DNA from: a virus
Length of the DNA: 25,422 nt
Strand: one strand, 5' to 3'
Virus genome (UHGV): UHGV-0247665
Shown: in pieces, positions 1 through 25,422 of the stretch
Layout of the letters: each line of letters opens with the position of its first letter
How positions within the stretch are numbered: position 1 is the first letter of the stretch
The notes under the pieces: generated by a model
Told to the model about the DNA's origin: nothing
Seen by the model: only the letters and a program-made list of their open reading frames with translations
Databases searched by the model: none
Program-made: the position numbers and the translations under genes

Positions 1-1443
1 TCCATCAAATGATGCATCTGAATACGTATATACTGATTCACTGCCAGCAATTTTAAACTGTTTAACTGAAGTTATTCTCATCGACTTTTTATGTTTAAAT
101 GTCACTGAGCTTTCAGTATTACTTACAAGATCAATCTGAGGGCTATTCCTTATCGCGATTCCTGACTGTACATAAACGTTATTAAAGTGCGTTTTTTCAG
201 GATTTCCCTTCATTGAAAGGCTCCCGTCATTTTCTGTCAGTAGTAGTCCTTTTACCCTCCAATAGCCGACAATCTGTACGTTATCAATAACTGAATCACA
301 GCTATCGTATACATGCAACCCTATATCCCAGTCATCACCCAATGAATAAGAATCAGGGTTATTGTATCCTTCAATACCATTTTTACTTACCATTATTCTC
401 AGGTTGCGTAACTGTGATGCCCTGTTGATACTAACAGCTACGCTCATGGCTTTTGGTGTAGCAGGAGTAACACCTACAGAATCTTCATTTGTAAACTCAG
501 TGAACTTACAAGATATCCCTTCAACAATTTTAACTGGTCTTTCATTAGAGATGTTAAAAAAATATTTGTTTTTTTCTCCATCACCAGTAAATACAAGATG
601 GGTTCCTTTACTCCAACTTTTTAATAATCTTTCAGGCGCTGGTCTATATGTATCCCAATAATCAATGCCATCACCAATTAAAGACACTCCAGGAGGCACA
701 TCTATGTTCTTAGAAATCATCCATTTACCTGCAGGTATTCTAACGACACTTGCACCAGAATTTATCGCATTAATTAACCATTCAGACGCATCAACTTCAA
801 AATTTAATGCAGCATATCTTTGCTCAAACGGAACAAAATCAAGAGCGTTAACGTTATCCCGCATCTTATCCTGGAACGTTCGGTATACTGCTCCAGAACC
901 ATACTGAATAAACCAACCAAAACCACCAACAACTCCGGCGATTGCAGCATCAACATAATTGCGCATTGATCGATTATTTACAGCATCCTGCTCAAGTGAT
1001 GGATCTGCAAGGTTAGAAATTTTGTTTTGCTTTGCATCGTAATATTTTGCAAGCAAAGATGGTTTCATCAATGCACGTCTGAACCATCCAAAACATTGCT
1101 GGATCAGCATCGTCAGATAGTCAAAGGCATCTTCATGCACCTCGGGGAAAAATTTTCCCTGATTACGAAGATCAGTCTCCTGCACCACATCAAGCACACG
1201 ATCTATCGTAATTCGCCATCCAGCAGCAAGCGGCGACGGAAGAACAACAGAACCGCCACTATAAGTGCCCGCCCCTGTTACCGTATAACCGGTATCCAGA
1301 ACCAATTCTGTTACGTTCCCGTTCAGGTCAGACACCTGAACAACCAGGTCGGATTTTTTGAAAATACGGAAGGTATACGGAAATGATGTCGTAGCTCCGT
1401 TACCTGTGTATTCGTTGTGGTCAACTTCGGTTGAGACCGTCAT
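1..1443 (-). CDS. Tailspike / tail fibre protein, N-terminal 481 codons (3' end lies beyond the window start)
   Basis: ATG at 1443 (minus) with GGAG 7 nt upstream. My own minus-strand translation is open from 1443 to position 1; it is absent from the ORF track only because no stop falls inside the window. N-terminus MTVSTEVDHNEYTGNGATTSFPYTFRIFKKSDLVVQV... has the architecture of the T7 gp17-type N-terminal tail-attachment domain. A later segment (ALDFVPFEQRYAALNFEVDASEWLINAINSGASVVRIPAGKW) resembles the start of beta-helix depolymerase domains. GC content drops 3' of roughly nt 900. Confidence 0.8.
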   Translation of the reverse strand, partial: MTVSTEVDHNEYTGNGATTSFPYTFRIFKKSDLVVQVSDLNGNVTELVLDTGYTVTGAGTYSGGSVVLPSPLAAGWRITIDRVLDVVQETDLRNQGKFFPEVHEDAFDYLTMLIQQCFGWFRRALMKPSLLAKYYDAKQNKISNLADPSLEQDAVNNRSMRNYVDAAIAGVVGGFGWFIQYGSGAVYRTFQDKMRDNVNALDFVPFEQRYAALNFEVDASEWLINAINSGASVVRIPAGKWMISKNIDVPPGVSLIGDGIDYWDTYRPAPERLLKSWSKGTHLVFTGDGEKNKYFFNISNERPVKIVEGISCKFTEFTNEDSVGVTPATPKAMSVAVSINRASQLRNLRIMVSKNGIEGYNNPDSYSLGDDWDIGLHVYDSCDSVIDNVQIVGYWRVKGLLLTENDGSLSMKGNPEKTHFNNVYVQSGIAIRNSPQIDLVSNTESSVTFKHKKSMRITSVKQFKIAGSESVYTYSDASFDG

Positions 1444-1547
1444 GTTAAATCTCCAGATAGTCGCAGCACCCGTTGCGCCGCATATCTGGTTATTCTATTA
1501 CCTGAAAAACCACATATGGATAGAAAGACTGTAAATACGAATAGATA

Positions 1548-1562
1548 TTACCTTTCGGGTAA
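1548..1562. promoter_or_regulatory. TTACC-N5-GGTAA palindromic motif copy (ATTACC-tttcg-GGTAAT)
   Basis: In the divergent intergenic region between the tailspike start (1443) and the LexA box/85-aa gene; followed by TTGCAA. Confidence 0.5.
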
Positions 1563-1601
1563 TTTGCAAAACGTGCTGGATAGCAAACAAATTATTTGAT
1601 A

Positions 1602-1617
1602 CTGTATAAATATACAG
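1602..1617 (+). promoter_or_regulatory. LexA (SOS) box, CTGT-N8-ACAG
   Basis: 20-mer TACTGTATAAATATACAGTT (about 1600-1619) matches the E. coli LexA consensus TACTGTATATATATACAGTA at 18 of 20 positions with both CTGT and ACAG arms intact. It is preceded by TTGATA (1596-1601) and lies 21 nt upstream of the ATG at 1639. Confidence 0.75.
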
Positions 1618-1638
1618 TTATTACATGGAGAAGATAAG

Positions 1639-1896
1639 ATGCAGCAGTATCACTATCCACTGGAAGACGGATTTACCGAAAGGATTCACACGCCGGGAGG
1701 CGTCAGGTCACTGGTGGAGGGATCGCACTTGATGAAATTACTCCGGGATCTCGATAAGGATGGATTTAATGTCGATGGCCCACTTGCCGAACTGACTGCA
1801 CTGATTAACTACGTCACCAGCTCACAGATGTCTATGCAGGATCTACAAACACATCTCGACTATTGTGCCGAACAATTACGAAAACAAACCAGATAA
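1639..1896 (+). CDS. Small protein (85 aa) homologous to the C-terminal domain of the downstream antirepressor; candidate SOS-controlled antirepressor or modulator
   Basis: ORF track 1639..1896; GGAG at 1627-1630, 8 nt before the ATG. Its sequence (HTPGGVRSLVEGSHLMKLLRDLDKDGFNVDGPLAELT...DLQTHLDY) aligns with antirepressor residues HSPSGVLGLTENSLLMNLLNQLQEDGHDVSGAAAELT...DIQTHAEY at roughly 35-40% identity by eye. Confidence 0.7.
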   Translation: MQQYHYPLEDGFTERIHTPGGVRSLVEGSHLMKLLRDLDKDGFNVDGPLAELTALINYVTSSQMSMQDLQTHLDYCAEQLRKQTR

Positions 1897-1927
1897 GGTT
1901 TGCAATTACCAAATGGAGTGCTTATAT

Positions 1928-1942
1928 TTACCTTTGCGGTAA
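1928..1942. promoter_or_regulatory. TTACC-N5-GGTAA palindromic motif copy (TTTACC-tttgc-GGTAAA)
   Basis: Between the 85-aa ORF stop and the antirepressor leader; followed by TTTACA. Confidence 0.5.
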
Positions 1943-1977
1943 ATTTACATCGCACTCCTCTTGTGCCATAGTAATCG

Positions 1978-1999
1978 GGCACTGGCAAAATCCAGTGCC
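1978..1999 (+). other. Perfect 8-bp inverted repeat stem-loop (GGCACTGG-caaaat-CCAGTGCC) in the antirepressor leader
   Basis: Read directly from the sequence; no U-run follows, so it is not a classical terminator. Confidence 0.5.
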
Positions 2000-2035
2000 G
2001 GGATTGGCGTCACGAGTTACTACAGAGGCACATAT

Positions 2036-2055
2036 GCCGCATAAGCGGTTTTTTT
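2036..2055 (+). terminator. Weak intrinsic terminator-like hairpin (gCCGC-ataa-GCGGt followed by TTTTTTT)
   Basis: 4-5 bp stem followed by seven T residues, 140 nt downstream of the 85-aa ORF and about 150 nt upstream of the antirepressor start. Confidence 0.35.
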
Positions 2056-2208
2056 ATGTGTAAAGCGCACCTATTCTATGGTGGGCTGTGTGGGGGCACC
2101 GAAAGGTGCGCCGGGTCCTTTGTAGCCGGTTACGCCAACCCTGCACAGTTCACCACCAACCGATTGGCGTCGGTAGTGGTGATTAACCTAACTACAAAGG
2201 TGATCGCT

Positions 2209-2895
2209 ATGACTGCTAACGTAACCCCATCTGTTTTTCATTTTGAATCAGAAGCAACCATTCGAGCCATTGTTATTGATGGAAATCCTTGGTTTGTTGC
2301 CAAAGACGTTATTAAAGCTCTTCAACTGACAAACCCCACTATGTCAATAAAATCTCTTGATGATGATGAAAGGGCTAAATTTAACTTAGGCCGTCAAGGC
2401 GAAACCAATATTATCAACGAGTCAGGCCTCTACACACTGTTCCTCCGCTGCCGCGATGCGGTGACACCAGGCACTACCCCCTACCGCTTTCGTAAATGGG
2501 TTACAGGTGAGGTTCTTCCTCAGATCCGCCGCACCGGAAGCTACATTAAAAACTCGCTCCCGCAGGAAGAACGCATAAAGATGGTTGCCGACCAGGTAGC
2601 CAACGCCACGGCGTCAGCAGTAATGCAGGCGATGAAGATAGAGAACAAAACCTACAGCGCCCCGCTGAAGCCCGGCTACCGCAGTTTGATTCACTCGCCG
2701 TCTGGTGTTCTCGGCCTGACGGAGAACTCACTGCTGATGAATCTGCTGAACCAGTTACAGGAAGACGGGCACGACGTATCGGGCGCGGCGGCGGAACTGA
2801 CCACCATGTTCTGCTACATCGTCGGTGTGAGTAAATGCCTGCGTGATATCCAGACCCACGCGGAATACATCAACGACAAGGCAGGGGTCTTCTGA
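2209..2895 (+). CDS. Phage antirepressor with N-terminal Bro-N domain (228 aa from ATG 2209)
   Basis: In frame within ORF track 2056..2895. The ATG at 2209 is preceded by AAAGGTGA. N-terminus SVFHFESEATIRAIVIDGNPWFVAKDVIKAL...NIINESGLYTLFLRCRD...FRKWVTGEVLPQIRRTGSY matches the Bro-N consensus. The sequence upstream of 2209 within the tracked ORF is structured leader, not coding. Confidence 0.85.
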   Translation: MTANVTPSVFHFESEATIRAIVIDGNPWFVAKDVIKALQLTNPTMSIKSLDDDERAKFNLGRQGETNIINESGLYTLFLRCRDAVTPGTTPYRFRKWVTGEVLPQIRRTGSYIKNSLPQEERIKMVADQVANATASAVMQAMKIENKTYSAPLKPGYRSLIHSPSGVLGLTENSLLMNLLNQLQEDGHDVSGAAAELTTMFCYIVGVSKCLRDIQTHAEYINDKAGVF

Positions 2896-2904
2896 CAGAA
2901 CGGC

Positions 2905-2931
2905 GGCACAGGGATGTGCCTTTAAATAATT
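2905..2931 (+). terminator. Intrinsic terminator after the antirepressor gene (GGCACA-GGGA-TGTGCC then TTTAAATAATT)
   Basis: 6-bp GC-rich stem with a 4-nt loop and a T/A-rich tail, starting 10 nt after the stop at 2893-2895. Confidence 0.5.
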
Positions 2932-2961
2932 CTGTACAGATTGCAGGTGAATAGCGTACTA

Positions 2962-2976
2962 TTACCCCAAAGGTAA
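2962..2976. promoter_or_regulatory. TTACC-N5-GGTAA palindromic motif copy (ACTATTACC-ccaaa-GGTAAG)
   Basis: About 120 nt upstream of the two-gene cassette start; followed by TTGATT. Confidence 0.5.
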
Positions 2977-3093
2977 GAAAGTTGATTTGTAACATTTTAG
3001 TTTGTAGTTACCGTGATGGTTTTGCTGCAGAAAGTTAACTAGTCAAAATCACACCGTATGTAAGTCACGTCTGTTCCCGTATGGGAGGATGAT

Positions 3094-3312
3094 ATGTTTA
3101 AATTTGATATGCAACTCAACCAAAACTATGCCTCTTTTTACCATCCAGAAACTGGTAAAGCTGTTTTCGTTGACTCTTTCGATAATGAAGAATTTGATAT
3201 CAGAATTGGGACCCTACGCCAAAGTAAGCATGTTGCTACTGTACGTGCATCCAATGATGATGAATTAAATCAAAAAATAAGTGAGGCGACCTCCCGTTAT
3301 CTATGTCTATAA
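3094..3312 (+). CDS. Hypothetical protein (72 aa), first gene of an AT-rich two-gene cassette
   Basis: ORF track 3094..3312; strong SD GGGAGG 5 nt before the ATG. Local GC is well below the flanking phage DNA. No recognisable family. Confidence 0.6.
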   Translation: MFKFDMQLNQNYASFYHPETGKAVFVDSFDNEEFDIRIGTLRQSKHVATVRASNDDELNQKISEATSRYLCL

Positions 3313-3680
3313 CAGAACAACAACTCATTGATCTTGAGGATGAGATTAACGAGATCTTGCAAGAAGATGCGGCAAGAATTCACTTTTCATTTCACGCAGC
3401 ATATGAACGCCTGAACGACGAGAGGAACAAACCGCCAATTACTCTTGCTGAGCTTGAAGATGTGTTTAAATCGTTTATATCTGCACATCTGCAGACTGTT
3501 TTGGATTTTGCTGAAGGTACAACTTTCACCATAAAGTGCAACAAAAGCGCCCTTCATTTTCCTTGCGCCATTGTACACGAAAGAGAGTTTGGGAAAACGT
3601 GGGTTATCCAAAACGTCATTACAGCCATGAGGAAAGTGGGATTCAAGTCTAAAGATTCTATTATCCTCGAAGTTAATTAA
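3303..3680 (+). CDS. Hypothetical acidic protein (125 aa), second gene of the cassette, translationally coupled
   Basis: ORF track 3303..3680. Its ATG at 3303 overlaps the upstream stop at 3310-3312 (ATGTCTATAA) with no independent SD in range. Followed directly by a terminator. Confidence 0.65.
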   Translation: MSITEQQLIDLEDEINEILQEDAARIHFSFHAAYERLNDERNKPPITLAELEDVFKSFISAHLQTVLDFAEGTTFTIKCNKSALHFPCAIVHEREFGKTWVIQNVITAMRKVGFKSKDSIILEVN

Positions 3681-3701
3681 GCCCGCACTGAGGGCTTTTT
3701 T
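3679..3701 (+). terminator. Intrinsic terminator (AAGCCC-gcactga-GGGCTT then TTTT)
   Basis: 6-bp stem with a 7-nt loop and a U-run immediately after the TAA at 3678-3680. Confidence 0.6.
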
Positions 3702-3773
3702 ATGGACGAAACAAAAGTCAGTGCTACACTCATTGACGCCACATTGAGGTGGCTTATAGATGGAAATTTCACA

Positions 3774-3935
3774 ATGAAAAAAGCATTTGCTGCACTGTTC
3801 GTTTTGTTGTCTCTGGTAGCTTCAACTCAGGCCTTTGCCGGTCGTTGTCAGCACGACAGCGACACTGCTGCTGACGGCTCCCGCTGCGGTGGGCGTTCTG
3901 CGGATTCCCGCCCGGGTGGCGGTGGCATTCGTTAA
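3774..3935 (+). CDS. Small secreted protein (53 aa precursor; Sec-type signal peptide, about 31-aa Gly/Arg-rich mature part with two Cys)
   Basis: Internal ATG of ORF track 3702..3935. MKKAFAALFVLLSLVASTQAFA is a canonical signal peptide with an AxA cleavage motif; the mature part is GRCQHDSDTAADGSRCGGRSADSRPGGGGIR. Possible promoter TTGACG (3733-3738) and TATAGA (3755-3760). The SD is weak. Confidence 0.5.
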   Translation: MKKAFAALFVLLSLVASTQAFAGRCQHDSDTAADGSRCGGRSADSRPGGGGIR

Positions 3936-3958
3936 AAACAAGGCCGCGAAAGCGGCCT
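3931..3958 (-). terminator. Intrinsic terminator for the minus-strand lipoprotein gene (7-bp GC stem with GNRA-type loop, U-run on the minus strand)
   Basis: AGGCCGC-GAAA-GCGGCCT at 3941-3958. On the minus strand it is followed by TTGTTTTTAAC. It sits between the convergent genes ending at 3935 (+) and 3967 (-). Confidence 0.55.
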
Positions 3959-3970
3959 GTGACATGTCAC
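3959..3970. repeat. 12-bp perfect palindrome GTGACATGTCAC (copy 1)
   Basis: Exact match; contains the TGA stop of the lipoprotein gene. Confidence 0.6.
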
Positions 3971-4347
3971 GCAACGCAATTATTACCGCGCCATGTAACA
4001 TTTTTAATAATCTTATCAGCACCAAACTCAACGTAAACAGAGCAACTGAAATGGAGTGTATAACCGCCATCAGTTGTTGCGTATGTGTTTGAATATATAG
4101 TATTACCAATTAGATTAGACGTAGTATTATACGTTGTGGTTTGTGGTACGTTATAACTACCAGAGCTTGAGTAAACATACACTCTGTTTCCATCTGGAGA
4201 TGTAAGCTCTCCCTGAGGATACCCCCACTGCTGAACCATTGCGTCTATACTCTGCCCGCGCCACGTAAGCATATTTCTTTCAAACTGTGCAGCTGACTGG
4301 CATCCAACGAGAAGCATAAATCCAAAAATCAAAAATACTTTTCTCAT
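3967..4347 (-). CDS. Outer-membrane lipoprotein (126 aa); candidate lysogenic-conversion or superinfection-exclusion protein
   Basis: In frame within ORF track 3967..4383. The ATG at 4347 is preceded by GGGGG with a 5-nt spacer. N-terminus MRKVFLIFGFMLLVGCQSA carries a lipobox (LLVGC). The mature part is Ser/Thr/Asn/Tyr-rich. The stop codon lies inside the GTGACATGTCAC palindrome. Confidence 0.75.
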   Translation of the reverse strand: MRKVFLIFGFMLLVGCQSAAQFERNMLTWRGQSIDAMVQQWGYPQGELTSPDGNRVYVYSSSGSYNVPQTTTYNTTSNLIGNTIYSNTYATTDGGYTLHFSCSVYVEFGADKIIKNVTWRGNNCVA

Positions 4348-4432
4348 AATTACCCCTATCATGGAAAAACAGCACCAATCCACAAATTAACTAGTTATTT
4401 TATTATTCTTCCGAACAATACAATTCCGAATA

Positions 4433-4555
4433 CTACAAAGCCGAACCATGCCGCTGCACGCAACAGAGATTCCAATTGAAACCCATTTTTATCAAAATGT
4501 ATGAATAGCATAAAAACGCTGCACATATTAGTACAATAAAAGTTATTTGAACCAT
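4433..4555 (-). CDS. Small hydrophobic membrane peptide (about 40 aa), not in the ORF track
   Basis: Tandem ATGs at 4558 and 4555 (minus) lie 2 and 5 nt after the SD AAAGGAG, which itself directly follows the TAA of the 824-aa gene. Reading frame MMVQITFIVLICAAFLCYSYILIKMGFNWNLCCVQRHGSAL*. It is in a different frame from ORF-track entry 4395..4583, which lacks an SD. Confidence 0.45.
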   Translation of the reverse strand: MVQITFIVLICAAFLCYSYILIKMGFNWNLCCVQRHGSAL

Positions 4556-4566
4556 CATATCTCCTT

Positions 4567-7041
4567 TTATTGCGGAGTGACATCCTGTGGTCGCCACCAG
4601 TATGTCTGGTTAAACTCTTTCTTCGAACGTTGCTCCATTTTACGCAAATAGCCTGGTGAAAAATACTCCTGCATCTGGTTAAAGATCATGTGATCGAGAG
4701 CCGCCTTCAAGTACCAGAGATTCGCACCAGGCATCAAACCTTTCCCCAGCTTCACCAGATCACCACCAGTCTGCTCACTCTTCCCTTCCACAGCATTTAA
4801 CGGTATGCCCTGAGCAATCTTCACTACGTCATCAACCAGACCAGCTACCGGGCCAAGCATCGACGCCAGCGCGCCGCTTCCGTACCTAGTGTGATCTGAC
4901 AATAAAAAGTCACCGTAAAGGCCAAGACCACCACCTTTCAGTAGAGCACCAAGCCAGAATTTTGCGGCATCTTCTCCTGTCATCTCTCGAGGATTACGAC
5001 CAGACGCAAGGTCGTTAAGTTGCTGCGACAAAGCGCCAAGAATGGTCGTACTGGCAATAAACGTCGCAATATATGCCGCACGCCCACCAGCAGACGGCAT
5101 ACCCATAGCGCGTGACCAGTGACGCATAACAACCGAGATAGGGAACGATTTAAACAGGAAAACACTTCTCGTTAATTCACCTTTCCATGTTCCACGCTGA
5201 ATACCAGAACCGGTTATCAGTTGCTCACGTGCTCCCGGTGTAATAACAGCCATATCAACTTCTTCAGTTACGGCACCGAGCAGTTTACGCATTGCCTCAA
5301 ATTTCACGCGTTCAGGCTCACCAAGATGTTTAACTGCTGAATCAGAGATACGCATAATGCTTTCCGGTGTCAGCATCGTATTATTACCGTTCCCCCAGTC
5401 CTCCTGTTTCGCCAGCTTCCATACGCTCCAGTCTGTGTCAGTAATCCCTTTGCTTTTCAGGATACGAAAATCAGAGTCATCGAGGCTACGAAGGTCTGGT
5501 GTCCGTGACACTACTTCTCCCAGGCTTCCCATCATGGTTACGCCATAGGCGCGCTTGTGCGCATCTGACCATGCTGTAAGCCCACTGGCACGCATTACCG
5601 CCGTTGCCGCCCAACGAGACACTGACGGCCCCATATTATCCATCGCCCAGCGGTTAACGCTGCCAAGTAGAGATTCCATCGCCAGACCAGCGCGGCGCGC
5701 CCGCGCAAGTTCTGTACGGTTCGTTGGGTCCATAGCTTCAAGCTGGTTGCGGAATAACTGGTTCATTGGAAGGTTGGTAACCTTCGCAGACAGATACATG
5801 GTTCCAAGATCAGAGAACGATGACAGCAACGCGGATCCGAGTCTGCTGGCAACCAGCCAGTTGCGGATATTGTCAGACCATCGCGCGATGTGCGGATTCG
5901 CTACAGGCTGTGTCTTTCCGGAAATAAAGTTGTACAGATTCTCTGTGTTGTTCGCCAGCCGCTCGACTTTACCGGTTTTACTCGGGTTAGCTGTTGCCGT
6001 TTCTGCCTTCACCTGATCAAGAAGAGAGCGGAAAACATGATCGGGGTTTGGGCCATATGTTTCCACCAGTGCAATATCTTTACTGATACCTTCCAGGTGA
6101 CCGACCATGATTTCCCATAGAGAGCGATCGCCATAAAGTTGCTGATATTGCAGATAGGAATCTGCATCTTTGAAATGTATCTGTCGTGATGCATTACCAC
6201 GGTTAGCACGTGCGCCGGAAATTCGCATTCCGGTATCAGTAAGCTTATTCAGCCCACCAGTAGCGATCGTGTTATAAGCCTCTCCAAGAAATGAAGACAA
6301 CTCGGCATCGTTCATCAGTTGTCCATCGGCTCGGATATAATATTTGCGATCCAGCTTACCTATAACATCGCTAACCCACTTATCCTTTGATACTGCCCCA
6401 ACCTTTTCCATAGAATGATGTTGAGGGATCCCCCAGTTTTCGAGATAGCCAATGTCCCCACCAGCATCATTAAACCGGCGGCGCAGCAGCTCTGTAACTT
6501 CTCTCCACGCCTTAGCACCGTTTCTTGCTTTAGCATTGCCAGTATTTTGCCCCCGCATTTCATATACCAGGTCACGTACGCCCGCTTCATCTTCAAACAG
6601 ACCAAAAAAGCGAGGATCAACTGCTTCGAATGCCTCCTGCAATTGACTCAATGCATAATCACGGGTGGCTTTTGTTCTGGATTCAACAGAGAGGAAATTA
6701 GATTTACCGTCTGCATTAAAAGCTATAGTACGGTTAAGAGCGCCAAGTTTCCCATCAGCCCCTTGATAGCTATTGATAAATTTATCCAATCTCTGACGCG
6801 CGGCTATAGTGAGAGCCACACGACGTTTCTTTAATGCCGCTTCTCGCTGTAATTCTTCAGATGCCAATTGTGCTGCTCGATATAGCCGCTCTGATTCGGA
6901 AAGTTGTCGCCACGACATAGGGTCATCACGAGCAATGGAGCGCATATTTCGATAAATGCGGTCTTCAATGTTCTGTATTTCTCGCGCCGTTAACATGCGC
7001 TGCGCCGCCTGCTGAACCGCTTGTATACATTCCTGTCTCAT
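4567..7041 (-). CDS. Internal virion / ejection protein (824 aa)
   Basis: ORF track. Last large gene of the minus-strand core-protein block, with a Gly-rich hydrophobic C-terminal region typical of membrane-inserting ejection proteins. Functional analogue of T7 gp14-16 by position and size only. Confidence 0.75.
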   Translation of the reverse strand: MRQECIQAVQQAAQRMLTAREIQNIEDRIYRNMRSIARDDPMSWRQLSESERLYRAAQLASEELQREAALKKRRVALTIAARQRLDKFINSYQGADGKLGALNRTIAFNADGKSNFLSVESRTKATRDYALSQLQEAFEAVDPRFFGLFEDEAGVRDLVYEMRGQNTGNAKARNGAKAWREVTELLRRRFNDAGGDIGYLENWGIPQHHSMEKVGAVSKDKWVSDVIGKLDRKYYIRADGQLMNDAELSSFLGEAYNTIATGGLNKLTDTGMRISGARANRGNASRQIHFKDADSYLQYQQLYGDRSLWEIMVGHLEGISKDIALVETYGPNPDHVFRSLLDQVKAETATANPSKTGKVERLANNTENLYNFISGKTQPVANPHIARWSDNIRNWLVASRLGSALLSSFSDLGTMYLSAKVTNLPMNQLFRNQLEAMDPTNRTELARARRAGLAMESLLGSVNRWAMDNMGPSVSRWAATAVMRASGLTAWSDAHKRAYGVTMMGSLGEVVSRTPDLRSLDDSDFRILKSKGITDTDWSVWKLAKQEDWGNGNNTMLTPESIMRISDSAVKHLGEPERVKFEAMRKLLGAVTEEVDMAVITPGAREQLITGSGIQRGTWKGELTRSVFLFKSFPISVVMRHWSRAMGMPSAGGRAAYIATFIASTTILGALSQQLNDLASGRNPREMTGEDAAKFWLGALLKGGGLGLYGDFLLSDHTRYGSGALASMLGPVAGLVDDVVKIAQGIPLNAVEGKSEQTGGDLVKLGKGLMPGANLWYLKAALDHMIFNQMQEYFSPGYLRKMEQRSKKEFNQTYWWRPQDVTPQ

Positions 7042-7046
7042 TTAAT

Positions 7047-8849
7047 TTAACCTCTCAAGAAACACGCCACAGCGACATCAAACAGGCTGGAATCCTGTAT
7101 TGCCTGCTCACTTTCCCTGTTCGCTTCATCCAGTGCTTCACGCGCACTGCGCGATTGTGGATTACCATCATCATCCAGCACGGTGATTATCATGTCAGGT
7201 GATTCAAGCAGCGAGTCTTCAGCTATGCGCAAATCAATATCTCCTGCCTGATCTGACATCATTTTTTGTTCTGCCTGTTGCAATATTTTATCAGGCTCAA
7301 AAGGAGCTACTTCGTCTGGCGTCCTGACCTCTGCTGTTTTATAGAATGAAACAGCCTGAGCATTAAGTTCACTTTCTGCCTGCTGTCTCCGAGCCAGTTC
7401 TGCTCGAGCTTCAAAAAACTGACCGCCAGGCTCATGCGGTGCCAACGCGTTACGAGAAAATTCCAGGCGTTCTTGTGCCTGCCGGATTCGTTGGTCAATA
7501 TCGCGAAGTCTGGCCTGTTTATCTGATCGAGCACGAGATAAAGCCTTACCGCTACCGGCTGGATCTTCTGCAAGAATTTGTGCGCGCTGTTCAGTGAGAT
7601 TTTCAATAATTCGTTGGCTATTAGCGATTTCAGACTGGTAAACCTGTCTATCGCCACGCGGCAAAAGCTGCGCGGCCTGTTCTTCAAGCAACCGATTTTC
7701 TATAGCGCGCGCCGTTACTCCATCATCTACAGATGACAGAGCCTCATTAACTGCCTGAGACAGCAGACTCTTGCGTCCAGGAATTTCACTGAAAGATGCA
7801 GACTCAACAATGCTGGCAACGTCTACAGGTCTCCCCTGGCTAACATCAGACATGGCTTTTCGCAGAGCCTGAATGTGCGAATTACGCGAAAGCACGTTGA
7901 TCGGCACGCCGGGAGCAATATCAATTTCAGCATGATGAGCGGCATTCGCCGCCAGTGCAGCATCGATATCAACTGGTGAAAAATTTGGTGCGCTTGTAGA
8001 CTCGCCGCGAGAGTTAATAAATCTGCCGACACCACCAAACGCCACCCCAAGAACAGCATCAATAGCAATTGCCTGTCGATCCAACACATCATACTGGTTA
8101 GCCATTTCGCTATAGCCACCATCACGAAGCGTTTTTGCAGTAAGCCCACGCTGTGCCATACCGAACGCAATATTTGTACCTGCGGCATAGGCAATATCTG
8201 GCGTTGCACGTACTGCTGTTGCTGCGGCGCGTCGCACTGAACTTTCACCCGTCCGCGCAAGCTGAGCCGCCACACCTTCCGCCAGCGCACCACCAGCACG
8301 TAACCCGAGGCTCATAGGGATCAGTGTTCCGGCACCAGCAGTAATACCCTGCACTAATCCCGCTTCCTGCGCCGTCCTGAAATCAACACCCTGTGCTGTA
8401 AGCCGTTCAAACTCAGAAAAACCCTGTAGAGAAGTTACCGCCGCAGCACCTCCGACCGGACCACCGAGCGTTGTACCGACAACAGCCTGCCCGCCCATAT
8501 CGAACAACCCATAAAGGACCTGCCCGGCGGTTCCGGTTGTCGCGGCATCAGGCGTCAGCCGCTTAACCTGCTGCTCTGCTAGTTTTCTCTGCTCAGCAAT
8601 GTATGAAACTGAAGTGTCATTGATCGAGGTGTTTTCGTTAACAAACTGAGCAATCGGGGATACGATTTTATCCATCCCTGCCCATAGCAACTGATCTGGC
8701 TTTGCCACCAGCCCGGAGTACAAACCAGACAATGCCGCTCCTACAGCATTGTCGAAAAAACCAACATCGCTGTTAAAACCAGCTGGATTTGATGCTGCTT
8801 CGTCAAGCTGCTGATTCTGGTTTACTGGATTAAGGCCAAAGTAACTCAT
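7047..8849 (-). CDS. Internal virion / ejection protein (600 aa), Gly/Ala-rich
   Basis: ORF track. Contiguous with its neighbours at 5-nt spacing or 4-nt overlap. Long Gly/Ala-rich hydrophobic stretch. Confidence 0.75.
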   Translation of the reverse strand: MSYFGLNPVNQNQQLDEAASNPAGFNSDVGFFDNAVGAALSGLYSGLVAKPDQLLWAGMDKIVSPIAQFVNENTSINDTSVSYIAEQRKLAEQQVKRLTPDAATTGTAGQVLYGLFDMGGQAVVGTTLGGPVGGAAAVTSLQGFSEFERLTAQGVDFRTAQEAGLVQGITAGAGTLIPMSLGLRAGGALAEGVAAQLARTGESSVRRAAATAVRATPDIAYAAGTNIAFGMAQRGLTAKTLRDGGYSEMANQYDVLDRQAIAIDAVLGVAFGGVGRFINSRGESTSAPNFSPVDIDAALAANAAHHAEIDIAPGVPINVLSRNSHIQALRKAMSDVSQGRPVDVASIVESASFSEIPGRKSLLSQAVNEALSSVDDGVTARAIENRLLEEQAAQLLPRGDRQVYQSEIANSQRIIENLTEQRAQILAEDPAGSGKALSRARSDKQARLRDIDQRIRQAQERLEFSRNALAPHEPGGQFFEARAELARRQQAESELNAQAVSFYKTAEVRTPDEVAPFEPDKILQQAEQKMMSDQAGDIDLRIAEDSLLESPDMIITVLDDDGNPQSRSAREALDEANRESEQAIQDSSLFDVAVACFLRG

Positions 8850-11359
8850 TGCGGAATATCTCCGGAGAATCTCTGACGCTTCTGTGTCAGATTAAGAACA
8901 ACGGGAGAACCATCATCTTTCAGCAGATAACCAGTACCAAGTTTCACCAGGTACTGACTATCGCCGTAACTTTGCAAACCATACTGACCAGGCGGTGTTT
9001 TTATCCCGGAGCCGACAACTTGTTCATTCCAAGCCTGATTAACCTGCTTATCGAATTGCTCTGCAGACATTCCCCACGGCAAAAGGACATTCCCCATTCC
9101 GTTATAGTCATGCACGCCACCTGTAGCTACGTTAACAGCCTGTTTCCAGACATCATTGTCAATTTCGCCTGATACCACGCCTTTTTTCGCCATCACACCA
9201 GCGTAATAATCCTTTGCGATCTCGTATGCCATTGATGCGCCCTGAGCGTCACCAGCAAATGCATCCTTCACCATGTCAGAAAACTCAAGGCGAAGATCAG
9301 CATCTTTAGGCATCGGAATACCTTTCGCATCATCAGTACCTTTACGAGCCGCCGCGCCAGCAAGAATTGTCTGCGCAGCGGTTTCAGGAGACACGGAAAC
9401 ATCCGGATTAAACCAGTTTTTTTCTGCCAAAATACCACCAGGCTTATCCATCAGTATCCCGGCAACGGCAGCAGATGGAGCGTTGGCACTGATCTGCTGT
9501 AGTGCTGACATATACACCTGCCCACCACCAGTGCTCTGCCTGATGGTATCGAGATATGCTGCCTGTTGGGAAACTGGAGCATCACGAAAGAAAACACCGA
9601 TCTGATTGGCCTCGTCTTTGGAAAAGAACGTCAGTGGAGTGCCATATGACTTAGCAAGGTCACTGACCTGAGCGGCACGCAAGGCAACGCTCTGTCCAAA
9701 GTTATCCTTATTGCTCATGTCGATAGGCTTTGCCTGTCCGGAGGCAAGAGAGAACTGCACAGGATCCGACTGCCGCTGCTTTATCACCTGATTTGCAGCC
9801 GAAACAACGTTGTCATAAAGAGTTGCGCGTGCCGCATACCCCTCCCCTGTATCACCAGTATCCGGGCGTAATTGCTCAACATATGCTGTAATGCTGCTTG
9901 TCGGCATGTTGCGGAAAGAGCCTATATACTGTCCGGCGATCTGCGTATTCTTAAACTCGGTATATCGCAGGTTTCCTTCTCTGACTCCATAAGCTGCAAT
10001 AAAATCATCCTCACCAGGTGGGTTAGGAAATTCAATGCCACGCATATACGCAGCCGTCGCATCGCGAACCCGGCTGTCGAGCATCGTTTTATATTCAGCC
10101 TGCTGTTGTCTGGCTAGTGCATCAGTCTGTCGCAACACGCTGGCCTGATCTGATTCACTTAAAGCATCGAACCAGGCTACACCGGTATAACGTTTATTTT
10201 TTGTCGGTAGCTGAGAAAGCCCCAGCGCAGCACTAACACCTGCAGTTAACTGCTGATCACTGTATGGCTGGCTACCGTTTTCATGATGGATAATGGCTGC
10301 ACAAAGCGCCTTCAGGGTATCAGGATTTGATGCATCGAGAGGCTCATCAGCAGAAACGCCAAGTTGTTCGCACACTGCTTTGATATACGACATAGTGTCA
10401 TTTTTATCAGTAGGCGGTGCCCAGCGATTAATTATCTCGCTGACGGTATCAATACCCTGCCGCTGATACGACATCAGGTTCCGCCCTAATGCACGAATAC
10501 CGTGTTCAGGGGTTTCGAATTTGGCAAAGCGACCATCATCACCAGTCTGCCCAACCCACGGATTAGTTTTGCTGTATTCAAGATTGCCGGGGTTATTGTT
10601 GCGTATACCGCGGGTACGATCGGAAGAGCCACTATCTGCTACAGCACGGCGAGAACCAGCAGCAGTATCGCTTAACTCGCCGTTTTGCTGTCTTACCTGA
10701 AGATAGTTTGCTCCAATAGCATTTTGAGCAGTTGCTTTTGCTGTTGCTTCTTTAAACTCGATTTTCTTGGCCTGGATTTGCTCGTCACTCCAGCCATGTG
10801 CAATGCCGTAATCCTCAATTTGCTGGAAAGTTTGCTTATTAGCCAATACGTATGCGGCGTTGTCGCCATACAATGCTGCGGCATTTTTACCATTGTTCAG
10901 CAGCGTAGCCTGAAACTGGCCTTCTTCGTAGGCATTTATTTGCCCTATCTCGTGCCGCCCGGCCTGCGTAGTGAACTGAATGCGCTGCTGCTGCGCCTGC
11001 TGCATGAAAGCATTACGAGCCTGTTCATCCGGCAGCGACATAGCCAGTTGTTCGACCTGAGCATCAAACTGCTGCGTATACTCCTGACCTTTTCCAATAG
11101 CATTTTTCCCTTTCAGGTTAAGCAAACCTGTTTCAGGATTATTCAGCAGATCGCTGCTTATCTGGCTTAAGCTAAGAGAAGCATCCTGAGCCATAGCAAC
11201 ATTCGCACGCTGTTTTGCCTGCGCAATAATACCTGCATATTGCTCTGCAACATCGCCAAGTACATCACCGACATTTGGTGTCTGAAACGATGAGAATCCC
11301 TGCGTCGAAATCCCTCTGCTCTGAACCTGACGGCCCGATGTTGTTGGTACAACTGGCAT
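8846..11359 (-). CDS. Internal virion protein (837 aa) with a conserved internal block (GIRNNNPGNLEYSKTNPW...)
   Basis: ORF track. Position in the core-protein block; the conserved-looking block at about aa 251-310 (about nt 10430-10609) has no function I can assign. Confidence 0.75.
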   Translation of the reverse strand: MPVVPTTSGRQVQSRGISTQGFSSFQTPNVGDVLGDVAEQYAGIIAQAKQRANVAMAQDASLSLSQISSDLLNNPETGLLNLKGKNAIGKGQEYTQQFDAQVEQLAMSLPDEQARNAFMQQAQQQRIQFTTQAGRHEIGQINAYEEGQFQATLLNNGKNAAALYGDNAAYVLANKQTFQQIEDYGIAHGWSDEQIQAKKIEFKEATAKATAQNAIGANYLQVRQQNGELSDTAAGSRRAVADSGSSDRTRGIRNNNPGNLEYSKTNPWVGQTGDDGRFAKFETPEHGIRALGRNLMSYQRQGIDTVSEIINRWAPPTDKNDTMSYIKAVCEQLGVSADEPLDASNPDTLKALCAAIIHHENGSQPYSDQQLTAGVSAALGLSQLPTKNKRYTGVAWFDALSESDQASVLRQTDALARQQQAEYKTMLDSRVRDATAAYMRGIEFPNPPGEDDFIAAYGVREGNLRYTEFKNTQIAGQYIGSFRNMPTSSITAYVEQLRPDTGDTGEGYAARATLYDNVVSAANQVIKQRQSDPVQFSLASGQAKPIDMSNKDNFGQSVALRAAQVSDLAKSYGTPLTFFSKDEANQIGVFFRDAPVSQQAAYLDTIRQSTGGGQVYMSALQQISANAPSAAVAGILMDKPGGILAEKNWFNPDVSVSPETAAQTILAGAAARKGTDDAKGIPMPKDADLRLEFSDMVKDAFAGDAQGASMAYEIAKDYYAGVMAKKGVVSGEIDNDVWKQAVNVATGGVHDYNGMGNVLLPWGMSAEQFDKQVNQAWNEQVVGSGIKTPPGQYGLQSYGDSQYLVKLGTGYLLKDDGSPVVLNLTQKRQRFSGDIPQ

Positions 11360-11371
11360 CTTATTATCCCC

Positions 11372-11911
11372 TTATCGACCGGTTGGAGTGCCAACAGCAG
11401 CAGAAATCGGCGCAGCCTTCTGAGAGAACGGGCTCCACGTTCCGCCGCCCATCTGGTATGCACCGTATGCTTTTAGTGGTGCCGTTAACAAAGTGCTGGT
11501 CATCGATGATTTAGCAGCCGACTGAGCAGCAGCCCCCTGTGCCTGAGCATTCATTCCCTGAACCTGATACCCATATGCCTCACGCTGAGCATTATTCACT
11601 GTCGTTAACGCATCAAGAGTGCCGAACTGAGCATTATCCGCAAAAACGTCAAGAGCTGTTCCGCTACTTAATTCCGCACCGGTAGCCCCCATAGTGGCCG
11701 CCGCAGTGCCTGAGCGTTGACGCATTTCACGACGACGCTGATCCGCTTCAATATTCCCACGATTGATTGAATCCTGTGCCTGAGCTTCAGCAATTTCAGC
11801 ATTCCGATCAGCTATGGCTGACTGGTATTTTGCCTGCTTGCTCTGGCTGTACATTGACGCGGCTGTGGATGCCACTGTGACGGCAACCAAAGCGATGGCT
11901 GGGTTACACAT
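11372..11911 (-). CDS. Small internal virion protein (179 aa) with N-terminal transmembrane helix
   Basis: ORF track. N-terminal hydrophobic segment AIALVAVTVASTAASMY followed by a Gln/Ala-rich region. Lies between the nozzle and the large core proteins. Confidence 0.65.
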   Translation of the reverse strand: MCNPAIALVAVTVASTAASMYSQSKQAKYQSAIADRNAEIAEAQAQDSINRGNIEADQRRREMRQRSGTAAATMGATGAELSSGTALDVFADNAQFGTLDALTTVNNAQREAYGYQVQGMNAQAQGAAAQSAAKSSMTSTLLTAPLKAYGAYQMGGGTWSPFSQKAAPISAAVGTPTGR

Positions 11912-12375
11912 TATTTTCTCTCCATGTGAAATCTGTGGAAATTAAGACCAAGAGCACCATAAGGCGCGGCTTCTTCAAGCCTGAATCCAAGCCAGTGCAG
12001 CCATGCTTTGGCAACATGGTTTCGCTCGTCGACGTAGTTTTCCAGGCGCGGATAAACTGCCAGCATCTGCTGCAATACAGGGCGGCAGTGGCGAAGAAAT
12101 GTCTTCTGATATTTTTCAATACGGCTGGTTCCTACCAGCCAGGGCGTACCATTGCCACCGATCATTGACGCCGGAGATACGCCAAACATGGTTACCAGTT
12201 CTCCGTTCGCAAATCCTGACCAGGCCATAGTCGCAGTACGCAGACCAACACGCAGCGCATCTTCGGTAGTCATCAGTGATACCGCATACAGTTCGTCAAT
12301 ATCAGCCTGACGAACATCCGGCAAAATCATCTGAAGATGCTCTTCGGTTGCGGGAATAATTTGAACATCGATCAT
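11911..12375 (-). CDS. Hypothetical virion/assembly protein (154 aa)
   Basis: ORF track. Start and stop overlap the adjacent genes, indicating translational coupling within the structural operon. Confidence 0.65.
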   Translation of the reverse strand: MIDVQIIPATEEHLQMILPDVRQADIDELYAVSLMTTEDALRVGLRTATMAWSGFANGELVTMFGVSPASMIGGNGTPWLVGTSRIEKYQKTFLRHCRPVLQQMLAVYPRLENYVDERNHVAKAWLHWLGFRLEEAAPYGALGLNFHRFHMERK

Positions 12376-14846
12376 CAGAACCCACCAACAGTAAGGCGAG
12401 GAATAACGGCAAGAACAGACAGCGGCAACGGATCAAGCTGACGGATTTTTACACGTCCGTTTTTTCCCCAGTTACTGTCCAGTTTCACTTCTACTTTTCC
12501 GGTAGCATCATCAACAGGATCATCGTAGAACTCGAATTCACGCTGTGGATATTCGTACCATTTACCGCCGGGCGTAGTCGCCCAGATGCCGCGACTGGCA
12601 TTCACAACCAGAGTAACGGAGGGGATCACCTGTTTTTTGTCCAGCAGCGTTTCCTGTCCGTTAATGTTGATATCCAGTGTTTCGAATTCAGCAGTTATTG
12701 GCAGGCCGATGTGCACTACAGCCCCCGGAGATTCCAGCGTGACGGCACCTCCGGAAACCACTTTCTGTGGTTCCACGTTCGCATCAGAGAGAATGTTTAC
12801 GGTCTGGCCTTCAAGATGAGACAGGCCTCCAAATGTCCGGCGCGCCATCTGCCAGTTCGTGGTGGCCACATTCCTGAGGGATGGCGGGACGTTCCTGTTA
12901 GCACGAACCACTACAGCGGTATTGCTGGTTACAGAAATAATGTCGCAACGTAATTCTTTTGACACCTCATCGCCAGTATCAGGATCAGTTCCGGTATAAG
13001 GGAACTGTAGTTGCGCGCCGACATCACTACTGGTGAAGTACGCACCACCAGAAACACTGATTGTATATTCCGCGCGGTAATCCCATTCGCCAGAACCACC
13101 AGTGATGATCATCGTTCTGTCAGACGTATTTCTTCCATCATAGCTAAGGCCAGAATCAACAAAGAAAGCATCTTCATCGCTGGTAAATAAACGGCTGGAC
13201 AGTCGCTCGATGTATCTCACTGTTTGCCCGTTAACGGTTCGGTTAACGACGAAATACACCGCATCTTCATTGCCTTCGCTGATACTGCATGTGCTTTCAT
13301 ATTTTCCGGTACTGGATTGTGGTGCCCATGCAAAAACCTGCTGATCACGCAAATAGGTCATCACCAGTAATTTACCGTCATCACGGATGCAGAAGGCGCT
13401 GGAGTAAGGGACTATTGAGAAGCACCAGTCAACAATGCTGTGCTTCTGAAAAAGATGATTGGCAAGGATAGTAAGGTCGTTCCCCTGATAGCCGTCAACA
13501 TCGAATGAGTAGGCCAGATCACGGACAACACTGCCTTTCTCCTGGACGAACAGAGCAATATTCGCCACGGCAATTGGTGGGACATTGCTCGAGCCATTTG
13601 ATCCCTGAGAGCTGAATGCAAATGATGATGGGGTAAGCACTTTGTTCTGGTCGCCAGTGATGACGTACTCACCTCCGGAAGTCAGCGCCACCAGCGAACC
13701 AACATCAATCAGGTGACGGATCTCATTAACCTGACGCCCGGCATAGGTGTAGATAATTCTGTCGTCATCCTGCGTAGGATTGCTTTTGCCAAAATCCTTA
13801 TAATCCCCAGTACGGCTGGCCCAGATAGTCTGAGGGAACGCAGTCGATGCGGCGAAGTAAAGACGCTGTTGATAATAAACAACAGTGCCAGGATAACCAT
13901 TAACACTGTTCCAGGCATATTTAGCCCATTTATAGCTGGCATTATCCTCGCCAACGACCTGCGAAGGGATATAGGAAATCACCTCGGCAGTTGCAGTAGT
14001 GCCGTTTACAGCAGTGATACGGGTAATGCCAAAACCACTGTGCAGATACTCCCACTCAATGCCAGTATCATCATCACCGGATCCGCCCCAGCCATCCCAT
14101 GATGTGCCTTCTGTATGCGAAGGGCGCAAAGTACCTGTTTTGCCTGCTGTAACGGCGCGATAGTAGTTACTGTCTGCACGGCGAATATCGCCAATCGACG
14201 TACTCTTACTGGTTTCCCATACCGGCACAGAATCCACTGCAGGCTGTTCCAGATAGAACAATTTGCCTACCTGCTCCGCGCCAAAAATAGAGGCGCTTGC
14301 CGTTAACGTAATTGTCCCGGTGCTGGCGCTGGCATAAACCGTCACTGACTCGTCAATATTGATATCTTCAAATGGCCCGTTCTTCGTTACCACATCAACC
14401 AGTTGCCAGTTGTCATGCGCATAGCGGCGCAACTCTTTCGGCGGGTATGCCGGATGAACCAGCGTAAGCACGTCTGCGCTTTGCGTGAATTTAATTCGGA
14501 ACAGATCGGTTTCAGTATATGGCGTGGAAATTTCATAAATAACATTGCTGCTGTTCAGCACCAACGCACCATCTTTGATAACGCGCATATACTGGTGTCC
14601 GAACTCCAGAGCATAAGTCTGAACCGTCGAGAACTGGAACGGGATCAGGCGGCATTTCCGATTTGGGTATTTGGCGGCACCGACAAAACGCGTACCAGGT
14701 CGATTCTCAACTCCGCCATACTGCCGCACGATAAAGTTATCGCACTTGCGCAATGCCACCTGGTACTTCGCCATGTCGATACGACCGTACAACGACGGTC
14801 CAATCTCACCACCGGCAAAGCTGGGCTGGATCCAACTGATAGCCAT
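12375..14846 (-). CDS. Tail tubular protein B / nozzle (T7 gp12-like, 823 aa)
   Basis: ORF track. About 800 aa, immediately downstream of a gp11-like gene. Assigned by size, order and overall resemblance to T7 gp12; not verified by search. Confidence 0.65.
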   Translation of the reverse strand: MAISWIQPSFAGGEIGPSLYGRIDMAKYQVALRKCDNFIVRQYGGVENRPGTRFVGAAKYPNRKCRLIPFQFSTVQTYALEFGHQYMRVIKDGALVLNSSNVIYEISTPYTETDLFRIKFTQSADVLTLVHPAYPPKELRRYAHDNWQLVDVVTKNGPFEDINIDESVTVYASASTGTITLTASASIFGAEQVGKLFYLEQPAVDSVPVWETSKSTSIGDIRRADSNYYRAVTAGKTGTLRPSHTEGTSWDGWGGSGDDDTGIEWEYLHSGFGITRITAVNGTTATAEVISYIPSQVVGEDNASYKWAKYAWNSVNGYPGTVVYYQQRLYFAASTAFPQTIWASRTGDYKDFGKSNPTQDDDRIIYTYAGRQVNEIRHLIDVGSLVALTSGGEYVITGDQNKVLTPSSFAFSSQGSNGSSNVPPIAVANIALFVQEKGSVVRDLAYSFDVDGYQGNDLTILANHLFQKHSIVDWCFSIVPYSSAFCIRDDGKLLVMTYLRDQQVFAWAPQSSTGKYESTCSISEGNEDAVYFVVNRTVNGQTVRYIERLSSRLFTSDEDAFFVDSGLSYDGRNTSDRTMIITGGSGEWDYRAEYTISVSGGAYFTSSDVGAQLQFPYTGTDPDTGDEVSKELRCDIISVTSNTAVVVRANRNVPPSLRNVATTNWQMARRTFGGLSHLEGQTVNILSDANVEPQKVVSGGAVTLESPGAVVHIGLPITAEFETLDININGQETLLDKKQVIPSVTLVVNASRGIWATTPGGKWYEYPQREFEFYDDPVDDATGKVEVKLDSNWGKNGRVKIRQLDPLPLSVLAVIPRLTVGGF

Positions 14847-15454
14847 CAGGACAACCTCGCAATGGTAAACTCGTCAACCGGTGGCAGTGGTTCCTGTGAT
14901 TCATTCTGGCTATGCGAGCCAGCACTAAGAATCACGCGATTGTACATATTGAGGGCAAACGTACCGAGGTCTGCATTCCCAGTCAGCGCCATGTTAATAG
15001 CTGCCGCAAGACGCCAGGCCAACGCCTCCATAAAAATGGCATCAAACATGTTCACATCTGAAACGCGAGAGACATACTTGAGCCATGCCTGCGGCTGGTC
15101 TGTGTAGATCAACTTTCCTGTTCCGTTGGTGTCTGCACCAACTTCGTACTGAACGCGCATTGCTGCTGTTGGATTGCGTACACCAGGAAGCATAATTTCA
15201 GTAATGCGCAGACAATCGGACGGGTACTGATACGCATATTCCCAGTCAGGCGGTGGATTGCTCGTATCTGCAAGCGCCACGCGTTTGGTAGCAAAGTTCC
15301 AGTCAAAATCAGAAAGCACAGCATCACGGCAGGCCTCAAAGTGCAGCGAACATTCCCCCGCTTCCTTGCTGGCTTCCGTCAGGCTGTTAATGCTGCGGCT
15401 ATTGCCAATATTGGACAGCGCACGATTACAGATCTCTACTACAGAGGCCATCAC
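14846..15454 (-). CDS. Tail tubular protein A / adaptor (T7 gp11-like, 202 aa)
   Basis: ORF track. About 200 aa. Its N-terminal VEICNRALSNIGNSRSINSLTEASKEAGEC pattern resembles the T7 gp11 N-terminus; position upstream of the nozzle gene. Confidence 0.6.
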   Translation of the reverse strand: MMASVVEICNRALSNIGNSRSINSLTEASKEAGECSLHFEACRDAVLSDFDWNFATKRVALADTSNPPPDWEYAYQYPSDCLRITEIMLPGVRNPTAAMRVQYEVGADTNGTGKLIYTDQPQAWLKYVSRVSDVNMFDAIFMEALAWRLAAAINMALTGNADLGTFALNMYNRVILSAGSHSQNESQEPLPPVDEFTIARLS

Positions 15455-15774
15455 TCACCCCCGTTACCGTAGAGGGTTTCAGCCGCTGATTTTTCTACAT
15501 CACCGGAAACAGGAGCGATTGCCATATCAGTGATCTGCAGATCGGCGCTGCGATTAACACCATCGTCAGTTTCTCTGGCAGACAGGCCTCGAATAACAGC
15601 CTTTGCAGTTATCATCACTTCTGTTCCGACGCCCTGAGGTTGCGCCTTCAGCTTATTCAATGTGTCGTTATTAAGAGTGATGCACAGCCCCCACGGGTAT
15701 TCATCGCGAGTTCTGGTTTCTCCGCTCTCATCCTGGTAGCTGTCAGTGCCGGTTTTGAGGTTTACGAGTTCCAT
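15451..15774 (-). CDS. Hypothetical small virion protein (about 108 aa)
   Basis: ORF track 15451..15780 (GTG start); I prefer the ATG at 15774, which is preceded by AGGAG with a 5-nt spacer. Confidence 0.55.
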   Translation of the reverse strand: MELVNLKTGTDSYQDESGETRTRDEYPWGLCITLNNDTLNKLKAQPQGVGTEVMITAKAVIRGLSARETDDGVNRSADLQITDMAIAPVSGDVEKSAAETLYGNGGE

Positions 15775-15824
15775 ATACACTCCTGCAATAAAGGGGCCGA
15801 AGCCCCTTGTCGGATTCGCGAGGC

Positions 15825-16160
15825 TTACACGCCCAGTTCTTTACGCTTATCTGCGATCTTCTCGCGGAGCGTTTCGGCTTTAGCGTTATGGTGTGGCTTC
15901 TCGTTAAAGAGCAATTCGTACTCTTCACGGAGCTTATCCAGTTCACCATCATCTGACACATCATTGATGATTTTGGTGCTGGTTGCTGCCATTGACACCT
16001 TTCCTGCAACTTTTGCTTTTGCCTGTCTGGCTGCATCGTTAACAGGTTCCAGTGCGCTACCAGGCTCACCTTCGTATTCGATTTCTGCCCCCTCCGGCCA
16101 CAGAGTGTTATGGATATGAGAGAGGCGCAGAACGAGGTATCTTGGTTTCTCACCTGACAT
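15825..16160 (-). CDS. Hypothetical small virion protein (about 111 aa)
   Basis: ORF track 15825..16169 (GTG start); I prefer the ATG at 16160, which is preceded by AAGGTGA with a 5-nt spacer directly after the upstream stop. Confidence 0.55.
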   Translation of the reverse strand: MSGEKPRYLVLRLSHIHNTLWPEGAEIEYEGEPGSALEPVNDAARQAKAKVAGKVSMAATSTKIINDVSDDGELDKLREEYELLFNEKPHHNAKAETLREKIADKRKELGV

Positions 16161-16170
16161 CGATATCACC

Positions 16171-16608
16171 TTAACCAGTTACTTTTGAGCGGATCGGATA
16201 CGGCGTATTGGCATCAACATCAAGACTGATACCAGCAGTGAATTCGCCAGCCGTTAGTGGGCCAGTTGCGACGGAGTAGTTAACACGCAGATATCGCTGA
16301 ACACCGGCAGGCACCTTTGCAGAAACAACTCGTTTACCTGCTGTCAGGGCGGTCTTTGCCAGTGCGCCACTATCATAAATAGTGGTCCATGAGCTGTTAT
16401 TTTCACTCGTCTGCAACTGGATGTTTACAGTTGCATCACCGCTTGCCGCGGCGGCTGTGTTAACCAGCGCCCAAAACTCAAGCTGGTAACCAACGCCGAT
16501 ATCACGACGTTTTCCGTCAATTGGACCGAGATCGATTACGTCAGTAGAAGCCGCGGTATCAGTTACCGCCTGTGCTTCGGAGAACATCAACAGTTTGTCG
16601 GTGATCAT
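16171..16608 (-). CDS. Putative capsid-associated (decoration-type) protein, 145 aa
   Basis: ORF track. First gene after the major capsid gene; SD GGAGA 6 nt before the ATG. Function inferred from position only. Confidence 0.5.
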   Translation of the reverse strand: MITDKLLMFSEAQAVTDTAASTDVIDLGPIDGKRRDIGVGYQLEFWALVNTAAAASGDATVNIQLQTSENNSSWTTIYDSGALAKTALTAGKRVVSAKVPAGVQRYLRVNYSVATGPLTAGEFTAGISLDVDANTPYPIRSKVTG

Positions 16609-16623
16609 CTTCTTTCTCCATTA

Positions 16624-16643
16624 GTGGGTCTGTTACGACCCAC
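16624..16643 (-). other. GC-rich 7-bp stem-loop directly after the major capsid gene stop
   Basis: GTGGGTC-tgttac-GACCCAC between the capsid stop (16660) and the next SD. No U-run follows. Confidence 0.4.
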
Positions 16644-16659
16644 AGGTTAATAACAGGCG

Positions 16660-17652
16660 TTACACCACGCGGGCTTCTGTTTCCAGAAGCGCATCAGTTT
16701 CACGGATTGGTACACCACGGAATGAAGTCCACCACTCGCCTTCTGTCTCTTTTACGCTGATAGCCAGAGATGTTTTCTCCAGAGACTGCAGATCAAGAGC
16801 CTGGCCTACAGTGCGGTTCATGTAGAACACCGGGCGGCCCATGCCACGGTTTGGAATGCGATGTAGTGCTTTAACCATCAACTTCGCAATATTTGCGGCA
16901 GAGGATGGTTCTGAAAGATTGCTGACATCGATGTTTGCAATGCGAACAACATAACGCCAGTCACGCAGAGCAAGTCCGTTATCCCATTTGTAATGGGTGC
17001 GATAGCCTTCGTACTTGCCGCCATTAGCATCTTCCAGTGTCACCTGGCCTTTATCTTCCATCTGGATGCCAGCCTTCTGCCCTTTCGGGAAGATGCCATG
17101 CACGGTGTTTTCGCCCCACACCACTAACCAGATTGAAGTGTTATCTGTACCCGTGCCACCAGCATCAATGATGTTCTGAGCATTACCCGCAGACAGGCTG
17201 GAATAGCGGGAGGACAGTCCCATAAACTGCTGAGGGTTAACGCTGGAATCACCATAAAACAGCGTCTGCGCCATCTGCTGATTCATCGCTTCAATAAATG
17301 CGCGGTCTTCAGACAGGCGGAATTCGGCGGTATTGCCGTTCAGATCAGCCAGTGACTTATCGACTTCCGCATAGGTTTCCAGCATGCCAACGGAATCGGT
17401 TACCTGCACTGTGGTTGATTTGCTTGGCTGTACGCCATAGTTCAGCAAACGCCAGGTAGCTGAAGGTAAACCAGAACGAATGGTGGTTCGGTGTCCGGTA
17501 GGAAGGTTCCCTTCGACAAAAGGCATATCCTGAAGGATCGGGTTAGTTTGACCGAGAAGCTCGATAATCTTATCGACTTTCCCGTTTGGATCGACGCGCT
17601 TACCCCAGTCAGCCAGCGTTAGCGCAGTTAAGCCTTTAACAGCCATTGTCAT
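16660..17652 (-). CDS. Major capsid protein (330 aa)
   Basis: ORF track. Placed directly after the scaffold gene, with the only strong SD of the region (GAGAGGAA). The true start may be the second ATG at 17646. Not verified by search. Confidence 0.7.
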   Translation of the reverse strand: MTMAVKGLTALTLADWGKRVDPNGKVDKIIELLGQTNPILQDMPFVEGNLPTGHRTTIRSGLPSATWRLLNYGVQPSKSTTVQVTDSVGMLETYAEVDKSLADLNGNTAEFRLSEDRAFIEAMNQQMAQTLFYGDSSVNPQQFMGLSSRYSSLSAGNAQNIIDAGGTGTDNTSIWLVVWGENTVHGIFPKGQKAGIQMEDKGQVTLEDANGGKYEGYRTHYKWDNGLALRDWRYVVRIANIDVSNLSEPSSAANIAKLMVKALHRIPNRGMGRPVFYMNRTVGQALDLQSLEKTSLAISVKETEGEWWTSFRGVPIRETDALLETEARVV

Positions 17653-17660
17653 TTCCTCTC

Positions 17661-18362
17661 TTATTTGCCATAGAGCACTTCGGCCGCACTACGCTGGCCT
17701 TCATTACCACCGGTGACCATGCCATCTTCAGACATCGCCTTTCCGATTTTCACGAACGTTTTGACCAGATCAGGGTGATTACCCAGCCCGGTGGTGTTCA
17801 GATATTCTTTGAGTTCAGGTGTCCCGAACTGGTCAAGCGCACGCTGTGCGGCGCTAAGGTTAGAAATCAACTTGTCGCCACCGATTTCTTTGTCGGCTTT
17901 TACATCCGCAGCCCACTGCTCGGTTGTTTTCTGCCAGGCTTCTGCCTGGCGCTGCTGAACACCTGCCAGAATCTTCGGATAAGCATCAACCAGCTTTTGC
18001 GCTTGCTCGTTGGTCAGGTTTAGTTCTCGCGCCACCGGCTCGAATTCCTTCAACGCTTCTGTATCCAGCTCTACGCCTTCGGCAGCCTGAAACTCGTACT
18101 TTTCAGGCGCACCCTCTGGTTTATCGCCGTCCTTTTTTTCATCCTGCTTATCGTTTTCAGGCTTTTTGTCATCAGCAGGTTTATCGCCATCAGCAACAGG
18201 TTGTGGCTTATCACCTTCCTGTTGTGATGGATCACCAACTGGAGCAGGGTTATCACCTGCAGGCGCTGACGGTTCTGACGCAGCCGGAGCTGCTCCACCA
18301 TCGACTGGTTGCTCATTGCAAAGACGGCGATACAGCAAACGCTCAAATAAATTCATGATCAC
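17661..18362 (-). CDS. Scaffolding protein (233 aa)
   Basis: ORF track. Highly acidic, Pro/Ala/Lys-rich low-complexity N-terminus with a helical C-terminal part; lies between portal and capsid genes. Confidence 0.65.
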   Translation of the reverse strand: MIMNLFERLLYRRLCNEQPVDGGAAPAASEPSAPAGDNPAPVGDPSQQEGDKPQPVADGDKPADDKKPENDKQDEKKDGDKPEGAPEKYEFQAAEGVELDTEALKEFEPVARELNLTNEQAQKLVDAYPKILAGVQQRQAEAWQKTTEQWAADVKADKEIGGDKLISNLSAAQRALDQFGTPELKEYLNTTGLGNHPDLVKTFVKIGKAMSEDGMVTGGNEGQRSAAEVLYGK

Positions 18363-18655
18363 TCCTGTTCACTGGCCTCTTTGGCCATCTTCAAATACTG
18401 TTCAGGGCAATGCGCCATAACGCGCTGAAACAGTTCCAGCGCCAGATTGCGTTGCCCCTCATTAAATGCCATTGCCATAGCATCCATCGGAGAGATAGCG
18501 GAAAACACCCGGCCTTTCTCCAGCACCGACCAGACAACGCGACGCCCCTGTTCACTGCTCATGACAAAGCAAATGTCATCAATTTCACGCTGTGCCATGT
18601 CACGTTGCTTACGGGCGTTTTCTTCTTTCAGTTGATCGTCTTCGTAATCTGTCAT
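18359..18655 (-). CDS. Hypothetical head-morphogenesis protein (98 aa)
   Basis: ORF track. 4-nt overlaps with both the portal stop and the scaffold start. Confidence 0.55.
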   Translation of the reverse strand: MTDYEDDQLKEENARKQRDMAQREIDDICFVMSSEQGRRVVWSVLEKGRVFSAISPMDAMAMAFNEGQRNLALELFQRVMAHCPEQYLKMAKEASEQE

Positions 18656-20331
18656 TGTGATTGCCCACCCTGACCACTAACTGCATTCGCCATAGCTGAC
18701 AAAACACTCGGATCCGAAGTTTTAGCTTCGCTTAGCGTCTTGGCACCCTGTGCCGCCGCCATCCCCATCGCCATCATTTGTTGCTGCTGTTGTTGCTGTG
18801 CCCGTTGCTGGCGAGCCTGCTCAACCTGTTCCTGCGGAACAATGACGGTTGGAGACACTCCGGACATATCAGCGAATGCATCGATCGCCTGATCAACGTT
18901 GAGTTTGTCGAGAGCTTCTGGTTTCGCTTGCGCAAGTTGACCAATGAAGTTGACCGTAGACGCCAGACTGGACAGGCCGATAGACTTCTGCGCCTGAGCC
19001 ATGACGGAAATGTATTCGACCTTCAGGGGCATACCTTCCATTGCGTCAGGCGGTGGCGGCAGCATGTTTTTACGCACCATCATCGAGAAAGCGCGGTCAA
19101 TGAGAGGATTAAGACATTCGTCGTTCAGACGCTCCAGAACCGGCCCCAACATCAGAAGTTTTTCTTCTTTCATTTCGATCACCGCTTCAACAGGCATCGA
19201 GCGGGTATTGATGTTCTGCAACATCATGAACAGATCGACAAAGTAGGCGCTGTTAATGATTTGACGGGTGTCCTGAATGTCTGCCACCAAATCTGCTGTA
19301 CTGGGGTTAACCAGATAAGCAGGCCTGAAGCCATCCTGACCAGTAATCTGATCGATATACGTGATGTCGCCAGGAAGAAGGGAGGCGCGCTGATTCTTGA
19401 GGGAAGTCGGAGCAACCATCGGCGGATTGGTGGCTTTATCAATCAACTGCGACTTGCGCTTCTGGAGAAGCTGCAATGCCTTAACAGGTCCAAGCGCCAG
19501 CATACCCGGGCATGATGATCCATAAACATCTTCGCCATTAACTTCCCAGCGCGGAGCCATAATTGGAAACTCATCAAATCCGGACTCACGCAACAACTTG
19601 TCGTTATCGCCACCAACCTCGTAATAAACCGATTTGAATGGCTTGTTCTTGCTATCCAGCTTCGATGTATCGCGGTCAATGTTCGGGTAAACCGAATGCA
19701 TCACGTCAATCCACTTCTCGTAGGTGCCGCTTTCCCACATGCTTTTTACGGATTCGCTGACGTTATTTAGCCCGAACTCCTGAACAAGCTGACGAACAGT
19801 CATAGAGAACTTGCGAAAACAGGTGTCCACACTGCCACGAGGTGAGTTAGCCAGGTAGTAACTGCCTATCGGGAATGGCATTGTGCGAATGATGTCCTCG
19901 TCATCCTCCAGCACCGCCATTGCACCAGTGCTGTATGTGCCGAGGCTTCCGTATAACTGCGGAAGAGACTGGTAGAGATTCGACTTATTGAACATATCGT
20001 TCATGCGGTTCTGCACCGCCTCGAGCCACAACTTAACAGGACCATAATCCATCATTTCAGGATCTGGCGTAGCCAGGCGAAACCACGGACGCGCAGGGCT
20101 TGTGATGCCTGACATCATGCCGCTGGCGAGAGTGCGCGCCGCCATAGTCCCGGTCGAATCAATAATGCGTGTATTGCGTCGATCGTTACGGTTGACCTCA
20201 GAAGTCAGAAAGCGGGAACCACGCGGGTTGATGTAATCACTCAACTCGCGCCAGTGCGGCTCGAACGACTGACGCTCGCTTTCAAGTTGTGCGAACTGTT
20301 TGTTCAATCGCTCTTTAGTTGTTTCCGCCAT
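18652..20331 (-). CDS. Portal (head-tail connector) protein, 559 aa
   Basis: ORF track. About 560 aa, downstream of terminase. Its C-terminal Gln/Ala/Met-rich tail (QQQQQQQMMAMGMAAAQGA) resembles the T7 gp8-type portal C-terminus. Confidence 0.85.
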   Translation of the reverse strand: MAETTKERLNKQFAQLESERQSFEPHWRELSDYINPRGSRFLTSEVNRNDRRNTRIIDSTGTMAARTLASGMMSGITSPARPWFRLATPDPEMMDYGPVKLWLEAVQNRMNDMFNKSNLYQSLPQLYGSLGTYSTGAMAVLEDDEDIIRTMPFPIGSYYLANSPRGSVDTCFRKFSMTVRQLVQEFGLNNVSESVKSMWESGTYEKWIDVMHSVYPNIDRDTSKLDSKNKPFKSVYYEVGGDNDKLLRESGFDEFPIMAPRWEVNGEDVYGSSCPGMLALGPVKALQLLQKRKSQLIDKATNPPMVAPTSLKNQRASLLPGDITYIDQITGQDGFRPAYLVNPSTADLVADIQDTRQIINSAYFVDLFMMLQNINTRSMPVEAVIEMKEEKLLMLGPVLERLNDECLNPLIDRAFSMMVRKNMLPPPPDAMEGMPLKVEYISVMAQAQKSIGLSSLASTVNFIGQLAQAKPEALDKLNVDQAIDAFADMSGVSPTVIVPQEQVEQARQQRAQQQQQQQMMAMGMAAAQGAKTLSEAKTSDPSVLSAMANAVSGQGGQSQ

Positions 20332-20345
20332 TTCAATGACTCCGG

Positions 20346-20552
20346 TTACTGACCAAGCAGCGTTTTACCGCTGGTATTAGCGGTTGATGTGTCGCCCTGA
20401 GAACCGGTAAGCAGCGTAGAACTACGACCAGCAGCAGCGCGACGGCGACGTGTTTCTTCGTCGCGGGCATCAACAACGGCGGCATCCTGCTCCTGTGGTG
20501 CTGCCTGAACTTCTGGTGTTGCAGGCACTGACGGTGAGCTACCCATGCACAT
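20346..20552 (-). CDS. Small hypothetical protein (68 aa), low complexity
   Basis: ORF track. Its start context CGGAGTCATTGAT-ATG is near-identical to the portal context CGGAGTCATTGAA-ATG. The overlapping 79-aa alternative frame is rejected. Confidence 0.5.
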   Translation of the reverse strand: MCMGSSPSVPATPEVQAAPQEQDAAVVDARDEETRRRRAAAGRSSTLLTGSQGDTSTANTSGKTLLGQ

Positions 20553-20642
20553 ATCAATGACTCCGTACGCAATTAAATTATCACCAATTTAACCACATAT
20601 GATTTATTTATCGTAGATAGTTGACATTTAACGCATGAATTA

Positions 20643-20657
20643 TTACCTTTCAGGTAA
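20643..20657. promoter_or_regulatory. TTACC-N5-GGTAA palindromic motif copy (ATTACC-tttca-GGTAAG)
   Basis: Intergenic, between the 68-aa/portal gene start and the tRNA; a TTGACA hexamer lies at 20621-20626. Confidence 0.5.
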
Positions 20658-20979
20658 GTAAAGTGTTCATTCCGGTTATTAACCTGACTGGCTTATCGTT
20701 AAATTGAACAGGTGGAGTGAGCTTTTATTTTGAGCAGTACGGCGTATGGCACATGCGCCGATAGCGGTCTGGATACGTTTAAGGGGCACCCTCCCTTGCT
20801 CGGGCAAACGAACCAGGTAGCCGGAATGTGCAAGTCGAGCGGTTTTATTCCGCGCACGGGGATTCACCATCCCGGCGATTCGGTGTGACGCCTCGGAAGA
20901 GACGAGGGTACAACGATGAGAGCATTTATGGAGCCGCGACAAAGTGTGGCGCCTTAACAGGCTAAGTGCTCTCAGCGTT

Positions 20980-21056
20980 GTGGCATTAGCTCAGTTGGAC
21001 AGAGCAACCGCCTTCTAAGCGGTTGGTCGCAGGTTCGAATCCTGCATGCCACGCCA
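20980..21056 (+). tRNA. tRNA-Arg (anticodon UCU), 77 nt with encoded CCA
   Basis: Folded by hand: 7-bp acceptor stem GTGGCAT/ATGCCAC, D-arm, anticodon stem ACCGC/GCGGT with loop CTTCTAA (U33, anticodon TCT, A37), T-arm GCAGG-TTCGAAT-CCTGC, discriminator G, CCA. Close to the E. coli argU-type tRNA. Confidence 0.92.
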
Positions 21057-21099
21057 GAATCACGCCTAAGGACCGTGATGCCAGAAGTTCCAGGTGCTT

Positions 21100-21141
21100 G
21101 GCGGTGATGGTTTCCCTTGAAGGACTATCACCGCCCTTTTT
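21100..21141 (+). terminator. Intrinsic terminator downstream of the tRNA (9-bp stem GGCGGTGAT/ATCACCGCC, 18-nt loop, CTTTTT)
   Basis: Inverted repeat at 21100-21108 and 21127-21135 followed by a T-run. Confidence 0.5.
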
Positions 21142-21219
21142 ACAGCAGGACGCCATTGCGATGACTTCATGCTGTAAACCCGTACAGCCACGGAAGGCAT
21201 AACTCATTGCTTCCAGTTC

Positions 21220-21243
21220 GCCCGGTTCGCCGGGCATTTTTTT
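21220..21243 (+). terminator. Terminator-like hairpin (GCCCGG-TTCG-CCGGGC then ATTTTTTT) immediately upstream of the 118-aa gene SD
   Basis: 6-bp GC stem with a UUCG tetraloop and a 7-T run; the downstream SD AAGGTGA begins at 21244. Confidence 0.45.
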
Positions 21244-21254
21244 AAGGTGAGATT

Positions 21255-21611
21255 ATGAACGACCAGCAAATCGAAAAAGAAATCGTTGAGAAAGGCAAAA
21301 CCGCTCCGCGAGTTACGCCTCAATATATCGAAAGCATCATTCTTGAAGAGCATTTCTTTACTGCTTATGACGGCATTCGTGCTGCCAATATGGGCGTTGG
21401 CGATACGTGGACAGCGCATAAATCTACAGACCTCCTTACTTTCTGCGTACTGGTGCTGAAGAATGGCTTCACCGTCACCGGAGAGAGTGCCTGTGCAAGC
21501 CCGGAAAACTTTGATGCAGAAATTGGTCGGAAAATTGCCCGGCAGAATGCTGTAAACAAAATCTGGATGCTTGAAGGTTACTTGCTGAAGCAGAAGTTAA
21601 GCGAGCAATAA
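21255..21611 (+). CDS. Small conserved phage protein (118 aa); tentatively N4 gp49 / Sf6 gp66-like family
   Basis: ORF track; SD AAGGTGA. The family assignment is recalled from the motif FCVLVLKNGFTVTGESACASPENFDAEIGRKIA and is unverified. Confidence 0.65.
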   Translation: MNDQQIEKEIVEKGKTAPRVTPQYIESIILEEHFFTAYDGIRAANMGVGDTWTAHKSTDLLTFCVLVLKNGFTVTGESACASPENFDAEIGRKIARQNAVNKIWMLEGYLLKQKLSEQ

Positions 21612-21615
21612 CACC

Positions 21616-21627
21616 GTGACATGTCAC
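21616..21627. repeat. 12-bp perfect palindrome GTGACATGTCAC (copy 2)
   Basis: Exact match; 5 nt after the stop of the 118-aa gene and adjacent to the terminator hairpin. Confidence 0.6.
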
Positions 21628-21631
21628 AAAC

Positions 21632-21659
21632 AGCCAGCTCATAGGCTGGCTTTGTTTTA
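21632..21659 (+). terminator. Intrinsic terminator (AGCCAGC-tcatag-GCTGGCT then TTGTTTTA) between convergent genes
   Basis: 7-bp stem with a T-rich tail on the plus strand; lies between the 118-aa gene stop and the large terminase stop. Confidence 0.55.
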
Positions 21660-21701
21660 TCCTCATCAGAGGATATCAACGACATTATCCCCACCAGCGG
21701 A

Positions 21702-23177
21702 TTAAGCATACGGGTCATAATCTGTGATGGCCTTGCCTTGCTGGTTCTGCTGCCCAGGAATTCGCAGACGCTTCGACACAGGGAAAGCAAACGTCAGCAA
21801 TAGCGCATCGCCTTTACCAGGAGAACGCCCAAGCCGCTCCTTGATATCTTCCTTCGGTTCGATAACGATTTTACCGTCCACGCGAACTTTGTACTCTGCC
21901 GCCGACAGGTCGTCCGCTGTTTCCTGGTCATCCAGCATGCCGCCCAGCCTCAGCCATGTCTTGCATGAGTTGAACATCTCCCCACGCTTGTTAAGCATCT
22001 GCGGGTCAGTAGACGCGCCACCGAACGGAACAAGTTGCCATGTACGCCCCCAACCATCACCGATTGACTTCAAACCGGTTCCGTAACCGAAGTCGATGAA
22101 CACCGCGTCAGCCTGGTACTGGTCTTCAAAGTCAGCGATACGCTTCGCCATAATCAGATCGTCAGTGGTCTTGTTGCCGGTCCACAGCACCTTACTGTGC
22201 AGCCCCTGCCGCAGATATATCACCGCGTCATCAACACCGGAGTATGCCGGGTCAACGCCGATTATCACCGGAGCATGTGCAACCTGCGCAGCGGTGACCA
22301 CCCGTTTCATTGCCTCGTCAGTAAGTCCGGTAGGGATAAACTGCAATTCAGATGCATCCGGGAATATGCCGCGCACACGGATTTTAACGAAGTCGCTATC
22401 TTCCCCGTAGTCATCAACCCATTTCTGCAACTGCTGTTTGTTAGTGCCTTCCACCGTCCGGCTGTCAATCTGCGCAGTTTTCCAGCGGTGTTTGTATTTG
22501 CGGAAACATTCGCGAAAACGCCCGGTATTACGTGTAGGGTTTCCGAACGCCACCCAGATAATCTCAGTGTCTTCGTCCGTAAGCGCACCCTCAGCAACTT
22601 CCCACACCAGATCCGCAATGTTCGACGCTTCATCGAATACCACGATGATGCGTTTGCGCTCGTTGTGTAGTCCGGCGAATGCCTCAGTGTTGTGCTCAGA
22701 CCAGGGGATTGCGTCAGCTCGCCACCGCTTGTCGTGCCCAGGATCATTGCTGTACATCGCAGTAGCGGTACAGGTAAACCAGTCTTTCGTGATAGCAAGG
22801 TTCGACCACTTGATAATTTCCGGCCAGGTCTTCGTTCGTAGCTGGTTGTCGGTGTTGGCGGTCACCACGACCTTACAATCCTCGCAAGTGGACATGCCCC
22901 AGTTGATCAGCATTGAGATGAATGCGGATTTACCAATACCGTGACCCGAAGCACGTGCCAGCATAAGCGGCTGATAGCGCGTCTCTGGATTCTGCAGGTG
23001 ATCACGTATCTCTCGGAACGCATCAGCCTGCCACTGACGTGGGCCGGTAGCATGTGCCAGTTCAGTCCCCTCTTCCCCCCACGGGAACGCATAGAGGGCA
23101 TAGCCAAGCGGATCGTGAGTGAACCCTGCAATATCCTCGATCAACTGCTCTTCAGGAGATAACGCTGTATCTGTCAC
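21702..23177 (-). CDS. Terminase large subunit (491 aa)
   Basis: ORF track. Walker A-like GHGIGKSAF, Walker B-like IIVVFDEAS, and C-terminal nuclease-type motifs (GVDPAYSG, FIDFGYG). 4-nt overlap with the small-subunit gene. Confidence 0.9.
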   Translation of the reverse strand: MTDTALSPEEQLIEDIAGFTHDPLGYALYAFPWGEEGTELAHATGPRQWQADAFREIRDHLQNPETRYQPLMLARASGHGIGKSAFISMLINWGMSTCEDCKVVVTANTDNQLRTKTWPEIIKWSNLAITKDWFTCTATAMYSNDPGHDKRWRADAIPWSEHNTEAFAGLHNERKRIIVVFDEASNIADLVWEVAEGALTDEDTEIIWVAFGNPTRNTGRFRECFRKYKHRWKTAQIDSRTVEGTNKQQLQKWVDDYGEDSDFVKIRVRGIFPDASELQFIPTGLTDEAMKRVVTAAQVAHAPVIIGVDPAYSGVDDAVIYLRQGLHSKVLWTGNKTTDDLIMAKRIADFEDQYQADAVFIDFGYGTGLKSIGDGWGRTWQLVPFGGASTDPQMLNKRGEMFNSCKTWLRLGGMLDDQETADDLSAAEYKVRVDGKIVIEPKEDIKERLGRSPGKGDALLLTFAFPVSKRLRIPGQQNQQGKAITDYDPYA

Positions 23178-23770
23178 TGATTACCATCCTGACGTTCTTT
23201 GAGTCGCTTCCTGGCTGCTGCTATGCGATCAGCAATTGTCACATTCACATTAACATCCAGACGTTCTTTGAACGCGTTGACATCAACATGCTTACCAATC
23301 AGCTCAAGGTTCTTCACCTTGTCAGGCCATTTAATTTTTTTGAGGATTGTCTCTATCGAATCCTCGTTCATGTTCATGATGGTCGATGACAGATCAAAGC
23401 CACTAAGCGTAGTGCGCCAGATTTTCGGCCACTCACGGATTGGTTTAAGGCTCCCATCGTCGTTGAGGATGTCGATCACGTCCATCTGGTCGATCTGCAC
23501 CAGGCGCATGAGAACGTAATCAGCACTGACGCGCATTCGTTTGTTGCGCTCCTCCATCAACTCGGCAATCCGTTTTTGAATGCGTTCATCGCGCATCATG
23601 ACACTGGCTTTAACTGCCGCTGTATTTGGGGAGAATCCTGCGTTAATCGCTGCCTGAGTCTGGTTTTCAGGCGTTTTGATGTATGACTGGCAATAAGCCT
23701 CCTGCATTGCTGTTAGTGGCTTAAATTGCGTTGATTTGCGTTTATAGGTTTTAGGTTCAGCAGGCATCAT
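23174..23770 (-). CDS. Terminase small subunit (about 199 aa from ATG 23770)
   Basis: ORF track 23174..23848 uses a TTG start. I prefer the tandem ATGs at 23770 and 23767, preceded by GGTGG, because a terminator hairpin and motif cluster occupy 23771-23848. The LTAMQEAYCQSYIKTPENQTQAAINAGFSPNTAAVKA region resembles small-terminase (Terminase_2-type) N-terminal domains. Confidence 0.75.
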   Translation of the reverse strand: MMPAEPKTYKRKSTQFKPLTAMQEAYCQSYIKTPENQTQAAINAGFSPNTAAVKASVMMRDERIQKRIAELMEERNKRMRVSADYVLMRLVQIDQMDVIDILNDDGSLKPIREWPKIWRTTLSGFDLSSTIMNMNEDSIETILKKIKWPDKVKNLELIGKHVDVNAFKERLDVNVNVTIADRIAAARKRLKERQDGNQ

Positions 23771-23787
23771 AACCACCGTGGTAATAG

Positions 23788-23802
23788 TTACCGTTTTGGT
23801 AA
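23788..23802. promoter_or_regulatory. TTACC-N5-GGTAA palindromic motif copy within a cluster of GGTAATAGT repeats
   Basis: GGTAATAGTTACC-gtttt-GGTAATAGTACC lies 20-40 nt upstream of the small terminase ATG. Confidence 0.5.
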
Positions 23803-23813
23803 TAGTACCATGC

Positions 23814-23839
23814 AAAATAAAGCCGCCATAGTTGGCGGC
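23814..23839 (-). terminator. Intrinsic terminator on the minus strand between the 115-aa gene and the terminase operon (GCCGCCA-n4-TGGCGGC then UUUAUUUU)
   Basis: 7-bp GC stem at 23822-23839; the minus-strand U-run corresponds to plus-strand A-run 23814-23821. Confidence 0.5.
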
Positions 23840-23880
23840 AGTATTCAAAACCCATCAAATTCATCATGCATAATCTACTC

Positions 23881-23892
23881 GTGACATGTCAC
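23881..23892. repeat. 12-bp perfect palindrome GTGACATGTCAC (copy 3)
   Basis: Exact match; contains the TGA stop of the 115-aa gene, upstream of the terminase operon. Confidence 0.6.
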
Positions 23893-24236
23893 ACTATTAA
23901 TTTCGTTTCATGCCAGCCTTTAGTCACCCAGCATTGCGAGTCACCATTACACGGGCATGAATTAACGGGAACTCTCTCGCCGCACTTACCGCAACGTTTT
24001 CTGCTGATCGATTTTATACGCCCGCGCACACGTGCATCATCCTGGCGGATCAGCAGCGCGATGTACTCGGACATTTCATAGGGATCGCGACCAGGGCGCC
24101 GGGCGGCGCAGTTCCGCGCCAGCATTTCCTGCTCCTGCTTATCCAGCACCAGTTCAATTTTGCGCTCACCGGCGGCGGACTGCCGAGCGCGCTGCGCGGC
24201 TTTGCGTTCTGCGGGGGATTTAGCCACGAATCGCAC
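23889..24236 (-). CDS. Basic protein with C-terminal Cys cluster (zinc-ribbon-like), 115 aa
   Basis: ORF track (GTG start). CGKCGERVPVNSCPCNGDSQC near the C-terminus; Lys/Arg-rich N-terminus. The stop codon is embedded in the GTGACATGTCAC palindrome. Confidence 0.5.
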   Translation of the reverse strand: MRFVAKSPAERKAAQRARQSAAGERKIELVLDKQEQEMLARNCAARRPGRDPYEMSEYIALLIRQDDARVRGRIKSISRKRCGKCGERVPVNSCPCNGDSQCWVTKGWHETKLIV

Positions 24237-24342
24237 TCCACGCCAGATTGATTAATGACTCCCAGGTAATATAAACCCGGATACCAGCAGCCAGGCCGAA
24301 ACCAATCACCATGGCATAAAGCAGAGCGTTGCACTTGTTCAT
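24220..24342 (-). CDS. Small membrane peptide (40 aa), translationally coupled to the upstream gene
   Basis: ATG at 24342 overlaps the TAA of the 279-aa gene (TAATG); strong SD AGGAGG 7 nt upstream. MNKCNALLYAMVIGFGLAAGIRVYITWESLINLAWSAIRG has a single predicted TM helix. The ORF-track entry 24220..24489 is the same frame extended upstream. Confidence 0.5.
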   Translation of the reverse strand: MNKCNALLYAMVIGFGLAAGIRVYITWESLINLAWSAIRG

Positions 24343-25181
24343 TACTTCGCCTCCTGCGGCGGTTCCGGTAGCGGCATCCAGAACAAGGCGTTCCCTAACC
24401 ACGATAAAGTGCCATCGCTCAACTCCACGTATTCCCCTTGTACCTGTCCTGCCATATACTCGCCGTGCTTTGAATAAATTAAAATCCAATCATCTTGAGG
24501 GGGCATTCGCTCACTACAGCTTATCCAACCATCCGGAGTTACCGGAGAGTTGCCTGCCAGTCTACGCAAAACAGCCTTAACAGCCTCAATACGGTCATCA
24601 TCGCAATTTTCCAGCGTATCTATGCGGTCGAGCATGATGATGGCGTTATCAATATCAGGATTGCCGGTCCACTCATTACCGCGATTGGATTCGGCAGCCT
24701 GGTTGCCAGATGCTGGCTGATTGTCGGCTTTACCCAGTCTGTCGTCGCTGCATGAATGCCCTTCCAGCCAGGCCAATGCTTGTCGCATGAAATACGCAAT
24801 ATGTTTGCCGTGGTAATCGTCTTCATCGATGTGAAAAGCGATACTACGAATGTATTCAATTGCGTTTTCAATGGCCTCTAACGCTATCGGCGCTGGCGGA
24901 GTGGTATATAGTTTTCGACATTTGTATATCCAACCGGCATGGTCAGGCGTGTCTGTAAAACGCAAATCGTCTTCGTAGCACTCACGACTACGTTCTTTCC
25001 ATTCCGTCCACGGAACACCGCTATTCCAGGTGGGGCGAGTGCAGGACTGATACAGAACAGGCTCTGCTTCCAGCGATGCCAGTGCAATCCGTGCCAGTTC
25101 CATTTGTTCGCCACGGGTAAGTCCGTTTTCAAGCGGATTTTTAATGAACAATTCAATACGTTCTTTGGTAATAGTGGTCAT
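24342..25181 (-). CDS. Phage protein with C-terminal DUF551-type domain (279 aa)
   Basis: ORF track; SD GAGGA 7 nt before the ATG. The C-terminal signature DGWISCSERMPPQDDWILIY...ALFWMPLPEPP matches my recollection of DUF551. Confidence 0.65.
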   Translation of the reverse strand: MTTITKERIELFIKNPLENGLTRGEQMELARIALASLEAEPVLYQSCTRPTWNSGVPWTEWKERSRECYEDDLRFTDTPDHAGWIYKCRKLYTTPPAPIALEAIENAIEYIRSIAFHIDEDDYHGKHIAYFMRQALAWLEGHSCSDDRLGKADNQPASGNQAAESNRGNEWTGNPDIDNAIIMLDRIDTLENCDDDRIEAVKAVLRRLAGNSPVTPDGWISCSERMPPQDDWILIYSKHGEYMAGQVQGEYVELSDGTLSWLGNALFWMPLPEPPQEAK

Positions 25182-25184
25182 GTG

Positions 25185-25422
25185 TTAGTCCTCATCCACT
25201 TCAACGCCATCTTTCAGCGTGATGCCGTGCCAATCATCAGCCCAACTGGTTAGCCCTGGCGCATCAATGCTAGGCATATAAACGCTTGCAGTGTGGTAGC
25301 CCTTATCGTTATCAATGCTGGCAACGTGCTCGCCGTTGTATGCGCTCAGCGTGTCCAGGACGCTATAAAACTTTCCTCCGGCTGCCCTGAAATCCTTTAC
25401 AGCCTTCACAAGGCGATTCCAC
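25185..25422 (-). CDS. Hypothetical protein, 3' part (the frame stays open to the window end, so the 5' end is probably outside)
   Basis: ORF track 25185..25409 (GTG start); the frame remains open upstream to 25422. Confidence 0.4.
   Translation of the reverse strand, partial: WNRLVKAVKDFRAAGGKFYSVLDTLSAYNGEHVASIDNDKGYHTASVYMPSIDAPGLTSWADDWHGITLKDGVEVDED

What the first reader, a model, noticed from the sequence alone, without database searches (positions are those of the whole stretch)
3959..23892. Three exact copies of the 12-bp palindrome GTGACATGTCAC at module boundaries, two of them supplying gene stop codons
A specific 12-mer is expected far less than once in 25 kb, yet three copies occur at 3959, 21616 and 23881. 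Each lies at the 3' end of a gene where transcription units converge or where the accessory and structural modules meet, and all share the same flanking C and A. In two cases the TGA stop is the TGA inside the palindrome. This could be a protein-binding site, a recombination or mosaic-junction marker, or a processing signal.
Basis: seen in the sequence. Interest (0 to 1): 0.7.

Follow-up and report, generated by a model that had tools for sequence, protein, structure and literature searches.

The report
Conserved phage regulator binding-site palindrome
The three identical 12-base palindromes are real, and they look like the DNA docking sites of a small uncharacterised phage regulator whose gene ends inside one copy; they sit at the ends of transcription units, usually beside terminators, in many unrelated phages.

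Summary
GTGACATGTCAC occurs exactly three times (3959, 21616, 23881) against 0.01 expected. The window is an epsilon15/phiV10-like (Uetakevirus) prophage of E. coli.

The 12-mer is invariant at the same three junctions in phages only 76-81% identical, while the flanks diverge. Site a overlaps the TGA stop of a 112-aa gene (23889..24227, minus strand; phrog_536, no Pfam family). Its AlphaFold model resembles ribbon-helix-helix (RHH) DNA-binding proteins, followed by a Cys-rich tail.

Homologues of this gene at 30-45% identity occur in N15-like, P2-like, Vibrio and other phages. Each carries GTGAC-NN-GTCAC, with a lineage-specific centre, in or just after its own stop codon, and a few more copies elsewhere in the genome. 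I counted 53 sites in 585 kb against about 2 expected. BcepC6B, the one relative checked that lacks the gene, has no site.

Half of all sites lie within 45 nt of an intrinsic terminator, against 5% of random positions.

Best reading: these are operators of this RHH regulator. They probably control read-through at unit-end terminators, a Q-like timing role; this mechanism is inferred, not shown. The sites also coincide with mosaic joints. They are not matS (13 bp), a pac/cos site, a host repeat or a stable RNA hairpin. I found no literature on the motif.

The parts
23881..23892 (.). Palindrome copy a. It overlaps the TGA stop of the regulator gene and lies 41 nt upstream of the leader terminator that precedes terS.
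   Evidence: The same arrangement is seen in 78 of 80 related IMG/VR loci and in epsilon15, SPN1S, Tyrion, 65FD and BUCT711.
21616..21627 (.). Palindrome copy b. It lies between the TAA of a reverse-oriented moron gene and its terminator, at the 3' end of terL. This copy is facultative in the genus.
   Evidence: It is present in about 55 of 80 loci. The gene on the moron side varies in at least 6 ways. In 65FD the centre is CT.
3959..3970 (.). Palindrome copy c. It supplies the TGA of the last late-operon gene and is immediately followed, on the minus strand, by the operon's terminator.
   Evidence: At least 120 IMG/VR contigs carry this palindrome-plus-hairpin island, with at least 31 upstream and at least 29 downstream flank types.
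23889..24227 (-). Gene for the presumed binding protein. It encodes 112 aa: a basic N-terminal helix, a ribbon-helix-helix core and a Cys-rich C-terminal tail. It is the homologue of epsilon15 gp49, phiV10 gp55 and N15 gp46.
23813..23839 (-). Intrinsic terminator (GCCGCCAACTATGGCGGC plus a T tract) in the leader between site a and terS.
   Evidence: It is conserved in epsilon15, where it is annotated as a stem_loop terminator, and in SPN1S, Tyrion and 65FD.
21632..21660 (+). Intrinsic terminator 4 nt after site b. It terminates the moron gene and overlaps the region just past terL.
3931..3958 (-). Intrinsic terminator (AGGCCGCTTTCGCGGCCT plus TGTTTTT) directly abutting site c. It ends the late structural operon.
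   Evidence: The stem is conserved and the loop is variable in relatives.
3967..4383 (-). Last gene of the late operon in this phage (phrog_3716). It is variable between relatives, and its stop codon lies in palindrome c.
21255..21611 (+). Reverse-oriented moron gene of the N4 Gp49 / Sf6 gp66 family, PF13876. It ends 4 nt before site b.
23174..23767 (-). Small terminase gene, the first late gene downstream of site a. The likely true start is MMPAEPK at about 23767, not the TTG at 23848.

Best explanation
GTGAC-AT-GTCAC is the double-stranded DNA operator of the phage's own small ribbon-helix-helix / Cys-rich regulator (window 23889..24227, minus strand). A dimer would bind with one subunit per GTGAC arm.

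The gene is the last one of the early-right operon and ends inside one operator. The other operators sit between a stop codon and an intrinsic terminator at the ends of transcription units.

My best guess at the mechanism is conditional punctuation. Without the protein (in the lysogen, or early after induction) the terminators insulate the late genes and the morons from one another. Once the protein has accumulated, it binds next to the terminators and changes what RNA polymerase does there. Most likely it lets polymerase read through into the next lytic genes on the same strand: terS after site a, and the tail fibre and lysis genes after site c. That would be a Q-like timing device.

Shown here: the motif, its conservation, its linkage to the gene, and its proximity to terminators.

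Inferred: that this protein binds the motif, that the target is DNA rather than RNA, and the sign and mechanism of the effect on termination.

I put about 0.75 on 'operator of this regulator' and about 0.35-0.4 on the read-through mechanism.
For: (1) Enrichment: 3 copies against 0.01 expected.

(2) Purifying selection. In six genomes 76-98% identical, the core is invariant in 12/12, 11/12 and 12/12 columns at sites a, b and c. The flanks are invariant in only 24/72, 11/72 and 1/72 columns.

(3) Gene-site linkage in independent lineages. The stop codon lies inside the motif in each of these:
- Uetakevirus, centre AT (78 of 80 loci)
- N15 and two N15-like elements, centre TG
- a Yersinia P2-like phage, centre GC
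- Vibrio phages, centre AG
- a GC-rich P2-like clade, centre CG
In many other loci the motif lies within 1-100 nt after the stop.

(4) I counted 53 sites of GTG[AT]CNNG[AT]CAC in 585 kb around distant homologues, against about 2 expected. Nearly all lie downstream of the gene. BcepC6B lacks both the gene and the motif.

(5) The arms are constant and the centre varies: AT, CT, TG, CA, CC, GC, AG, GG, CG, AC. This is what a dimer reading two half-sites predicts.

(7) 107 of 201 sites have a terminator-like hairpin within 45 nt, against 5.3% of random positions. The recurrent order is stop codon, site, then hairpin after 0-11 nt.

(8) Essential same-strand genes follow the site-plus-terminator with no sigma-70-like promoter in between. 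This holds for terS in the window and for the major capsid gene in L072.

(9) The asymmetric variant GTGTCCGGTCAC is conserved and cannot form a hairpin. The 12-mer RNA hairpin is worth only -1.2 kcal/mol. Both favour DNA over RNA as the target.
Against: No binding data exist, and no paper in the library mentions the motif.

Site b is missing in about a quarter of close relatives, so it is dispensable.

N15 has its own Q and P2-like phages their own Ogr-type activator. The protein therefore cannot be the general late switch.

Some sites are intragenic: N15 repA, BUCT711 virion genes, a P2-like terminase gene. That fits a roadblock repressor better than an antiterminator.

At site b the palindrome follows the hairpin in the late direction.

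The late units also carry ATTACC-N5-GGTAAT sites, which may mark separate promoters. If so, read-through would not be needed.

Terminator proximity could simply reflect placement in compact 3' intergenic gaps.

The counts in (3), (4) and (7) include many related loci and are not independent events.
Confidence: 0.45

Rival explanations
1. Same protein and same DNA site, but the bound dimer acts as a classical RHH repressor or roadblock (an insulator). It would stop polymerases at unit boundaries and inside some genes, and would autoregulate by stalling polymerase at the end of its own gene.
For: RHH proteins are typically repressors (established knowledge of the Arc/MetJ/CopG superfamily). Intragenic sites occur in N15 repA, BUCT711 and a P2-like terminase gene. 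The sites mark the 3' ends of three successive units, while ATTACC..GGTAAT sites mark their starts. The half-site GTGACA resembles a -35 box, and GTGACA-17/18-(TAAATT/CATGAT) is present at site a in two sequence types.
Against: At sites a and c, in L072 and in the P2-like clade, the site lies upstream of a good terminator in the direction of the terminated transcript. A roadblock there would be redundant. The -10-like element is missing in two other site-a variants and at sites b and c. Blocking entry into terS or the capsid gene would be harmful in lytic growth unless other promoters exist.
Confidence: 0.25
2. The palindrome is primarily a recombination site or hotspot at which morons and modules are exchanged. 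The regulator linkage would be secondary.
For: Unrelated genes abut the palindrome. At least 6 different reverse genes end TAA-CRCC next to site b, there are 3 types of right flank at site a, and at least 31 and 29 flank types surround the site-c island. In L072 two copies bracket a single inserted ORF. In L081 the palindrome is truncated exactly at its centre. These phages encode RecET-type recombinases.
Against: No site-specific recombinase is linked to the motif. The motif is conserved in or beside the stop of one particular gene in phages with entirely different neighbours. N15-like elements keep three sites in conserved, non-mosaic places, including inside repA. Any conserved island inside variable DNA will look like a junction.
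Confidence: 0.1
3. The sites are matS-like targets of the host protein MatP, or of another host factor.
Against: The spacer is 2 bp in every lineage, not 3. The lineage-specific centres track the phage gene. Prophages avoid matS (PMC3603311). Profile comparison of the family with MatP is not significant (probability 0.2%).
Confidence: 0.05
4. The element acts in RNA, as a small hairpin next to the terminator that serves as a processing, stability or protein-binding signal (nut- or RAT-like).
For: The sites are transcribed and abut terminator hairpins. The regulator has an arginine-rich N-terminal helix.
Against: The hairpin is worth -1.2 kcal/mol, no better than shuffled sequence. The conserved variant GTGTCCGGTCAC has a mismatch in the stem (-0.5 kcal/mol). 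No compensatory changes are seen, and the element does not compete with the terminator fold. There is no Rfam family at the sites. The partner has an RHH fold.
Confidence: 0.04
5. The palindrome is a packaging (pac/cos) recognition or cleavage site.
For: Site a lies about 110 nt upstream of terS. The phiV10 and Tyrion GenBank records are opened inside the palindrome. In Vibrio phage K303 a copy lies between an HNH gene and terS.
Against: There are three copies per genome. Tyrion is circularly permuted with terminal redundancy, so the record start is arbitrary (PMC5754475). N15 has lambda-type cos ends far from its three sites. The motif follows the regulator gene, not the terminase type.
Confidence: 0.03

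Closest known systems
Ribbon-helix-helix regulators and their operators (P22 Arc and Mnt, CopG, antitoxins such as MazE, ParD and TacA)
   Same: A small dimeric protein whose model matches the RHH fold. A short two-fold-symmetric DNA target. Phage-encoded, with a handful of sites per genome.
   Different: The operators are not at the regulator's own promoter. They lie in or beside its stop codon and at the 3' ends of other units next to terminators. There is an extra Cys-rich C-terminal module. The half-site centres are 7 bp apart on a single 12-bp site, rather than tandem or 10-11-bp-spaced boxes. No Pfam family covers the protein.
MatP-matS of E. coli
   Different: matS is 13 bp with an RNY centre; this site is 12 bp. 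MatP has a four-helix bundle and a coiled coil, and no detectable sequence relation to this family. matS is confined to the host Ter region and is avoided by prophages.
Lambda Q with its binding element and the promoter-proximal terminator tR' (comparison from my own knowledge)
   Same: The regulator gene is the last gene of the early-right operon, directly upstream of the late genes. A DNA site is followed shortly by a strong terminator that must be passed to express terS.
   Different: No homology to any Q family in Pfam. The sites are not embedded in a conserved promoter. Copies lie next to several terminators rather than at a single loading site. N15 carries a bona fide Q in addition.
TraR/DksA C4 zinc-finger RNA-polymerase-binding proteins
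   Same: The C-terminal 60 residues align with F-plasmid TraR, including CxxCGxxIP (hmmsearch E 0.08; hhalign probability 41%, E 2.8e-4).
Conserved boundary or linker sequences at mosaic joints of lambdoid phages (from my own knowledge of the modular theory of phage evolution)
   Same: A short conserved sequence flanked by interchangeable genes.
   Different: Here the conserved sequence is tied to one DNA-binding protein gene across unrelated phage types. That argues its conservation is functional rather than a recombination scar.

Membership tests
RHH regulator / operator pair | The partner protein has the ribbon-helix-helix fold. | tested here: met
RHH regulator / operator pair | The target is a short DNA repeat with two-fold symmetry. 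| tested here: met
   It is a perfect 12-bp palindrome. The arms are invariant and the centre is variable across lineages.
RHH regulator / operator pair | The protein physically binds the site. | not testable with these tools
   Only co-occurrence and co-variation are available: 53 sites against about 2 expected near homologues, and a stop codon inside the site in at least 5 lineages.
RHH regulator / operator pair | The operator overlaps the regulated promoter, usually at -35. | tested here: inconclusive
   GTGACA-18-CATGAT (window) and GTGACA-17-TAAATT (epsilon15 type) occur at site a. The element is absent in two other site-a variants and at sites b and c.
matS / MatP | A 13-bp site, GTGAC[AG]N[TC]GTCAC. 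| tested here: not met
   All three copies, and the sites of every lineage examined, have a 2-bp centre. The window has no GTGAC-N3-GTCAC, since the relaxed scan with 1-4-nt centres finds only the three 12-mers. The matS consensus is taken from PMC3603311.
matS / MatP | The binding protein is MatP or a homologue. | tested here: not met
   hhalign of the family profile against E. coli MatP gives probability 0.2%. My recalled MatP sequence matched PDB 4d8j over its full length at E 8e-96.
Q-type antitermination module | The protein belongs to a known Q family. | tested here: not met
   No Pfam or NCBIfam hit. No hit to solved structures by sequence.
Q-type antitermination module | The regulator gene lies directly upstream of the late operon, with a terminator just downstream of the DNA site. 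| tested here: met
   The order is regulator stop / site a, 41 nt, terminator 23822-23839, then terS. This is conserved in the genus. It is not the arrangement in N15 or in P2-like phages.
Q-type antitermination module | The site lies within a constitutive late promoter that has a promoter-proximal pause. | tested here: inconclusive
   A weak promoter-like match is present in only some variants. Pausing cannot be tested here.
pac / cos packaging site | Virion DNA ends, or the first cut, map to the site, and the site is single per genome. | tested here: not met
   There are three copies per genome. Tyrion is circularly permuted (PMC5754475). The N15 cos site is elsewhere.
Host repetitive palindromes (REP-like) | Frequent throughout the host chromosome. 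| tested here: not met
   No copies in 50 kb plus 9.6 kb of E. coli chromosome. This is only a small sample of the genome.
N15 SopB centromere repeats | The sequence GTGCGACC-NN-GGTCGCAC. | tested here: not met
   The N15 IR1-4 sequences in PMC7205306 differ from GTGAC-NN-GTCAC.
Intrinsic terminator / structured RNA element | A stable RNA hairpin, with a U tract or covariation. | tested here: not met
   The hairpin is worth -1.2 kcal/mol with z about 0. The asymmetric variant is worth -0.5 kcal/mol. There is no Rfam hit at the sites.

The most novel reading that the evidence does not exclude
A previously undescribed class of phage transcription 'punctuation'. A family of RHH / zinc-ribbon proteins, found in podo-, sipho- and myovirus-type temperate phages of Enterobacterales, Vibrio and Aeromonas, has its gene terminating inside its own 12-bp operator GTGAC-N2-GTCAC. 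From sites placed immediately upstream of intrinsic terminators, the protein would switch those terminators off during lytic growth, possibly through a TraR-like polymerase-binding tail. That would make it a DNA-loaded antiterminator unrelated to Q.
Probability: 0.2. Interest if true: 0.8.

Novelty: new variant of a known kind. Interest (0 to 1): 0.55.

Why it matters
This analysis pairs an orphan 'transcriptional regulator' family (phrog_536; epsilon15 gp49, phiV10 gp55, N15 gp46) with a precise DNA target. It also gives a testable regulon of three sites in a well-studied phage genus, which includes the structural model epsilon15 and the reporter phage phiV10. How late genes are switched on in these phages is, as far as I could find, not described.

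If the read-through model holds, this would be a new way of making terminators conditional. It would also explain how reverse-oriented or terminator-bearing morons can sit inside late operons without breaking them.

The motif is also a practical marker for module boundaries when annotating or engineering these prophages.

Tried and rejected
- MatP homology: hhalign was not significant.
- N15 SopB centromere identity: the sequences differ.
- pac/cos end: Tyrion is circularly permuted, so a record start inside the palindrome is arbitrary.
- RNA hairpin or anti-terminator pairing: the fold is marginal and independent of the terminator.
- Palindrome as a general -35 box: the -10 element is not conserved across site-a variants.
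- TraR-like fold of the C-terminus: this rests on weak sequence signals only, with no structural hit.
- The first AlphaFold run, on a shallow alignment, gave pLDDT 68 and meaningless Foldseek hits.
- Sequence search of PDB with the single protein found nothing.
- The search for related loci with the divergent alignment A3 failed for lack of conserved stretches. I used single distant proteins instead.
- Literature searches for the 12-mer and six variants found nothing relevant; the few hits were unrelated eukaryotic and mycobacterial papers.
- The vB_EcoP_ZX5 paper's title, abstract and section list do not mention this gene.
- A plasmid search found mostly phage-sized, non-mobilizable Klebsiella and E. 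coli plasmids, which I take to be N15-like phage-plasmids (one was fetched and confirmed); a few were larger plasmids or a 41-kb epsilon15-type element.
- I did not run a whole-collection scan for the bare 12-mer. About 35,000 chance matches are expected in 596 Gb, so the result would be uninformative.

Full report
**Observation.** GTGACATGTCAC occurs exactly at 3959, 21616 and 23881. Shuffled sequence gives 0.01 copies, and none of 100 shuffles reached three. One 1-mismatch copy at 18592 lies in a coding region. Two minus-strand ORFs end with the TGA inside the palindrome: 3967..4383 and 23889..24236. The plus-strand gene 21255..21611 ends 4 nt before the middle copy. The shared C...A flank holds only if site 1 is read on the other strand.

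**Context.** The window is an epsilon15/phiV10-like (Uetakevirus) prophage of E. coli, inserted next to guaA in a near-identical genome.

- The late genes are on the minus strand: terS, terL, a block of reverse-oriented morons with a tRNA-Arg, then the portal gene through to the last virion gene.
- These converge with a plus-strand accessory block that includes a BRO/Ant gene.
- Site a is the early/late boundary. Site b is the terL/moron junction. Site c is the end of the late structural operon.
- The true terS start is about 23767. An intrinsic terminator (23822-23839) and two ATTACC..GGTAAT repeats therefore lie in the leader between site a and terS.

**Conservation.** phiV10, Tyrion, SPN1S, epsilon15, 65FD and BUCT711 are 76-98% identical to the window. 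Each carries the motif at the homologous places.

- Anchored comparison shows 12/12, 11/12 and 12/12 invariant core columns, against 24/72, 11/72 and 1/72 in the flanks.
- 78 of 80 related IMG/VR loci have a copy at the regulator stop. Only one locus, L072, has a copy in the early DNA held upstream of the gene (up to 10 kb), and L072 carries a different structural module.
- Site b is absent in roughly a quarter of the loci.
- At least 120 viral contigs carry the site-c island (palindrome plus GGCCGC hairpin), with at least 31 upstream and at least 29 downstream flank types.
- No copy was found in about 60 kb of host chromosome.

**The partner gene.** Site a overlaps the stop of a 112-aa protein (phrog_536, 'transcriptional regulator') with no Pfam or NCBIfam family. 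The family is small: 151 representatives at the 50% identity level.

Distant homologues show the same arrangement, with different centres:

| Lineage | Motif | Position relative to the gene's stop |
|---|---|---|
| N15 gp46 | GTGACTGGTCAC | stop inside motif; two more copies upstream of the ant operon and inside repA |
| Enterobacter N15-like phage-plasmid | same, one centre changed | all three positions conserved |
| Klebsiella Kpn74 | GTGACTGGTCAC | stop inside motif |
| Yersinia P2-like phage | GTGACGCGTCAC | stop inside motif |
| Vibrio phages | GTGACAGGTCAC | stop inside motif, or 1-5 nt after it |
| GC-rich P2-like clade | GTGACCGGTCAC or GTGTCCGGTCAC | stop inside motif, or 22-78 nt after it |

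- Around these distant homologues the pattern GTG[AT]CNNG[AT]CAC occurs 53 times in 585 kb, against about 2 expected. Almost all copies lie downstream of the gene.
- BcepC6B, a structural relative, has neither the gene nor the motif.
- L072 has a different structural module but the same regulator, and carries three exact copies. Two of them bracket an inserted ORF just upstream of the capsid gene.

**The protein.** With a diverse alignment, AlphaFold gives pLDDT 87. The model has a basic N-terminal helix, an extended segment, two helices and a Cys-rich tail.

- Foldseek gives the same kind of hit, without significance.
- The tail aligns weakly with TraR, with no structural support.
- There is no detectable relation to MatP by profile comparison.

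**DNA or RNA.** The RNA hairpin is marginal (-1.2 kcal/mol) and does not compete with the terminators. The conserved asymmetric variant cannot pair. Constant arms with a variable centre fit a dimer bound to duplex DNA.

**Terminators.** 107 of 201 sites have a terminator-like hairpin within 45 nt, against 5.3% of random positions. Many of these sites are homologous, so the count is not independent.

- The recurring order is stop codon, site, then hairpin 0-11 nt later. This is seen at site c, at site b in the moron's direction, in L072, in 65FD, in BUCT711 and in the P2-like clade. At site a the gap is 22-41 nt.
- Same-strand lytic genes follow, with no sigma-70-like promoter detected in between: terS in the window and the capsid gene in L072.
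- This pattern is why I favour regulator-dependent read-through. The protein is made last in the early-right operon, which mirrors the logic of Q.

Several observations count against that model. Some sites are intragenic. Site b is dispensable. N15 has its own Q and the P2-like phage has an Ogr-type activator. The ATTACC..GGTAAT sites may mark separate late promoters. A roadblock or insulator role is therefore the main rival.

**Mosaicism.** Variable genes start within a few bases of the palindrome at all three sites. One locus has the palindrome cut at its centre. I read this as a conserved functional island that also offers microhomology for exchange, not as a dedicated recombination site.

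**Comparison with known systems.**

- matS shares the arms but is 13 bp (PMC3603311).
- The N15 SopB repeats have a different sequence (PMC7205306).
- Tyrion DNA is circularly permuted, so the site is not a genome end (PMC5754475).
- No paper in the library contains the motif or its variants. The epsilon15 GenBank record annotates terminators, IHF sites and 'repressor' sites, but not this element.

**Verdict.** The feature is real and strongly conserved. It is most likely the operator of an uncharacterised RHH regulator and works at transcription-unit boundaries. The binding partner is well supported by comparison. The mechanism remains inferred.

Noticed in passing
window 1547-1563, 1927-1943, 2961-2977, 20642-20658, 23769-23785, 23787-23803: A second repeated inverted repeat, ATTACC-N5-GGTAAT, has 6 copies with at most 2 mismatches against 0.76 expected. 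Four of the copies (1547, 20642, 23769 and 23787) sit just upstream of the three late units: tail fibre, portal unit and terS. The epsilon15 record annotates equivalent sites as 'repressor' sites. At two units a conserved CATATGTGGTT box follows about 40 nt downstream.
   Followed up: partly
window 1979-2160 (+): Rfam hits to the isrK Hfq-binding RNA (1979-2055) and the C4 antisense RNA (2074-2160). They lie immediately upstream of, and overlap the start of, the BRO-N/Ant antirepressor gene 2056..2895. This looks like a P1-type immI-like control region.
   Followed up: no
window 1600-1619: A perfect LexA-box-like palindrome, TACTGTATAAATATACAGTT, lies between the tail-fibre upstream region and the plus-strand accessory genes. 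Similar SOS boxes follow site a in some related phages (L065, L070, L081, L084, BUCT711).
   Followed up: partly
window 23767-23848 (-): The longest-ORF start of terS (TTG at 23848, as annotated in phiV10) would place an intrinsic terminator and two operator-like repeats inside the coding sequence. The epsilon15-like start MMPAEPK at about 23767 is more plausible.
   Followed up: yes
window 20980-21056 (+): A tRNA-Arg (anticodon tct) lies in the reverse-oriented moron block between terL and the portal unit.
   Followed up: no
window 18592-18603: A 1-mismatch copy, GTGCCATGTCAC, lies inside ORF 18359..18655 (minus strand). phiV10 has the corresponding 1-mismatch copy in the same gene. This is probably a coding coincidence.
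   Followed up: partly
L081 about 12,890-12,900 (after terL): Site b is truncated exactly at the palindrome centre (GTGACAT|TTAAAAAA...), as if a rearrangement had broken there.
   Followed up: no
L072 15507-16160: In a phage with a different structural module, two palindrome copies bracket a 190-aa ORF inserted between a protease-like gene and the major capsid gene. The second copy is 4 nt from a strong terminator, and no promoter-like site precedes the capsid gene.
   Followed up: partly
L119 (Vibrio phage K303) 19491-19503: A 13-bp GTGACACCGTCAC that fits the matS consensus occurs in a phage that also carries three 12-bp sites and a regulator homologue.
   Followed up: no
L086 (N15) 33237 and L128 22750: A GTGACTGGTCAC copy lies inside the repA replication gene and is conserved between N15 and an Enterobacter N15-like phage-plasmid.
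   Followed up: partly

What the first reader, a model, noticed from the sequence alone, without database searches (positions are those of the whole stretch)
3967..4566. Membrane peptide plus lipoprotein appended to the end of the ejection-protein operon
An untracked 40-aa hydrophobic peptide with a strong SD is followed by a lipobox lipoprotein, both directly downstream of the last ejection-protein gene and upstream of a terminator. This is the position of superinfection-exclusion genes such as sieA in P22-like phages, and phage lipoproteins such as Cor or Llp block receptors. The pair is therefore a candidate exclusion or lysogenic-conversion unit, but no homology was recognised.
Basis: partly seen in the sequence, partly recalled or inferred. 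Interest (0 to 1): 0.55.

Follow-up and report, generated by a model that had tools for sequence, protein, structure and literature searches.

The report
Broken membrane-peptide gene plus phage lipoprotein
At the end of the DNA-ejection gene operon of an epsilon15-like E. coli prophage sits a swappable cargo slot that here holds a frameshifted small membrane-protein gene and an intact, conserved outer-membrane lipoprotein of unknown function, most plausibly a block to entry by related phages; this is a reasonable candidate but not a surprising one.

Summary
The described features are real. On the minus strand, AAGGAG (4566-4561) precedes a 40-codon hydrophobic ORF (4555-4433). A 126-aa lipoprotein gene (4347-3967, lipobox LVGC) and a terminator (3958-3941) follow. 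All lie directly after the 824-aa homologue of epsilon15 gp17, itself a T7 gp16 (IVP-D) homologue.

The 40-aa peptide is not a gene in its own right. It is the 5' part of a 53-codon two-helix membrane-protein gene that has lost one base at 4494-4498. Intact 52-54-aa homologues occupy the same position in related phages. All 34 complete E. coli genomes carrying this allele have the frameshift.

The lipoprotein is intact and under purifying selection (dN/dS about 0.1). It belongs to phrog_3716 (unknown function) and is modelled with a BamE/BLIP-like fold. It stays next to the last internal-virion-protein genes across several very different epsilon15-type phages, in either orientation.

The slot itself is hypervariable and low in GC. 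It always carries envelope-targeted proteins and is bounded by the gp17 stop codon and a conserved 12-bp palindrome.

An entry-exclusion role, analogous to P22 sieA or T5 Llp, is the best guess (about 0.4) but is untested. No own promoter was found and there is no homology to any known exclusion or defence protein.

The parts
4567..7041 (-). Context: 824-aa internal virion (ejection) protein, homologue of epsilon15 gp17 / phiV10 p20, last gene of the ejection-protein block.
   Evidence: ORF. tblastn to epsilon15 gp17 gives 27.5% identity, E = 2e-89. Annotated as a virion structural protein in phiV10. gp17 is the T7 IVP-D homologue in PMC4819975.
4561..4566 (-). Shine-Dalgarno AAGGAG, 5 nt upstream of the ATG at 4555.
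   Evidence: Sequence.
4433..4555 (-). 40-codon ORF as it reads today (MVQITFIVLICAAFLCYSYILIKMGFNWNLCCVQRHGSAL*). It has one hydrophobic helix followed by an out-of-frame tail. It is the truncated 5' part of a frameshifted gene.
   Evidence: Hydropathy. Homologues.
4494..4498 (-). Frameshift site (A-TTTT). It is one base short relative to intact homologues, and a fifth T would restore a 53-codon ORF.
   Evidence: DNA alignment A3. Repaired translation. Gapless 65% identity match to P0043. All 34 E. coli genomes carry the short allele.
4395..4493 (-). Former 3' half of the small gene (FDKNGFQLESLLRAAAWFGFVVFGIVLFGRIIK*, second transmembrane helix). It is now in the -1 frame relative to the start codon.
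   Evidence: pN 0.20 against pS 0.78 versus L072 in this frame.
4352..4357 (-). Weak ribosome-binding site AGGGGT, 4 nt upstream of the lipoprotein ATG.
   Evidence: Sequence.
3967..4347 (-). 126-aa lipoprotein gene. It has a signal peptide and lipobox L-V-G-C16 (codon 4302-4300) with Gln at +2. The mature domain of about 110 aa has conserved WGYP, GN-VYVY and GNNC motifs and two further invariant Cys (C102, C124).
3959..3970 (.). Perfect 12-bp palindrome GTGACATGTCAC. It overlaps the lipoprotein stop codon (GCG TGA CATGTCAC) and is the fixed downstream border of the variable slot.
   Evidence: Three exact copies plus one copy with one mismatch in the window, against 0.07 expected. Found at the same place in epsilon15, phiV10, phiv142-3, the Klebsiella phage and Salmonella prophages.
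3933..3958 (-). Intrinsic terminator (7-bp GC-rich stem, loop TTTC, T-run) that ends the late or ejection-protein transcript.
   Evidence: Annotated as a terminator in phiV10.
3774..3935 (+). Context: convergent 53-aa ORF with a signal peptide (MKKAFAALFVLLSLVASTQAFA|GR...), ending at the same terminator.
   Evidence: PGAP WP_000708858.1. phrog_14503 'membrane associated protein', category moron, E = 2e-40.

Best explanation
The region is the cargo slot at the 3' end of the internal-virion (ejection) protein operon of an epsilon15/phiV10-type temperate podovirus (Uetakevirus; identical over window 3900-4700 to E. coli phage vB_EcoP_ZX5). In this phage the slot holds two genes.

(1) A small gene for a 53-aa inner-membrane hairpin protein with two transmembrane helices. 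It has lost one base in a T-run. Its strong ribosome-binding site can therefore only yield a 40-aa one-helix peptide with a nonsense tail. This gene is most likely a recent pseudogene.

(2) An intact gene for a lipoprotein. By inference from the lipobox and from Gln at position +2, the product is exported by Sec, lipidated on Cys16, cleaved by signal peptidase II and sorted by Lol to the inner leaflet of the outer membrane. There it exposes to the periplasm a domain of about 110 residues, probably disulfide-bonded, with a BamE/BLIP-like protein-binding fold.

In this phage both genes are read as the tail of the late transcript, which stops at the terminator at 3958-3941.

My best guess for the function is that the lipoprotein acts in the envelope as an entry blocker. 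It would bind either an outer-membrane or periplasmic host component that epsilon15-type phages need after O-antigen binding, or the incoming ejection-protein conduit itself. DNA of superinfecting relatives would then not get in, and progeny would not be wasted on cell debris. This is what P22 SieA, T5 Llp and Cor do.

What is shown: gene anatomy, frameshift, conservation, fold class, synteny and slot variability. What is inferred: cellular location, time of expression and the exclusion function.
For: Anatomy.

Phage identity and operon:
- Searches identify the phage type.
- Pfam T7_gp14 matches the 179-aa protein.
- gp17 homology is, and gp17 = IVP-D in PMC4819975.

Frameshift:
- Intact homologues P0038, P0039 and P0043 cover both window frames.
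- The alignment shows a 1-nt gap.
- The repaired protein is 65% identical to P0043 over 52 aa without gaps.
- pN is about 0.19 against saturated pS in both halves.
- All 34 E. coli genomes carry the short allele.

Lipoprotein:
- phrog_3716.
- Invariant lipobox Cys plus C102 and C124 in 32 sequences.
- dN/dS about 0.1.
- Confident model with a BamE/BLIP/OsmE/T6SS-immunity-like fold.

Linkage to ejection genes across divergent backgrounds:
- 2-11 nt after 824-aa-type gp17 in Salmonella and E. coli, and after 921-aa-type gp17 in E. kobei.
- After 946-, 982- and 1127-aa types.
- Between the gp16-like and gp17-like genes in GC-rich phages.
- On the opposite strand, abutting the last big virion-protein gene, which itself follows the lytic-transglycosylase gene, in Burkholderia phage vB_E332. 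There it cannot be part of that operon.

Moron-like slot:
- GC is 35-44% against 47-60%.
- Alternative cargo is always membrane or envelope proteins.
- Exchange borders lie exactly at the gp17 stop and the palindrome.

Precedent: sieA occupies the equivalent position in P22-like phages, is only about 25% identical among types yet is always there, and targets the ejection proteins.

Weak extra support: an Enterobacter prophage remnant beside guaA retains only about 400 nt of gp17 plus an intact lipoprotein gene.
Against: - There are no functional data of any kind.
- There is no sequence or fold match to Cor, Llp, SieA, Imm, Sp, Ltp or any PADLOC model.
- No sigma-70-like promoter lies upstream of the lipoprotein gene in the window or in the Salmonella allele. 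The 2-11-nt gaps and 4-nt overlaps in relatives point to late, lytic-cycle expression. That fits classic prophage-expressed exclusion less well.
- The lipoprotein is 67-79% identical next to gp17 proteins that are only about 27% identical to each other. It therefore does not co-vary with that candidate target.
- Many epsilon15-type phages (epsilon15, phiV10, SPN1S) lack it entirely.
- Distant homologues sit in ordinary bacterial chromosomes and islands, so the fold has non-phage uses.
Confidence: 0.4

Rival explanations
1. Host-fitness (lysogenic conversion) lipoprotein unrelated to phage entry. The BamE-fold outer-membrane lipoprotein would alter envelope biology of the lysogen, for example outer-membrane assembly, stress signalling or serum resistance as for lambda Bor. 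The prophage keeps it because it benefits the host.
For: - The fold is closest to BamE and OsmE, which are envelope housekeeping or stress lipoproteins.
- Distant homologues lie in bacterial chromosomes and islands outside phages.
- The gene is kept intact in an Enterobacter prophage remnant beside guaA.
- It is present in prophages of extraintestinal pathogenic strains (APEC O1, IAI39, CE10).
- It has opposite-strand, independent orientation in the Burkholderia phage.
Against: - No own promoter was detected, and the gene is tightly coupled to late virion genes in most relatives.
- The persistent placement beside ejection-protein genes over large evolutionary distances is not explained by a general fitness factor.
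- There is no sequence-level membership of BamE/SmpA_OmlA.
Confidence: 0.22
2. Lytic-cycle helper. The lipoprotein is made late together with virion proteins and acts on the producing cell's envelope. It might modulate lysis or outer-membrane disruption. Alternatively it might neutralise the phage's own periplasm-active ejection proteins (the gp15 homologue carries a lytic transglycosylase domain in relatives), like an immunity protein.
For: - Operon position with 2-11-nt gaps or overlaps, and no promoter.
- The gene is embedded between gp16-like and gp17-like genes in some phages.
- Fold relatives include enzyme inhibitors and T6SS immunity proteins (BLIP-like, BtiO).
- An SLT domain is present in the neighbouring gp15 homologue of relatives (Pfam SLT in L072/L073; epsilon15 gp15 note).
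Against: - Ejection proteins are packaged in the cytoplasm and are not exported in the producer cell, so there is nothing to neutralise in the periplasm.
- A complete lysis cassette (holins, endolysin, Rz-like DUF2514) lies elsewhere in the genome.
- The gene is dispensable, since many relatives lack it.
- It is on the opposite strand in the Burkholderia phage.
Confidence: 0.13
3. The 40-aa peptide is itself the functional product (a new one-helix membrane peptide), or the full 53-aa protein is still made by ribosomal or transcriptional slippage at the T-run. In that case peptide and lipoprotein act as a pair.
For: - There is a strong SD with good spacing.
- The frameshifted allele is identical in 34 genomes of diverse lineages without further decay.
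- One metagenomic variant has a second, 26-nt deletion that puts the start back in frame with the second helix (P0041/L074).
- Two-helix inner-membrane proteins precede the lipoprotein in two other, unrelated versions (L061 99 aa, L083 109 aa).
Against: - The site (C ATT TTG) is not a canonical X XXY YYZ slippery heptamer (read directly from the sequence).
- The post-frameshift tail has no homologue.
- The uniformity of the 34 copies (at least 98.8% identity) fits recent spread as well as it fits selection.
- The lipoprotein works without any such partner in Salmonella and Enterobacter prophages.
- Another relative shows a different disruption, a gp17-peptide fusion (P0044).
Confidence: 0.15

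Closest known systems
P22 SieA (superinfection exclusion A)
   Same: The gene lies immediately after the last ejection-protein gene and before the antirepressor/tailspike region. It is optional among relatives, highly divergent yet positionally fixed, and envelope-located. SieA blocks the ejection-protein conduit (PMC10883804).
   Different: SieA is a polytopic inner-membrane protein with a cytoplasmic FxRYPxEAxxFNK motif and its own promoter, PsieA. The protein here is an outer-membrane-type lipoprotein with no similarity to SieA, and no promoter was found.
T5 Llp and lambdoid Cor (receptor-blocking outer-membrane lipoproteins)
   Same: Both are small phage-encoded lipoproteins with a lipobox and conserved cysteines, anchored in the outer membrane and facing the periplasm. 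The gene sits next to genes for virion proteins that contact the envelope. They protect against superinfection and against loss of progeny on debris (established knowledge, not tested here).
BamE / SmpA_OmlA / BLIP-like fold lipoproteins (BamE, OsmE, BLIP-like proteins, T6SS immunity protein BtiO)
   Different: There is no Pfam SmpA_OmlA hit at E <= 1. hhalign against E. coli BamE aligns only the lipobox, at probability 3%. The protein has extra beta-hairpins and a C-terminal GNNC motif with two invariant cysteines.
T4 Imm plus Sp (spackle)
   Same: [quoted passage not shown] This has the same architecture as the ancestral peptide-plus-lipoprotein cargo (established knowledge).
   Different: There is no homology. 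The T4 genes are not adjacent. Here the inner-membrane partner is frameshifted, and it is absent in many relatives.
epsilon15 gp18 and phiV10 p21 (small two-helix membrane proteins)
   Same: They occupy exactly the same slot directly after the gp17 homologue. They are 46-64 aa with two hydrophobic helices and a short basic loop, and are followed by the same palindrome and terminator.
   Different: They belong to different PHROG families (phrog_29212, phrog_7892) and show no significant sequence similarity to the window family. Their function is also unknown.
Lambda Bor (prophage lipoprotein, serum resistance)
   Same: It is a prophage-encoded outer-membrane lipoprotein carried as cargo near late genes (established knowledge).
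   Different: There is no homology. Bor has its own lysogen-active promoter.

Membership tests
Bacterial lipoprotein (Lgt/LspA substrate) | N-terminal signal peptide with a basic n-region, a hydrophobic h-region and a lipobox [LVI][ASTVI][GAS]C. | tested here: met
   The sequence MRK-VFLIFGFMLLV-GC contains the lipobox L-V-G-C16. The Cys is invariant in 32 homologues, and the preceding G is at least 90% conserved. A weak Pfam LPAM_1 hit was also seen.
Bacterial lipoprotein (Lgt/LspA substrate) | Outer-membrane sorting: no Asp at position +2 after the lipidated Cys (E. coli Lol rule). | tested here: met
   Position +2 is Gln in enterobacterial members and Ala in distant ones, and never Asp. The actual localisation was not measured.
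phrog_3716 (phage protein family, unknown function) | Significant full-length match to the family profile. | tested here: met
   E = 5e-64, residues 11-126 against profile positions 1-116 of 116.
BamE / SmpA_OmlA (Pfam PF04355) | Sequence match to the family profile. | tested here: not met
   No SmpA_OmlA hit in Pfam at E <= 1. hhalign of alignment A2 against E. coli BamE gives probability 3%, covering the lipobox only.
BamE / SmpA_OmlA (Pfam PF04355) | The alpha-alpha-beta-beta-beta fold. | tested here: met
Cor / Llp receptor-blocking lipoproteins | Homology to Cor or Llp. | tested here: not met
Cor / Llp receptor-blocking lipoproteins | Blocks an outer-membrane receptor and excludes phages that use it. 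| not testable with these tools
   This needs plating, adsorption and DNA-entry assays.
P22 SieA | Polytopic inner-membrane protein with the conserved FxRYPxEAxxFNK motif. | tested here: not met
   Neither product has the motif or the architecture (sequences; motif from PMC10883804).
P22 SieA | Gene located between the last ejection-protein gene and the tailspike gene. | tested here: met
   The window order is gp17-like, slot, Bro-N/antirepressor region. The tail fibre gene lies beyond that in ZX5, phiV10 and relatives.
Moron (independent cargo unit, sensu Juhala/Hendrix) | Present or absent among otherwise similar phages, and of deviant base composition. | tested here: met
   The slot content differs among phiV10, phiv142-3, ZX5, epsilon15 and L072 while the flanks match. 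GC is 35-44% against 47-60%.
Moron (independent cargo unit, sensu Juhala/Hendrix) | Own promoter and own terminator. | tested here: inconclusive
   A terminator is present. No convincing sigma-70-like promoter was found, but consensus scans are insensitive. The opposite-strand copy in the Burkholderia phage must have its own promoter.
o-spanin (Rz1-like) | Small outer-membrane lipoprotein encoded within or next to the i-spanin gene in the lysis cassette. | tested here: not met
   The lysis cassette (holins, endolysin, Rz-like/DUF2514 and Rz1-like) lies elsewhere in related genomes. This gene is in the virion-protein operon and folds as a globular 110-residue domain.
Known anti-phage defence systems (PADLOC-DB) | Match to any defence-protein model. 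| tested here: not met
   There were no hits at E <= 1 for the lipoprotein, for four small peptides of this slot (P0038, phiv142-3 57 aa, phiV10 p21, epsilon15 gp18), for three alternative slot cargo proteins, or for the neighbouring 53-aa secreted ORF.
Small two-helix membrane protein family (P0038/P0039/P0043; phiv142-3-type 57-aa ORF) | Uninterrupted ORF of 52-57 codons encoding helix 1, a basic loop (F-D/N-K-K/N-G-F) and helix 2 (AWFGFVVFG). | tested here: not met
   Both halves are recognisable, but in different frames because of a 1-nt loss at 4494-4498.

The most novel reading that the evidence does not exclude
The lipoprotein would be the founding member of a new class of exclusion protein for epsilon15-type podoviruses. 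It would be a BamE-fold decoy anchored in the outer membrane that docks onto the periplasmic part of the incoming ejection-protein channel, or onto BAM or another outer-membrane partner that the channel needs. That would explain why the gene has stayed beside the internal-virion-protein genes in phages whose gp17 proteins are barely alignable. In addition, the slot would be a genuine cassette-exchange site whose fixed border, the palindrome GTGACATGTCAC, also supplies the stop codon of whatever gene is inserted, and which recurs after terL and before terS. The palindrome would be a functional protein-binding or recombination element.
Probability: 0.15. Interest if true: 0.6.

Novelty: new variant of a known kind. 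Interest (0 to 1): 0.35.

Why it matters
If the lipoprotein blocks entry, it would be the first exclusion factor described for the epsilon15/phiV10 group. These phages are used for O157 and Salmonella typing and biocontrol, and are common as prophages in pathogenic E. coli such as APEC O1, IAI39 and CE10. It could also serve as a handle on the unknown post-O-antigen step of infection and on how the T7-gp14/15/16-like ejection proteins cross the envelope.

The practical lesson for annotation is narrower but solid:
- A family of 46-64-aa two-helix membrane proteins directly after gp17 is widely missed by annotation pipelines.
- In this lineage that gene is a frameshifted remnant, so the peptide should not be treated as an intact partner of the lipoprotein.

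Tried and rejected
- Pfam, NCBIfam and PADLOC gave nothing for either product. PHROGs gave only unknown-function families.
- Rfam found no RNA family in 3500-4900.
- I first suspected that the frameshift lay in the A5 run (ATAAAAATG). The DNA alignment and the homologues place it instead in the T-run three codons upstream.
- The PDB profile search gave only a marginal hit to the N-terminal domain of an S. aureus CAP protein.
- The AFDB Foldseek library was unavailable.
- The spanin idea was rejected on gene position and fold.
- I looked for a partner relationship between the 99-aa (L061) and 109-aa (L083) two-helix proteins that precede the lipoprotein elsewhere. They show no sequence similarity.
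- Promoter scans upstream of the lipoprotein in the window, the Salmonella allele and the Burkholderia phage found nothing convincing.
- The epsilon15 'repressor' sites annotated in GenBank (TTACC-N6-GGTAA type) are not the palindrome seen here.
- The ZX5 paper gives no function or expression data for these ORFs.
- The literature search for Uetakevirus plus lipoprotein found nothing.
Full report
**What the window is.**
Window 3900-4700 is 100% identical to Escherichia phage vB_EcoP_ZX5, genus Uetakevirus, the epsilon15/phiV10 group. The genes of interest are on the minus strand. Upstream lies the internal-virion or ejection-protein block:
- a 179-aa protein that matches Pfam T7_gp14;
- proteins of 837, 600 and 824 aa that are homologous to epsilon15 gp15, gp16 and gp17.

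Hardies et al. identify epsilon15 gp17 as the homologue of T7 internal virion protein D (PMC4819975).

**Checking the observation.**
All the stated features are present.
- The 824-aa gene stops at 4569-4567.
- AAGGAG lies at 4566-4561.
- The ATG at 4555 has 5-nt spacing and opens a 40-codon hydrophobic ORF that ends at 4433.
- After about 85 nt, the ATG at 4347 opens a 126-codon ORF beginning MRKVFLIFGFMLLVGC, with its stop at 3969-3967.
- A GC-rich hairpin with a T-run follows at 3958-3941. It is annotated as a terminator in phiV10.
- The small ORF is not annotated in ZX5 or in any of 34 RefSeq E. coli genomes.
- Rfam finds no RNA family in this region.

**The peptide is a frameshifted gene.**
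I searched with a hypothetical fusion of the two overlapping hydrophobic frames. This returned intact proteins of 54 and 52 aa (P0038, P0039) that cover both halves. An exhaustive search added P0043, 52 aa.

These genes sit directly after the 824-aa gene in related phages (L072, L073). The DNA alignment shows the window is one base short at TACA-TTTTGAT, window 4494-4498.

Restoring a fifth T gives MVQITFIVLICAAFLCYSYIFDKNGFQLESLLRAAAWFGFVVFGIVLFGRIIK. This sequence aligns to P0043 over 52 residues without gaps, at 65% identity and E = 1e-23. It has two hydrophobic helices like its relatives, whereas the ORF as read has one.

Between the window lineage and L072, non-synonymous change is low (pN about 0.19) and synonymous sites are saturated. 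This holds in both halves, including the half that is now out of frame. The gene was therefore under selection for most of its history, and the break is recent.

All 34 complete E. coli genomes with this allele carry the short version. They include APEC O1, IAI39 and CE10.

Two other variants show further disruption:
- A metagenomic variant has an extra 26-nt deletion that restores the frame and yields a 44-aa product (P0041/L074).
- Another relative has the second helix fused to the end of gp17 (P0044).

The site is not a canonical slippery heptamer, so I regard programmed frameshifting as unlikely but not excluded.

**The lipoprotein is real and conserved.**
- It matches phrog_3716, of unknown function, at E = 5e-64.
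- It has 37 homologue clusters, mostly Enterobacteriaceae. One Salmonella variant is found on hundreds of contigs.
- In 32 aligned sequences the lipobox Cys16 is invariant. So are W29, G31, G-Y-P (42-44), G53-N54, Y57, Y59, P68, G95, C102 and G-N-N-C (121-124).
- Position +2 is never Asp, which under the E. coli Lol rule predicts outer-membrane sorting. This is an inference.
- dN/dS is about 0.1.
- The AlphaFold model is confident, with mean pLDDT 85.9.
- Foldseek puts BamE chains on top. In the viral library it finds SmpA/OmlA-domain lipoproteins of Pseudomonas phages.
- At sequence level it is not a BamE family member.

The fold is thus a small periplasmic protein-binding module on a lipid anchor.

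**The slot.**
Comparing related phages shows that the stretch between the gp17 stop codon and a 12-bp palindrome is a swappable cargo site. The contents found were:

| Phage or genome | Cargo in the slot |
|---|---|
| phiV10, E. coli VR50 | 46-aa two-helix peptide only |
| epsilon15 | 64-aa two-helix gp18 |
| phiv142-3, ETEC H10407 and others | unannotated GTG-start 57-aa homologue of the window peptide, plus a 98-aa polytopic membrane protein (phrog_3075) |
| L072/L073 | intact 52-54-aa peptide only |
| Salmonella and E. kobei prophages | lipoprotein only, 2-11 nt after gp17 |
| Raoultella prophage | 109-aa two-helix protein and the lipoprotein, with 4-nt overlaps |
| IMG/VR contig L061 | 99-aa two-helix protein before the lipoprotein |
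| Klebsiella phage ST11-OXA245phi3.2 | 39-aa hydrophobic ORF on the opposite strand before the lipoprotein |

Homology between alleles breaks exactly after the gp17 stop and resumes at the palindrome. The slot has 35-44% GC against 47-60% in gp17. All cargo found is targeted to the membrane or envelope.

**Linkage to the ejection genes.**
The lipoprotein gene follows four very different gp17 types: 824 aa; 918-946 aa; 982-1127 aa; and an 846-aa type at 45% identity.

In the GC-rich phages L062-L064 it lies between the gp16-like and gp17-like genes. In Burkholderia phage vB_E332 a 28%-identical homologue, with lipobox and both cysteines, abuts the last big virion-protein gene, which itself follows the lytic-transglycosylase gene, but on the opposite strand.

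What is conserved is therefore the location, not co-transcription. The lipoprotein does not co-vary with gp17: it is 79% identical next to gp17 proteins that are about 27% identical to each other.

More distant homologues occur in non-phage contexts in many phyla and in other accessory regions of phages.

**How it probably works.**
The following steps are inferred, not shown.
- The lipoprotein is exported, lipidated and placed in the outer membrane facing the periplasm.
- In this phage it is transcribed as the tail of the late operon. I found no convincing promoter in front of it here or in the Salmonella allele.

The best functional reading is envelope-level interference with entry of related phages. 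This would mean superinfection exclusion, protection of progeny from debris, or both.

The strongest arguments are positional and comparative:
- P22 sieA occupies the equivalent place. It is optional, highly divergent yet positionally fixed, and acts on the ejection-protein conduit (PMC10883804).
- Phage outer-membrane lipoproteins such as Llp and Cor are known entry blockers (established knowledge).
- The slot carries only envelope proteins.

Against this reading:
- There is no homology to any known exclusion or defence protein.
- There is no evidence of expression in lysogens.
- There is no co-variation with gp17.

I put this reading at about 0.4. The rivals are a host-fitness lipoprotein (0.22), a lytic-cycle helper or immunity-like inhibitor (0.13), and a still-functional peptide acting with the lipoprotein (0.15).

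**Verdict.**
The peptide gene is a frameshifted remnant, so the 'pair' is not an intact unit in this phage.

The lipoprotein family is already catalogued as unknown-function phrog_3716, and the phage is sequenced and published. What is new here:
- the fold assignment;
- the long-range synteny with internal-virion-protein genes;
- the definition of the cargo slot and its palindrome border;
- the recognition of an overlooked small two-helix protein family.

Interest is moderate to low, at 0.35.

Noticed in passing
window 3959-3970, 21616-21627, 23881-23892 (exact); 18592-18603 (one mismatch): The perfect 12-bp palindrome GTGACATGTCAC occurs 3 times exactly and once with one mismatch in 25 kb, against 0.07 expected. 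ZX5 has the same four copies. The exact copies sit at ends of transcription units: after the slot, after terL next to a hairpin, and just before terS. At the slot copy and the pre-terS copy the TGA inside the palindrome is the stop codon of the upstream gene; at the post-terL copy the palindrome lies downstream of the terL stop. Epsilon15 has copies after terL and overlapping the gp18 stop. It is not the TTACC-N6-GGTAA repressor site annotated in epsilon15. It could be an operator, an RNA or termination element, or a recombination boundary.
   Followed up: partly
window 3774-3935 (+): A convergent 53-aa ORF with a clear signal peptide (MKKAFAALFVLLSLVASTQAFA|GRCQHDSD...). It matches phrog_14503 'membrane associated protein' (category moron) and is conserved across different slot alleles (WP_000708858.1). 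It is a third envelope-targeted small protein, sharing the same terminator.
   Followed up: partly
L075:1926-2050 (-) in phiv142-3; L077 and L078 about 1244-1417 (+) in ETEC H10407 and AMSHJX01: A 57-codon GTG-start ORF (VFLIILSVIISGVLLFIDRYKYFLNPQTQAICWFIFVVQGVVLVASLIEGRPLIFTG) is homologous to the window's small protein. It is unannotated in GenBank and RefSeq. It precedes a 98-aa polytopic membrane protein (phrog_3075) that replaces the lipoprotein.
   Followed up: partly
L074:5001-5135 (ENA metagenome scaffold); P0044: Two further rearranged alleles of the small gene were seen. One has a 26-nt deletion that compensates the 1-nt loss and yields a 44-aa in-frame product retaining helix 2. 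The other has helix 2 fused to the C-terminus of the gp17 homologue.
   Followed up: partly
L003:5852-5971 (-), Klebsiella phage ST11-OXA245phi3.2: In the 145-bp gap between gp17 and the lipoprotein there is a 39-aa very hydrophobic ORF on the opposite strand (MKSKMITFFLRLTVLAVFILALNIVIYGIPRIFGMPWIN). It is reminiscent of a type I toxin or a small membrane peptide.
   Followed up: no
L009:3595-4381 (Enterobacter quasihormaechei, next to guaB-guaA): A prophage remnant retains only about 400 nt of the gp17 3' end, an intact 126-aa lipoprotein gene, a mutated palindrome (GTGACATGTTAC) and the terminator. It is flanked by host guaA and an AraC-type regulator/efflux locus. This is possibly domestication of the lipoprotein.
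   Followed up: partly
window 2981-3673 (+): The module between the Bro-N antirepressor gene and the small secreted ORF (72-aa and 125-aa ORFs, no Pfam hit) differs from the 210-aa gene at the same place in E. coli AR_0086 and L074. This is another mosaic cargo spot in the antirepressor region.
   Followed up: no
window 20333-21700: There is about 1.3 kb of small ORFs between the large terminase and portal genes. It includes an opposite-strand 118-aa ORF (21255-21611) that ends 5 nt before a palindrome copy. The equivalent gene in epsilon15 is p50. This looks like a second cargo site bounded by the same palindrome.
   Followed up: no
L058:4001-4377: The lipoprotein match in this IMG/VR contig is 377 nt rather than 378-381 nt, and it gave an aberrant pN of 0.58. 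This suggests an indel or frameshift in that copy.
   Followed up: no

Follow-up and report, generated by a model that had tools for sequence, protein, structure and literature searches.

The window analyzed here, a 25,422-nucleotide stretch of viral DNA (UHGV virus genome UHGV-0247665), shares 98.8% identity with phage phiV10 across positions 20573-21254, and its source was on this basis assigned to an epsilon15-like podophage of the genus Uetakevirus. The region of interest is flanked by the portal gene (18652-20331; PF12236, E = 1.8e-187) and gp3 (20346-20552) on one side, and on the other by a 491-aa ORF (21702-23177), which is the large terminase according to the phiV10 and epsilon15 annotations, and the small terminase (23174-23848; PF03592). 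All four genes are encoded on the minus strand, so that a tRNA-Arg(UCU) gene on the plus strand (20980-21056, 77 nt, CCA encoded), with gp3 on its portal side, lies antisense to the late operon between portal/gp3 and the large terminase, just as a first-pass annotation of this DNA had described. ARAGORN called this gene as the sole tRNA in the window (anticodon TCT), Rfam model RF00005 scored it at 73.3 bits (gathering score 29), and direct reading gave a whole gene with a full cloverleaf, the UCU anticodon and the encoded CCA. The same Rfam search also found a C4 RNA elsewhere in the window (2074-2160).

Two other origins had been raised for the tRNA, namely identity to a host argU-type gene and truncation at an attachment-site junction. 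The closest tRNA-Arg present in every E. coli genome is only 85.9% identical (over nt 7-77), and since the phage gene is moreover complete, it is neither a copy of host argU nor an attachment-junction fragment; it also occupies the identical internal site across many phage genomes. In E. coli, 339 records contain exact or near-exact copies, a prophage-like pattern. The tRNA has no unusual feature, and is an ordinary member of the already known phage-borne rare-codon tRNAs, such as the argU-type tRNA-Arg(UCU) of lambdoid and Stx prophages and the tRNA-Ile2 of P1. An aid to rare-codon decoding, as earlier proposed, is plausible, but the supply would be modest: AGA and AGG occur at 4.4 and 2.4 per 1000 codons, respectively, in the 19 long ORFs of the window, about twice the E. 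coli average in published codon tables. The AGA codons are concentrated in the tail genes (25 of 29, in 4567-14846), and the head genes contain none.

A consensus scan of the plus strand (20300-21800) returned no sigma-70 promoter. The TTGACA hexamer noted before as the nearest -35-like element is read straight from the sequence at 20621-20626, distant from the tRNA, and together with TACCTT (20644-20649) and a spacing of 17 nt it forms a putative early promoter on the plus strand (20621-20649). The TTGACA-17-TACCTT arrangement scores below the threshold of the consensus scan; TACCTT keeps the key TAnnnT positions, and the arrangement is conserved in epsilon15. An operator-like palindrome, ATTACCTTTCAGGTAAG (20642-20658), overlaps the -10 element and the start site, and its epsilon15 equivalent, ATTACCTTTTAGGTAAT, is annotated as a repressor binding site. 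Matches to the palindrome number 7 in the window against 0.69 expected, with those at 1547, 1927 and 2961 located in the immunity region.

Downstream of the tRNA, the plus strand carries a small cassette. It begins with two terminator-like hairpins: T1 (21100-21145), with a 14-bp stem followed by CTTTTT and a stability of -22 kcal/mol in the phiV10 copy, and T2 (21220-21245), with GCCCGG-TTCG-CCGGGC followed by seven T residues, which is conserved in epsilon15. The next ORF, with its ribosome-binding site, follows about 10 nt past the T-run of T2. This ORF encodes 118 aa (21255-21611) and belongs to the N4 gp49/Sf6 gp66 family (PF13876, E = 1.6e-34; phrog_322, unknown function). A third terminator-like hairpin, T3 (21632-21661), closes the plus-strand cassette at the place where a terminator is annotated in phiV10. 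No promoter for the 118-aa ORF itself was found past T1 and T2 in the scan described above. Expression of this ORF from the single candidate promoter would need read-through of T1 and T2. The same layout is seen in Klebsiella phage ST512-KPC3phi13.3, with a DUF2829/Tad2-like ORF in the slot of the PF13876 gene.

A structured RNA upstream of the tRNA

The stretch ahead of the tRNA had been described as GC-rich, which it is (57.9% G+C in 20740-20979, compared to 49.2% for the whole window and 30.7% in 20573-20699). The roughly 240 nt at 20740-20980 are a discrete structured non-coding RNA module and not a passive leader. The module is encoded on the same strand as the tRNA, and consists of a core of about 168 nt (20740-20907) with five helices and a pseudoknot, followed by a 70-nt hairpin domain. 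The core begins with the P1 hairpin (20740-20760). P2 (20768-20772 with 20813-20817) closes a variable hairpin and leads into a conserved single strand of 19 nt, GGUAGCCGGAAUGUGCAAG (20816-20834). P4 (20834-20836 with 20874-20876) and P5 (20859-20862 with 20870-20873; loop UUCACCA) follow, and in the pseudoknot CACC (20865-20868) pairs with GGUG (20882-20885). The core ends with P6 (20891-20895 with 20903-20907; loop GAAGAGA). In the 3' domain (20911-20980), a basal helix of about 16 bp, formed by CAACGAUGAGAGCAUU (20911-20926) and AGUGCUCUCAGCGUUG (20965-20980), closes a variable three-way insert. The final G of this helix is nucleotide 1 of the tRNA (20980), one nucleotide being shared by the two.

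A covariance model of the core matched the window at 20735-20913 with 147 bits (E = 2.9e-40). Two alignments were used to evaluate the fold: A2, an independent MAFFT alignment of 31 diverse copies, and A3, comprising 101 covariance-model matches (79 distinct rows), which is fitted to the model and whose sampling leaned on the conserved 19-mer. Among the 79 distinct sequences of A3, standard pairs fill 97.1% of cells compared to 87.2% in shuffles, compensatory changes on both sides occur at 13 of 30 pairs, and the observed covariation was matched by none of 500 shuffles. Sliding the 3' partners by 1-3 columns reduced pairing to 30-49%. A2 is in agreement, with the two alignments together giving 96-97% pairing against 30-51% in the slid controls. 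In A3, the pseudoknot pair appears as C-G (55 rows) or A-U (17 rows) without a single mismatch, and the lower P1 stem covaries likewise (G-C 53, A-U 25). Divergent members found by BLAST show variation also in the 19-mer (vB_EcoS-733R5, 115 bits; Kp4871-1, 109 bits).

The 3' domain was found in 105 of 142 copies. The strands of its basal helix vary together, as in GAU-GAGAGCA/UGCUCUC-AGC versus AGGU-AAGAGCA/UGCUCUU-UCC, among others, and cognate duplexes have a mean stability of -21.2 kcal/mol compared to -15.4 kcal/mol for non-cognate ones. Several other pairings were considered. The helix first proposed by RNAalifold as 'P3' (GCCGGA with UNCGGU) was rejected, as G-A mismatches numbered 26-35 and the covarying pseudoknot accounts for its GGU. 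A pairing of the UCACCA loop with a downstream UGGUGA tail was likewise discarded, the tail staying constant when the loop changes. On A2, RNAalifold also offered a long-range pairing between GCACAU at the top of P1 and AUGUGC in the conserved strand; both sides are almost invariant, so that this pairing yields no covariation signal, and the P1 hairpin is supported because its lower stem covaries.

The predicted fold of 20700-21060 is more stable than that of shuffled sequences (z = -3.2), as is that of the opposite strand (z = -3.25), and these near-equal values make folding stability uninformative as to the functional strand. The many G-U pairs assign the RNA to the plus strand, as for the tRNA. 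On the minus strand, an 87-aa ORF (20679-20942) overlaps the structured region and an 83-aa ORF (20986-21237), which phiV10 lists as the hypothetical protein PhiV10p04, runs antisense to the tRNA. We regard it as a negligible prospect that the region owes its conservation to coding by these ORFs, or that it is a remnant of a host tRNA or attachment site. The 87-aa ORF, the one tested, had no Pfam match, the hairpin insertions in homologues are not multiples of three, and substitutions keep the base pairs including plus-strand G-U pairs; as to a remnant, the tRNA gene is whole and shares no more than 86% identity with those of the host.

Distribution and annotation of the element

When the intergenic region was compared to sequence databases by BLAST, two kinds of matches were obtained: those in phiV10-like phages, and matches of 70-83% identity confined to about 20739-20983 in phages that otherwise share nothing with the window. 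Carriers include lambdoid phages and prophages (cdtI, mEp460, 2H10, Ayreon, and Stx2c and Stx2a prophages), P1-like phages (P1, P7, D6, SJ46, RCS47), Klebsiella and Enterobacter phages, and a phage listed as infecting Stenotrophomonas. The element is present in 1840 of 5426 complete E. coli genomes (about one third), at 1920 chromosomal and 554 plasmid places. The 19-mer GGTAGCCGGAATGTGCAAG (20816-20834) is conserved in nearly all copies, and searching with it returned 24 loci in species-representative genomes as well as IMG/VR contigs numbering at least 120. One further hit, in an Oscillospiraceae genome (L020), was a chance 19-mer match (14 bits) and not a family member. Judged by neighboring ORFs, 57 copies are in a lambdoid, 44 in an epsilon15-like and 15-19 in a P1-like context, with about 38 others or cut-off; these three lineages of temperate phages are unrelated to one another. 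No conserved partner protein gene was found beside the element, its neighbors being backbone-specific clusters.

The module appears to be undescribed so far, with no Rfam family, next to no annotation and no match in the searchable literature. The annotations examined were those of GenBank phage records, RefSeq E. coli genomes and PLSDB records. Nearly all GenBank phage records lack annotation under the element, and the few that place a 'hypothetical protein' there do so on the opposite strand wherever checked (mEp460, and PhiV10p04 over the tRNA). Among the E. coli matches listed, the adjoining tRNA-Arg was the only feature under the element. Rfam 15 contained no family for it, either at the gathering score or at E values up to 10 with relaxed filters; within 20500-21300 the tRNA was the only genuine match, the rest being an antisense-tRNA artefact and terminator-like matches with E >= 1. 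The conserved strings, searched as DNA and RNA in the searchable literature, gave only chance matches in C. elegans papers, and keyword searching of the literature found no description of the element.

A tRNA-Arg(TCT) follows immediately 3' of the element in 29 of 155 copies, including that of the window, whereas 19 copies, all P1-like, have a tRNA-Ile2 (anticodon CAT) about 15 nt on the 5' side; where present, the tRNA is always on the same strand. The other 107 of the 155 copies lack any tRNA over 400-500 nt of flanking sequence. The module is independent of the tRNA, and the first-pass proposal of a long structured precursor therefore stands as regards the structured RNA ahead of the tRNA, but not as regards a leader serving tRNA biogenesis. 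For the same reason it is scarcely credible that the element is the passive structured leader of a long tRNA precursor, devoid of a function of its own. In the window and 28 further copies it directly adjoins the tRNA, with one shared nucleotide, but such a leader is contradicted by the distribution of the element: most copies have no tRNA, the P1-like ones follow a different tRNA, and 70-83% identity persists across unrelated phages with unlike flanks. The covariation furthermore reflects selection on the fold.

Position in early transcription units

Wherever the context could be called, the element is co-oriented with an early unit under annotated or inferred repressor control, and usually lies near its start. 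The lambdoid copies (57 of 155) are located at a median of 157 nt past a co-directional S24/HTH repressor gene. In cdtI, the cI stop codon (2882) is followed by an intrinsic terminator (2894-2911), a near-consensus promoter (TTGACA-16-CATAAT, 2921-2948) and the element, which begins at 3001, about 45 nt past the promoter. Two copies of the palindrome ATGTAYC-N5-GRTACAT overlap this promoter, and the other three copies in cdtI (5 matches versus 0.6 expected) all lie between cro and cI; as the palindrome is otherwise confined to the cro-cI interval, the promoter was identified as pL/oL. The element is followed by a strong terminator-like hairpin, a weaker one, and the first early-left gene. No N antiterminator is annotated in mEp460 or Stx2a_WGPS2, and of the early-left ORFs, eight were tested (cdtI, Stx2a_WGPS2, 733R5, Stenotrophomonas phage) and none matched an N-antiterminator PHROG. 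In P1 and P7, the element lies between trnI and ban as part of the ban operon, whose annotation names a C1 operator as its control. In Klebsiella phage SopranoGao, a terminator precedes a promoter-like TTGCAA-18-TATATT, read by eye from the alignment, and then the element.

The combination of an elaborate fold with terminators downstream is reminiscent of a ligand-sensing, riboswitch-like aptamer that would control these terminators and feed a metabolic signal into early phage transcription, and the multi-helix junction, the pseudoknot and the near-invariant junction nucleotides are indeed an aptamer-like build. We nevertheless consider this very unlikely. The nearest terminator is past the whole tRNA or at least 170 nt away, the P1 copy has no terminator nearby, an alternative pairing from core to terminator is absent, and no Rfam riboswitch was matched even at E values up to 10.

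Candidate mechanisms and relation to known phage RNAs

The position of the element recalls the put sites of phage HK022, where putL lies just past the repressor-controlled pL and ahead of terminators, and where put RNA is about 70 nt long with two stem-loops (PMC9378689). Like put, the element occupies the putL slot, in lambdoids in which an N gene was not detected, and it is a structured RNA of highly conserved sequence that requires no protein, its effect on polymerase being putative. In contrast to put, its core of about 168 nt contains five helices and a pseudoknot and is two to three times the size, a copy in the right operon was seen at no locus, and podophages and P1-like phages carry the element too. 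The covariance model had no match in the HK022 nun-cI-cro region, and blastn-short returned only chance 8-10-mers there. Membership in the put family was consequently rejected, with no sequence or model similarity and with size and fold differing. HK022 put is the nearest functional analogue by this comparison, the function of the element itself being putative.

Other known systems were compared as well. The element shares the pL-leader slot with lambda nutL, and the 5-bp P6 hairpin with its GAAGAGA loop presumably recalls the GAAGA loop of boxB, as the UGCUCUU/UGCUCUC in the 3' strand of the basal helix presumably recalls boxA. Unlike in nutL, however, both strands of a covarying helix hold the boxA-like string in a paired state, and N was neither annotated nor detected in the phages checked; a lambda-type nut site was rejected on these two grounds. 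GOLLD and ROOL are structured non-coding RNAs of phages and prophages, of unknown function and often adjacent to tRNAs. They differ from the element in being 500-800 nt long, found mainly in Firmicutes and environmental sequences, and represented in Rfam, where the element matches no family. The C4 RNAs of P1 and P7 and the CI RNA of P4 are small RNAs matured by RNase P from an early or immunity leader transcript, but these RNAs of about 80 nt regulate known targets by antisense pairing, and their fold is unrelated to that of the element.

We tentatively favor, at not quite an even chance, a put-like RNA that modifies RNA polymerase in cis, as in HK022, and so allows read-through of the terminators that follow. 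The element and tRNA would be co-transcribed from the TTGACA-17-TACCTT promoter, and the nascent core, once folded, would bind its own RNA polymerase and render it resistant to pausing and termination. In the window, the early transcript would then pass T1 and T2 into the PF13876 gene, which has no recognizable promoter of its own; in lambdoids, it would pass the pL-leader terminators into an early-left operon in which N was not detected; and in P1, the modified polymerase would run on into ban. The tRNA would be a co-transcribed passenger adding AGA decoding capacity. RNase P has an established role in processing the 5' ends of tRNAs, and since the last G of the basal helix is tRNA nucleotide 1, its cleavage at G1 (20980) would release an element whose 3' end is set at 20979. 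The long basal helix is in addition a possible RNase III site.

These processing signals could alternatively mean that the element acts in cis without affecting polymerase, guarding untranslated early RNA, including tRNAs, from Rho or RNases, or directing RNase III or RNase P. Its place in untranslated early leaders beside tRNAs and the long, dsRNA-like basal helix would suit such a processing or stability element, and the annotators of epsilon15 proposed an RNase III site in the same intergenic region. We judge it improbable, as this role has no need for a pseudoknot and for single strands, the longest of 19 nt, that are highly conserved across four enterobacterial host genera, and as P1-like and PAT1-like copies have the core but not the basal helix.

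It is the position of the element, and only its position, that suggests a put-like mechanism, and several observations speak against it. No second, putR-like copy was found in the right operon; 99 of 100 loci have one match, as does the 16-kb early region of mEp460 searched with the covariance model, and at L052, the single locus with two, the copies flank sieB and share a strand. The 600 nt past the P1 copy contained no terminator. Terminators were not enriched downstream of the element (96 of 122) compared to upstream (99 of 122), and antisense controls were likewise indistinct. The core is also dispensable in close relatives, as it is lacking in SfV, LLS and epsilon15. SfV has cI, pL/oL and the downstream terminator as in cdtI, with the core replaced by a 98-aa ORF of unknown function and only '...AGCGTTGTGGTGAATG' remaining from the 3' edge of the element. 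LLS, an N-less lambdoid according to the literature, with a yfdP/yfdQ early-left operon and several leader terminators, has the 3' hairpin module only. In epsilon15, a deletion extends from the middle of P2 through the tRNA into T1, with T2 and the ORF kept.

The pattern of presence and absence, the processing signals and the accessory neighbors fit a trans-acting RNA equally well. The element may accordingly be an immediate-early accessory RNA ('RNA moron') that is excised from the early transcript, at the tRNA by RNase P or at the basal helix by RNase III, and then binds a conserved partner in the host (protein, RNA or small molecule), perhaps serving host takeover or counter-defence as a decoy or sponge; we consider this the main rival, though less likely than not. 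Its presence varies on near-identical backbones (phiV10 versus epsilon15, cdtI versus SfV), and LLS, with a similar early-left operon, also lacks the core. The copies are flanked by processing signals (a tRNA 3' in 29 and 5' in 19, and the duplex of about 16 bp), the single strands and pseudoknot are highly conserved, a strong terminator often follows, as for a stand-alone small-RNA gene, and the neighbors are of accessory or anti-defence type (Tad2-like PF11195/DUF2829, PF13876, SieB, TerB-like Tci). On the other hand, no conserved protein gene travels with the element, the lambdoid copies are confined to the pL leader, other moron sites having none, and an early-left operon behind a strong pL terminator would still need passage.

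Essentially two examples of RNA-only processive antitermination are known in bacteria, HK022 put and Bacillus EAR. The core described here may found a second class of such RNAs, unrelated in structure, which would reprogram the RNA polymerase of the host, or some other conserved machine, from the very start of early phage transcripts; we put this proposal clearly below an even chance but treat it as a serious one. Part of the same proposal, with the same reserve, is that the lambdoid, P1-like and epsilon15-like groups share the core through horizontal exchange. In E. coli, Salmonella and Klebsiella, the genome records that leave the element unannotated number in the thousands, several of them with spurious ORFs over it, and its carriers include Stx2-converting prophages and O157 typing phages. 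If it acts in trans, phages would have in it an immediate-early RNA of wide distribution that is directed at a host target.

RNA features of the immunity region and the tRNA cassette

Rfam matches place an isrK RNA at 1979-2055 (65.5 bits) and, directly after it, a C4 antisense RNA at 2074-2160 (79.5 bits), together overlapping the start of a 279-aa ORF (2056-2895) taken from a mechanical ORF listing. Region 1979-2160 is an RNA control region of the P1/P7 immI type within an epsilon15-like phage. The palindrome ATTACCT-N3-AGGTAAT, a repressor site in the epsilon15 annotation, is found at 1547-1563, 1927-1943, 2961-2977 and 20642-20658, with seven matches in the window against 0.69 expected by chance. 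Judged by these shared palindromes, the putative promoter of the tRNA cassette is tied to the immunity region.

Two minus-strand ORFs lie opposite the cassette, where the structured RNA is overlapped in antisense by 20679-20942 and the tRNA by 20986-21237. The second ORF is annotated as hypothetical protein PhiV10p04 in the phiV10 record, where the tRNA is not annotated; both ORFs are almost certainly spurious. A weak RyhB-like Rfam match at 21189-21243 (18 bits, E = 1.4) is explained by terminator T2, whose hairpin and U-run it picks up. At 20965-20988 and in homologues, the basal helix has UGCUCUC or UGCUCUUU on its 3' side, and the GU-rich GUUGUGGUG comes next; the two strings may resemble the boxA and boxC of rrn and lambda, and the boxA-like part is base-paired. 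Regarding codon usage, AGA codons occur only in the genes for tail and injection proteins and in several small ORFs, with 25 of the 29 falling within 4567-14846 and none in the head, portal and terminase genes within 15454-23848.

Phages in which the core is truncated or absent

In epsilon15 (1540-1650), helix P1 and half of P2 are retained. The deletion that follows takes in the remaining core together with the tRNA and extends through the 5' half of terminator T1; even so, the remnant reaches 35.9 bits with the covariance model. In the slot just after the early-left promoter pL, the core is replaced in SfV (3940-4660) by orf33 (phrog_3195, function unknown), and LLS (32060-32160, minus strand) carries only the 3' hairpin module, reading CACAAC-GUG-AAAGCGCAC...GUGCGCUU-CCA-GUUGUGG. 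From these two arrangements, core and 3' hairpin appear to be modules that can be separated, and the pL-leader slot looks like a recombination hotspot.

Copy number and listed hosts

Only one locus, L052, carries two copies of the structured RNA (3994-4157 and 4801-4962, minus strand; 114.5 and 149.9 bits), both on one strand and on either side of an oppositely oriented SieB gene (PF14163). Stenotrophomonas phage vB_SmeS_BUCT708 and a 1.7 kb Bacillota MAG contig each carry a copy that is among the top-scoring ones (150 bits) and closely similar to the Klebsiella/enterobacterial copies; these host assignments may be due to contamination or misbinning instead of a genuinely wider host range.

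Genes downstream of the structured RNA

Several P1-like contigs (L068, L091, L097 and L128) encode a DUF2829/Tad2-like ORF (PF11195, E = 1.6e-9) 3' of the element, whereas in the P1 and P7 records that place is held by ban. PF11195 is a Thoeris anti-defence domain. The ORF following the element in Klebsiella phage ST512-KPC3phi13.3 (2011-2532) is likewise annotated as DUF2829 in its own record. These downstream ORFs suggest that the cassette is an early locus with an accessory or counter-defence role.

Follow-up and report, generated by a model that had tools for sequence, protein, structure and literature searches.

Organization of the locus

The window analyzed here (UHGV-0247665, the whole stretch of 25,422 nucleotides) is a Uetakevirus prophage of the epsilon15/phiV10-like type. 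Placed antisense between its terminase and portal genes is one plus-strand transcription unit, in which a σ70-type promoter is followed by a structured RNA, a tRNA-Arg(UCU) gene, a hairpin trailer ending in a hairpin designated hp2, and a cargo slot. The promoter, TTGACA-17-TACCTT (20621–20649, plus strand), is the best σ70-like match of the region with 9 of 12 positions and a weak −10 element (TACCTT), and it is kept in 56 of 70 related loci. The conserved RNA element (20737–20979, plus strand) lies upstream of the tRNA gene (20980–21056, plus strand; anticodon UCU), which was identified by ARAGORN and scores 73.3 bits against the Rfam tRNA model. The preliminary description of this DNA, which concerned the region starting immediately after the tRNA gene, is silent on it. 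In this genome the slot is occupied by a gene for a 118-residue protein (21255–21611, plus strand). Its convergent neighbor is the large terminase gene terL (21702–23177, minus strand), an open reading frame annotated with this function in phiV10, ZX5, and others. A 1.2-kb stretch spanning the 118-residue gene is found with at least 80% coverage in 223 of 5,426 complete E. coli genomes.

Hairpins between the tRNA and the cargo gene

The trailer begins just 3' of the tRNA with a small conserved hairpin, h0 (21059–21079, plus strand), whose pairing across 64 sequences amounts to 99.4%. In a Stenotrophomonas phage, too, the RNA element is followed by a hairpin resembling h0. The first predicted intrinsic terminator, hp1 (21100–21141, plus strand), has a 14-bp stem followed by CUUUUU and reads GGCGGTGATGGTTT-CCCTTGAA-GGACTATCACCGCC at 21100–21135, then CTTTTT. 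Its fold energy is −22.8 kcal/mol (z = −5.4), and it is 93.5% paired among related sequences, with two compensatory pairs. An extra 79-residue gene begins right after the U-run of hp1 in Klebsiella phage BUCT711. Two further plus-strand hairpins, hpS (21139–21178) and hpX (21192–21214), occupy positions 21139–21214 between the terminators. The last hairpin, hp2 (21220–21243, plus strand), has the form GCCCGG-UUCG-CCGGGC + A + U7, with six GC pairs and a UUCG loop at 21220–21235, the U7 run at 21237–21243, and a fold energy of −12.7 kcal/mol. Its pairing stands at 99.7% in 64 distinct related sequences, with two pairs switching from GC to AU and from GC to CG.

The preliminary description had placed two terminator-like hairpins before the open reading frame, and both are present (21100–21135 with U5, and 21220–21235 with A and U7). 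The second adjoins the Shine–Dalgarno (SD) sequence as described, the U-run ending at 21243 and the SD starting at 21244. The five terminator-like sites of the window compare with 3.6 ± 2.0 in shuffled sequences, a count that alone is not above chance. The hairpins are instead taken to be real because they are conserved with compensatory changes: 27 alignment cells are changed on both sides of a pair, compared with 3.6 in shuffles (0 of 500 shuffles). Both hp1 and hp2 thus have the predicted form of intrinsic terminators, a GC-rich stem-loop with a U-run, maintained in relatives. No invariance is claimed for the spacer at 21147–21178, because the IMG/VR loci were selected by the pattern of that spacer; in independently found loci it varies or is absent.

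Two other motifs of this region were considered and set aside. A σ32-like promoter inside hp1 (CCCTTGAA ... CCCTTTTTA), judged by eye and with a short spacing, is not retained in the Salmonella and Klebsiella versions and was dropped. The 3' arm of hpX carries a 12-mer, AUUGCUUCCAGU, resembling RyhB; mimicry of RyhB was rejected, because a 12-mer identity of this kind is no more than chance would give in a comparison with 4,227 families and because the seed is not conserved.

The 118-residue protein belongs to the Acb4 family

The open reading frame matches Pfam family PF13876 over the entire profile (positions 1–82 of 82) with 118.7 bits (cut-off 27) and an E-value of 1.6e-34, and its more than 8,000 homologous clusters all belong to PF13876. 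This family is the Acb4 family, for which 1,331 homologues have been reported (bioRxiv 10.1101/2024.12.30.630793). The protein also matches the sequence of Acb4 from Bacillus phage SPO1 (PDB id: 9E4W) at ∼24% identity. An AlphaFold2 model has a pLDDT of 88.9 and fits the fold of the Acb4 protomer, with N-terminal helices, a three-stranded sheet, and long C-terminal helices. The top 13 matches of a Foldseek search of the PDB are all chains of 9E4W, with a probability of 1.0 and target-normalized TM-scores of 0.64 to 0.73; the next match has an E-value of 0.15, leaving SPO1 Acb4 as the only significant fold match.

The ligand pocket of SPO1 Acb4 comprises K36, F48, E49, V56, Y57, F62, N63, I66, T70, and K81, of which all but K36 and K81 are covered by the alignment. 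In the alignment F48, F62, and I66 are kept as F72, F86, and I90, and N63 corresponds to D87, whereas E49, V56, Y57, and T70 are replaced by T73, C80, A81, and I94, respectively. Because several ligand-contact residues differ, ligand specificity is not readable from the sequence. All eight Acb4 homologues tested bind 3'3'-cGAMP, and the homologues from Gram-negative phages in that panel bound 3'3'-cAA as well; the homotetramer that binds CBASS nucleotides, and the accompanying rescue, have been shown for SPO1 Acb4 and eight homologues only (bioRxiv 10.1101/2024.12.30.630793). The 118-residue protein is accordingly predicted, from sequence and model, to be an Acb4-type cyclic-dinucleotide sponge with anti-CBASS function. 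By homology it would form a tetramer that sequesters the cyclic dinucleotides of CBASS and would thereby block abortive-infection signaling.

A framed slot for exchangeable cargo

Related loci were gathered by a spacer sequence pattern, and the figures that follow, counted among the matches listed, are not frequencies in a random sample. In the window the SD AAGGTGAG spans 21244–21251 and the ATG is at 21255; the translation-initiation region AAGGTGAGATT-ATG (21244–21257, plus strand) is conserved and common to unrelated cargos. An AAGGTGA-type SD stands directly after the U-run, with an ATG 11–16 nt downstream, in 90 of the 117 loci among the matches listed. The same U-run heads at least 12 unrelated families of open reading frames and an empty slot among these matches. 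Acb4 is the cargo in 44 of the 117 loci listed, a Tad2-like protein (PF11195, E = 4e-26) in 7, and an Acb2/Tad1 hairpin protein (PF24729, E = 3.6e-17) in 1; about 10 further cargo families without known function occur in these 117 loci, a 140-residue family without known function occupies 20 loci, and the slot is empty in phiv142-3 and 7 other loci, again among the matches listed. An 88-residue cargo domain is also found in the slot fused to a Tad2-like domain and apparently, to judge from a shared PHROG family, to an Acb4-like part. Despite the differing cargos, the tRNA, hp1, hp2, the U7 run, and the SD are identical or compensated in SPN9TCW, PAS61, TL-2011b, EC.W1-9, and Klebsiella phages.

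The frame of the slot consists of the U-run with the SD AAGGTGA, an ATG, a single open reading frame, its stop codon, usually 4 nt, the 12-bp palindrome GTGACATGTCAC, 4 nt, and a terminator. The palindrome (21616–21627), the right border of the slot, is present in 82 of the 90 class-A loci among the matches listed, in 78 of them exactly 4 nt past the stop. Further copies lie at 3959, 18592 (one mismatch), and 23881, so that the window holds three exact copies and one with a single mismatch against 0.07 expected. The closing terminator (21632–21659, plus strand) has its stem at 21632–21651 followed by TTTGTTTT; it is weakly bidirectional, is convergent with terL, and is annotated as the terL terminator in phiV10, and it would shield terL as well as close the cargo unit. 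The copy of GTGACATGTCAC and the third terminator that had been noted 3' of the stop codon are therefore where they were described.

Judged from these comparisons, hp2 is a module boundary: the conserved terminator of the upstream promoter/RNA/tRNA unit and the fixed left edge of the cargo slot. The terminator touches the SD because the RNA/tRNA gene upstream terminates at that edge. The preliminary description had instead suggested conditional read-through or attenuation at the hairpin; an attenuator belonging to this particular gene is difficult to reconcile with the occurrence of the same hairpin, U-run, and SD before at least 12 unrelated open reading frames, before an empty slot, and before cargos that bear their own promoter. 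Nor is the hairpin specific to the gene, since in a Buttiauxella prophage (locus L155) there is no slot or cargo and hp2 directly adjoins the end of terL. Attenuation as proposed there remains unproven. Known anti-defence families alternate in the interval from terL to the portal gene, which makes this site a phage anti-defence hot spot, and the 118-residue gene is a new member of a known protein family sited in it.

The upstream promoter and the structured RNA element

A palindrome, TTACCTTTCAGGTAA (20643–20657), overlaps the −10 element of the promoter of the unit. It has 7 matches in the window compared with 0.52 expected, and phiV10 contains 14 intergenic copies, 4 of which flank the repressor gene. 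Class-B cargos have their own promoter bearing the same palindrome. This distribution of the motif marks it as a putative operator to which the phage repressor would bind, and by which the unit would be controlled; a literature search for Uetakevirus operators, termini, or transcription yielded nothing usable.

The RNA element has no Rfam family at E ≤ 10. An Rfam search of 20540–21700 and 17 further loci, at the gathering score and at E ≤ 10, returned only tRNA, C4 and isrK elsewhere, and matches at chance level. RNAalifold analysis of 31 non-redundant copies predicts 32 pairs, of which 12 show compensatory changes. The element is also found in lambdoid phages, in Stenotrophomonas phages, and in genomes of 24 GTDB species. 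In a lambdoid phage it opens the leftward early operon directly after a cI-like gene. In a Stenotrophomonas phage it lies between a cI/Cro-type pair and the downstream genes, is followed by a terminator, and is flanked by boxB-like CCGG-GAAAGA-CCGG hairpins; in a Stenotrophomonas phage without the tRNA it ends in a terminator similar to hp2.

Expression of the cargo gene

No usable promoter was found between the tRNA and the ATG by either a consensus scan or a relaxed scan; the best promoter-like match in this interval has 7–8 of 12 positions, and its −10 element would fall on the start codon. The preliminary description had made its reading depend on the interval between 21243 and 21255, and no promoter lies there, only 11 nt separating the U-run from the ATG. 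Constrained folding likewise gave no antiterminator alternative to hp2, the best competing structure reaching only −46.5 compared with −56.7 kcal/mol, 10 kcal/mol weaker. Because neither a promoter nor an antiterminator structure was found, we infer that cargo expression must come by read-through from the upstream promoter.

The explanation that we consider probable is that hp2 is the terminator of the upstream unit and that a promoter-less slot, here with an Acb4-type cargo, is expressed by read-through under the control of the repressor. According to this explanation hp2 would act primarily as the terminator of the RNA/tRNA gene, and polymerases starting at the upstream promoter would read through hp1 and hp2 to produce the cargo mRNA, so that cargo output would be a low, fixed fraction of RNA/tRNA output. 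Since the −10 element overlaps the palindrome that marks repressor operators, the unit is probably silent in the lysogen and would be switched on early after infection or induction, the time at which an anti-defence sponge would be needed. If expression is conditional, control is more likely to sit at the upstream promoter than at the hairpin. Very little cargo mRNA might remain after two good terminators in succession. The perfect SD/ATG frame persisting before many cargos may, in turn, reflect a regulated read-through that is more efficient than simple leakage.

Regulated antitermination, which extends the idea of the preliminary description, is an alternative that we regard as unlikely. Here hp1 and hp2 would be conditional terminators, a structured RNA or a bound phage factor would render RNA polymerase terminator-resistant, and the cargo would be on only in the lytic program, as for lambda N/nut, Q/qut-tR', and HK022 put. 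The promoter-less cargo with its SD against a terminator in 90 of the matches listed would be consistent with such a system, as would the covarying RNA between promoter and terminators and the placement of the same RNA beside cI-like and cI/Cro-type genes in the lambdoid and Stenotrophomonas phages, in the latter with its terminator and boxB-like hairpins. However, the RNA element has neither an Rfam family nor sequence similarity to put in the HK022 immunity region, and a Pfam search downstream of the element in other phages revealed no N-like antiterminator. Were antitermination processive, polymerase would in addition run past the terminator that closes the cargo and enter terL in the antisense direction. 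Furthermore, hp2 is retained where nothing downstream is to be expressed (the empty slot, L155), and class-B cargos come with a promoter, an indication that high read-through may not be dependable.

A broader version of this idea, speculative and rather doubtful, is that the covarying RNA of ∼240–300 nt and the terminators following it constitute a cis-acting control module, operating by RNA-based antitermination or processing, that heads early operons of lambdoid phages, a Stenotrophomonas siphophage, and Uetakevirus. In Uetakeviruses it would control an exchangeable anti-defence cassette that lacks a promoter, so that sponge production would be confined to times of phage activity. If so, a new regulatory RNA would have its output stage in the terminator at the SD, and the open reading frames of the same frame without an assigned role would be new anti-defence proteins.

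It is also conceivable, but improbable, that the 3' trailer of the tRNA is itself an Hfq-type small RNA (hairpin, AU-rich linker, and terminator with U7) released from the tRNA precursor in the manner of 3'ETS-leuZ, with AUUGCUUCCAGU as a RyhB-core seed, hp2 as its terminator, and the contact with the SD incidental. Positions 21189–21243 have a weak Rfam match to RyhB, with a 12-nt identity to the RyhB core and the U7 terminator, and CATTGCTTCCAGTT, which adjoins hp2 on its 5' side, is found again in prophages from several genera, including some whose trailer is otherwise different. The RyhB match (RF00057), however, has an E-value of 2 and 18.1 bits against a gathering score of 55 bits. The 12-mer is part of a hairpin arm. 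In ZX5 its alteration is offset by a compensating change; Salmonella and Klebsiella phages have a different sequence there, and in PAS61-type phages it is deleted.

A cis-acting attenuator or riboswitch, in which the leader (21139–21243) would toggle between terminator and antiterminator with a ligand, a leader peptide, or temperature as the trigger, appears highly improbable. The leader is strongly folded (z = −3.7) and its hairpin-rich spacer is conserved, yet the best alternative pairing of the 5' arm of hp2 is the weak one given above, and hpX, the region that would supply the partner, is deleted in PAS61-type phages that retain hp2, the SD, and the cargo. Both hp1 and hpS are missing from loci L143, L155, and L159, and neither a riboswitch family at E ≤ 10 nor a leader open reading frame ending at the hairpin was recognized. 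The attenuation suggested by the preliminary description finds no competing fold here.

Equally remote is an ordinary lysogenic-conversion moron, transcribed constitutively in the prophage from a promoter belonging to the gene and shielded by terminators against phage transcription. The gene is variably present, terminator-flanked, and opposite in orientation to the late genes, but no promoter fits before its ATG, and the only upstream promoter bears the operator-like palindrome. A lysogen would gain no obvious benefit from a sponge directed against the CBASS of its own host, and N4 Acb4 has been reported to be capable of triggering Panoptes, a system that senses sponges (bioRxiv 10.64898/2026.06.04.730250).

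Implications

The results provide a predicted function for a gene labeled "Gp49 family protein" or "hypothetical" in thousands of enterobacterial genome records, and identify the terL–portal position of epsilon15-like phages as a compact, precisely framed anti-defence slot. The approximately 10 cargo families of the same frame whose roles are not known are ready candidates when new immune-evasion proteins are sought. Contact between a terminator and an SD does not by itself indicate attenuation; in this locus it reflects a module boundary. By-products of the analysis are an undescribed structured phage RNA and a probable set of Uetakevirus repressor operators.

Comparison with known systems

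With 3'ETS-leuZ trailers the locus shares a tRNA transcript whose structured 3' trailer ends in an intrinsic terminator, and with lambda tR'/Q and HK022 put it shares genes behind terminators that require read-through, although no similarity of sequence or model to any of the three was found at this locus.

A moron in the sense of Hendrix and Juhala is reportedly an extra gene with its own promoter and terminator that is expressed from the prophage. The term, used in the preliminary description, holds in so far as the 118-residue gene is an accessory gene bracketed by terminators, present or absent among collinear phages. As with lambdoid morons, it is inserted between conserved genes that are adjacent in close relatives and has a terminator downstream. 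The strict sense does not apply, since the gene lacks its own promoter; in further contrast to lambdoid morons, the upstream promoter appears to be repressor-controlled, and the likely function of the gene would serve the phage during infection rather than the lysogen.

Integron gene cassettes provide a functional analogy only, in that one fixed site accepts, interchangeably, open reading frames of unrelated function that lack promoters, depend on a promoter upstream, and are each followed by a conserved palindromic element. Unlike an integron, the slot has no integrase or attC-like site, its palindrome is 12 bp, and each phage carries one cassette. No evidence of site-specific recombination at the slot was found, and cargo is probably exchanged by homologous recombination in the conserved flanks.

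The 118-residue protein resembles SPO1 Acb4, of the PF13876 "N4 Gp49 / Sf6 gene 66" family, in being a small phage protein of the same Pfam family and predicted fold, with a conserved ENFxxEIGR core and the three hydrophobic or stacking pocket residues F72, F86, and I90. It differs in having an additional helix at the N terminus and a middle segment that is hypervariable, in T73 at the position of the guanine-reading E49, such that specificity may differ, and in being encoded by a temperate podovirus in a promoter-less slot.

A hot spot of N4-like phages holds Acb4, Tad2, Tad3, and Sequestin (bioRxiv 10.64898/2026.06.04.730250). The Uetakevirus slot is similar in that alternative nucleotide-sponge genes (here Acb4, Tad2-like, and Acb2/Tad1-like) and small open reading frames without a known role occur at one position. 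It differs from the N4-like hot spot in usually containing a single open reading frame, in being precisely framed by the terminator U-run and SD on the left and by the 12-bp palindrome and terminator on the right, and in its placement behind an RNA/tRNA gene, where it runs antisense inside the late operon of a phage that is temperate.

Architecture and setting of the locus

The features attributed to this locus in the preliminary description are all present. The tRNA-Arg(UCU) gene occupies 20980–21056, so that position 21057, taken there as the start of the locus, is the first base 3' of the tRNA gene. It is followed by two terminator-like hairpins: hp1 (21100–21135), with a 14-bp stem of −22.8 kcal/mol and then CUUUUU, and hp2 (21220–21235), GCCCGG-UUCG-CCGGGC, with −12.7 kcal/mol and then A and U7, the last U being 21243. 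The SD AAGGTGAG starts at 21244, the 118-codon ORF runs from the ATG at 21255 to 21611, and the palindrome GTGACATGTCAC (21616–21627) and a third terminator (21632–21651) follow. Upstream of the tRNA lie a conserved, covarying structured RNA element on the plus strand (20737–20979) and the nearest credible promoter, the sigma70-like TTGACA-17-TACCTT (20621–20649). The region contains 5 terminator-like sites versus 3.6 ± 2.0 by chance; since this is no excess, conservation was tested instead.

The phage is a Uetakevirus (epsilon15-like). The 1.2 kb around the 118-aa gene matches an E. coli phage fragment at 100% identity, phiV10 and O157 typing phages 9 and 10 at 90%, and prophages of many E. 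coli genomes at >95%, with at least 80% of its length covered in 223 of 5,426 E. coli genomes. The late-strand order in phiV10 is terS, terL, the tRNA/118-aa-gene region on the opposite strand, a small ORF, and portal, and the tRNA and 118-aa gene thus form a small island antisense to the late operon. The hairpins have no U-run when read on the minus strand and should therefore not stop late transcription; the terminator at 21632–21651 is weakly bidirectional and is annotated in phiV10 as the terL terminator.

Copies of GTGACATGTCAC occur at 3959–3970, 18592–18603 (1 mismatch), 21616–21627, and 23881–23892, in settings that comprise the end of the final late gene, where a minus-strand terminator follows shortly, the position after the cargo, and the region upstream of terS. 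Because the phiV10 GenBank record begins and ends at the exact centre of the terS-proximal copy, between GTGA and CATGTTAC, the palindrome may be a packaging-related site.

The second hairpin in related phages

Salmonella phage SPN9TCW keeps the tRNA, hp1, hp2, U7, and AAGGTGA, its hp2 reading GCCCAC-UUCG-GUGGGC with two compensated pairs, and its cargo ORF is unrelated to the 118-aa gene and ends in a stop followed by GTGACATGTCAC and a different terminator. The same conserved left frame precedes a 140-aa ORF in PAS61 and a DUF2829 ORF in Klebsiella phage ST512-KPC3phi13.3; the slot of phiv142-3 is essentially empty, holding an 8-codon mini-ORF only. In TL-2011b and EC.W1-9 the same U-run is followed by a longer spacer with its own promoter. 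In a Buttiauxella prophage (L155) hp2 directly adjoins the terL 3' end, with neither cargo nor second terminator, and in a Stenotrophomonas siphophage a similar terminator stands behind the RNA element, again without such a cargo and also without the tRNA. Homology of Sf6 to the 118-aa gene starts 3 nt 5' of the ATG, with no such hairpin upstream.

From the IMG/VR matches listed, 120 contigs were picked by the sequence pattern of the spacer between hp1 and hp2. In an alignment of 64 distinct trailers, hp2 is 99.7% paired and shows GC-to-AU and GC-to-CG switches, hp1 has two compensatory pairs, and both-side-changed cells number 27 versus 3.6 in shuffles. Among these pattern-selected matches, 117 loci had enough sequence for classification. 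The SD directly follows the U-run in 90 of the 117 (class A), and the called ATG lies 11, 12, or 16 nt past the U-run in 87 of these 90, the automatic call having taken an upstream in-frame-shifted ATG in the remaining three. The palindrome follows the stop in 82 of the 90, at exactly 4 nt in 78. The other 27 of the 117 listed loci have a different junction and their own promoter (class B), and a post-stop palindrome was found in none of them (0/27). This comparison of relatives assigns hp2 to the upstream unit, as its terminator, and makes it the fixed left border of an insertion slot.

Assignment of hp2 to the 118-aa gene itself was rejected, as the same hairpin stands before unrelated ORFs, before an empty slot, and at terL in L155.

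Klebsiella phage BUCT711 (2330–2590) has a second cargo position, where a 79-aa ORF with its own SD right after the hp1 U-run closes with its own terminator 5' of the spacer and hp2; a terminator followed by an SD is thus a recurring junction. The sequence CATTGCTTCCAGTT (21203–21214) has a 12-nt identity to the RyhB core and lies directly 5' of hp2 in prophages of several genera (L140, L141, L152, L155, L159), even where hp1 and hpS, a further hairpin between hp1 and hp2, are missing. Its Rfam score as RyhB does not come near the threshold, and Salmonella and Klebsiella phages carry variants of the motif.

Expression of the cargo

The preliminary description had read the hairpin against the SD as conditional read-through or attenuation, and had named a promoter between 21243 and 21255 as evidence to the contrary. 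In the stretch from the tRNA to the ATG no sigma70-like promoter was found, the highest-scoring candidates reaching 7–8/12 with a −10 on the start codon; cargo transcription must therefore, we infer, pass the structured RNA, tRNA, hp1, and hp2. The cargo mRNA would then start at the 20621 promoter, which is conserved in 56 of 70 loci, and read through all four. A search for a fold able to compete with hp2 found none, the best alternative being 10 kcal/mol weaker, and the sequence for that alternative is deleted in PAS61-type phages. The interpretation in the preliminary description is supported in part: conditional expression is plausible, but what abuts the SD is a module border rather than a proven attenuator, and control is more likely exerted at the upstream promoter, putatively by a repressor.

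The palindrome TTACCTTTCAGGTAA overlaps the −10 of that promoter. The motif TTACC-N5-GGTAA has 7 copies in the window versus 0.52 expected, at promoters across the genome (sites include 1548, 1928, 2962, 20643, and 23788), and one copy closely follows the −10 of the C4/isrK/antirepressor operon. It is also present in class B cargos' own promoters. phiV10 has 14 copies, all intergenic except two at 87/105 in the annotated 5' part of terS, and two lie on each side of its repressor gene p40. On this distribution, the motif is, in the simplest reading, probably the operator set of the repressor, dispersed across the genome in a P1-like arrangement. Through this putative operator the RNA/tRNA/cargo unit would be shut in the lysogen and open on infection or induction. 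Such timing would suit an anti-defence sponge, and silence in lysogeny would neither leave the host disarmed nor set off sponge-sensing systems such as Panoptes (bioRxiv 10.64898/2026.06.04.730250).

A Bro-N antirepressor gene (ORF 2056–2895) is directly preceded and overlapped by an isrK-like sRNA (65.5 bits) together with a C4 antisense RNA (79.5 bits) at 1979–2160 on the plus strand; this set is a P1/P7-type immI module in this podovirus. The isrK/C4 pair is also present in lambdoid phage 1720a-02.

The structured RNA (20737–20979) has no Rfam match. It measures ∼240–300 nt around the core GGTAGCCGGAATGTGCAAG and has been kept in the Uetakeviruses of Escherichia, Salmonella, and Klebsiella; a Stenotrophomonas phage and 24 species-representative genomes of GTDB have it as well, and located copies include L009 2499–2790, L011 2441–2680, and L136–L159. 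A lambdoid phage copy lies immediately 3' of a cI-like gene and has its own operator-flanked promoter. For 31 non-redundant 5' domains RNAalifold predicts 32 pairs, 12 with compensatory changes; the 3' domain forms one long hairpin whose insert varies, and is followed by tRNA-Arg or by a non-tRNA sequence starting GTGGTGAAT, and then by terminators. That the element heads early operons with terminators behind it would fit regulated antitermination, an explanation of low probability. Against it, the element has no similarity to HK022 put, and a processive mechanism would not spare the terminator of the cargo itself and would run on into terL.

The 118-aa protein

The 118-aa protein covers the whole Pfam model PF13876 ("N4 Gp49 / Sf6 gene 66") with E = 1.6e-34. 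According to bioRxiv 10.1101/2024.12.30.630793, PF13876 is the Acb4 family, with 1,331 members reported; 3'3'-cGAMP was bound by 8/8 tested homologues, and 3'3'-cAA also by those from phages of Gram-negative hosts. Direct sequence comparison matches residues 61–103 to a 9E4W chain (E = 0.006). The structure predicted from an alignment of 56 homologues has a pLDDT of 88.9, and the 13 best PDB matches of the model are without exception chains of 9E4W, the SPO1 Acb4 structure (probability 1.0, TM 0.64–0.73 on the target), no other match in the PDB search falling below E = 0.15. Profile and predicted fold together add the gene to the known Acb4 family as a new member. The ligand pocket is conserved in part only: F72, F86, and I90 are retained, and E49, Y57, and T70 of SPO1 Acb4 are changed to T73, A81, and I94, respectively.

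The Acb4 homologues of the slot (L016–L135) are mosaics, with two N-terminal types and an almost invariant C-terminal 60 residues. Their N- and C-terminal parts are conserved, and the middle segment is of variable length and hypervariable at residues ∼35–60, a pattern that suggests one surface region subject to diversifying selection or to recombination.

Cargo types in the slot

Among the matches listed, the slot holds Acb4 homologues at 44 loci (31 distinct proteins), a 140-aa family (phrog_4846) at 20, a class B family of 200–290-aa membrane/coiled-coil proteins at 20, Tad2-like cargos (PF11195, E 4e-26) at 7, a 143-aa family at 5, one Acb2/Tad1-hairpin protein (PF24729, E 3.6e-17), and several singletons; eight slots are empty.

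A stand-alone 88-aa cargo (L056) is homologous to the N-terminal domain of a 173-aa Tad2-like cargo (L013/L090) and also matches the N-terminal part of phrog_9467, the C-terminal part of which matches Acb4. By the fusion logic of 10.1101/2025.07.12.664507, this domain, with the motif ...YxVxYxDGYxSxSPxExFE..Y, qualifies as a candidate for a new sponge or anti-defence domain. Empty slots (e.g., L005 ∼1845–1885) hold a mini-ORF MK[Y/D]EFDGF, homologous (20/27 nt identical) to the 8-codon mini-ORF MHDEFDGF on the minus strand at 23800–23880, between the palindrome and terS, with a terminator hairpin 5 nt later. The latter may encode a leader peptide coupled with termination within the leader of the late operon.

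The presence of three different known nucleotide-sponge families at one position marks an anti-defence hot spot. As an anti-defence slot, this Uetakevirus site belongs to a general class that was already known; N4-like phages have a comparable one, recently described as an "anti-signalling hotspot" (bioRxiv 10.64898/2026.06.04.730250).

Follow-up and report, generated by a model that had tools for sequence, protein, structure and literature searches.

The interval 23771-23892 of the window, by which we mean the whole stretch of 25,422 nucleotides of the virus genome UHGV-0247665 that was analysed, is the boundary between an early-right operon and the packaging operon, an ordinary regulatory junction. 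To judge from the sequence, its control most likely consists in direct repression of a promoter that would belong to the packaging operon itself. A terminator, a candidate promoter under direct repression by Rep, the CI-like repressor of this phage group, and a start of the small terminase gene (terS) at ATG 23767 form together the best explanation of what is found there, one that we hold to be probable. The arrangement is already known, as it is orthologous to features annotated in epsilon15. What can be added to the epsilon15 annotation is small, namely the start codon at 23767 and a tandem second operator, O2, and the sole part that may be new is a palindrome, GTGACATGTCAC, together with its predicted ribbon-helix-helix protein.

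Layout of the junction

The window is an epsilon15-like (Uetakevirus) temperate prophage whose late genes run along the minus strand. The 1.2 kb around 23771-23892 are 93-100% identical to the Uetakevirus phages phiV10, TL-2011b, ZX5 and phiv142-3, and epsilon15, SPN1S, PAT1 and Tyrion show a more distant similarity to the same 1.2 kb. All large open reading frames near terS are carried by the minus strand (terL at 21702-23177, terS ending at 23174, an ORF of 115 codons at 23889-24236). Comparisons involved 80 loci retrieved with the 115-residue protein, 11 loci from other genera retrieved with TerS, and more loci retrieved with distant family members (numbers with the prefix L designate such loci); 18 gap-free close variants provided a footprint of the interval, and five complete relatives (epsilon15, phiV10, SPN1S, PAT1 and Tyrion) a survey of operators. 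The features on which the argument depends are the following.

23889-24236, minus strand: ORF of 115 residues (112 in its RefSeq form, which starts at 24227), homologue of epsilon15 gp49 and N15 gp46
23881-23892, palindromic: copy A of palindrome GTGACATGTCAC, holding the TGA at 23889-23891, invariant in the 18 close variants
23813-23841, minus strand: putative intrinsic terminator closing the early-right operon (stem 23839-23833/23828-23822, loop ACTA, T-run 23821-23814)
23802-23810, minus strand: extended -10-like element TGGTACTAT, TGG followed by TACTAT (TGnTAnTAT), candidate terS-terL promoter, its start predicted near 23795
23788-23802, palindromic: operator O1, TTACCAAAACGGTAA, exact TTACC-N5-GGTAA with spacer AAAAC, overlapping the end of the -10-like element and the predicted +1
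23770-23784, palindromic: operator O2, TTACCACGGTGGTTA, TTACC-ACGGT-GGTTA, one mismatch, 18 bp from O1
23174-23767, minus strand: small terminase gene terS, revised start at ATG 23767, 197 residues
21616-21627, palindromic: copy B of the palindrome, flanked on one side by the stop of the convergent ORF 21255-21611 and on the other by the hairpin of a bidirectional terminator that lies downstream of terL
20643-20657, palindromic: exact operator copy upstream of the gp3/portal unit; its epsilon15 homologue, 2931-2947, is annotated as repressor-binding
3959-3970, palindromic: copy C of the palindrome, abutting hairpin 3958-3941, the terminator with which the structural operon ends

Read along the minus strand, the 115-residue gene, whose 3' end is AAA TTA ATA GTG TGA, has its stop within GTGACATGTCAC, and this is followed by 41 nt, the hairpin, the T-run, GCA TGG TACTAT, O1, CTA, O2 and ATG ATG. 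The initial annotation of this DNA had seen the stop as embedded in a palindrome, and the TGA at 23891-23889 does lie inside a perfect 12-bp GTGACATGTCAC at 23892-23881; all the elements that it had listed are present where it placed them, on the minus strand, and are conserved. A scan of the interval against Rfam returned no known RNA family.

The minus-strand terminator proposed earlier at 23814-23839 was recovered as well. A terminator scan returned the stem GCCGCCA/TGGCGGC at 23839-23822 followed by the T-run TTTATTTT at 23821-23814, that is, a G+C-rich hairpin of 7 bp, 6 of them G-C pairs, closed by a 4-nt loop and continued by a U-tract. Folded with a few flanking bases the hairpin reaches -14.5 kcal/mol, and the whole interval folds at z = -2.9. 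The record of epsilon15 (NC_004775.2) has at the homologous position a stem_loop, 39646-39672, annotated as a rho-independent terminator. The hairpin does not vary among the 18 close variants, and its stem is nearly invariant in the relatives, L099 alone changing it by two G.U-compatible substitutions with no true compensatory pair, a pattern that fits an RNA hairpin while falling short of compensatory proof. In L091 and L093 the terminator is absent ahead of the terS block.

The likeness to epsilon15 extends to the whole junction, where one meets GTGACATGTCAC at the gp49 stop, a hairpin GCCGCC...GGCGGC, TGTTACTAT, TTACCAAAACGGTAA and a second site lying over the ribosome-binding sequence. The differences are that the epsilon15 record marks the first operator only, leaving the -10-like element and the palindrome unmarked, and that 25 nt separate palindrome and hairpin in epsilon15 as against 41 nt here.

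The position of the terS start follows from a comparison of three candidates, ATG 23770, ATG 23767 and TTG 23848, the last being that of the ORF list. Counted from ATG 23770, the Pfam Terminase_2 match begins at residue 19; the phrog_51 match begins at residue 28 of the 224-residue TTG form, directly past the methionine of ATG 23770. Upstream of ATG 23767, in-frame stops are found at 1, 3, 7, 7, 13 and 13 codons in L091, L099, L095, L097, L093 and L100, respectively, and the TTG, at codon -27, is missing from the epsilon15-type relatives; the start at TTG 23848 is ruled out by these stops, by that absence and by where the domain matches begin. As for ATG 23770, it is replaced by ATT in L022 and L052, by ACG in L039 and by ACA in epsilon15, SPN1S, PAT1 and Tyrion, and ATG 23767 is the sole start common to all relatives. 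The sequence GGTGG (23777-23773) is spaced by 5 nt from 23767 and by just 2 nt from 23770. The start of terS is therefore most likely ATG 23767 in preference to 23770, so that the earlier choice of ATG 23770 over TTG was right in rejecting the TTG and wrong in retaining a codon that is mutated in many relatives. The TTG form (675 nt, 224 residues) is annotated in phiV10 and in the RefSeq E. coli record that was inspected (WP_001090120.1; L213, 375-1049), and the short form in TL-2011b, epsilon15 and Tyrion. The 27 residues that the TTG annotation adds to TerS appear to be in reality the terminator, the promoter element and two operators, and they are not conserved as coding sequence. Correction of this misannotated locus has some value, as it was found in 700 of the 5,426 complete E. 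coli genomes.

Operators and a candidate promoter

A tandem motif cluster had been reported ahead of terS, and it stands up to statistical examination. TTACC-N5-GGTAA is exact at 23788-23802 and present with one mismatch at 23770-23784, and the window holds six matches at no more than one mismatch for 0.48 expected, a number reached in none of 100 shuffles. A 10-nt direct repeat, TGGTAATAGT, is present in two copies 18 bp apart; the "GGTAATAGT" repeat, which occurs twice, is made of ACTA, from the -10-like element, and the left operator half-site TTACC. O2 covers the ribosome-binding sequence GGTGG (23777-23773) and is present in relatives of several genera (L091-L100). Five copies in the window are exact, at O1, 20643, 1548, 1928 and 2962, the last three around the antirepressor region.

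This 15-mer is the very motif that flanks the repressor gene with sets of operators (3+3 copies) in epsilon15, phiV10, SPN1S, PAT1 and Tyrion; in epsilon15 the repressor gp38 is at 32690-33286, with operators at 32479/32555/32617 and 33341/33358/33388. Other copies in the relatives lie ahead of terS (two), of gp3/portal, tailspike and lysis genes, of int and of a RuvC/DUF1064 gene, making 10-12 exact operators per genome of 39-42 kb, or about 14-18 when one-mismatch copies are counted. Seven sites are labelled 'repressor; lysogeny' in the GenBank record of epsilon15, where the protein_bind feature 12-27 is the ortholog of O1. We can understand TTACC-N5-GGTAA as the operator of the CI-like repressor (Rep) of the phage group, in which case the motifs point to negative control and not to sites for an antiterminator or an activator, the two modes of control suggested initially, neither of which finds support. 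The more general suggestion that the packaging operon is controlled at this junction agrees with the presence of a conserved terminator and of apparent repressor operators ahead of terS. The half-sites are the same in all complete relatives, which amounts to a single operator specificity with no covariation of repressor and site to compare, and the window, which stops short of the immunity region, does not include the repressor gene. The description of ZX5 in the literature yielded no operator or transcript data.

The OL and OR regions of lambdoid CI and Cro are built alike, as short inverted repeats that overlap promoters, are bound by a helix-turn-helix repressor and number three on either side of its gene. 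In lambda, however, the late genes have no operators and depend on Q antitermination, whereas in the epsilon15 group operators also precede packaging, portal, tailspike and lysis units, a difference that matters for the engineering of reporter phages such as phiV10.

The candidate promoter that O1 would control is the element TGGTACTAT. As in an extended -10, TGn directly precedes a hexamer whose second base is A and whose sixth is T, and of the aligned relatives L100 alone does not keep TG(G/T/A)TA(C/G/T)TAT. In relatives with another upstream context, such as L091 and L093, the left edge of the homology falls at TGGTACTAT. No -35 element was found ahead of it, and a promoter scan did not call it, its sole call being a weak GTGACA-18-CATGAT that precedes the terminator. 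From the terminator to the start codon, substitutions among the 18 close variants occur only at 23813, 23808, 23805, 23796, 23795, 23786, 23778, 23769 and 23768, which are the base that follows the T-run, the variable base of TGn, the third base of the -10 hexamer, the O1 spacer, the linker, the O2 spacer and the first ATG; not one affects the palindrome, the hairpin, the TG, TA and TAT of the element, the four half-sites or GGTGG. The block TGnTAnTAT-O1-O2-SD-ATG is retained across genera in which TerS identity is 65-89%, and also in L091 and L092, where a cargo gene controlled by a LexA box is inserted between the 115-residue gene and terS. The same design, terminator, operator, second operator and gene, is found once more in phiV10 (L007) at 35038-35150 and in epsilon15 (L006) at 35880-35990, where the ribosome-binding sequence, 3 nt from the ATG, falls inside the second operator. 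This second instance suggests that such genomes have repeated restart points controlled by the repressor.

These observations lend themselves to a simple scenario. The conserved terminator at 23839-23814 would halt transcription coming from the early genes, and the control block that follows, TGGTACTAT at 23810-23802, O1, O2, the ribosome-binding site and the ATG at 23767, would govern terS anew. If TGGTACTAT is active as an extended -10 promoter, transcription would start near 23795 with a leader of about 28 nt, O1 then lying at roughly -7 to +8 and O2 at roughly +12 to +26 relative to that start. Rep of the relative SPC32H is described, at second hand (PMC9638917), as a tetramer on palindromic sites, disassembled by an antirepressor. 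In a lysogen of the present phage, a Rep tetramer would occupy both O1 and O2 and block RNA polymerase at the promoter or just after it, leaving terS-terL silent; upon induction, the LexA-controlled antirepressor, encoded in the window, would inactivate Rep and free the promoter. Direct repressor control alone gives no account of the delay of late genes with respect to early genes.

The antirepressor region has features of its own. A sigma-70 promoter, TTGCAA-17-TATATT at 1900-1928, ends in the exact Rep operator 1928-1942, and it is the only convincing promoter at the other operator copies. Downstream of it, Rfam recognizes isrK (1979-2055) and C4 antisense RNA (2074-2160), at the start of an ORF of 279 residues of the Bro-N/antirepressor type (2056-2895), reminiscent of the antisense layer placed on the antirepressor in P1 and P7, and a canonical LexA box, CTGTATAAATATACAG, is present at 1602-1617, upstream of the ORF 1639-1896. 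LexA box and isrK/C4 RNAs fit the known Rep/Ant/LexA route of induction.

Other readings of the junction

The late operon could have no promoter of its own and depend on regulated read-through of the terminator, the 115-residue protein acting as an antiterminator or activator via the palindrome at its stop. The 115-residue gene is indeed the last early gene, directly before a terminator and the late genes, as the regulator gene is in the lambda Q-pR'-tR' arrangement, and the palindrome, which is tightly linked to that gene, recurs beside terminators. One half of it, GTGACA, forms with CATGAT the weak promoter-like match upstream of the terminator, in a manner akin to pR'-tR', and profile searches with the protein give faint matches (E 0.06-0.09) to the TraR/YbiI zinc finger, which occurs in proteins that bind RNA polymerase. 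Yet the comparison with lambda soon breaks down: the protein has no match in Pfam or NCBIfam, hence none to a Q family, its predicted fold is ribbon-helix-helix, and there is no convincing promoter between the gene and the terminator. GTGACA-18-CATGAT agrees at 9 of 12 positions, and such matches occur at the frequency of chance (2 found for 3.6 expected); the spacer is not conserved in sequence in the epsilon15-type relatives. N15 possesses, besides a genuine Q, gp40, a member of the family, gp46, whose stop carries the same site, and this coexistence led us to reject a role of Q analogue for the 115-residue protein; a Q homologue is annotated in none of the complete relatives. In about 28 related loci another gene comes directly after the gene and its palindrome, without a terminator, the palindrome near terL sits after the hairpin in the direction of the late genes and not before it, and the TTACC-N5-GGTAA motifs invoked for such a control are, as argued above, apparently operators of a repressor. 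We consider read-through unlikely. Somewhat harder still to believe in are operators that would have no promoter to control and would act as roadblocks, or as anchors for looping or condensation by the repressor, terS being expressed by leakage through the terminator. Many of the 10-12 exact operators of each genome have no convincing -35/-10 pair nearby, a Rep tetramer is able to hold two sites, and O2, which covers the ribosome-binding sequence, would be part of the transcribed leader, all of which such a role would accommodate; it leaves aside, however, the conserved TGnTAnTAT found precisely where the conserved block begins on its left side, and the retention of this block even where no terminator precedes it.

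Pac sites are commonly located in or beside terS (P22, Sf6, SPP1, P1), so that the repeats before terS might also be a pac site bound by the small terminase. They are tandem and immediately upstream of the gene, and headful packaging is used in the group, Tyrion being circularly permuted and the large terminase resembling P1 PacB. The 15-mer, though, is dispersed over the genome, both flanks of the repressor gene included, and is not specific to packaging, which makes this reading very improbable. The records of phiV10, SPN1S, epsilon15 and Tyrion all open inside the interval upstream of terS, Tyrion exactly at the centre of the palindrome, but record starts near terS are conventions of annotation, as when phiV10 starts right after the stop codon. 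A physical genome end (cos or pac) at this place was likewise discarded: phiV10 opens one base past a stop codon, the records open at different positions, and circular permutation is reported for Tyrion. Direct repression by Rep of a promoter proper to the packaging operon stays the reading that we prefer.

The palindrome and its candidate protein

The 115-residue protein is predicted to be a DNA-binding protein that combines a ribbon-helix-helix with a zinc ribbon. Membership of the DksA/TraR zinc-finger family was not retained, since E values of 0.06-0.09 together with zero Pfam matches make of it a faint lead.

Besides three exact copies of GTGACATGTCAC, the window has one with a single mismatch at 18592-18603, and 135 exact copies are present in 490 kb of related loci for 0.03 expected. 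In the relatives the palindrome stands at three or four equivalent places: at the stop of gp49, past the terL terminator, where the structural operon ends and, as a degenerate copy, at the Rz stop. Copies B and C are 0-3 nt from intrinsic terminator hairpins, in the order stop codon, palindrome and hairpin when read in the direction of the good T-run, and the palindrome positions are 3' ends of transcription units as well as junctions where variable cargo genes are swapped. At the 3' end of the genes of the 115-residue family, GTGAC-N2-GTCAC is found down to about 33% protein identity, N15 included, with the spacers AT, CA, GC, AG, GG and TG, either over the stop codon or 1-2 nt past it, and in more than 10 downstream contexts. 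A full-text search of the literature for the palindrome sequence brought nothing relevant.

The half-sites of GTGACATGTCAC equal those of matS, the 13-bp GTGACRNYGTCAC recognized by E. coli MatP (PMC6907758). The palindrome differs from matS in having a spacer of 2 nt instead of 3 nt, all copies being the 12-bp GTGAC-N2-GTCAC, and no GTGAC/GTCAC copy with a spacer of 1, 3 or 4 nt was found in six genomes. The architecture of MatP, a four-helix bundle, a ribbon-helix-helix and a coiled coil, is not that of the 115-residue protein.

It is natural to suppose that the 115-residue protein binds GTGACATGTCAC at the stop of its own gene. That a family of uncharacterised phage proteins with a ribbon-helix-helix and a zinc ribbon recognizes GTGAC-N2-GTCAC and acts as an operon-boundary element, or as an organiser of phage DNA, is a tentative proposal, which we hold to be less likely than not. 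Should it be true, palindrome and protein could form a roadblock, or a modulator of termination, at the 3' ends of operons, and this pair is the only lead of wider interest that the junction offers.

In a distant clade of the family (L173-L186, found with P0163), GTGAC-N2-GTCAC is absent, and beyond the stop there is another inverted repeat, GGTGC-N7-GCACC (in L175 GGTAC-N7-GTACC), with arms that seem to covary. A cargo gene directly follows the palindrome of the 115-residue gene in L068, L073, L084, L087, L091, L092 and many of L102-L172; these genes, UmuD-like or other, have their own promoter and a perfect LexA box. In the window, CTGT-N8-ACAG has four matches for 0.41 expected, and a LexA-box match, CTGTAAACCCGTACAG at 21172-21187, precedes the convergent cargo ORF 21255-21611 by about 70 nt. 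Between this ORF and the portal unit, a tRNA-Arg gene (anticodon tct) is present at 20980-21056 on the plus strand, opposite to the late genes.

Follow-up and report, generated by a model that had tools for sequence, protein, structure and literature searches.

The locus lies in a window of 25,422 nucleotides (UHGV virus genome UHGV-0247665), which is a Uetakevirus prophage resembling epsilon15 and phiV10 and read from the minus strand. The two open reading frames singled out by the initial annotation, one for a Cys-rich protein and one for a 40-aa peptide, are both real, and their strand and coordinates agree with those given there (Table 1). Their placement just upstream of the packaging genes is borne out as well: terS, which matches Pfam Terminase_2 (1.4e-29), and terL, which matches phrog_2, follow directly after the gene for the Cys-rich protein. 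The mechanical ORF of the latter, 23889..24236 (-), begins at a GTG at 24236 and encodes 115 aa. However, the product is likely 112 aa long and starts from the GTG at 24227, since most of the 736 homologs have this length and a GGAG is located about 9 nt 5' of this codon. The start of this gene and the end of the peptide ORF share 8 nt (GTGGCTAA). For terS, the TTG at 23848 from the ORF finder is a mechanical start.

Table 1 Genes, candidate operators and transcription signals of the prophage window
Feature	Position	Strand	Remarks
DUF551 / Ead-Ea22-like protein, 279 aa	24342..25181	-	upstream partner of the peptide gene
40-aa single-TM peptide	24220..24342	-	accessory gene; PHROG 5525 (function unknown)
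Regulator, gp49/gp46 family (PHROG 536), 112 aa	23889..24227	-	PHROG match, homolog lengths, Shine-Dalgarno GGAG
Site 1, GTGACATGTCAC	23881..23892	.	proposed operator, on the TGA stop of the regulator gene
Terminator T1 (GCCGCCAACTATGGCGGC + TTTATTTT)	23813..23839	-	intrinsic; end of the early operon, downstream of site 1
Extended -10-like element TGgTACTAT	23802..23810	-	kept throughout Uetakeviruses; putative terS promoter under repressor control
Two TTACC-N5-GGTAA-type dyads	23770..23802	.	23788-23802 exact; 23770-23784 with one mismatch
Terminase small subunit (terS)	23174..23770	-	likely start ATG 23770 or 23767
Terminator (AGCCAGCTCATAGGCTGGCT + TTGTTTT)	21632..21658	+	intrinsic; after site 2, ends the + strand moron
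Site 2, exact GTGACATGTCAC	21616..21627	.	between terL and the convergent + strand ORF 21255..21611
Site 3, exact GTGACATGTCAC	3959..3970	.	end of the structural operon, overlaps the end of ORF 3967..4383(-)
Terminator (AGGCCGCTTTCGCGGCCT + TGTTTTT)	3934..3958	-	intrinsic; abuts site 3

The ATG of the peptide gene overlaps the TAA of the DUF551 ORF (TAATG) with an AGGAGG 7 nt upstream, and the peptide contains one hydrophobic segment (residues ~6-25, Kyte-Doolittle peak 1.85), in agreement with its earlier description as a coupled single-TM peptide. Its pairing with the Cys-rich protein is not upheld, however. Its length of 40-41 aa is kept in 42 protein clusters, and P1-like phages have it with ~50% identity. 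It co-occurs with the DUF551 gene, P1-like phages included, whereas relatives have DUF2591, ASCH or other genes in its place. The peptide is an accessory membrane protein unrelated to the regulator. Neither ORF has a match in Pfam or NCBIfam, and neither matches a lysis family, which agrees with the remark that neither protein resembles a holin, endolysin or spanin. The accompanying expectation that lysis genes usually lie at this spot is lambda-centric: in phiV10, epsilon15 and Tyrion the holin, endolysin and Rz/Rz1 genes are located between the tailspike region and int, and this position of the cassette in complete relatives led to rejection of a lysis role for either ORF.

Judging from its sequence, the Cys-rich protein is a member of a widespread, uncharacterised family of phage regulators typified by epsilon15 gp49 and N15 gp46, which presumably bind DNA. 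It matches PHROG 536, labeled 'transcriptional regulator', with an E value of 6.2e-54 (residues 5-114 on profile positions 3-114 of 115). This family includes epsilon15 gp49, phiV10 p55 and N15 gp46, and RefSeq uses the same name for its members in phiV10, TL-2011b, Tyrion and N15. In tblastn searches the window protein leads to epsilon15 gp49, and a 38%-identical homolog from Kpn74 leads to N15 gp46 at 79.6% identity. There are 736 homologs and 188 representatives at 50% identity, and a scan of genome contigs yielded 5 loci only; for the regulator, Pfam gives no family at E ≤ 1. Of the cysteines, C79 and C82 are invariant and at least 90% of the members have C99, while H106 is kept in close relatives only and not family-wide. 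Among 56 diverse members, all have at least four Cys within 32 aa of the CxxC, and the N-terminal 30 aa carry a median net charge of +4.5; the Cys cluster and the basic N-terminus pointed out in the window protein are hence conserved across the family.

In Uetakeviruses, the regulator gene is always the last gene of the early operon ahead of terS, and family members in P2-like, N15-like and marine phages are also encoded at the distal end of the early operon. Together with the full-length PHROG match, the RefSeq name and the conserved four-Cys knuckle, this position supports the view of the initial annotation that the protein is a candidate nucleic-acid-binding regulator. The narrower reading as a late activator is weakened by the coexistence of family members with Ogr in P2-like phages, with Mor/C in Mu-like phages and with Q in N15 and L013, and a role as a substitute for any of these three was rejected on the same grounds. 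A Yersinia P2-like phage, for example, has both the family member gp13 and the Ogr-like gp51, and a separate Q-like gene accompanies the regulator homolog in L013/L023 and N15; the regulator itself has no Q match in Pfam or PHROG. Neither the literature found nor the epsilon15, phiV10 and Tyrion records name a late regulator or Q-like gene for epsilon15/phiV10-like late-gene control, and the literature yielded no experimental characterisation of the palindrome described below, of N15 gp46 or of ribbon-helix-helix (RHH) late regulators. A 'gp46' in the proteome of telomere phage NAR688 was considered as a sign of expression in the lysogen and discarded, as it is the cB repressor (supplement).

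Structure prediction required a diverse alignment: with close homologs only the AlphaFold model was poor (pLDDT 67), whereas the diverse alignment gave a monomer model with a pLDDT of 92. In this model, a basic N-terminal helix is followed by an extended segment (residues 20-29), a helix (30-42), a long helix (52-74), a Cys loop and a short helix. The helix pair is predicted to be RHH-like and to precede a four-Cys knuckle. Foldseek against the PDB aligns the helix pair with TTHA0139 (probability 0.89, TM 0.61) and, much more weakly, with a ParD antitoxin (probability 0.13, TM 0.58), a ribbon-helix-helix protein, at E values of ~1-10. Weak Pfam matches to RHH_5, RepB-RCR_reg and RHH_1 (E 0.013-0.07) occur in one or two of the 56 relatives; the window protein has no significant RHH match in Pfam, and no whole-chain fold match to the PDB was obtained at E ≤ 0.001. 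In BFVD, one match alone passes E ≤ 0.001, a fragment of 46 aa with 95% identity to the query. An HNH endonuclease, suggested by weak BFVD matches only (E 1.9-9), was rejected since the catalytic His is not conserved. The C-terminal half weakly resembles TraR/DksA: in a comparison picked after a profile search of the PDB, hhalign aligns residues 47-107 with TraR residues 6-65 (probability 71.6%, E 3.5e-5), and the three best matches of the profile search itself are to TraR and YbiI (E 0.08-0.09).

A candidate target for the regulator emerged from a scan of all 1024 palindromes of the form h5-NN-rc(h5) around the stop codons of its homologs, grouped into 17 lineages below 70% identity. The palindrome GTGACNNGTCAC is found within -150 to +600 nt of the stop codon in 12 of the 17 lineages, with 0.012 expected, and is absent near the gene in the other five. 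The next best pattern reaches two lineages, so that GTGAC-N2-GTCAC alone recurs beside the gene. Copies in Uetakeviruses, in a Yersinia P2-like phage and in N15-like and Paraglaciecola-type phages overlap the stop codon. In the Mu-like, Aeromonas and Psychromonas lineages the copy lies within the coding sequence, in its final 27-120 nt, and it is translated as V-T-G-H in the first two of these lineages. Three exact copies are present in the window and three in epsilon15, at syntenic places; two of these three places are also occupied in each of phiV10, Tyrion, 66FD and ST11phi3.2. The half-sites are invariant and the central dinucleotide is variable, a pattern that suggests a symmetric dimer on duplex DNA. 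Going by this co-occurrence, the regulator is very probably site-specific, with GTGAC-N2-GTCAC as its recognition sequence. The putative beta-strand residues, in contrast to the half-sites, are not conserved, so the recognition element may be the basic helix instead.

Of the two motifs that the initial annotation had proposed as targets, GTGACATGTCAC is therefore retained as the very probable site, while TTACC-N5-GGTAA falls to another protein. The latter is annotated as the repressor operator in epsilon15, where it is found on either side of the repressor gene and ahead of every operon, and on the basis of this annotation it was rejected as a regulator target; by its sequence and arrangement it is the operator of the prophage repressor.

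All copies of the palindrome lie in transcribed regions, and a binder of RNA would find the same symmetry in a GUGAC-NN-GUCAC hairpin. The arginine-rich N-terminal helix could then act as lambda N does on boxB and alter termination, the stability of the mRNA 3' end or the translation of the next cistron. The basic character of this helix fits such a role, as does the location of some sites against terminator hairpins and of others directly before a Shine-Dalgarno sequence, and RNA folding predicts a small hairpin at sites 1 and 2. However, the stem never covaries and the loop varies freely, which is the reverse of what is usual for protein-bound RNA hairpins; a loop of just 2 nt puts strain on a 5-bp stem, the minimum free energy fold at site 3 does not form this hairpin, and a perfect dyad suits a dimer on duplex DNA. 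RNA recognition is accordingly very improbable.

Similarly slim is the chance that the protein has no role in transcription and is an accessory DNA binder in packaging, recombination or replication; the palindrome would then mark DNA near cos/pac or at module junctions. The distribution of the sites invites this reading: they adjoin terS in the window and in Vibrio phages, follow terL, border variable cargo regions and, in P2-like phages, occur in a conserved block near the portal gene's 3' end, at the expected location of cos, while one N15 site is inside repA and the marine regulator gene follows int. Three dispersed sites are nevertheless unlike a single pac or cos, and only the 3' end of the regulator gene itself is a constant location, whatever the packaging type. 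No nuclease or recombinase motifs are present in the protein, nor is its His conserved. The palindrome was also considered as a physical genome end, as the phiV10 and Tyrion records open there; these starts are 2 nt apart and come right after the last gene, which suggests a choice by the annotator rather than mapped ends, and the idea was dropped.

With DNA as the probable target, the surroundings of the sites bear on what binding would achieve. Every copy in the window precedes a terminator of matching polarity, with a gap of 41 nt (site 1), 4 nt (site 2) or 0 nt (site 3), and the counterpart of T1 is annotated as a terminator in epsilon15 and phiV10. A terminator is located at most 6 nt away from 6 of 37 sites, compared to 1.4% of random positions. 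This adjacency largely reflects common descent among Uetakeviruses, and it was rejected as a family-wide rule because it holds mainly in that group. Elsewhere the sites are found 11-19 nt upstream of the terS start codon (Vibrio phages) or upstream of the gene for a Mor/C-like activator (Mu-like phages).

A classical activator would bind as a dimer at site 1 and contact polymerase at the weak, -35-less terS promoter after T1. The element TGnTACTAT is conserved directly after T1, overlaps a repressor operator and has no good -35, and, measured from the predicted transcription start, the centre of site 1 falls at about -91.5 in the window type and about -73.5 in the epsilon15 type. Class I activators work near these positions, and the PHROG and RefSeq label 'transcriptional regulator' would suit such a protein. 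However, from one type to the other the spacing changes by 18 bp, a distance that does not correspond to full helical turns, and the start from which it is counted is itself inferred. Sites 2 and 3 have no promoter nearby, and the N15, Mu-like and Vibrio sites are either intragenic or 11-19 nt ahead of a start codon. Activation at a promoter is thus improbable.

Somewhat less improbable, though still unlikely, is a site-tethered antiterminator that serves as a Q- or N-like late switch by modifying the passing or pausing polymerase at the end of the early operon, which would lead to read-through of T1 into terS-terL. In marine phages the corresponding event would be read-through of the strong terminator ahead of the holin gene, with the TraR-like module contacting polymerase. 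As the last early gene directly ahead of the late genes, the regulator gene occupies the place of Q in lambda; downstream of the site, the window and a Yersinia phage have a terminator with more genes beyond it, and every site is in a transcribed region, none at a promoter. K303-type phages have a promoter, a leader and a strong terminator ahead of the holin gene, and a search of these phages for a homolog of the L013 Q-like protein gave none. The similarity to TraR (72% in hhalign, E 3.5e-5; TraR and YbiI as best PDB profile matches) would supply the polymerase contact. This similarity is offset by the fourth Cys, which is not at the TraR position, by the absence of a PF01258 match in all 56 members and by the absence of TraR from the Foldseek results. 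Furthermore, sites 2 and 3 precede the terminators of convergent units, where read-through would yield antisense RNA over terL or the antirepressor cluster. The K303-type site is located 108-145 bp upstream of the late promoter without a fixed phase, and in marine phages no fixed spacing between site and late promoter was found. The coexistence with Q, Ogr and Mor/C also argues against a late switch, and the conserved terS -10-like element after T1 means that the late genes need not depend on read-through.

In the preferred explanation, the regulator would act at the borders of operons and control RNA polymerase during elongation. The 112-aa protein would be a dimer, sequence-specific for GTGAC-N2-GTCAC, composed of a basic N-terminal helix, an RHH-like core and a C-terminal four-Cys knuckle that may bind zinc. 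Made as the final product of the early lytic operon, it would bind first at the copy on its own stop codon and in this prophage also at the two further copies just upstream of terminators. Once bound, the protein would serve as a roadblock or boundary element and strengthen the ends of transcription units, setting off the early operon from terS, the moron from terL and the structural operon from the convergent antirepressor cluster. A site on the 3' end of its own gene would make synthesis self-limited, since a roadblock there would truncate the regulator's own mRNA. Precedents for roadblocks are the stoperators of mycobacteriophage L5 gp71 and LacI at O3, which truncates the lacI mRNA. As a whole, a dimeric GTGAC-N2-GTCAC regulator controlling operon boundaries is proposed tentatively, at rather less than an even chance, and its action as a boundary instead of a promoter of read-through is a possibility held with a little less assurance still. 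A roadblock before the terS start in Vibrio phages or before the Mor/C-like gene in Mu-like phages would block needed genes, and a single 12-bp site with a small dimer may be a weak roadblock.

Epsilon15/phiV10-like phages are used for typing and detection of O157 and Salmonella and for structural work. For these phages, an anonymous 'transcriptional regulator' becomes a testable pair of a protein family and a 12-bp candidate operator with three mapped copies in the prophage, and the same pair recurs in P2-like, Mu-like and marine phages as well as in N15, a model phage; the reassignment of the TTACC-N5-GGTAA dyads to the repressor is a correction. It is conceivable, if on balance unlikely, that the gp49/gp46 family and GTGAC-N2-GTCAC form an unrecognised regulator-operator module that acts on elongating polymerase, not at promoters, and decides on transcription across operon boundaries. 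Such a module, with a small protein of an RHH-like/TraR-like zinc type held on a palindrome at its own stop codon and next to terminators, would be common to Uetakeviruses, N15-like, P2-like, Mu-like and marine temperate phages. It would amount to a new kind of late-gene or boundary switch and could provide the missing late control of epsilon15-like phages, and if elongation were controlled through the TraR-like module, by roadblock or by antitermination, it would add a new type to the few phage devices acting across terminators.

Among known proteins, epsilon15 gp49, phiV10 p55 and N15 gp46 belong full-length to the same family, with 84-88% identity for epsilon15 and phiV10 and ~38-40% for the N15 gp46 type. 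They are also encoded by the last or penultimate gene of the early operon, with the palindrome at the stop, and differ in nothing of kind. With the RHH repressors (Arc, Mnt, CopG, ParD, RepB-type) the window protein shares its small size, a basic N-terminus, an extended segment with two helices and, by association, a short palindromic target, but it has an additional N-terminal basic helix and a C-terminal four-Cys knuckle and lacks a significant Pfam RHH match. The TraR/DksA proteins, which have a C4 zinc finger and bind in the secondary channel of RNA polymerase, share the long helix, the CxxCGxx[LIV]P motif, a further Cys and a short C-terminal helix, and hhalign covers nearly the whole of TraR. 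However, the fourth Cys of the window protein is in a loop rather than in a second CxxC (CxxC-x17-CxxC), a free acidic N-terminal tip is absent, and a DNA-binding-like part of 46 aa precedes the long helix.

Antiterminators of the lambda Q and AlpA type load from a DNA site (AlpA: PMC7969949). Like lambda Q and AlpA, the regulator is encoded just upstream of late genes, with a DNA element beside its gene and a terminator downstream. It has no similarity to them in sequence or fold, its site is outside a defined promoter, and extra sites occur at the ends of convergent units. The stoperators of L5 are asymmetric and number ~30 per genome, compared to the 1-3 symmetric, predicted sites of the regulator system, and the proteins are unrelated to L5 gp71 and LacI. 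Even so, the sites of L5 gp71 and LacI O3 resemble those described here in being located in transcribed regions and gene ends instead of promoters, and with a site at the 3' end of its own gene, the regulator would exert negative feedback.

The window is an epsilon15/phiV10-type prophage (Uetakevirus) whose late genes are encoded by the minus strand. A megablast search with 23500-24700 gave matches in phiV10, TL-2011b, phiv142-3, PAS61 and related E. coli phages, and the gene order agrees with the complete records of phiV10, epsilon15 and Tyrion. The two small ORFs described in the initial annotation are present, with the packaging genes terS and terL downstream. Upstream of the 40-aa peptide ORF, a 279-aa DUF551 ORF ends in a TAA whose last A is also the first base of the peptide's ATG (TAATG). 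The 3' end of the peptide ORF is overlapped by the GTG start of the Cys-rich regulator gene, which is taken here as 23889..24227, since the majority of the 736 homologs have 112 aa and a properly spaced GGAG precedes GTG 24227.

The 40-aa ORF encodes a genuine small membrane protein of PHROG 5525, conserved in 42 clusters, mostly at 40-41 aa, with a hydrophobic helix containing GxGxxxG and a conserved WESLINLAW tail. The peptide is no partner of the regulator: in other Uetakeviruses DUF2591, ASCH or other small genes take its place, and in P1-like phages a DUF551-type gene is followed ~360 nt later by a 50%-identical peptide, a single small ORF intervening. Since epsilon15/phiV10-type phages have their lysis cassette elsewhere, the peptide is unlikely to be a holin, and the locus is not assigned a lysis function.

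Along its full length the 112-aa protein fits the profile of PHROG 536, 'transcriptional regulator' (E 6e-54); Pfam and NCBIfam searches found no family. RefSeq orthologs in phiV10 (p55), TL-2011b, Tyrion, phiKO2 and N15 are likewise named 'transcriptional regulator'. The likeness of gp49 to N15 gp46 was already remarked by the epsilon15 depositors, and membership of N15 gp46 was confirmed by tblastn. The family thus has a name in databases, yet is uncharacterised; a literature search found no paper characterising any gp49/gp46 member. An exhaustive profile search of 1.8 billion proteins yielded 188 representatives at 50% identity, so the family is small; its hosts are phages of Enterobacteriaceae, Yersinia, Vibrio, Aeromonas, Photobacterium, Psychromonas and Paraglaciecola. 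Features kept in a set of 56 diverse members are a basic stretch R-K-x-x-Q-R-x-R, the motif P-Y-x3-E-Y, and CxxCGxxLP with two more Cys behind it; every one of the 56 has four or more Cys no further than 32 residues from the CxxC. The earlier proposal of a regulator is upheld by the PHROG assignment and the kept Cys cluster.

Built on the alignment of the diverse members, the AlphaFold model is of high confidence (pLDDT 92), with a helix at 5-19, an extended segment at 20-29, helices at 30-42 and 52-74, a Cys loop and a helix at 100-107. No whole-chain match to any solved structure was found. Locally, it is the helix pair that gives the best fold matches: TTHA0139 (probability 0.89) and, far weaker, a ParD antitoxin (probability 0.13), a group with the ribbon-helix-helix (RHH) fold. 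A few relatives of the regulator give weak RHH/RepB Pfam matches. In a PDB profile search the three top matches were TraR and YbiI, DksA/TraR zinc fingers (E ~0.08), and hhalign places regulator residues 47-107 on TraR 6-65 (probability 72%). Both likenesses are leads; the defining features of neither the RHH nor the TraR family were found in the regulator.

The palindrome GTGACATGTCAC, the other motif singled out in the initial annotation, is very probably the regulator's site. The window has three exact copies (sites 1 to 3). In epsilon15 all three syntenic places carry it; phiV10, Tyrion, 66FD and ST11-OXA245phi3.2 each have it at two of them, and TL-2011b has it at the single one spanned by the analysed locus, even though the flanking DNA differs. 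Site 1 overlaps the regulator stop codon (GTG TGA CAT GTC AC), and very distant relatives likewise have a palindrome at or near the 3' end of the gene. To avoid bias, all 1024 h5-NN-rc(h5) forms were counted in 750 nt around the stop codon of 17 lineages with <70% protein identity: GTGACNNGTCAC was found in 12 of them, against a chance expectation of 0.012 and a runner-up pattern in two. We regard the link between gene and palindrome as established. The half-sites are invariant and the central two bases take ten values, which is the mark of a symmetric dimer bound to duplex DNA rather than of an RNA hairpin, and we strongly infer that the regulator binds the palindrome directly. In Mu-like contigs (L027-L046, ~3352-3363) the conserved V-T-G-H near the C-terminus is the translated palindrome GTG ACC GGT CAC, and the DNA site appears to constrain the protein tail in this subfamily. 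A near-copy in the window, GTGCCATGTCAC, reads GTGACATGGCAC at the syntenic place in phiV10.

Features of the window, and palindromes at regulator genes of other phages
Feature	Position	Strand	Remarks
Cys-rich ORF, as listed	23889..24236	-	115 aa, GTG start
40-aa peptide ORF	24220..24342	-	ATG start, AGGAGG ahead
terS	downstream of regulator	-	Pfam Terminase_2, 1.4e-29; then terL
Site 1	23881..23892		GTGACATGTCAC
Site 2	21616..21627		GTGACATGTCAC
Site 3	3959..3970		GTGACATGTCAC
T1	23839-23822 + T-tract	-	41 nt after site 1; early operon end
Terminator after site 2	4 nt on	+	ends moron converging on terL
Terminator at site 3	abutting	-	ends structural operon; faces antirepressor cluster (probably SOS-controlled)
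TTACC-N5-GGTAA, exact	1548-1562, 1928-1942, 2962-2976, 20643-20657, 23788-23802
TTACC-N5-GGTAA, one mismatch	23770-23784
TGgTACTAT, extended -10-like	23802-23810	-	just after T1; overlaps first repressor operator
LexA box (CTGT-N8-ACAG)	1600-1619		TACTGTATAAATATACAGTT, near consensus
ORF	1639..1896	+
Ant-like ORF	2056..2895	+	phrog_130/450
Palindrome near-copy	18592-18603		within ORF 18359..18655(-)
Yersinia P2-like phage	on regulator stop codon		GTGACGCGTCAC
N15 + Klebsiella telomere phages	on regulator stop codon		GTGACTGGTCAC
Paraglaciecola-type phages	on regulator stop codon		GTGACAGGTCAC
Mu-like + Aeromonas lineages	inside gene's last 20-51 nt		GTGACCGGTCAC, read V-T-G-H
Psychromonas-type	120 nt ahead of stop		GTGACCTGTCAC or GTGACTTGTCAC
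Vibrio phages	140-235 nt past stop		GTGACACGTCAC or GTGACGCGTCAC

The TTACC-N5-GGTAA dyad, also offered as a target of the regulator, belongs instead to the prophage repressor, as the epsilon15 record annotates it as repressor operator. There it stands on either side of the repressor gene and precedes every operon, with copies before terS, gp3, the tailspike gene and the lysis genes. Six matches occur in the window against 0.48 expected, which suggests that the repressor directly represses or blocks the late units. The TGnTACTAT element is kept in the window, epsilon15, Tyrion, 66FD and phiV10, and the window copy is a candidate terS promoter; given its place after T1 and across the first repressor operator, the packaging genes may own a repressor-controlled promoter, making read-through dispensable. 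The regulator may activate this promoter from site 1 in a class-I-type manner (about -73 or -92), which would account for site 1 only. The LexA box directly upstream of the 1639..1896 ORF and the Ant-like ORF makes the antirepressor cluster look SOS-controlled. Klebsiella phage ST11-OXA245phi3.2 (L010) carries an insertion between site 1 and terS (6348-6744), namely a LexA-box promoter plus a umuD-like gene, so this junction accepts morons.

All three window sites have an intrinsic terminator behind them, in the matching polarity. Hairpin sequences vary among phages and the juxtaposition is kept; a terminator lies <=6 nt from 6/37 sites, against 1.4% of random positions, and this adjacency is a lineage rather than a family trait, because the cases are almost all Uetakeviruses. 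Extra sites occur 11-19 nt ahead of the terS start codon in Vibrio phages, 19 nt ahead of a resolvase-like gene in Vibrio phage K303, 12 nt ahead of gene 47 in N15, and as a tandem pair in a conserved block adjoining the portal gene in P2-like phages; none is located within a recognisable promoter. The second exact GTGACTGGTCAC of N15 (L073, 33237-33248) lies within repA (gene 37), is kept in Klebsiella phage Kpn74, and may tie the regulator to replication gene expression in N15. In the P2-like contigs (L050-L071; for example 3780-3880 of L051) the block contains one imperfect and one perfect palindrome, spaced ~34 bp; it ends at the start of variable cargo DNA or at the portal gene's 3' end and may lie close to cos and to a known cargo hotspot. 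The constant feature across phages is the copy on the regulator gene's own 3' end. As far as we can find, the operator, its stop-codon placement and its tie to terminators are new.

With modest confidence, we propose that the regulator acts on elongating polymerase at operon boundaries. The main rival, of opposite sign, is a site-tethered antiterminator, Q-like in function, as the position of the gene and its TraR-like module would suggest. In marine phages bearing the family (L072, Vibrio phage K303, 33336-33495; L011, 615-725; L014, L016, L022, L024), the holin gene is immediately preceded by a late unit: a promoter of sigma-70-like type, then a conserved leader hairpin (GTGG...CCAC), then a strong terminator. 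This arrangement also fits antitermination, and no homolog of the Q-like antiterminator encoded next to a family member in L013 was detected there. However, sites 2 and 3, at the ends of convergent units, contradict an antiterminator, and the coexistence of family members with Q, Ogr or Mor/C in other phages contradicts it as sole late regulator. Action at boundaries is favoured because it accounts for the universal 3'-end copy and fits all three window sites, although at the Vibrio site before terS and in the Mu-like arrangement a block would affect needed genes. The bound regulator would block transcription, or help to end it, at the ends of transcription units, and on the stop codon or last codons it would truncate its own mRNA, giving negative feedback. 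Such a roadblock has precedents in LacI bound at O3 and in the phage L5 stoperators.
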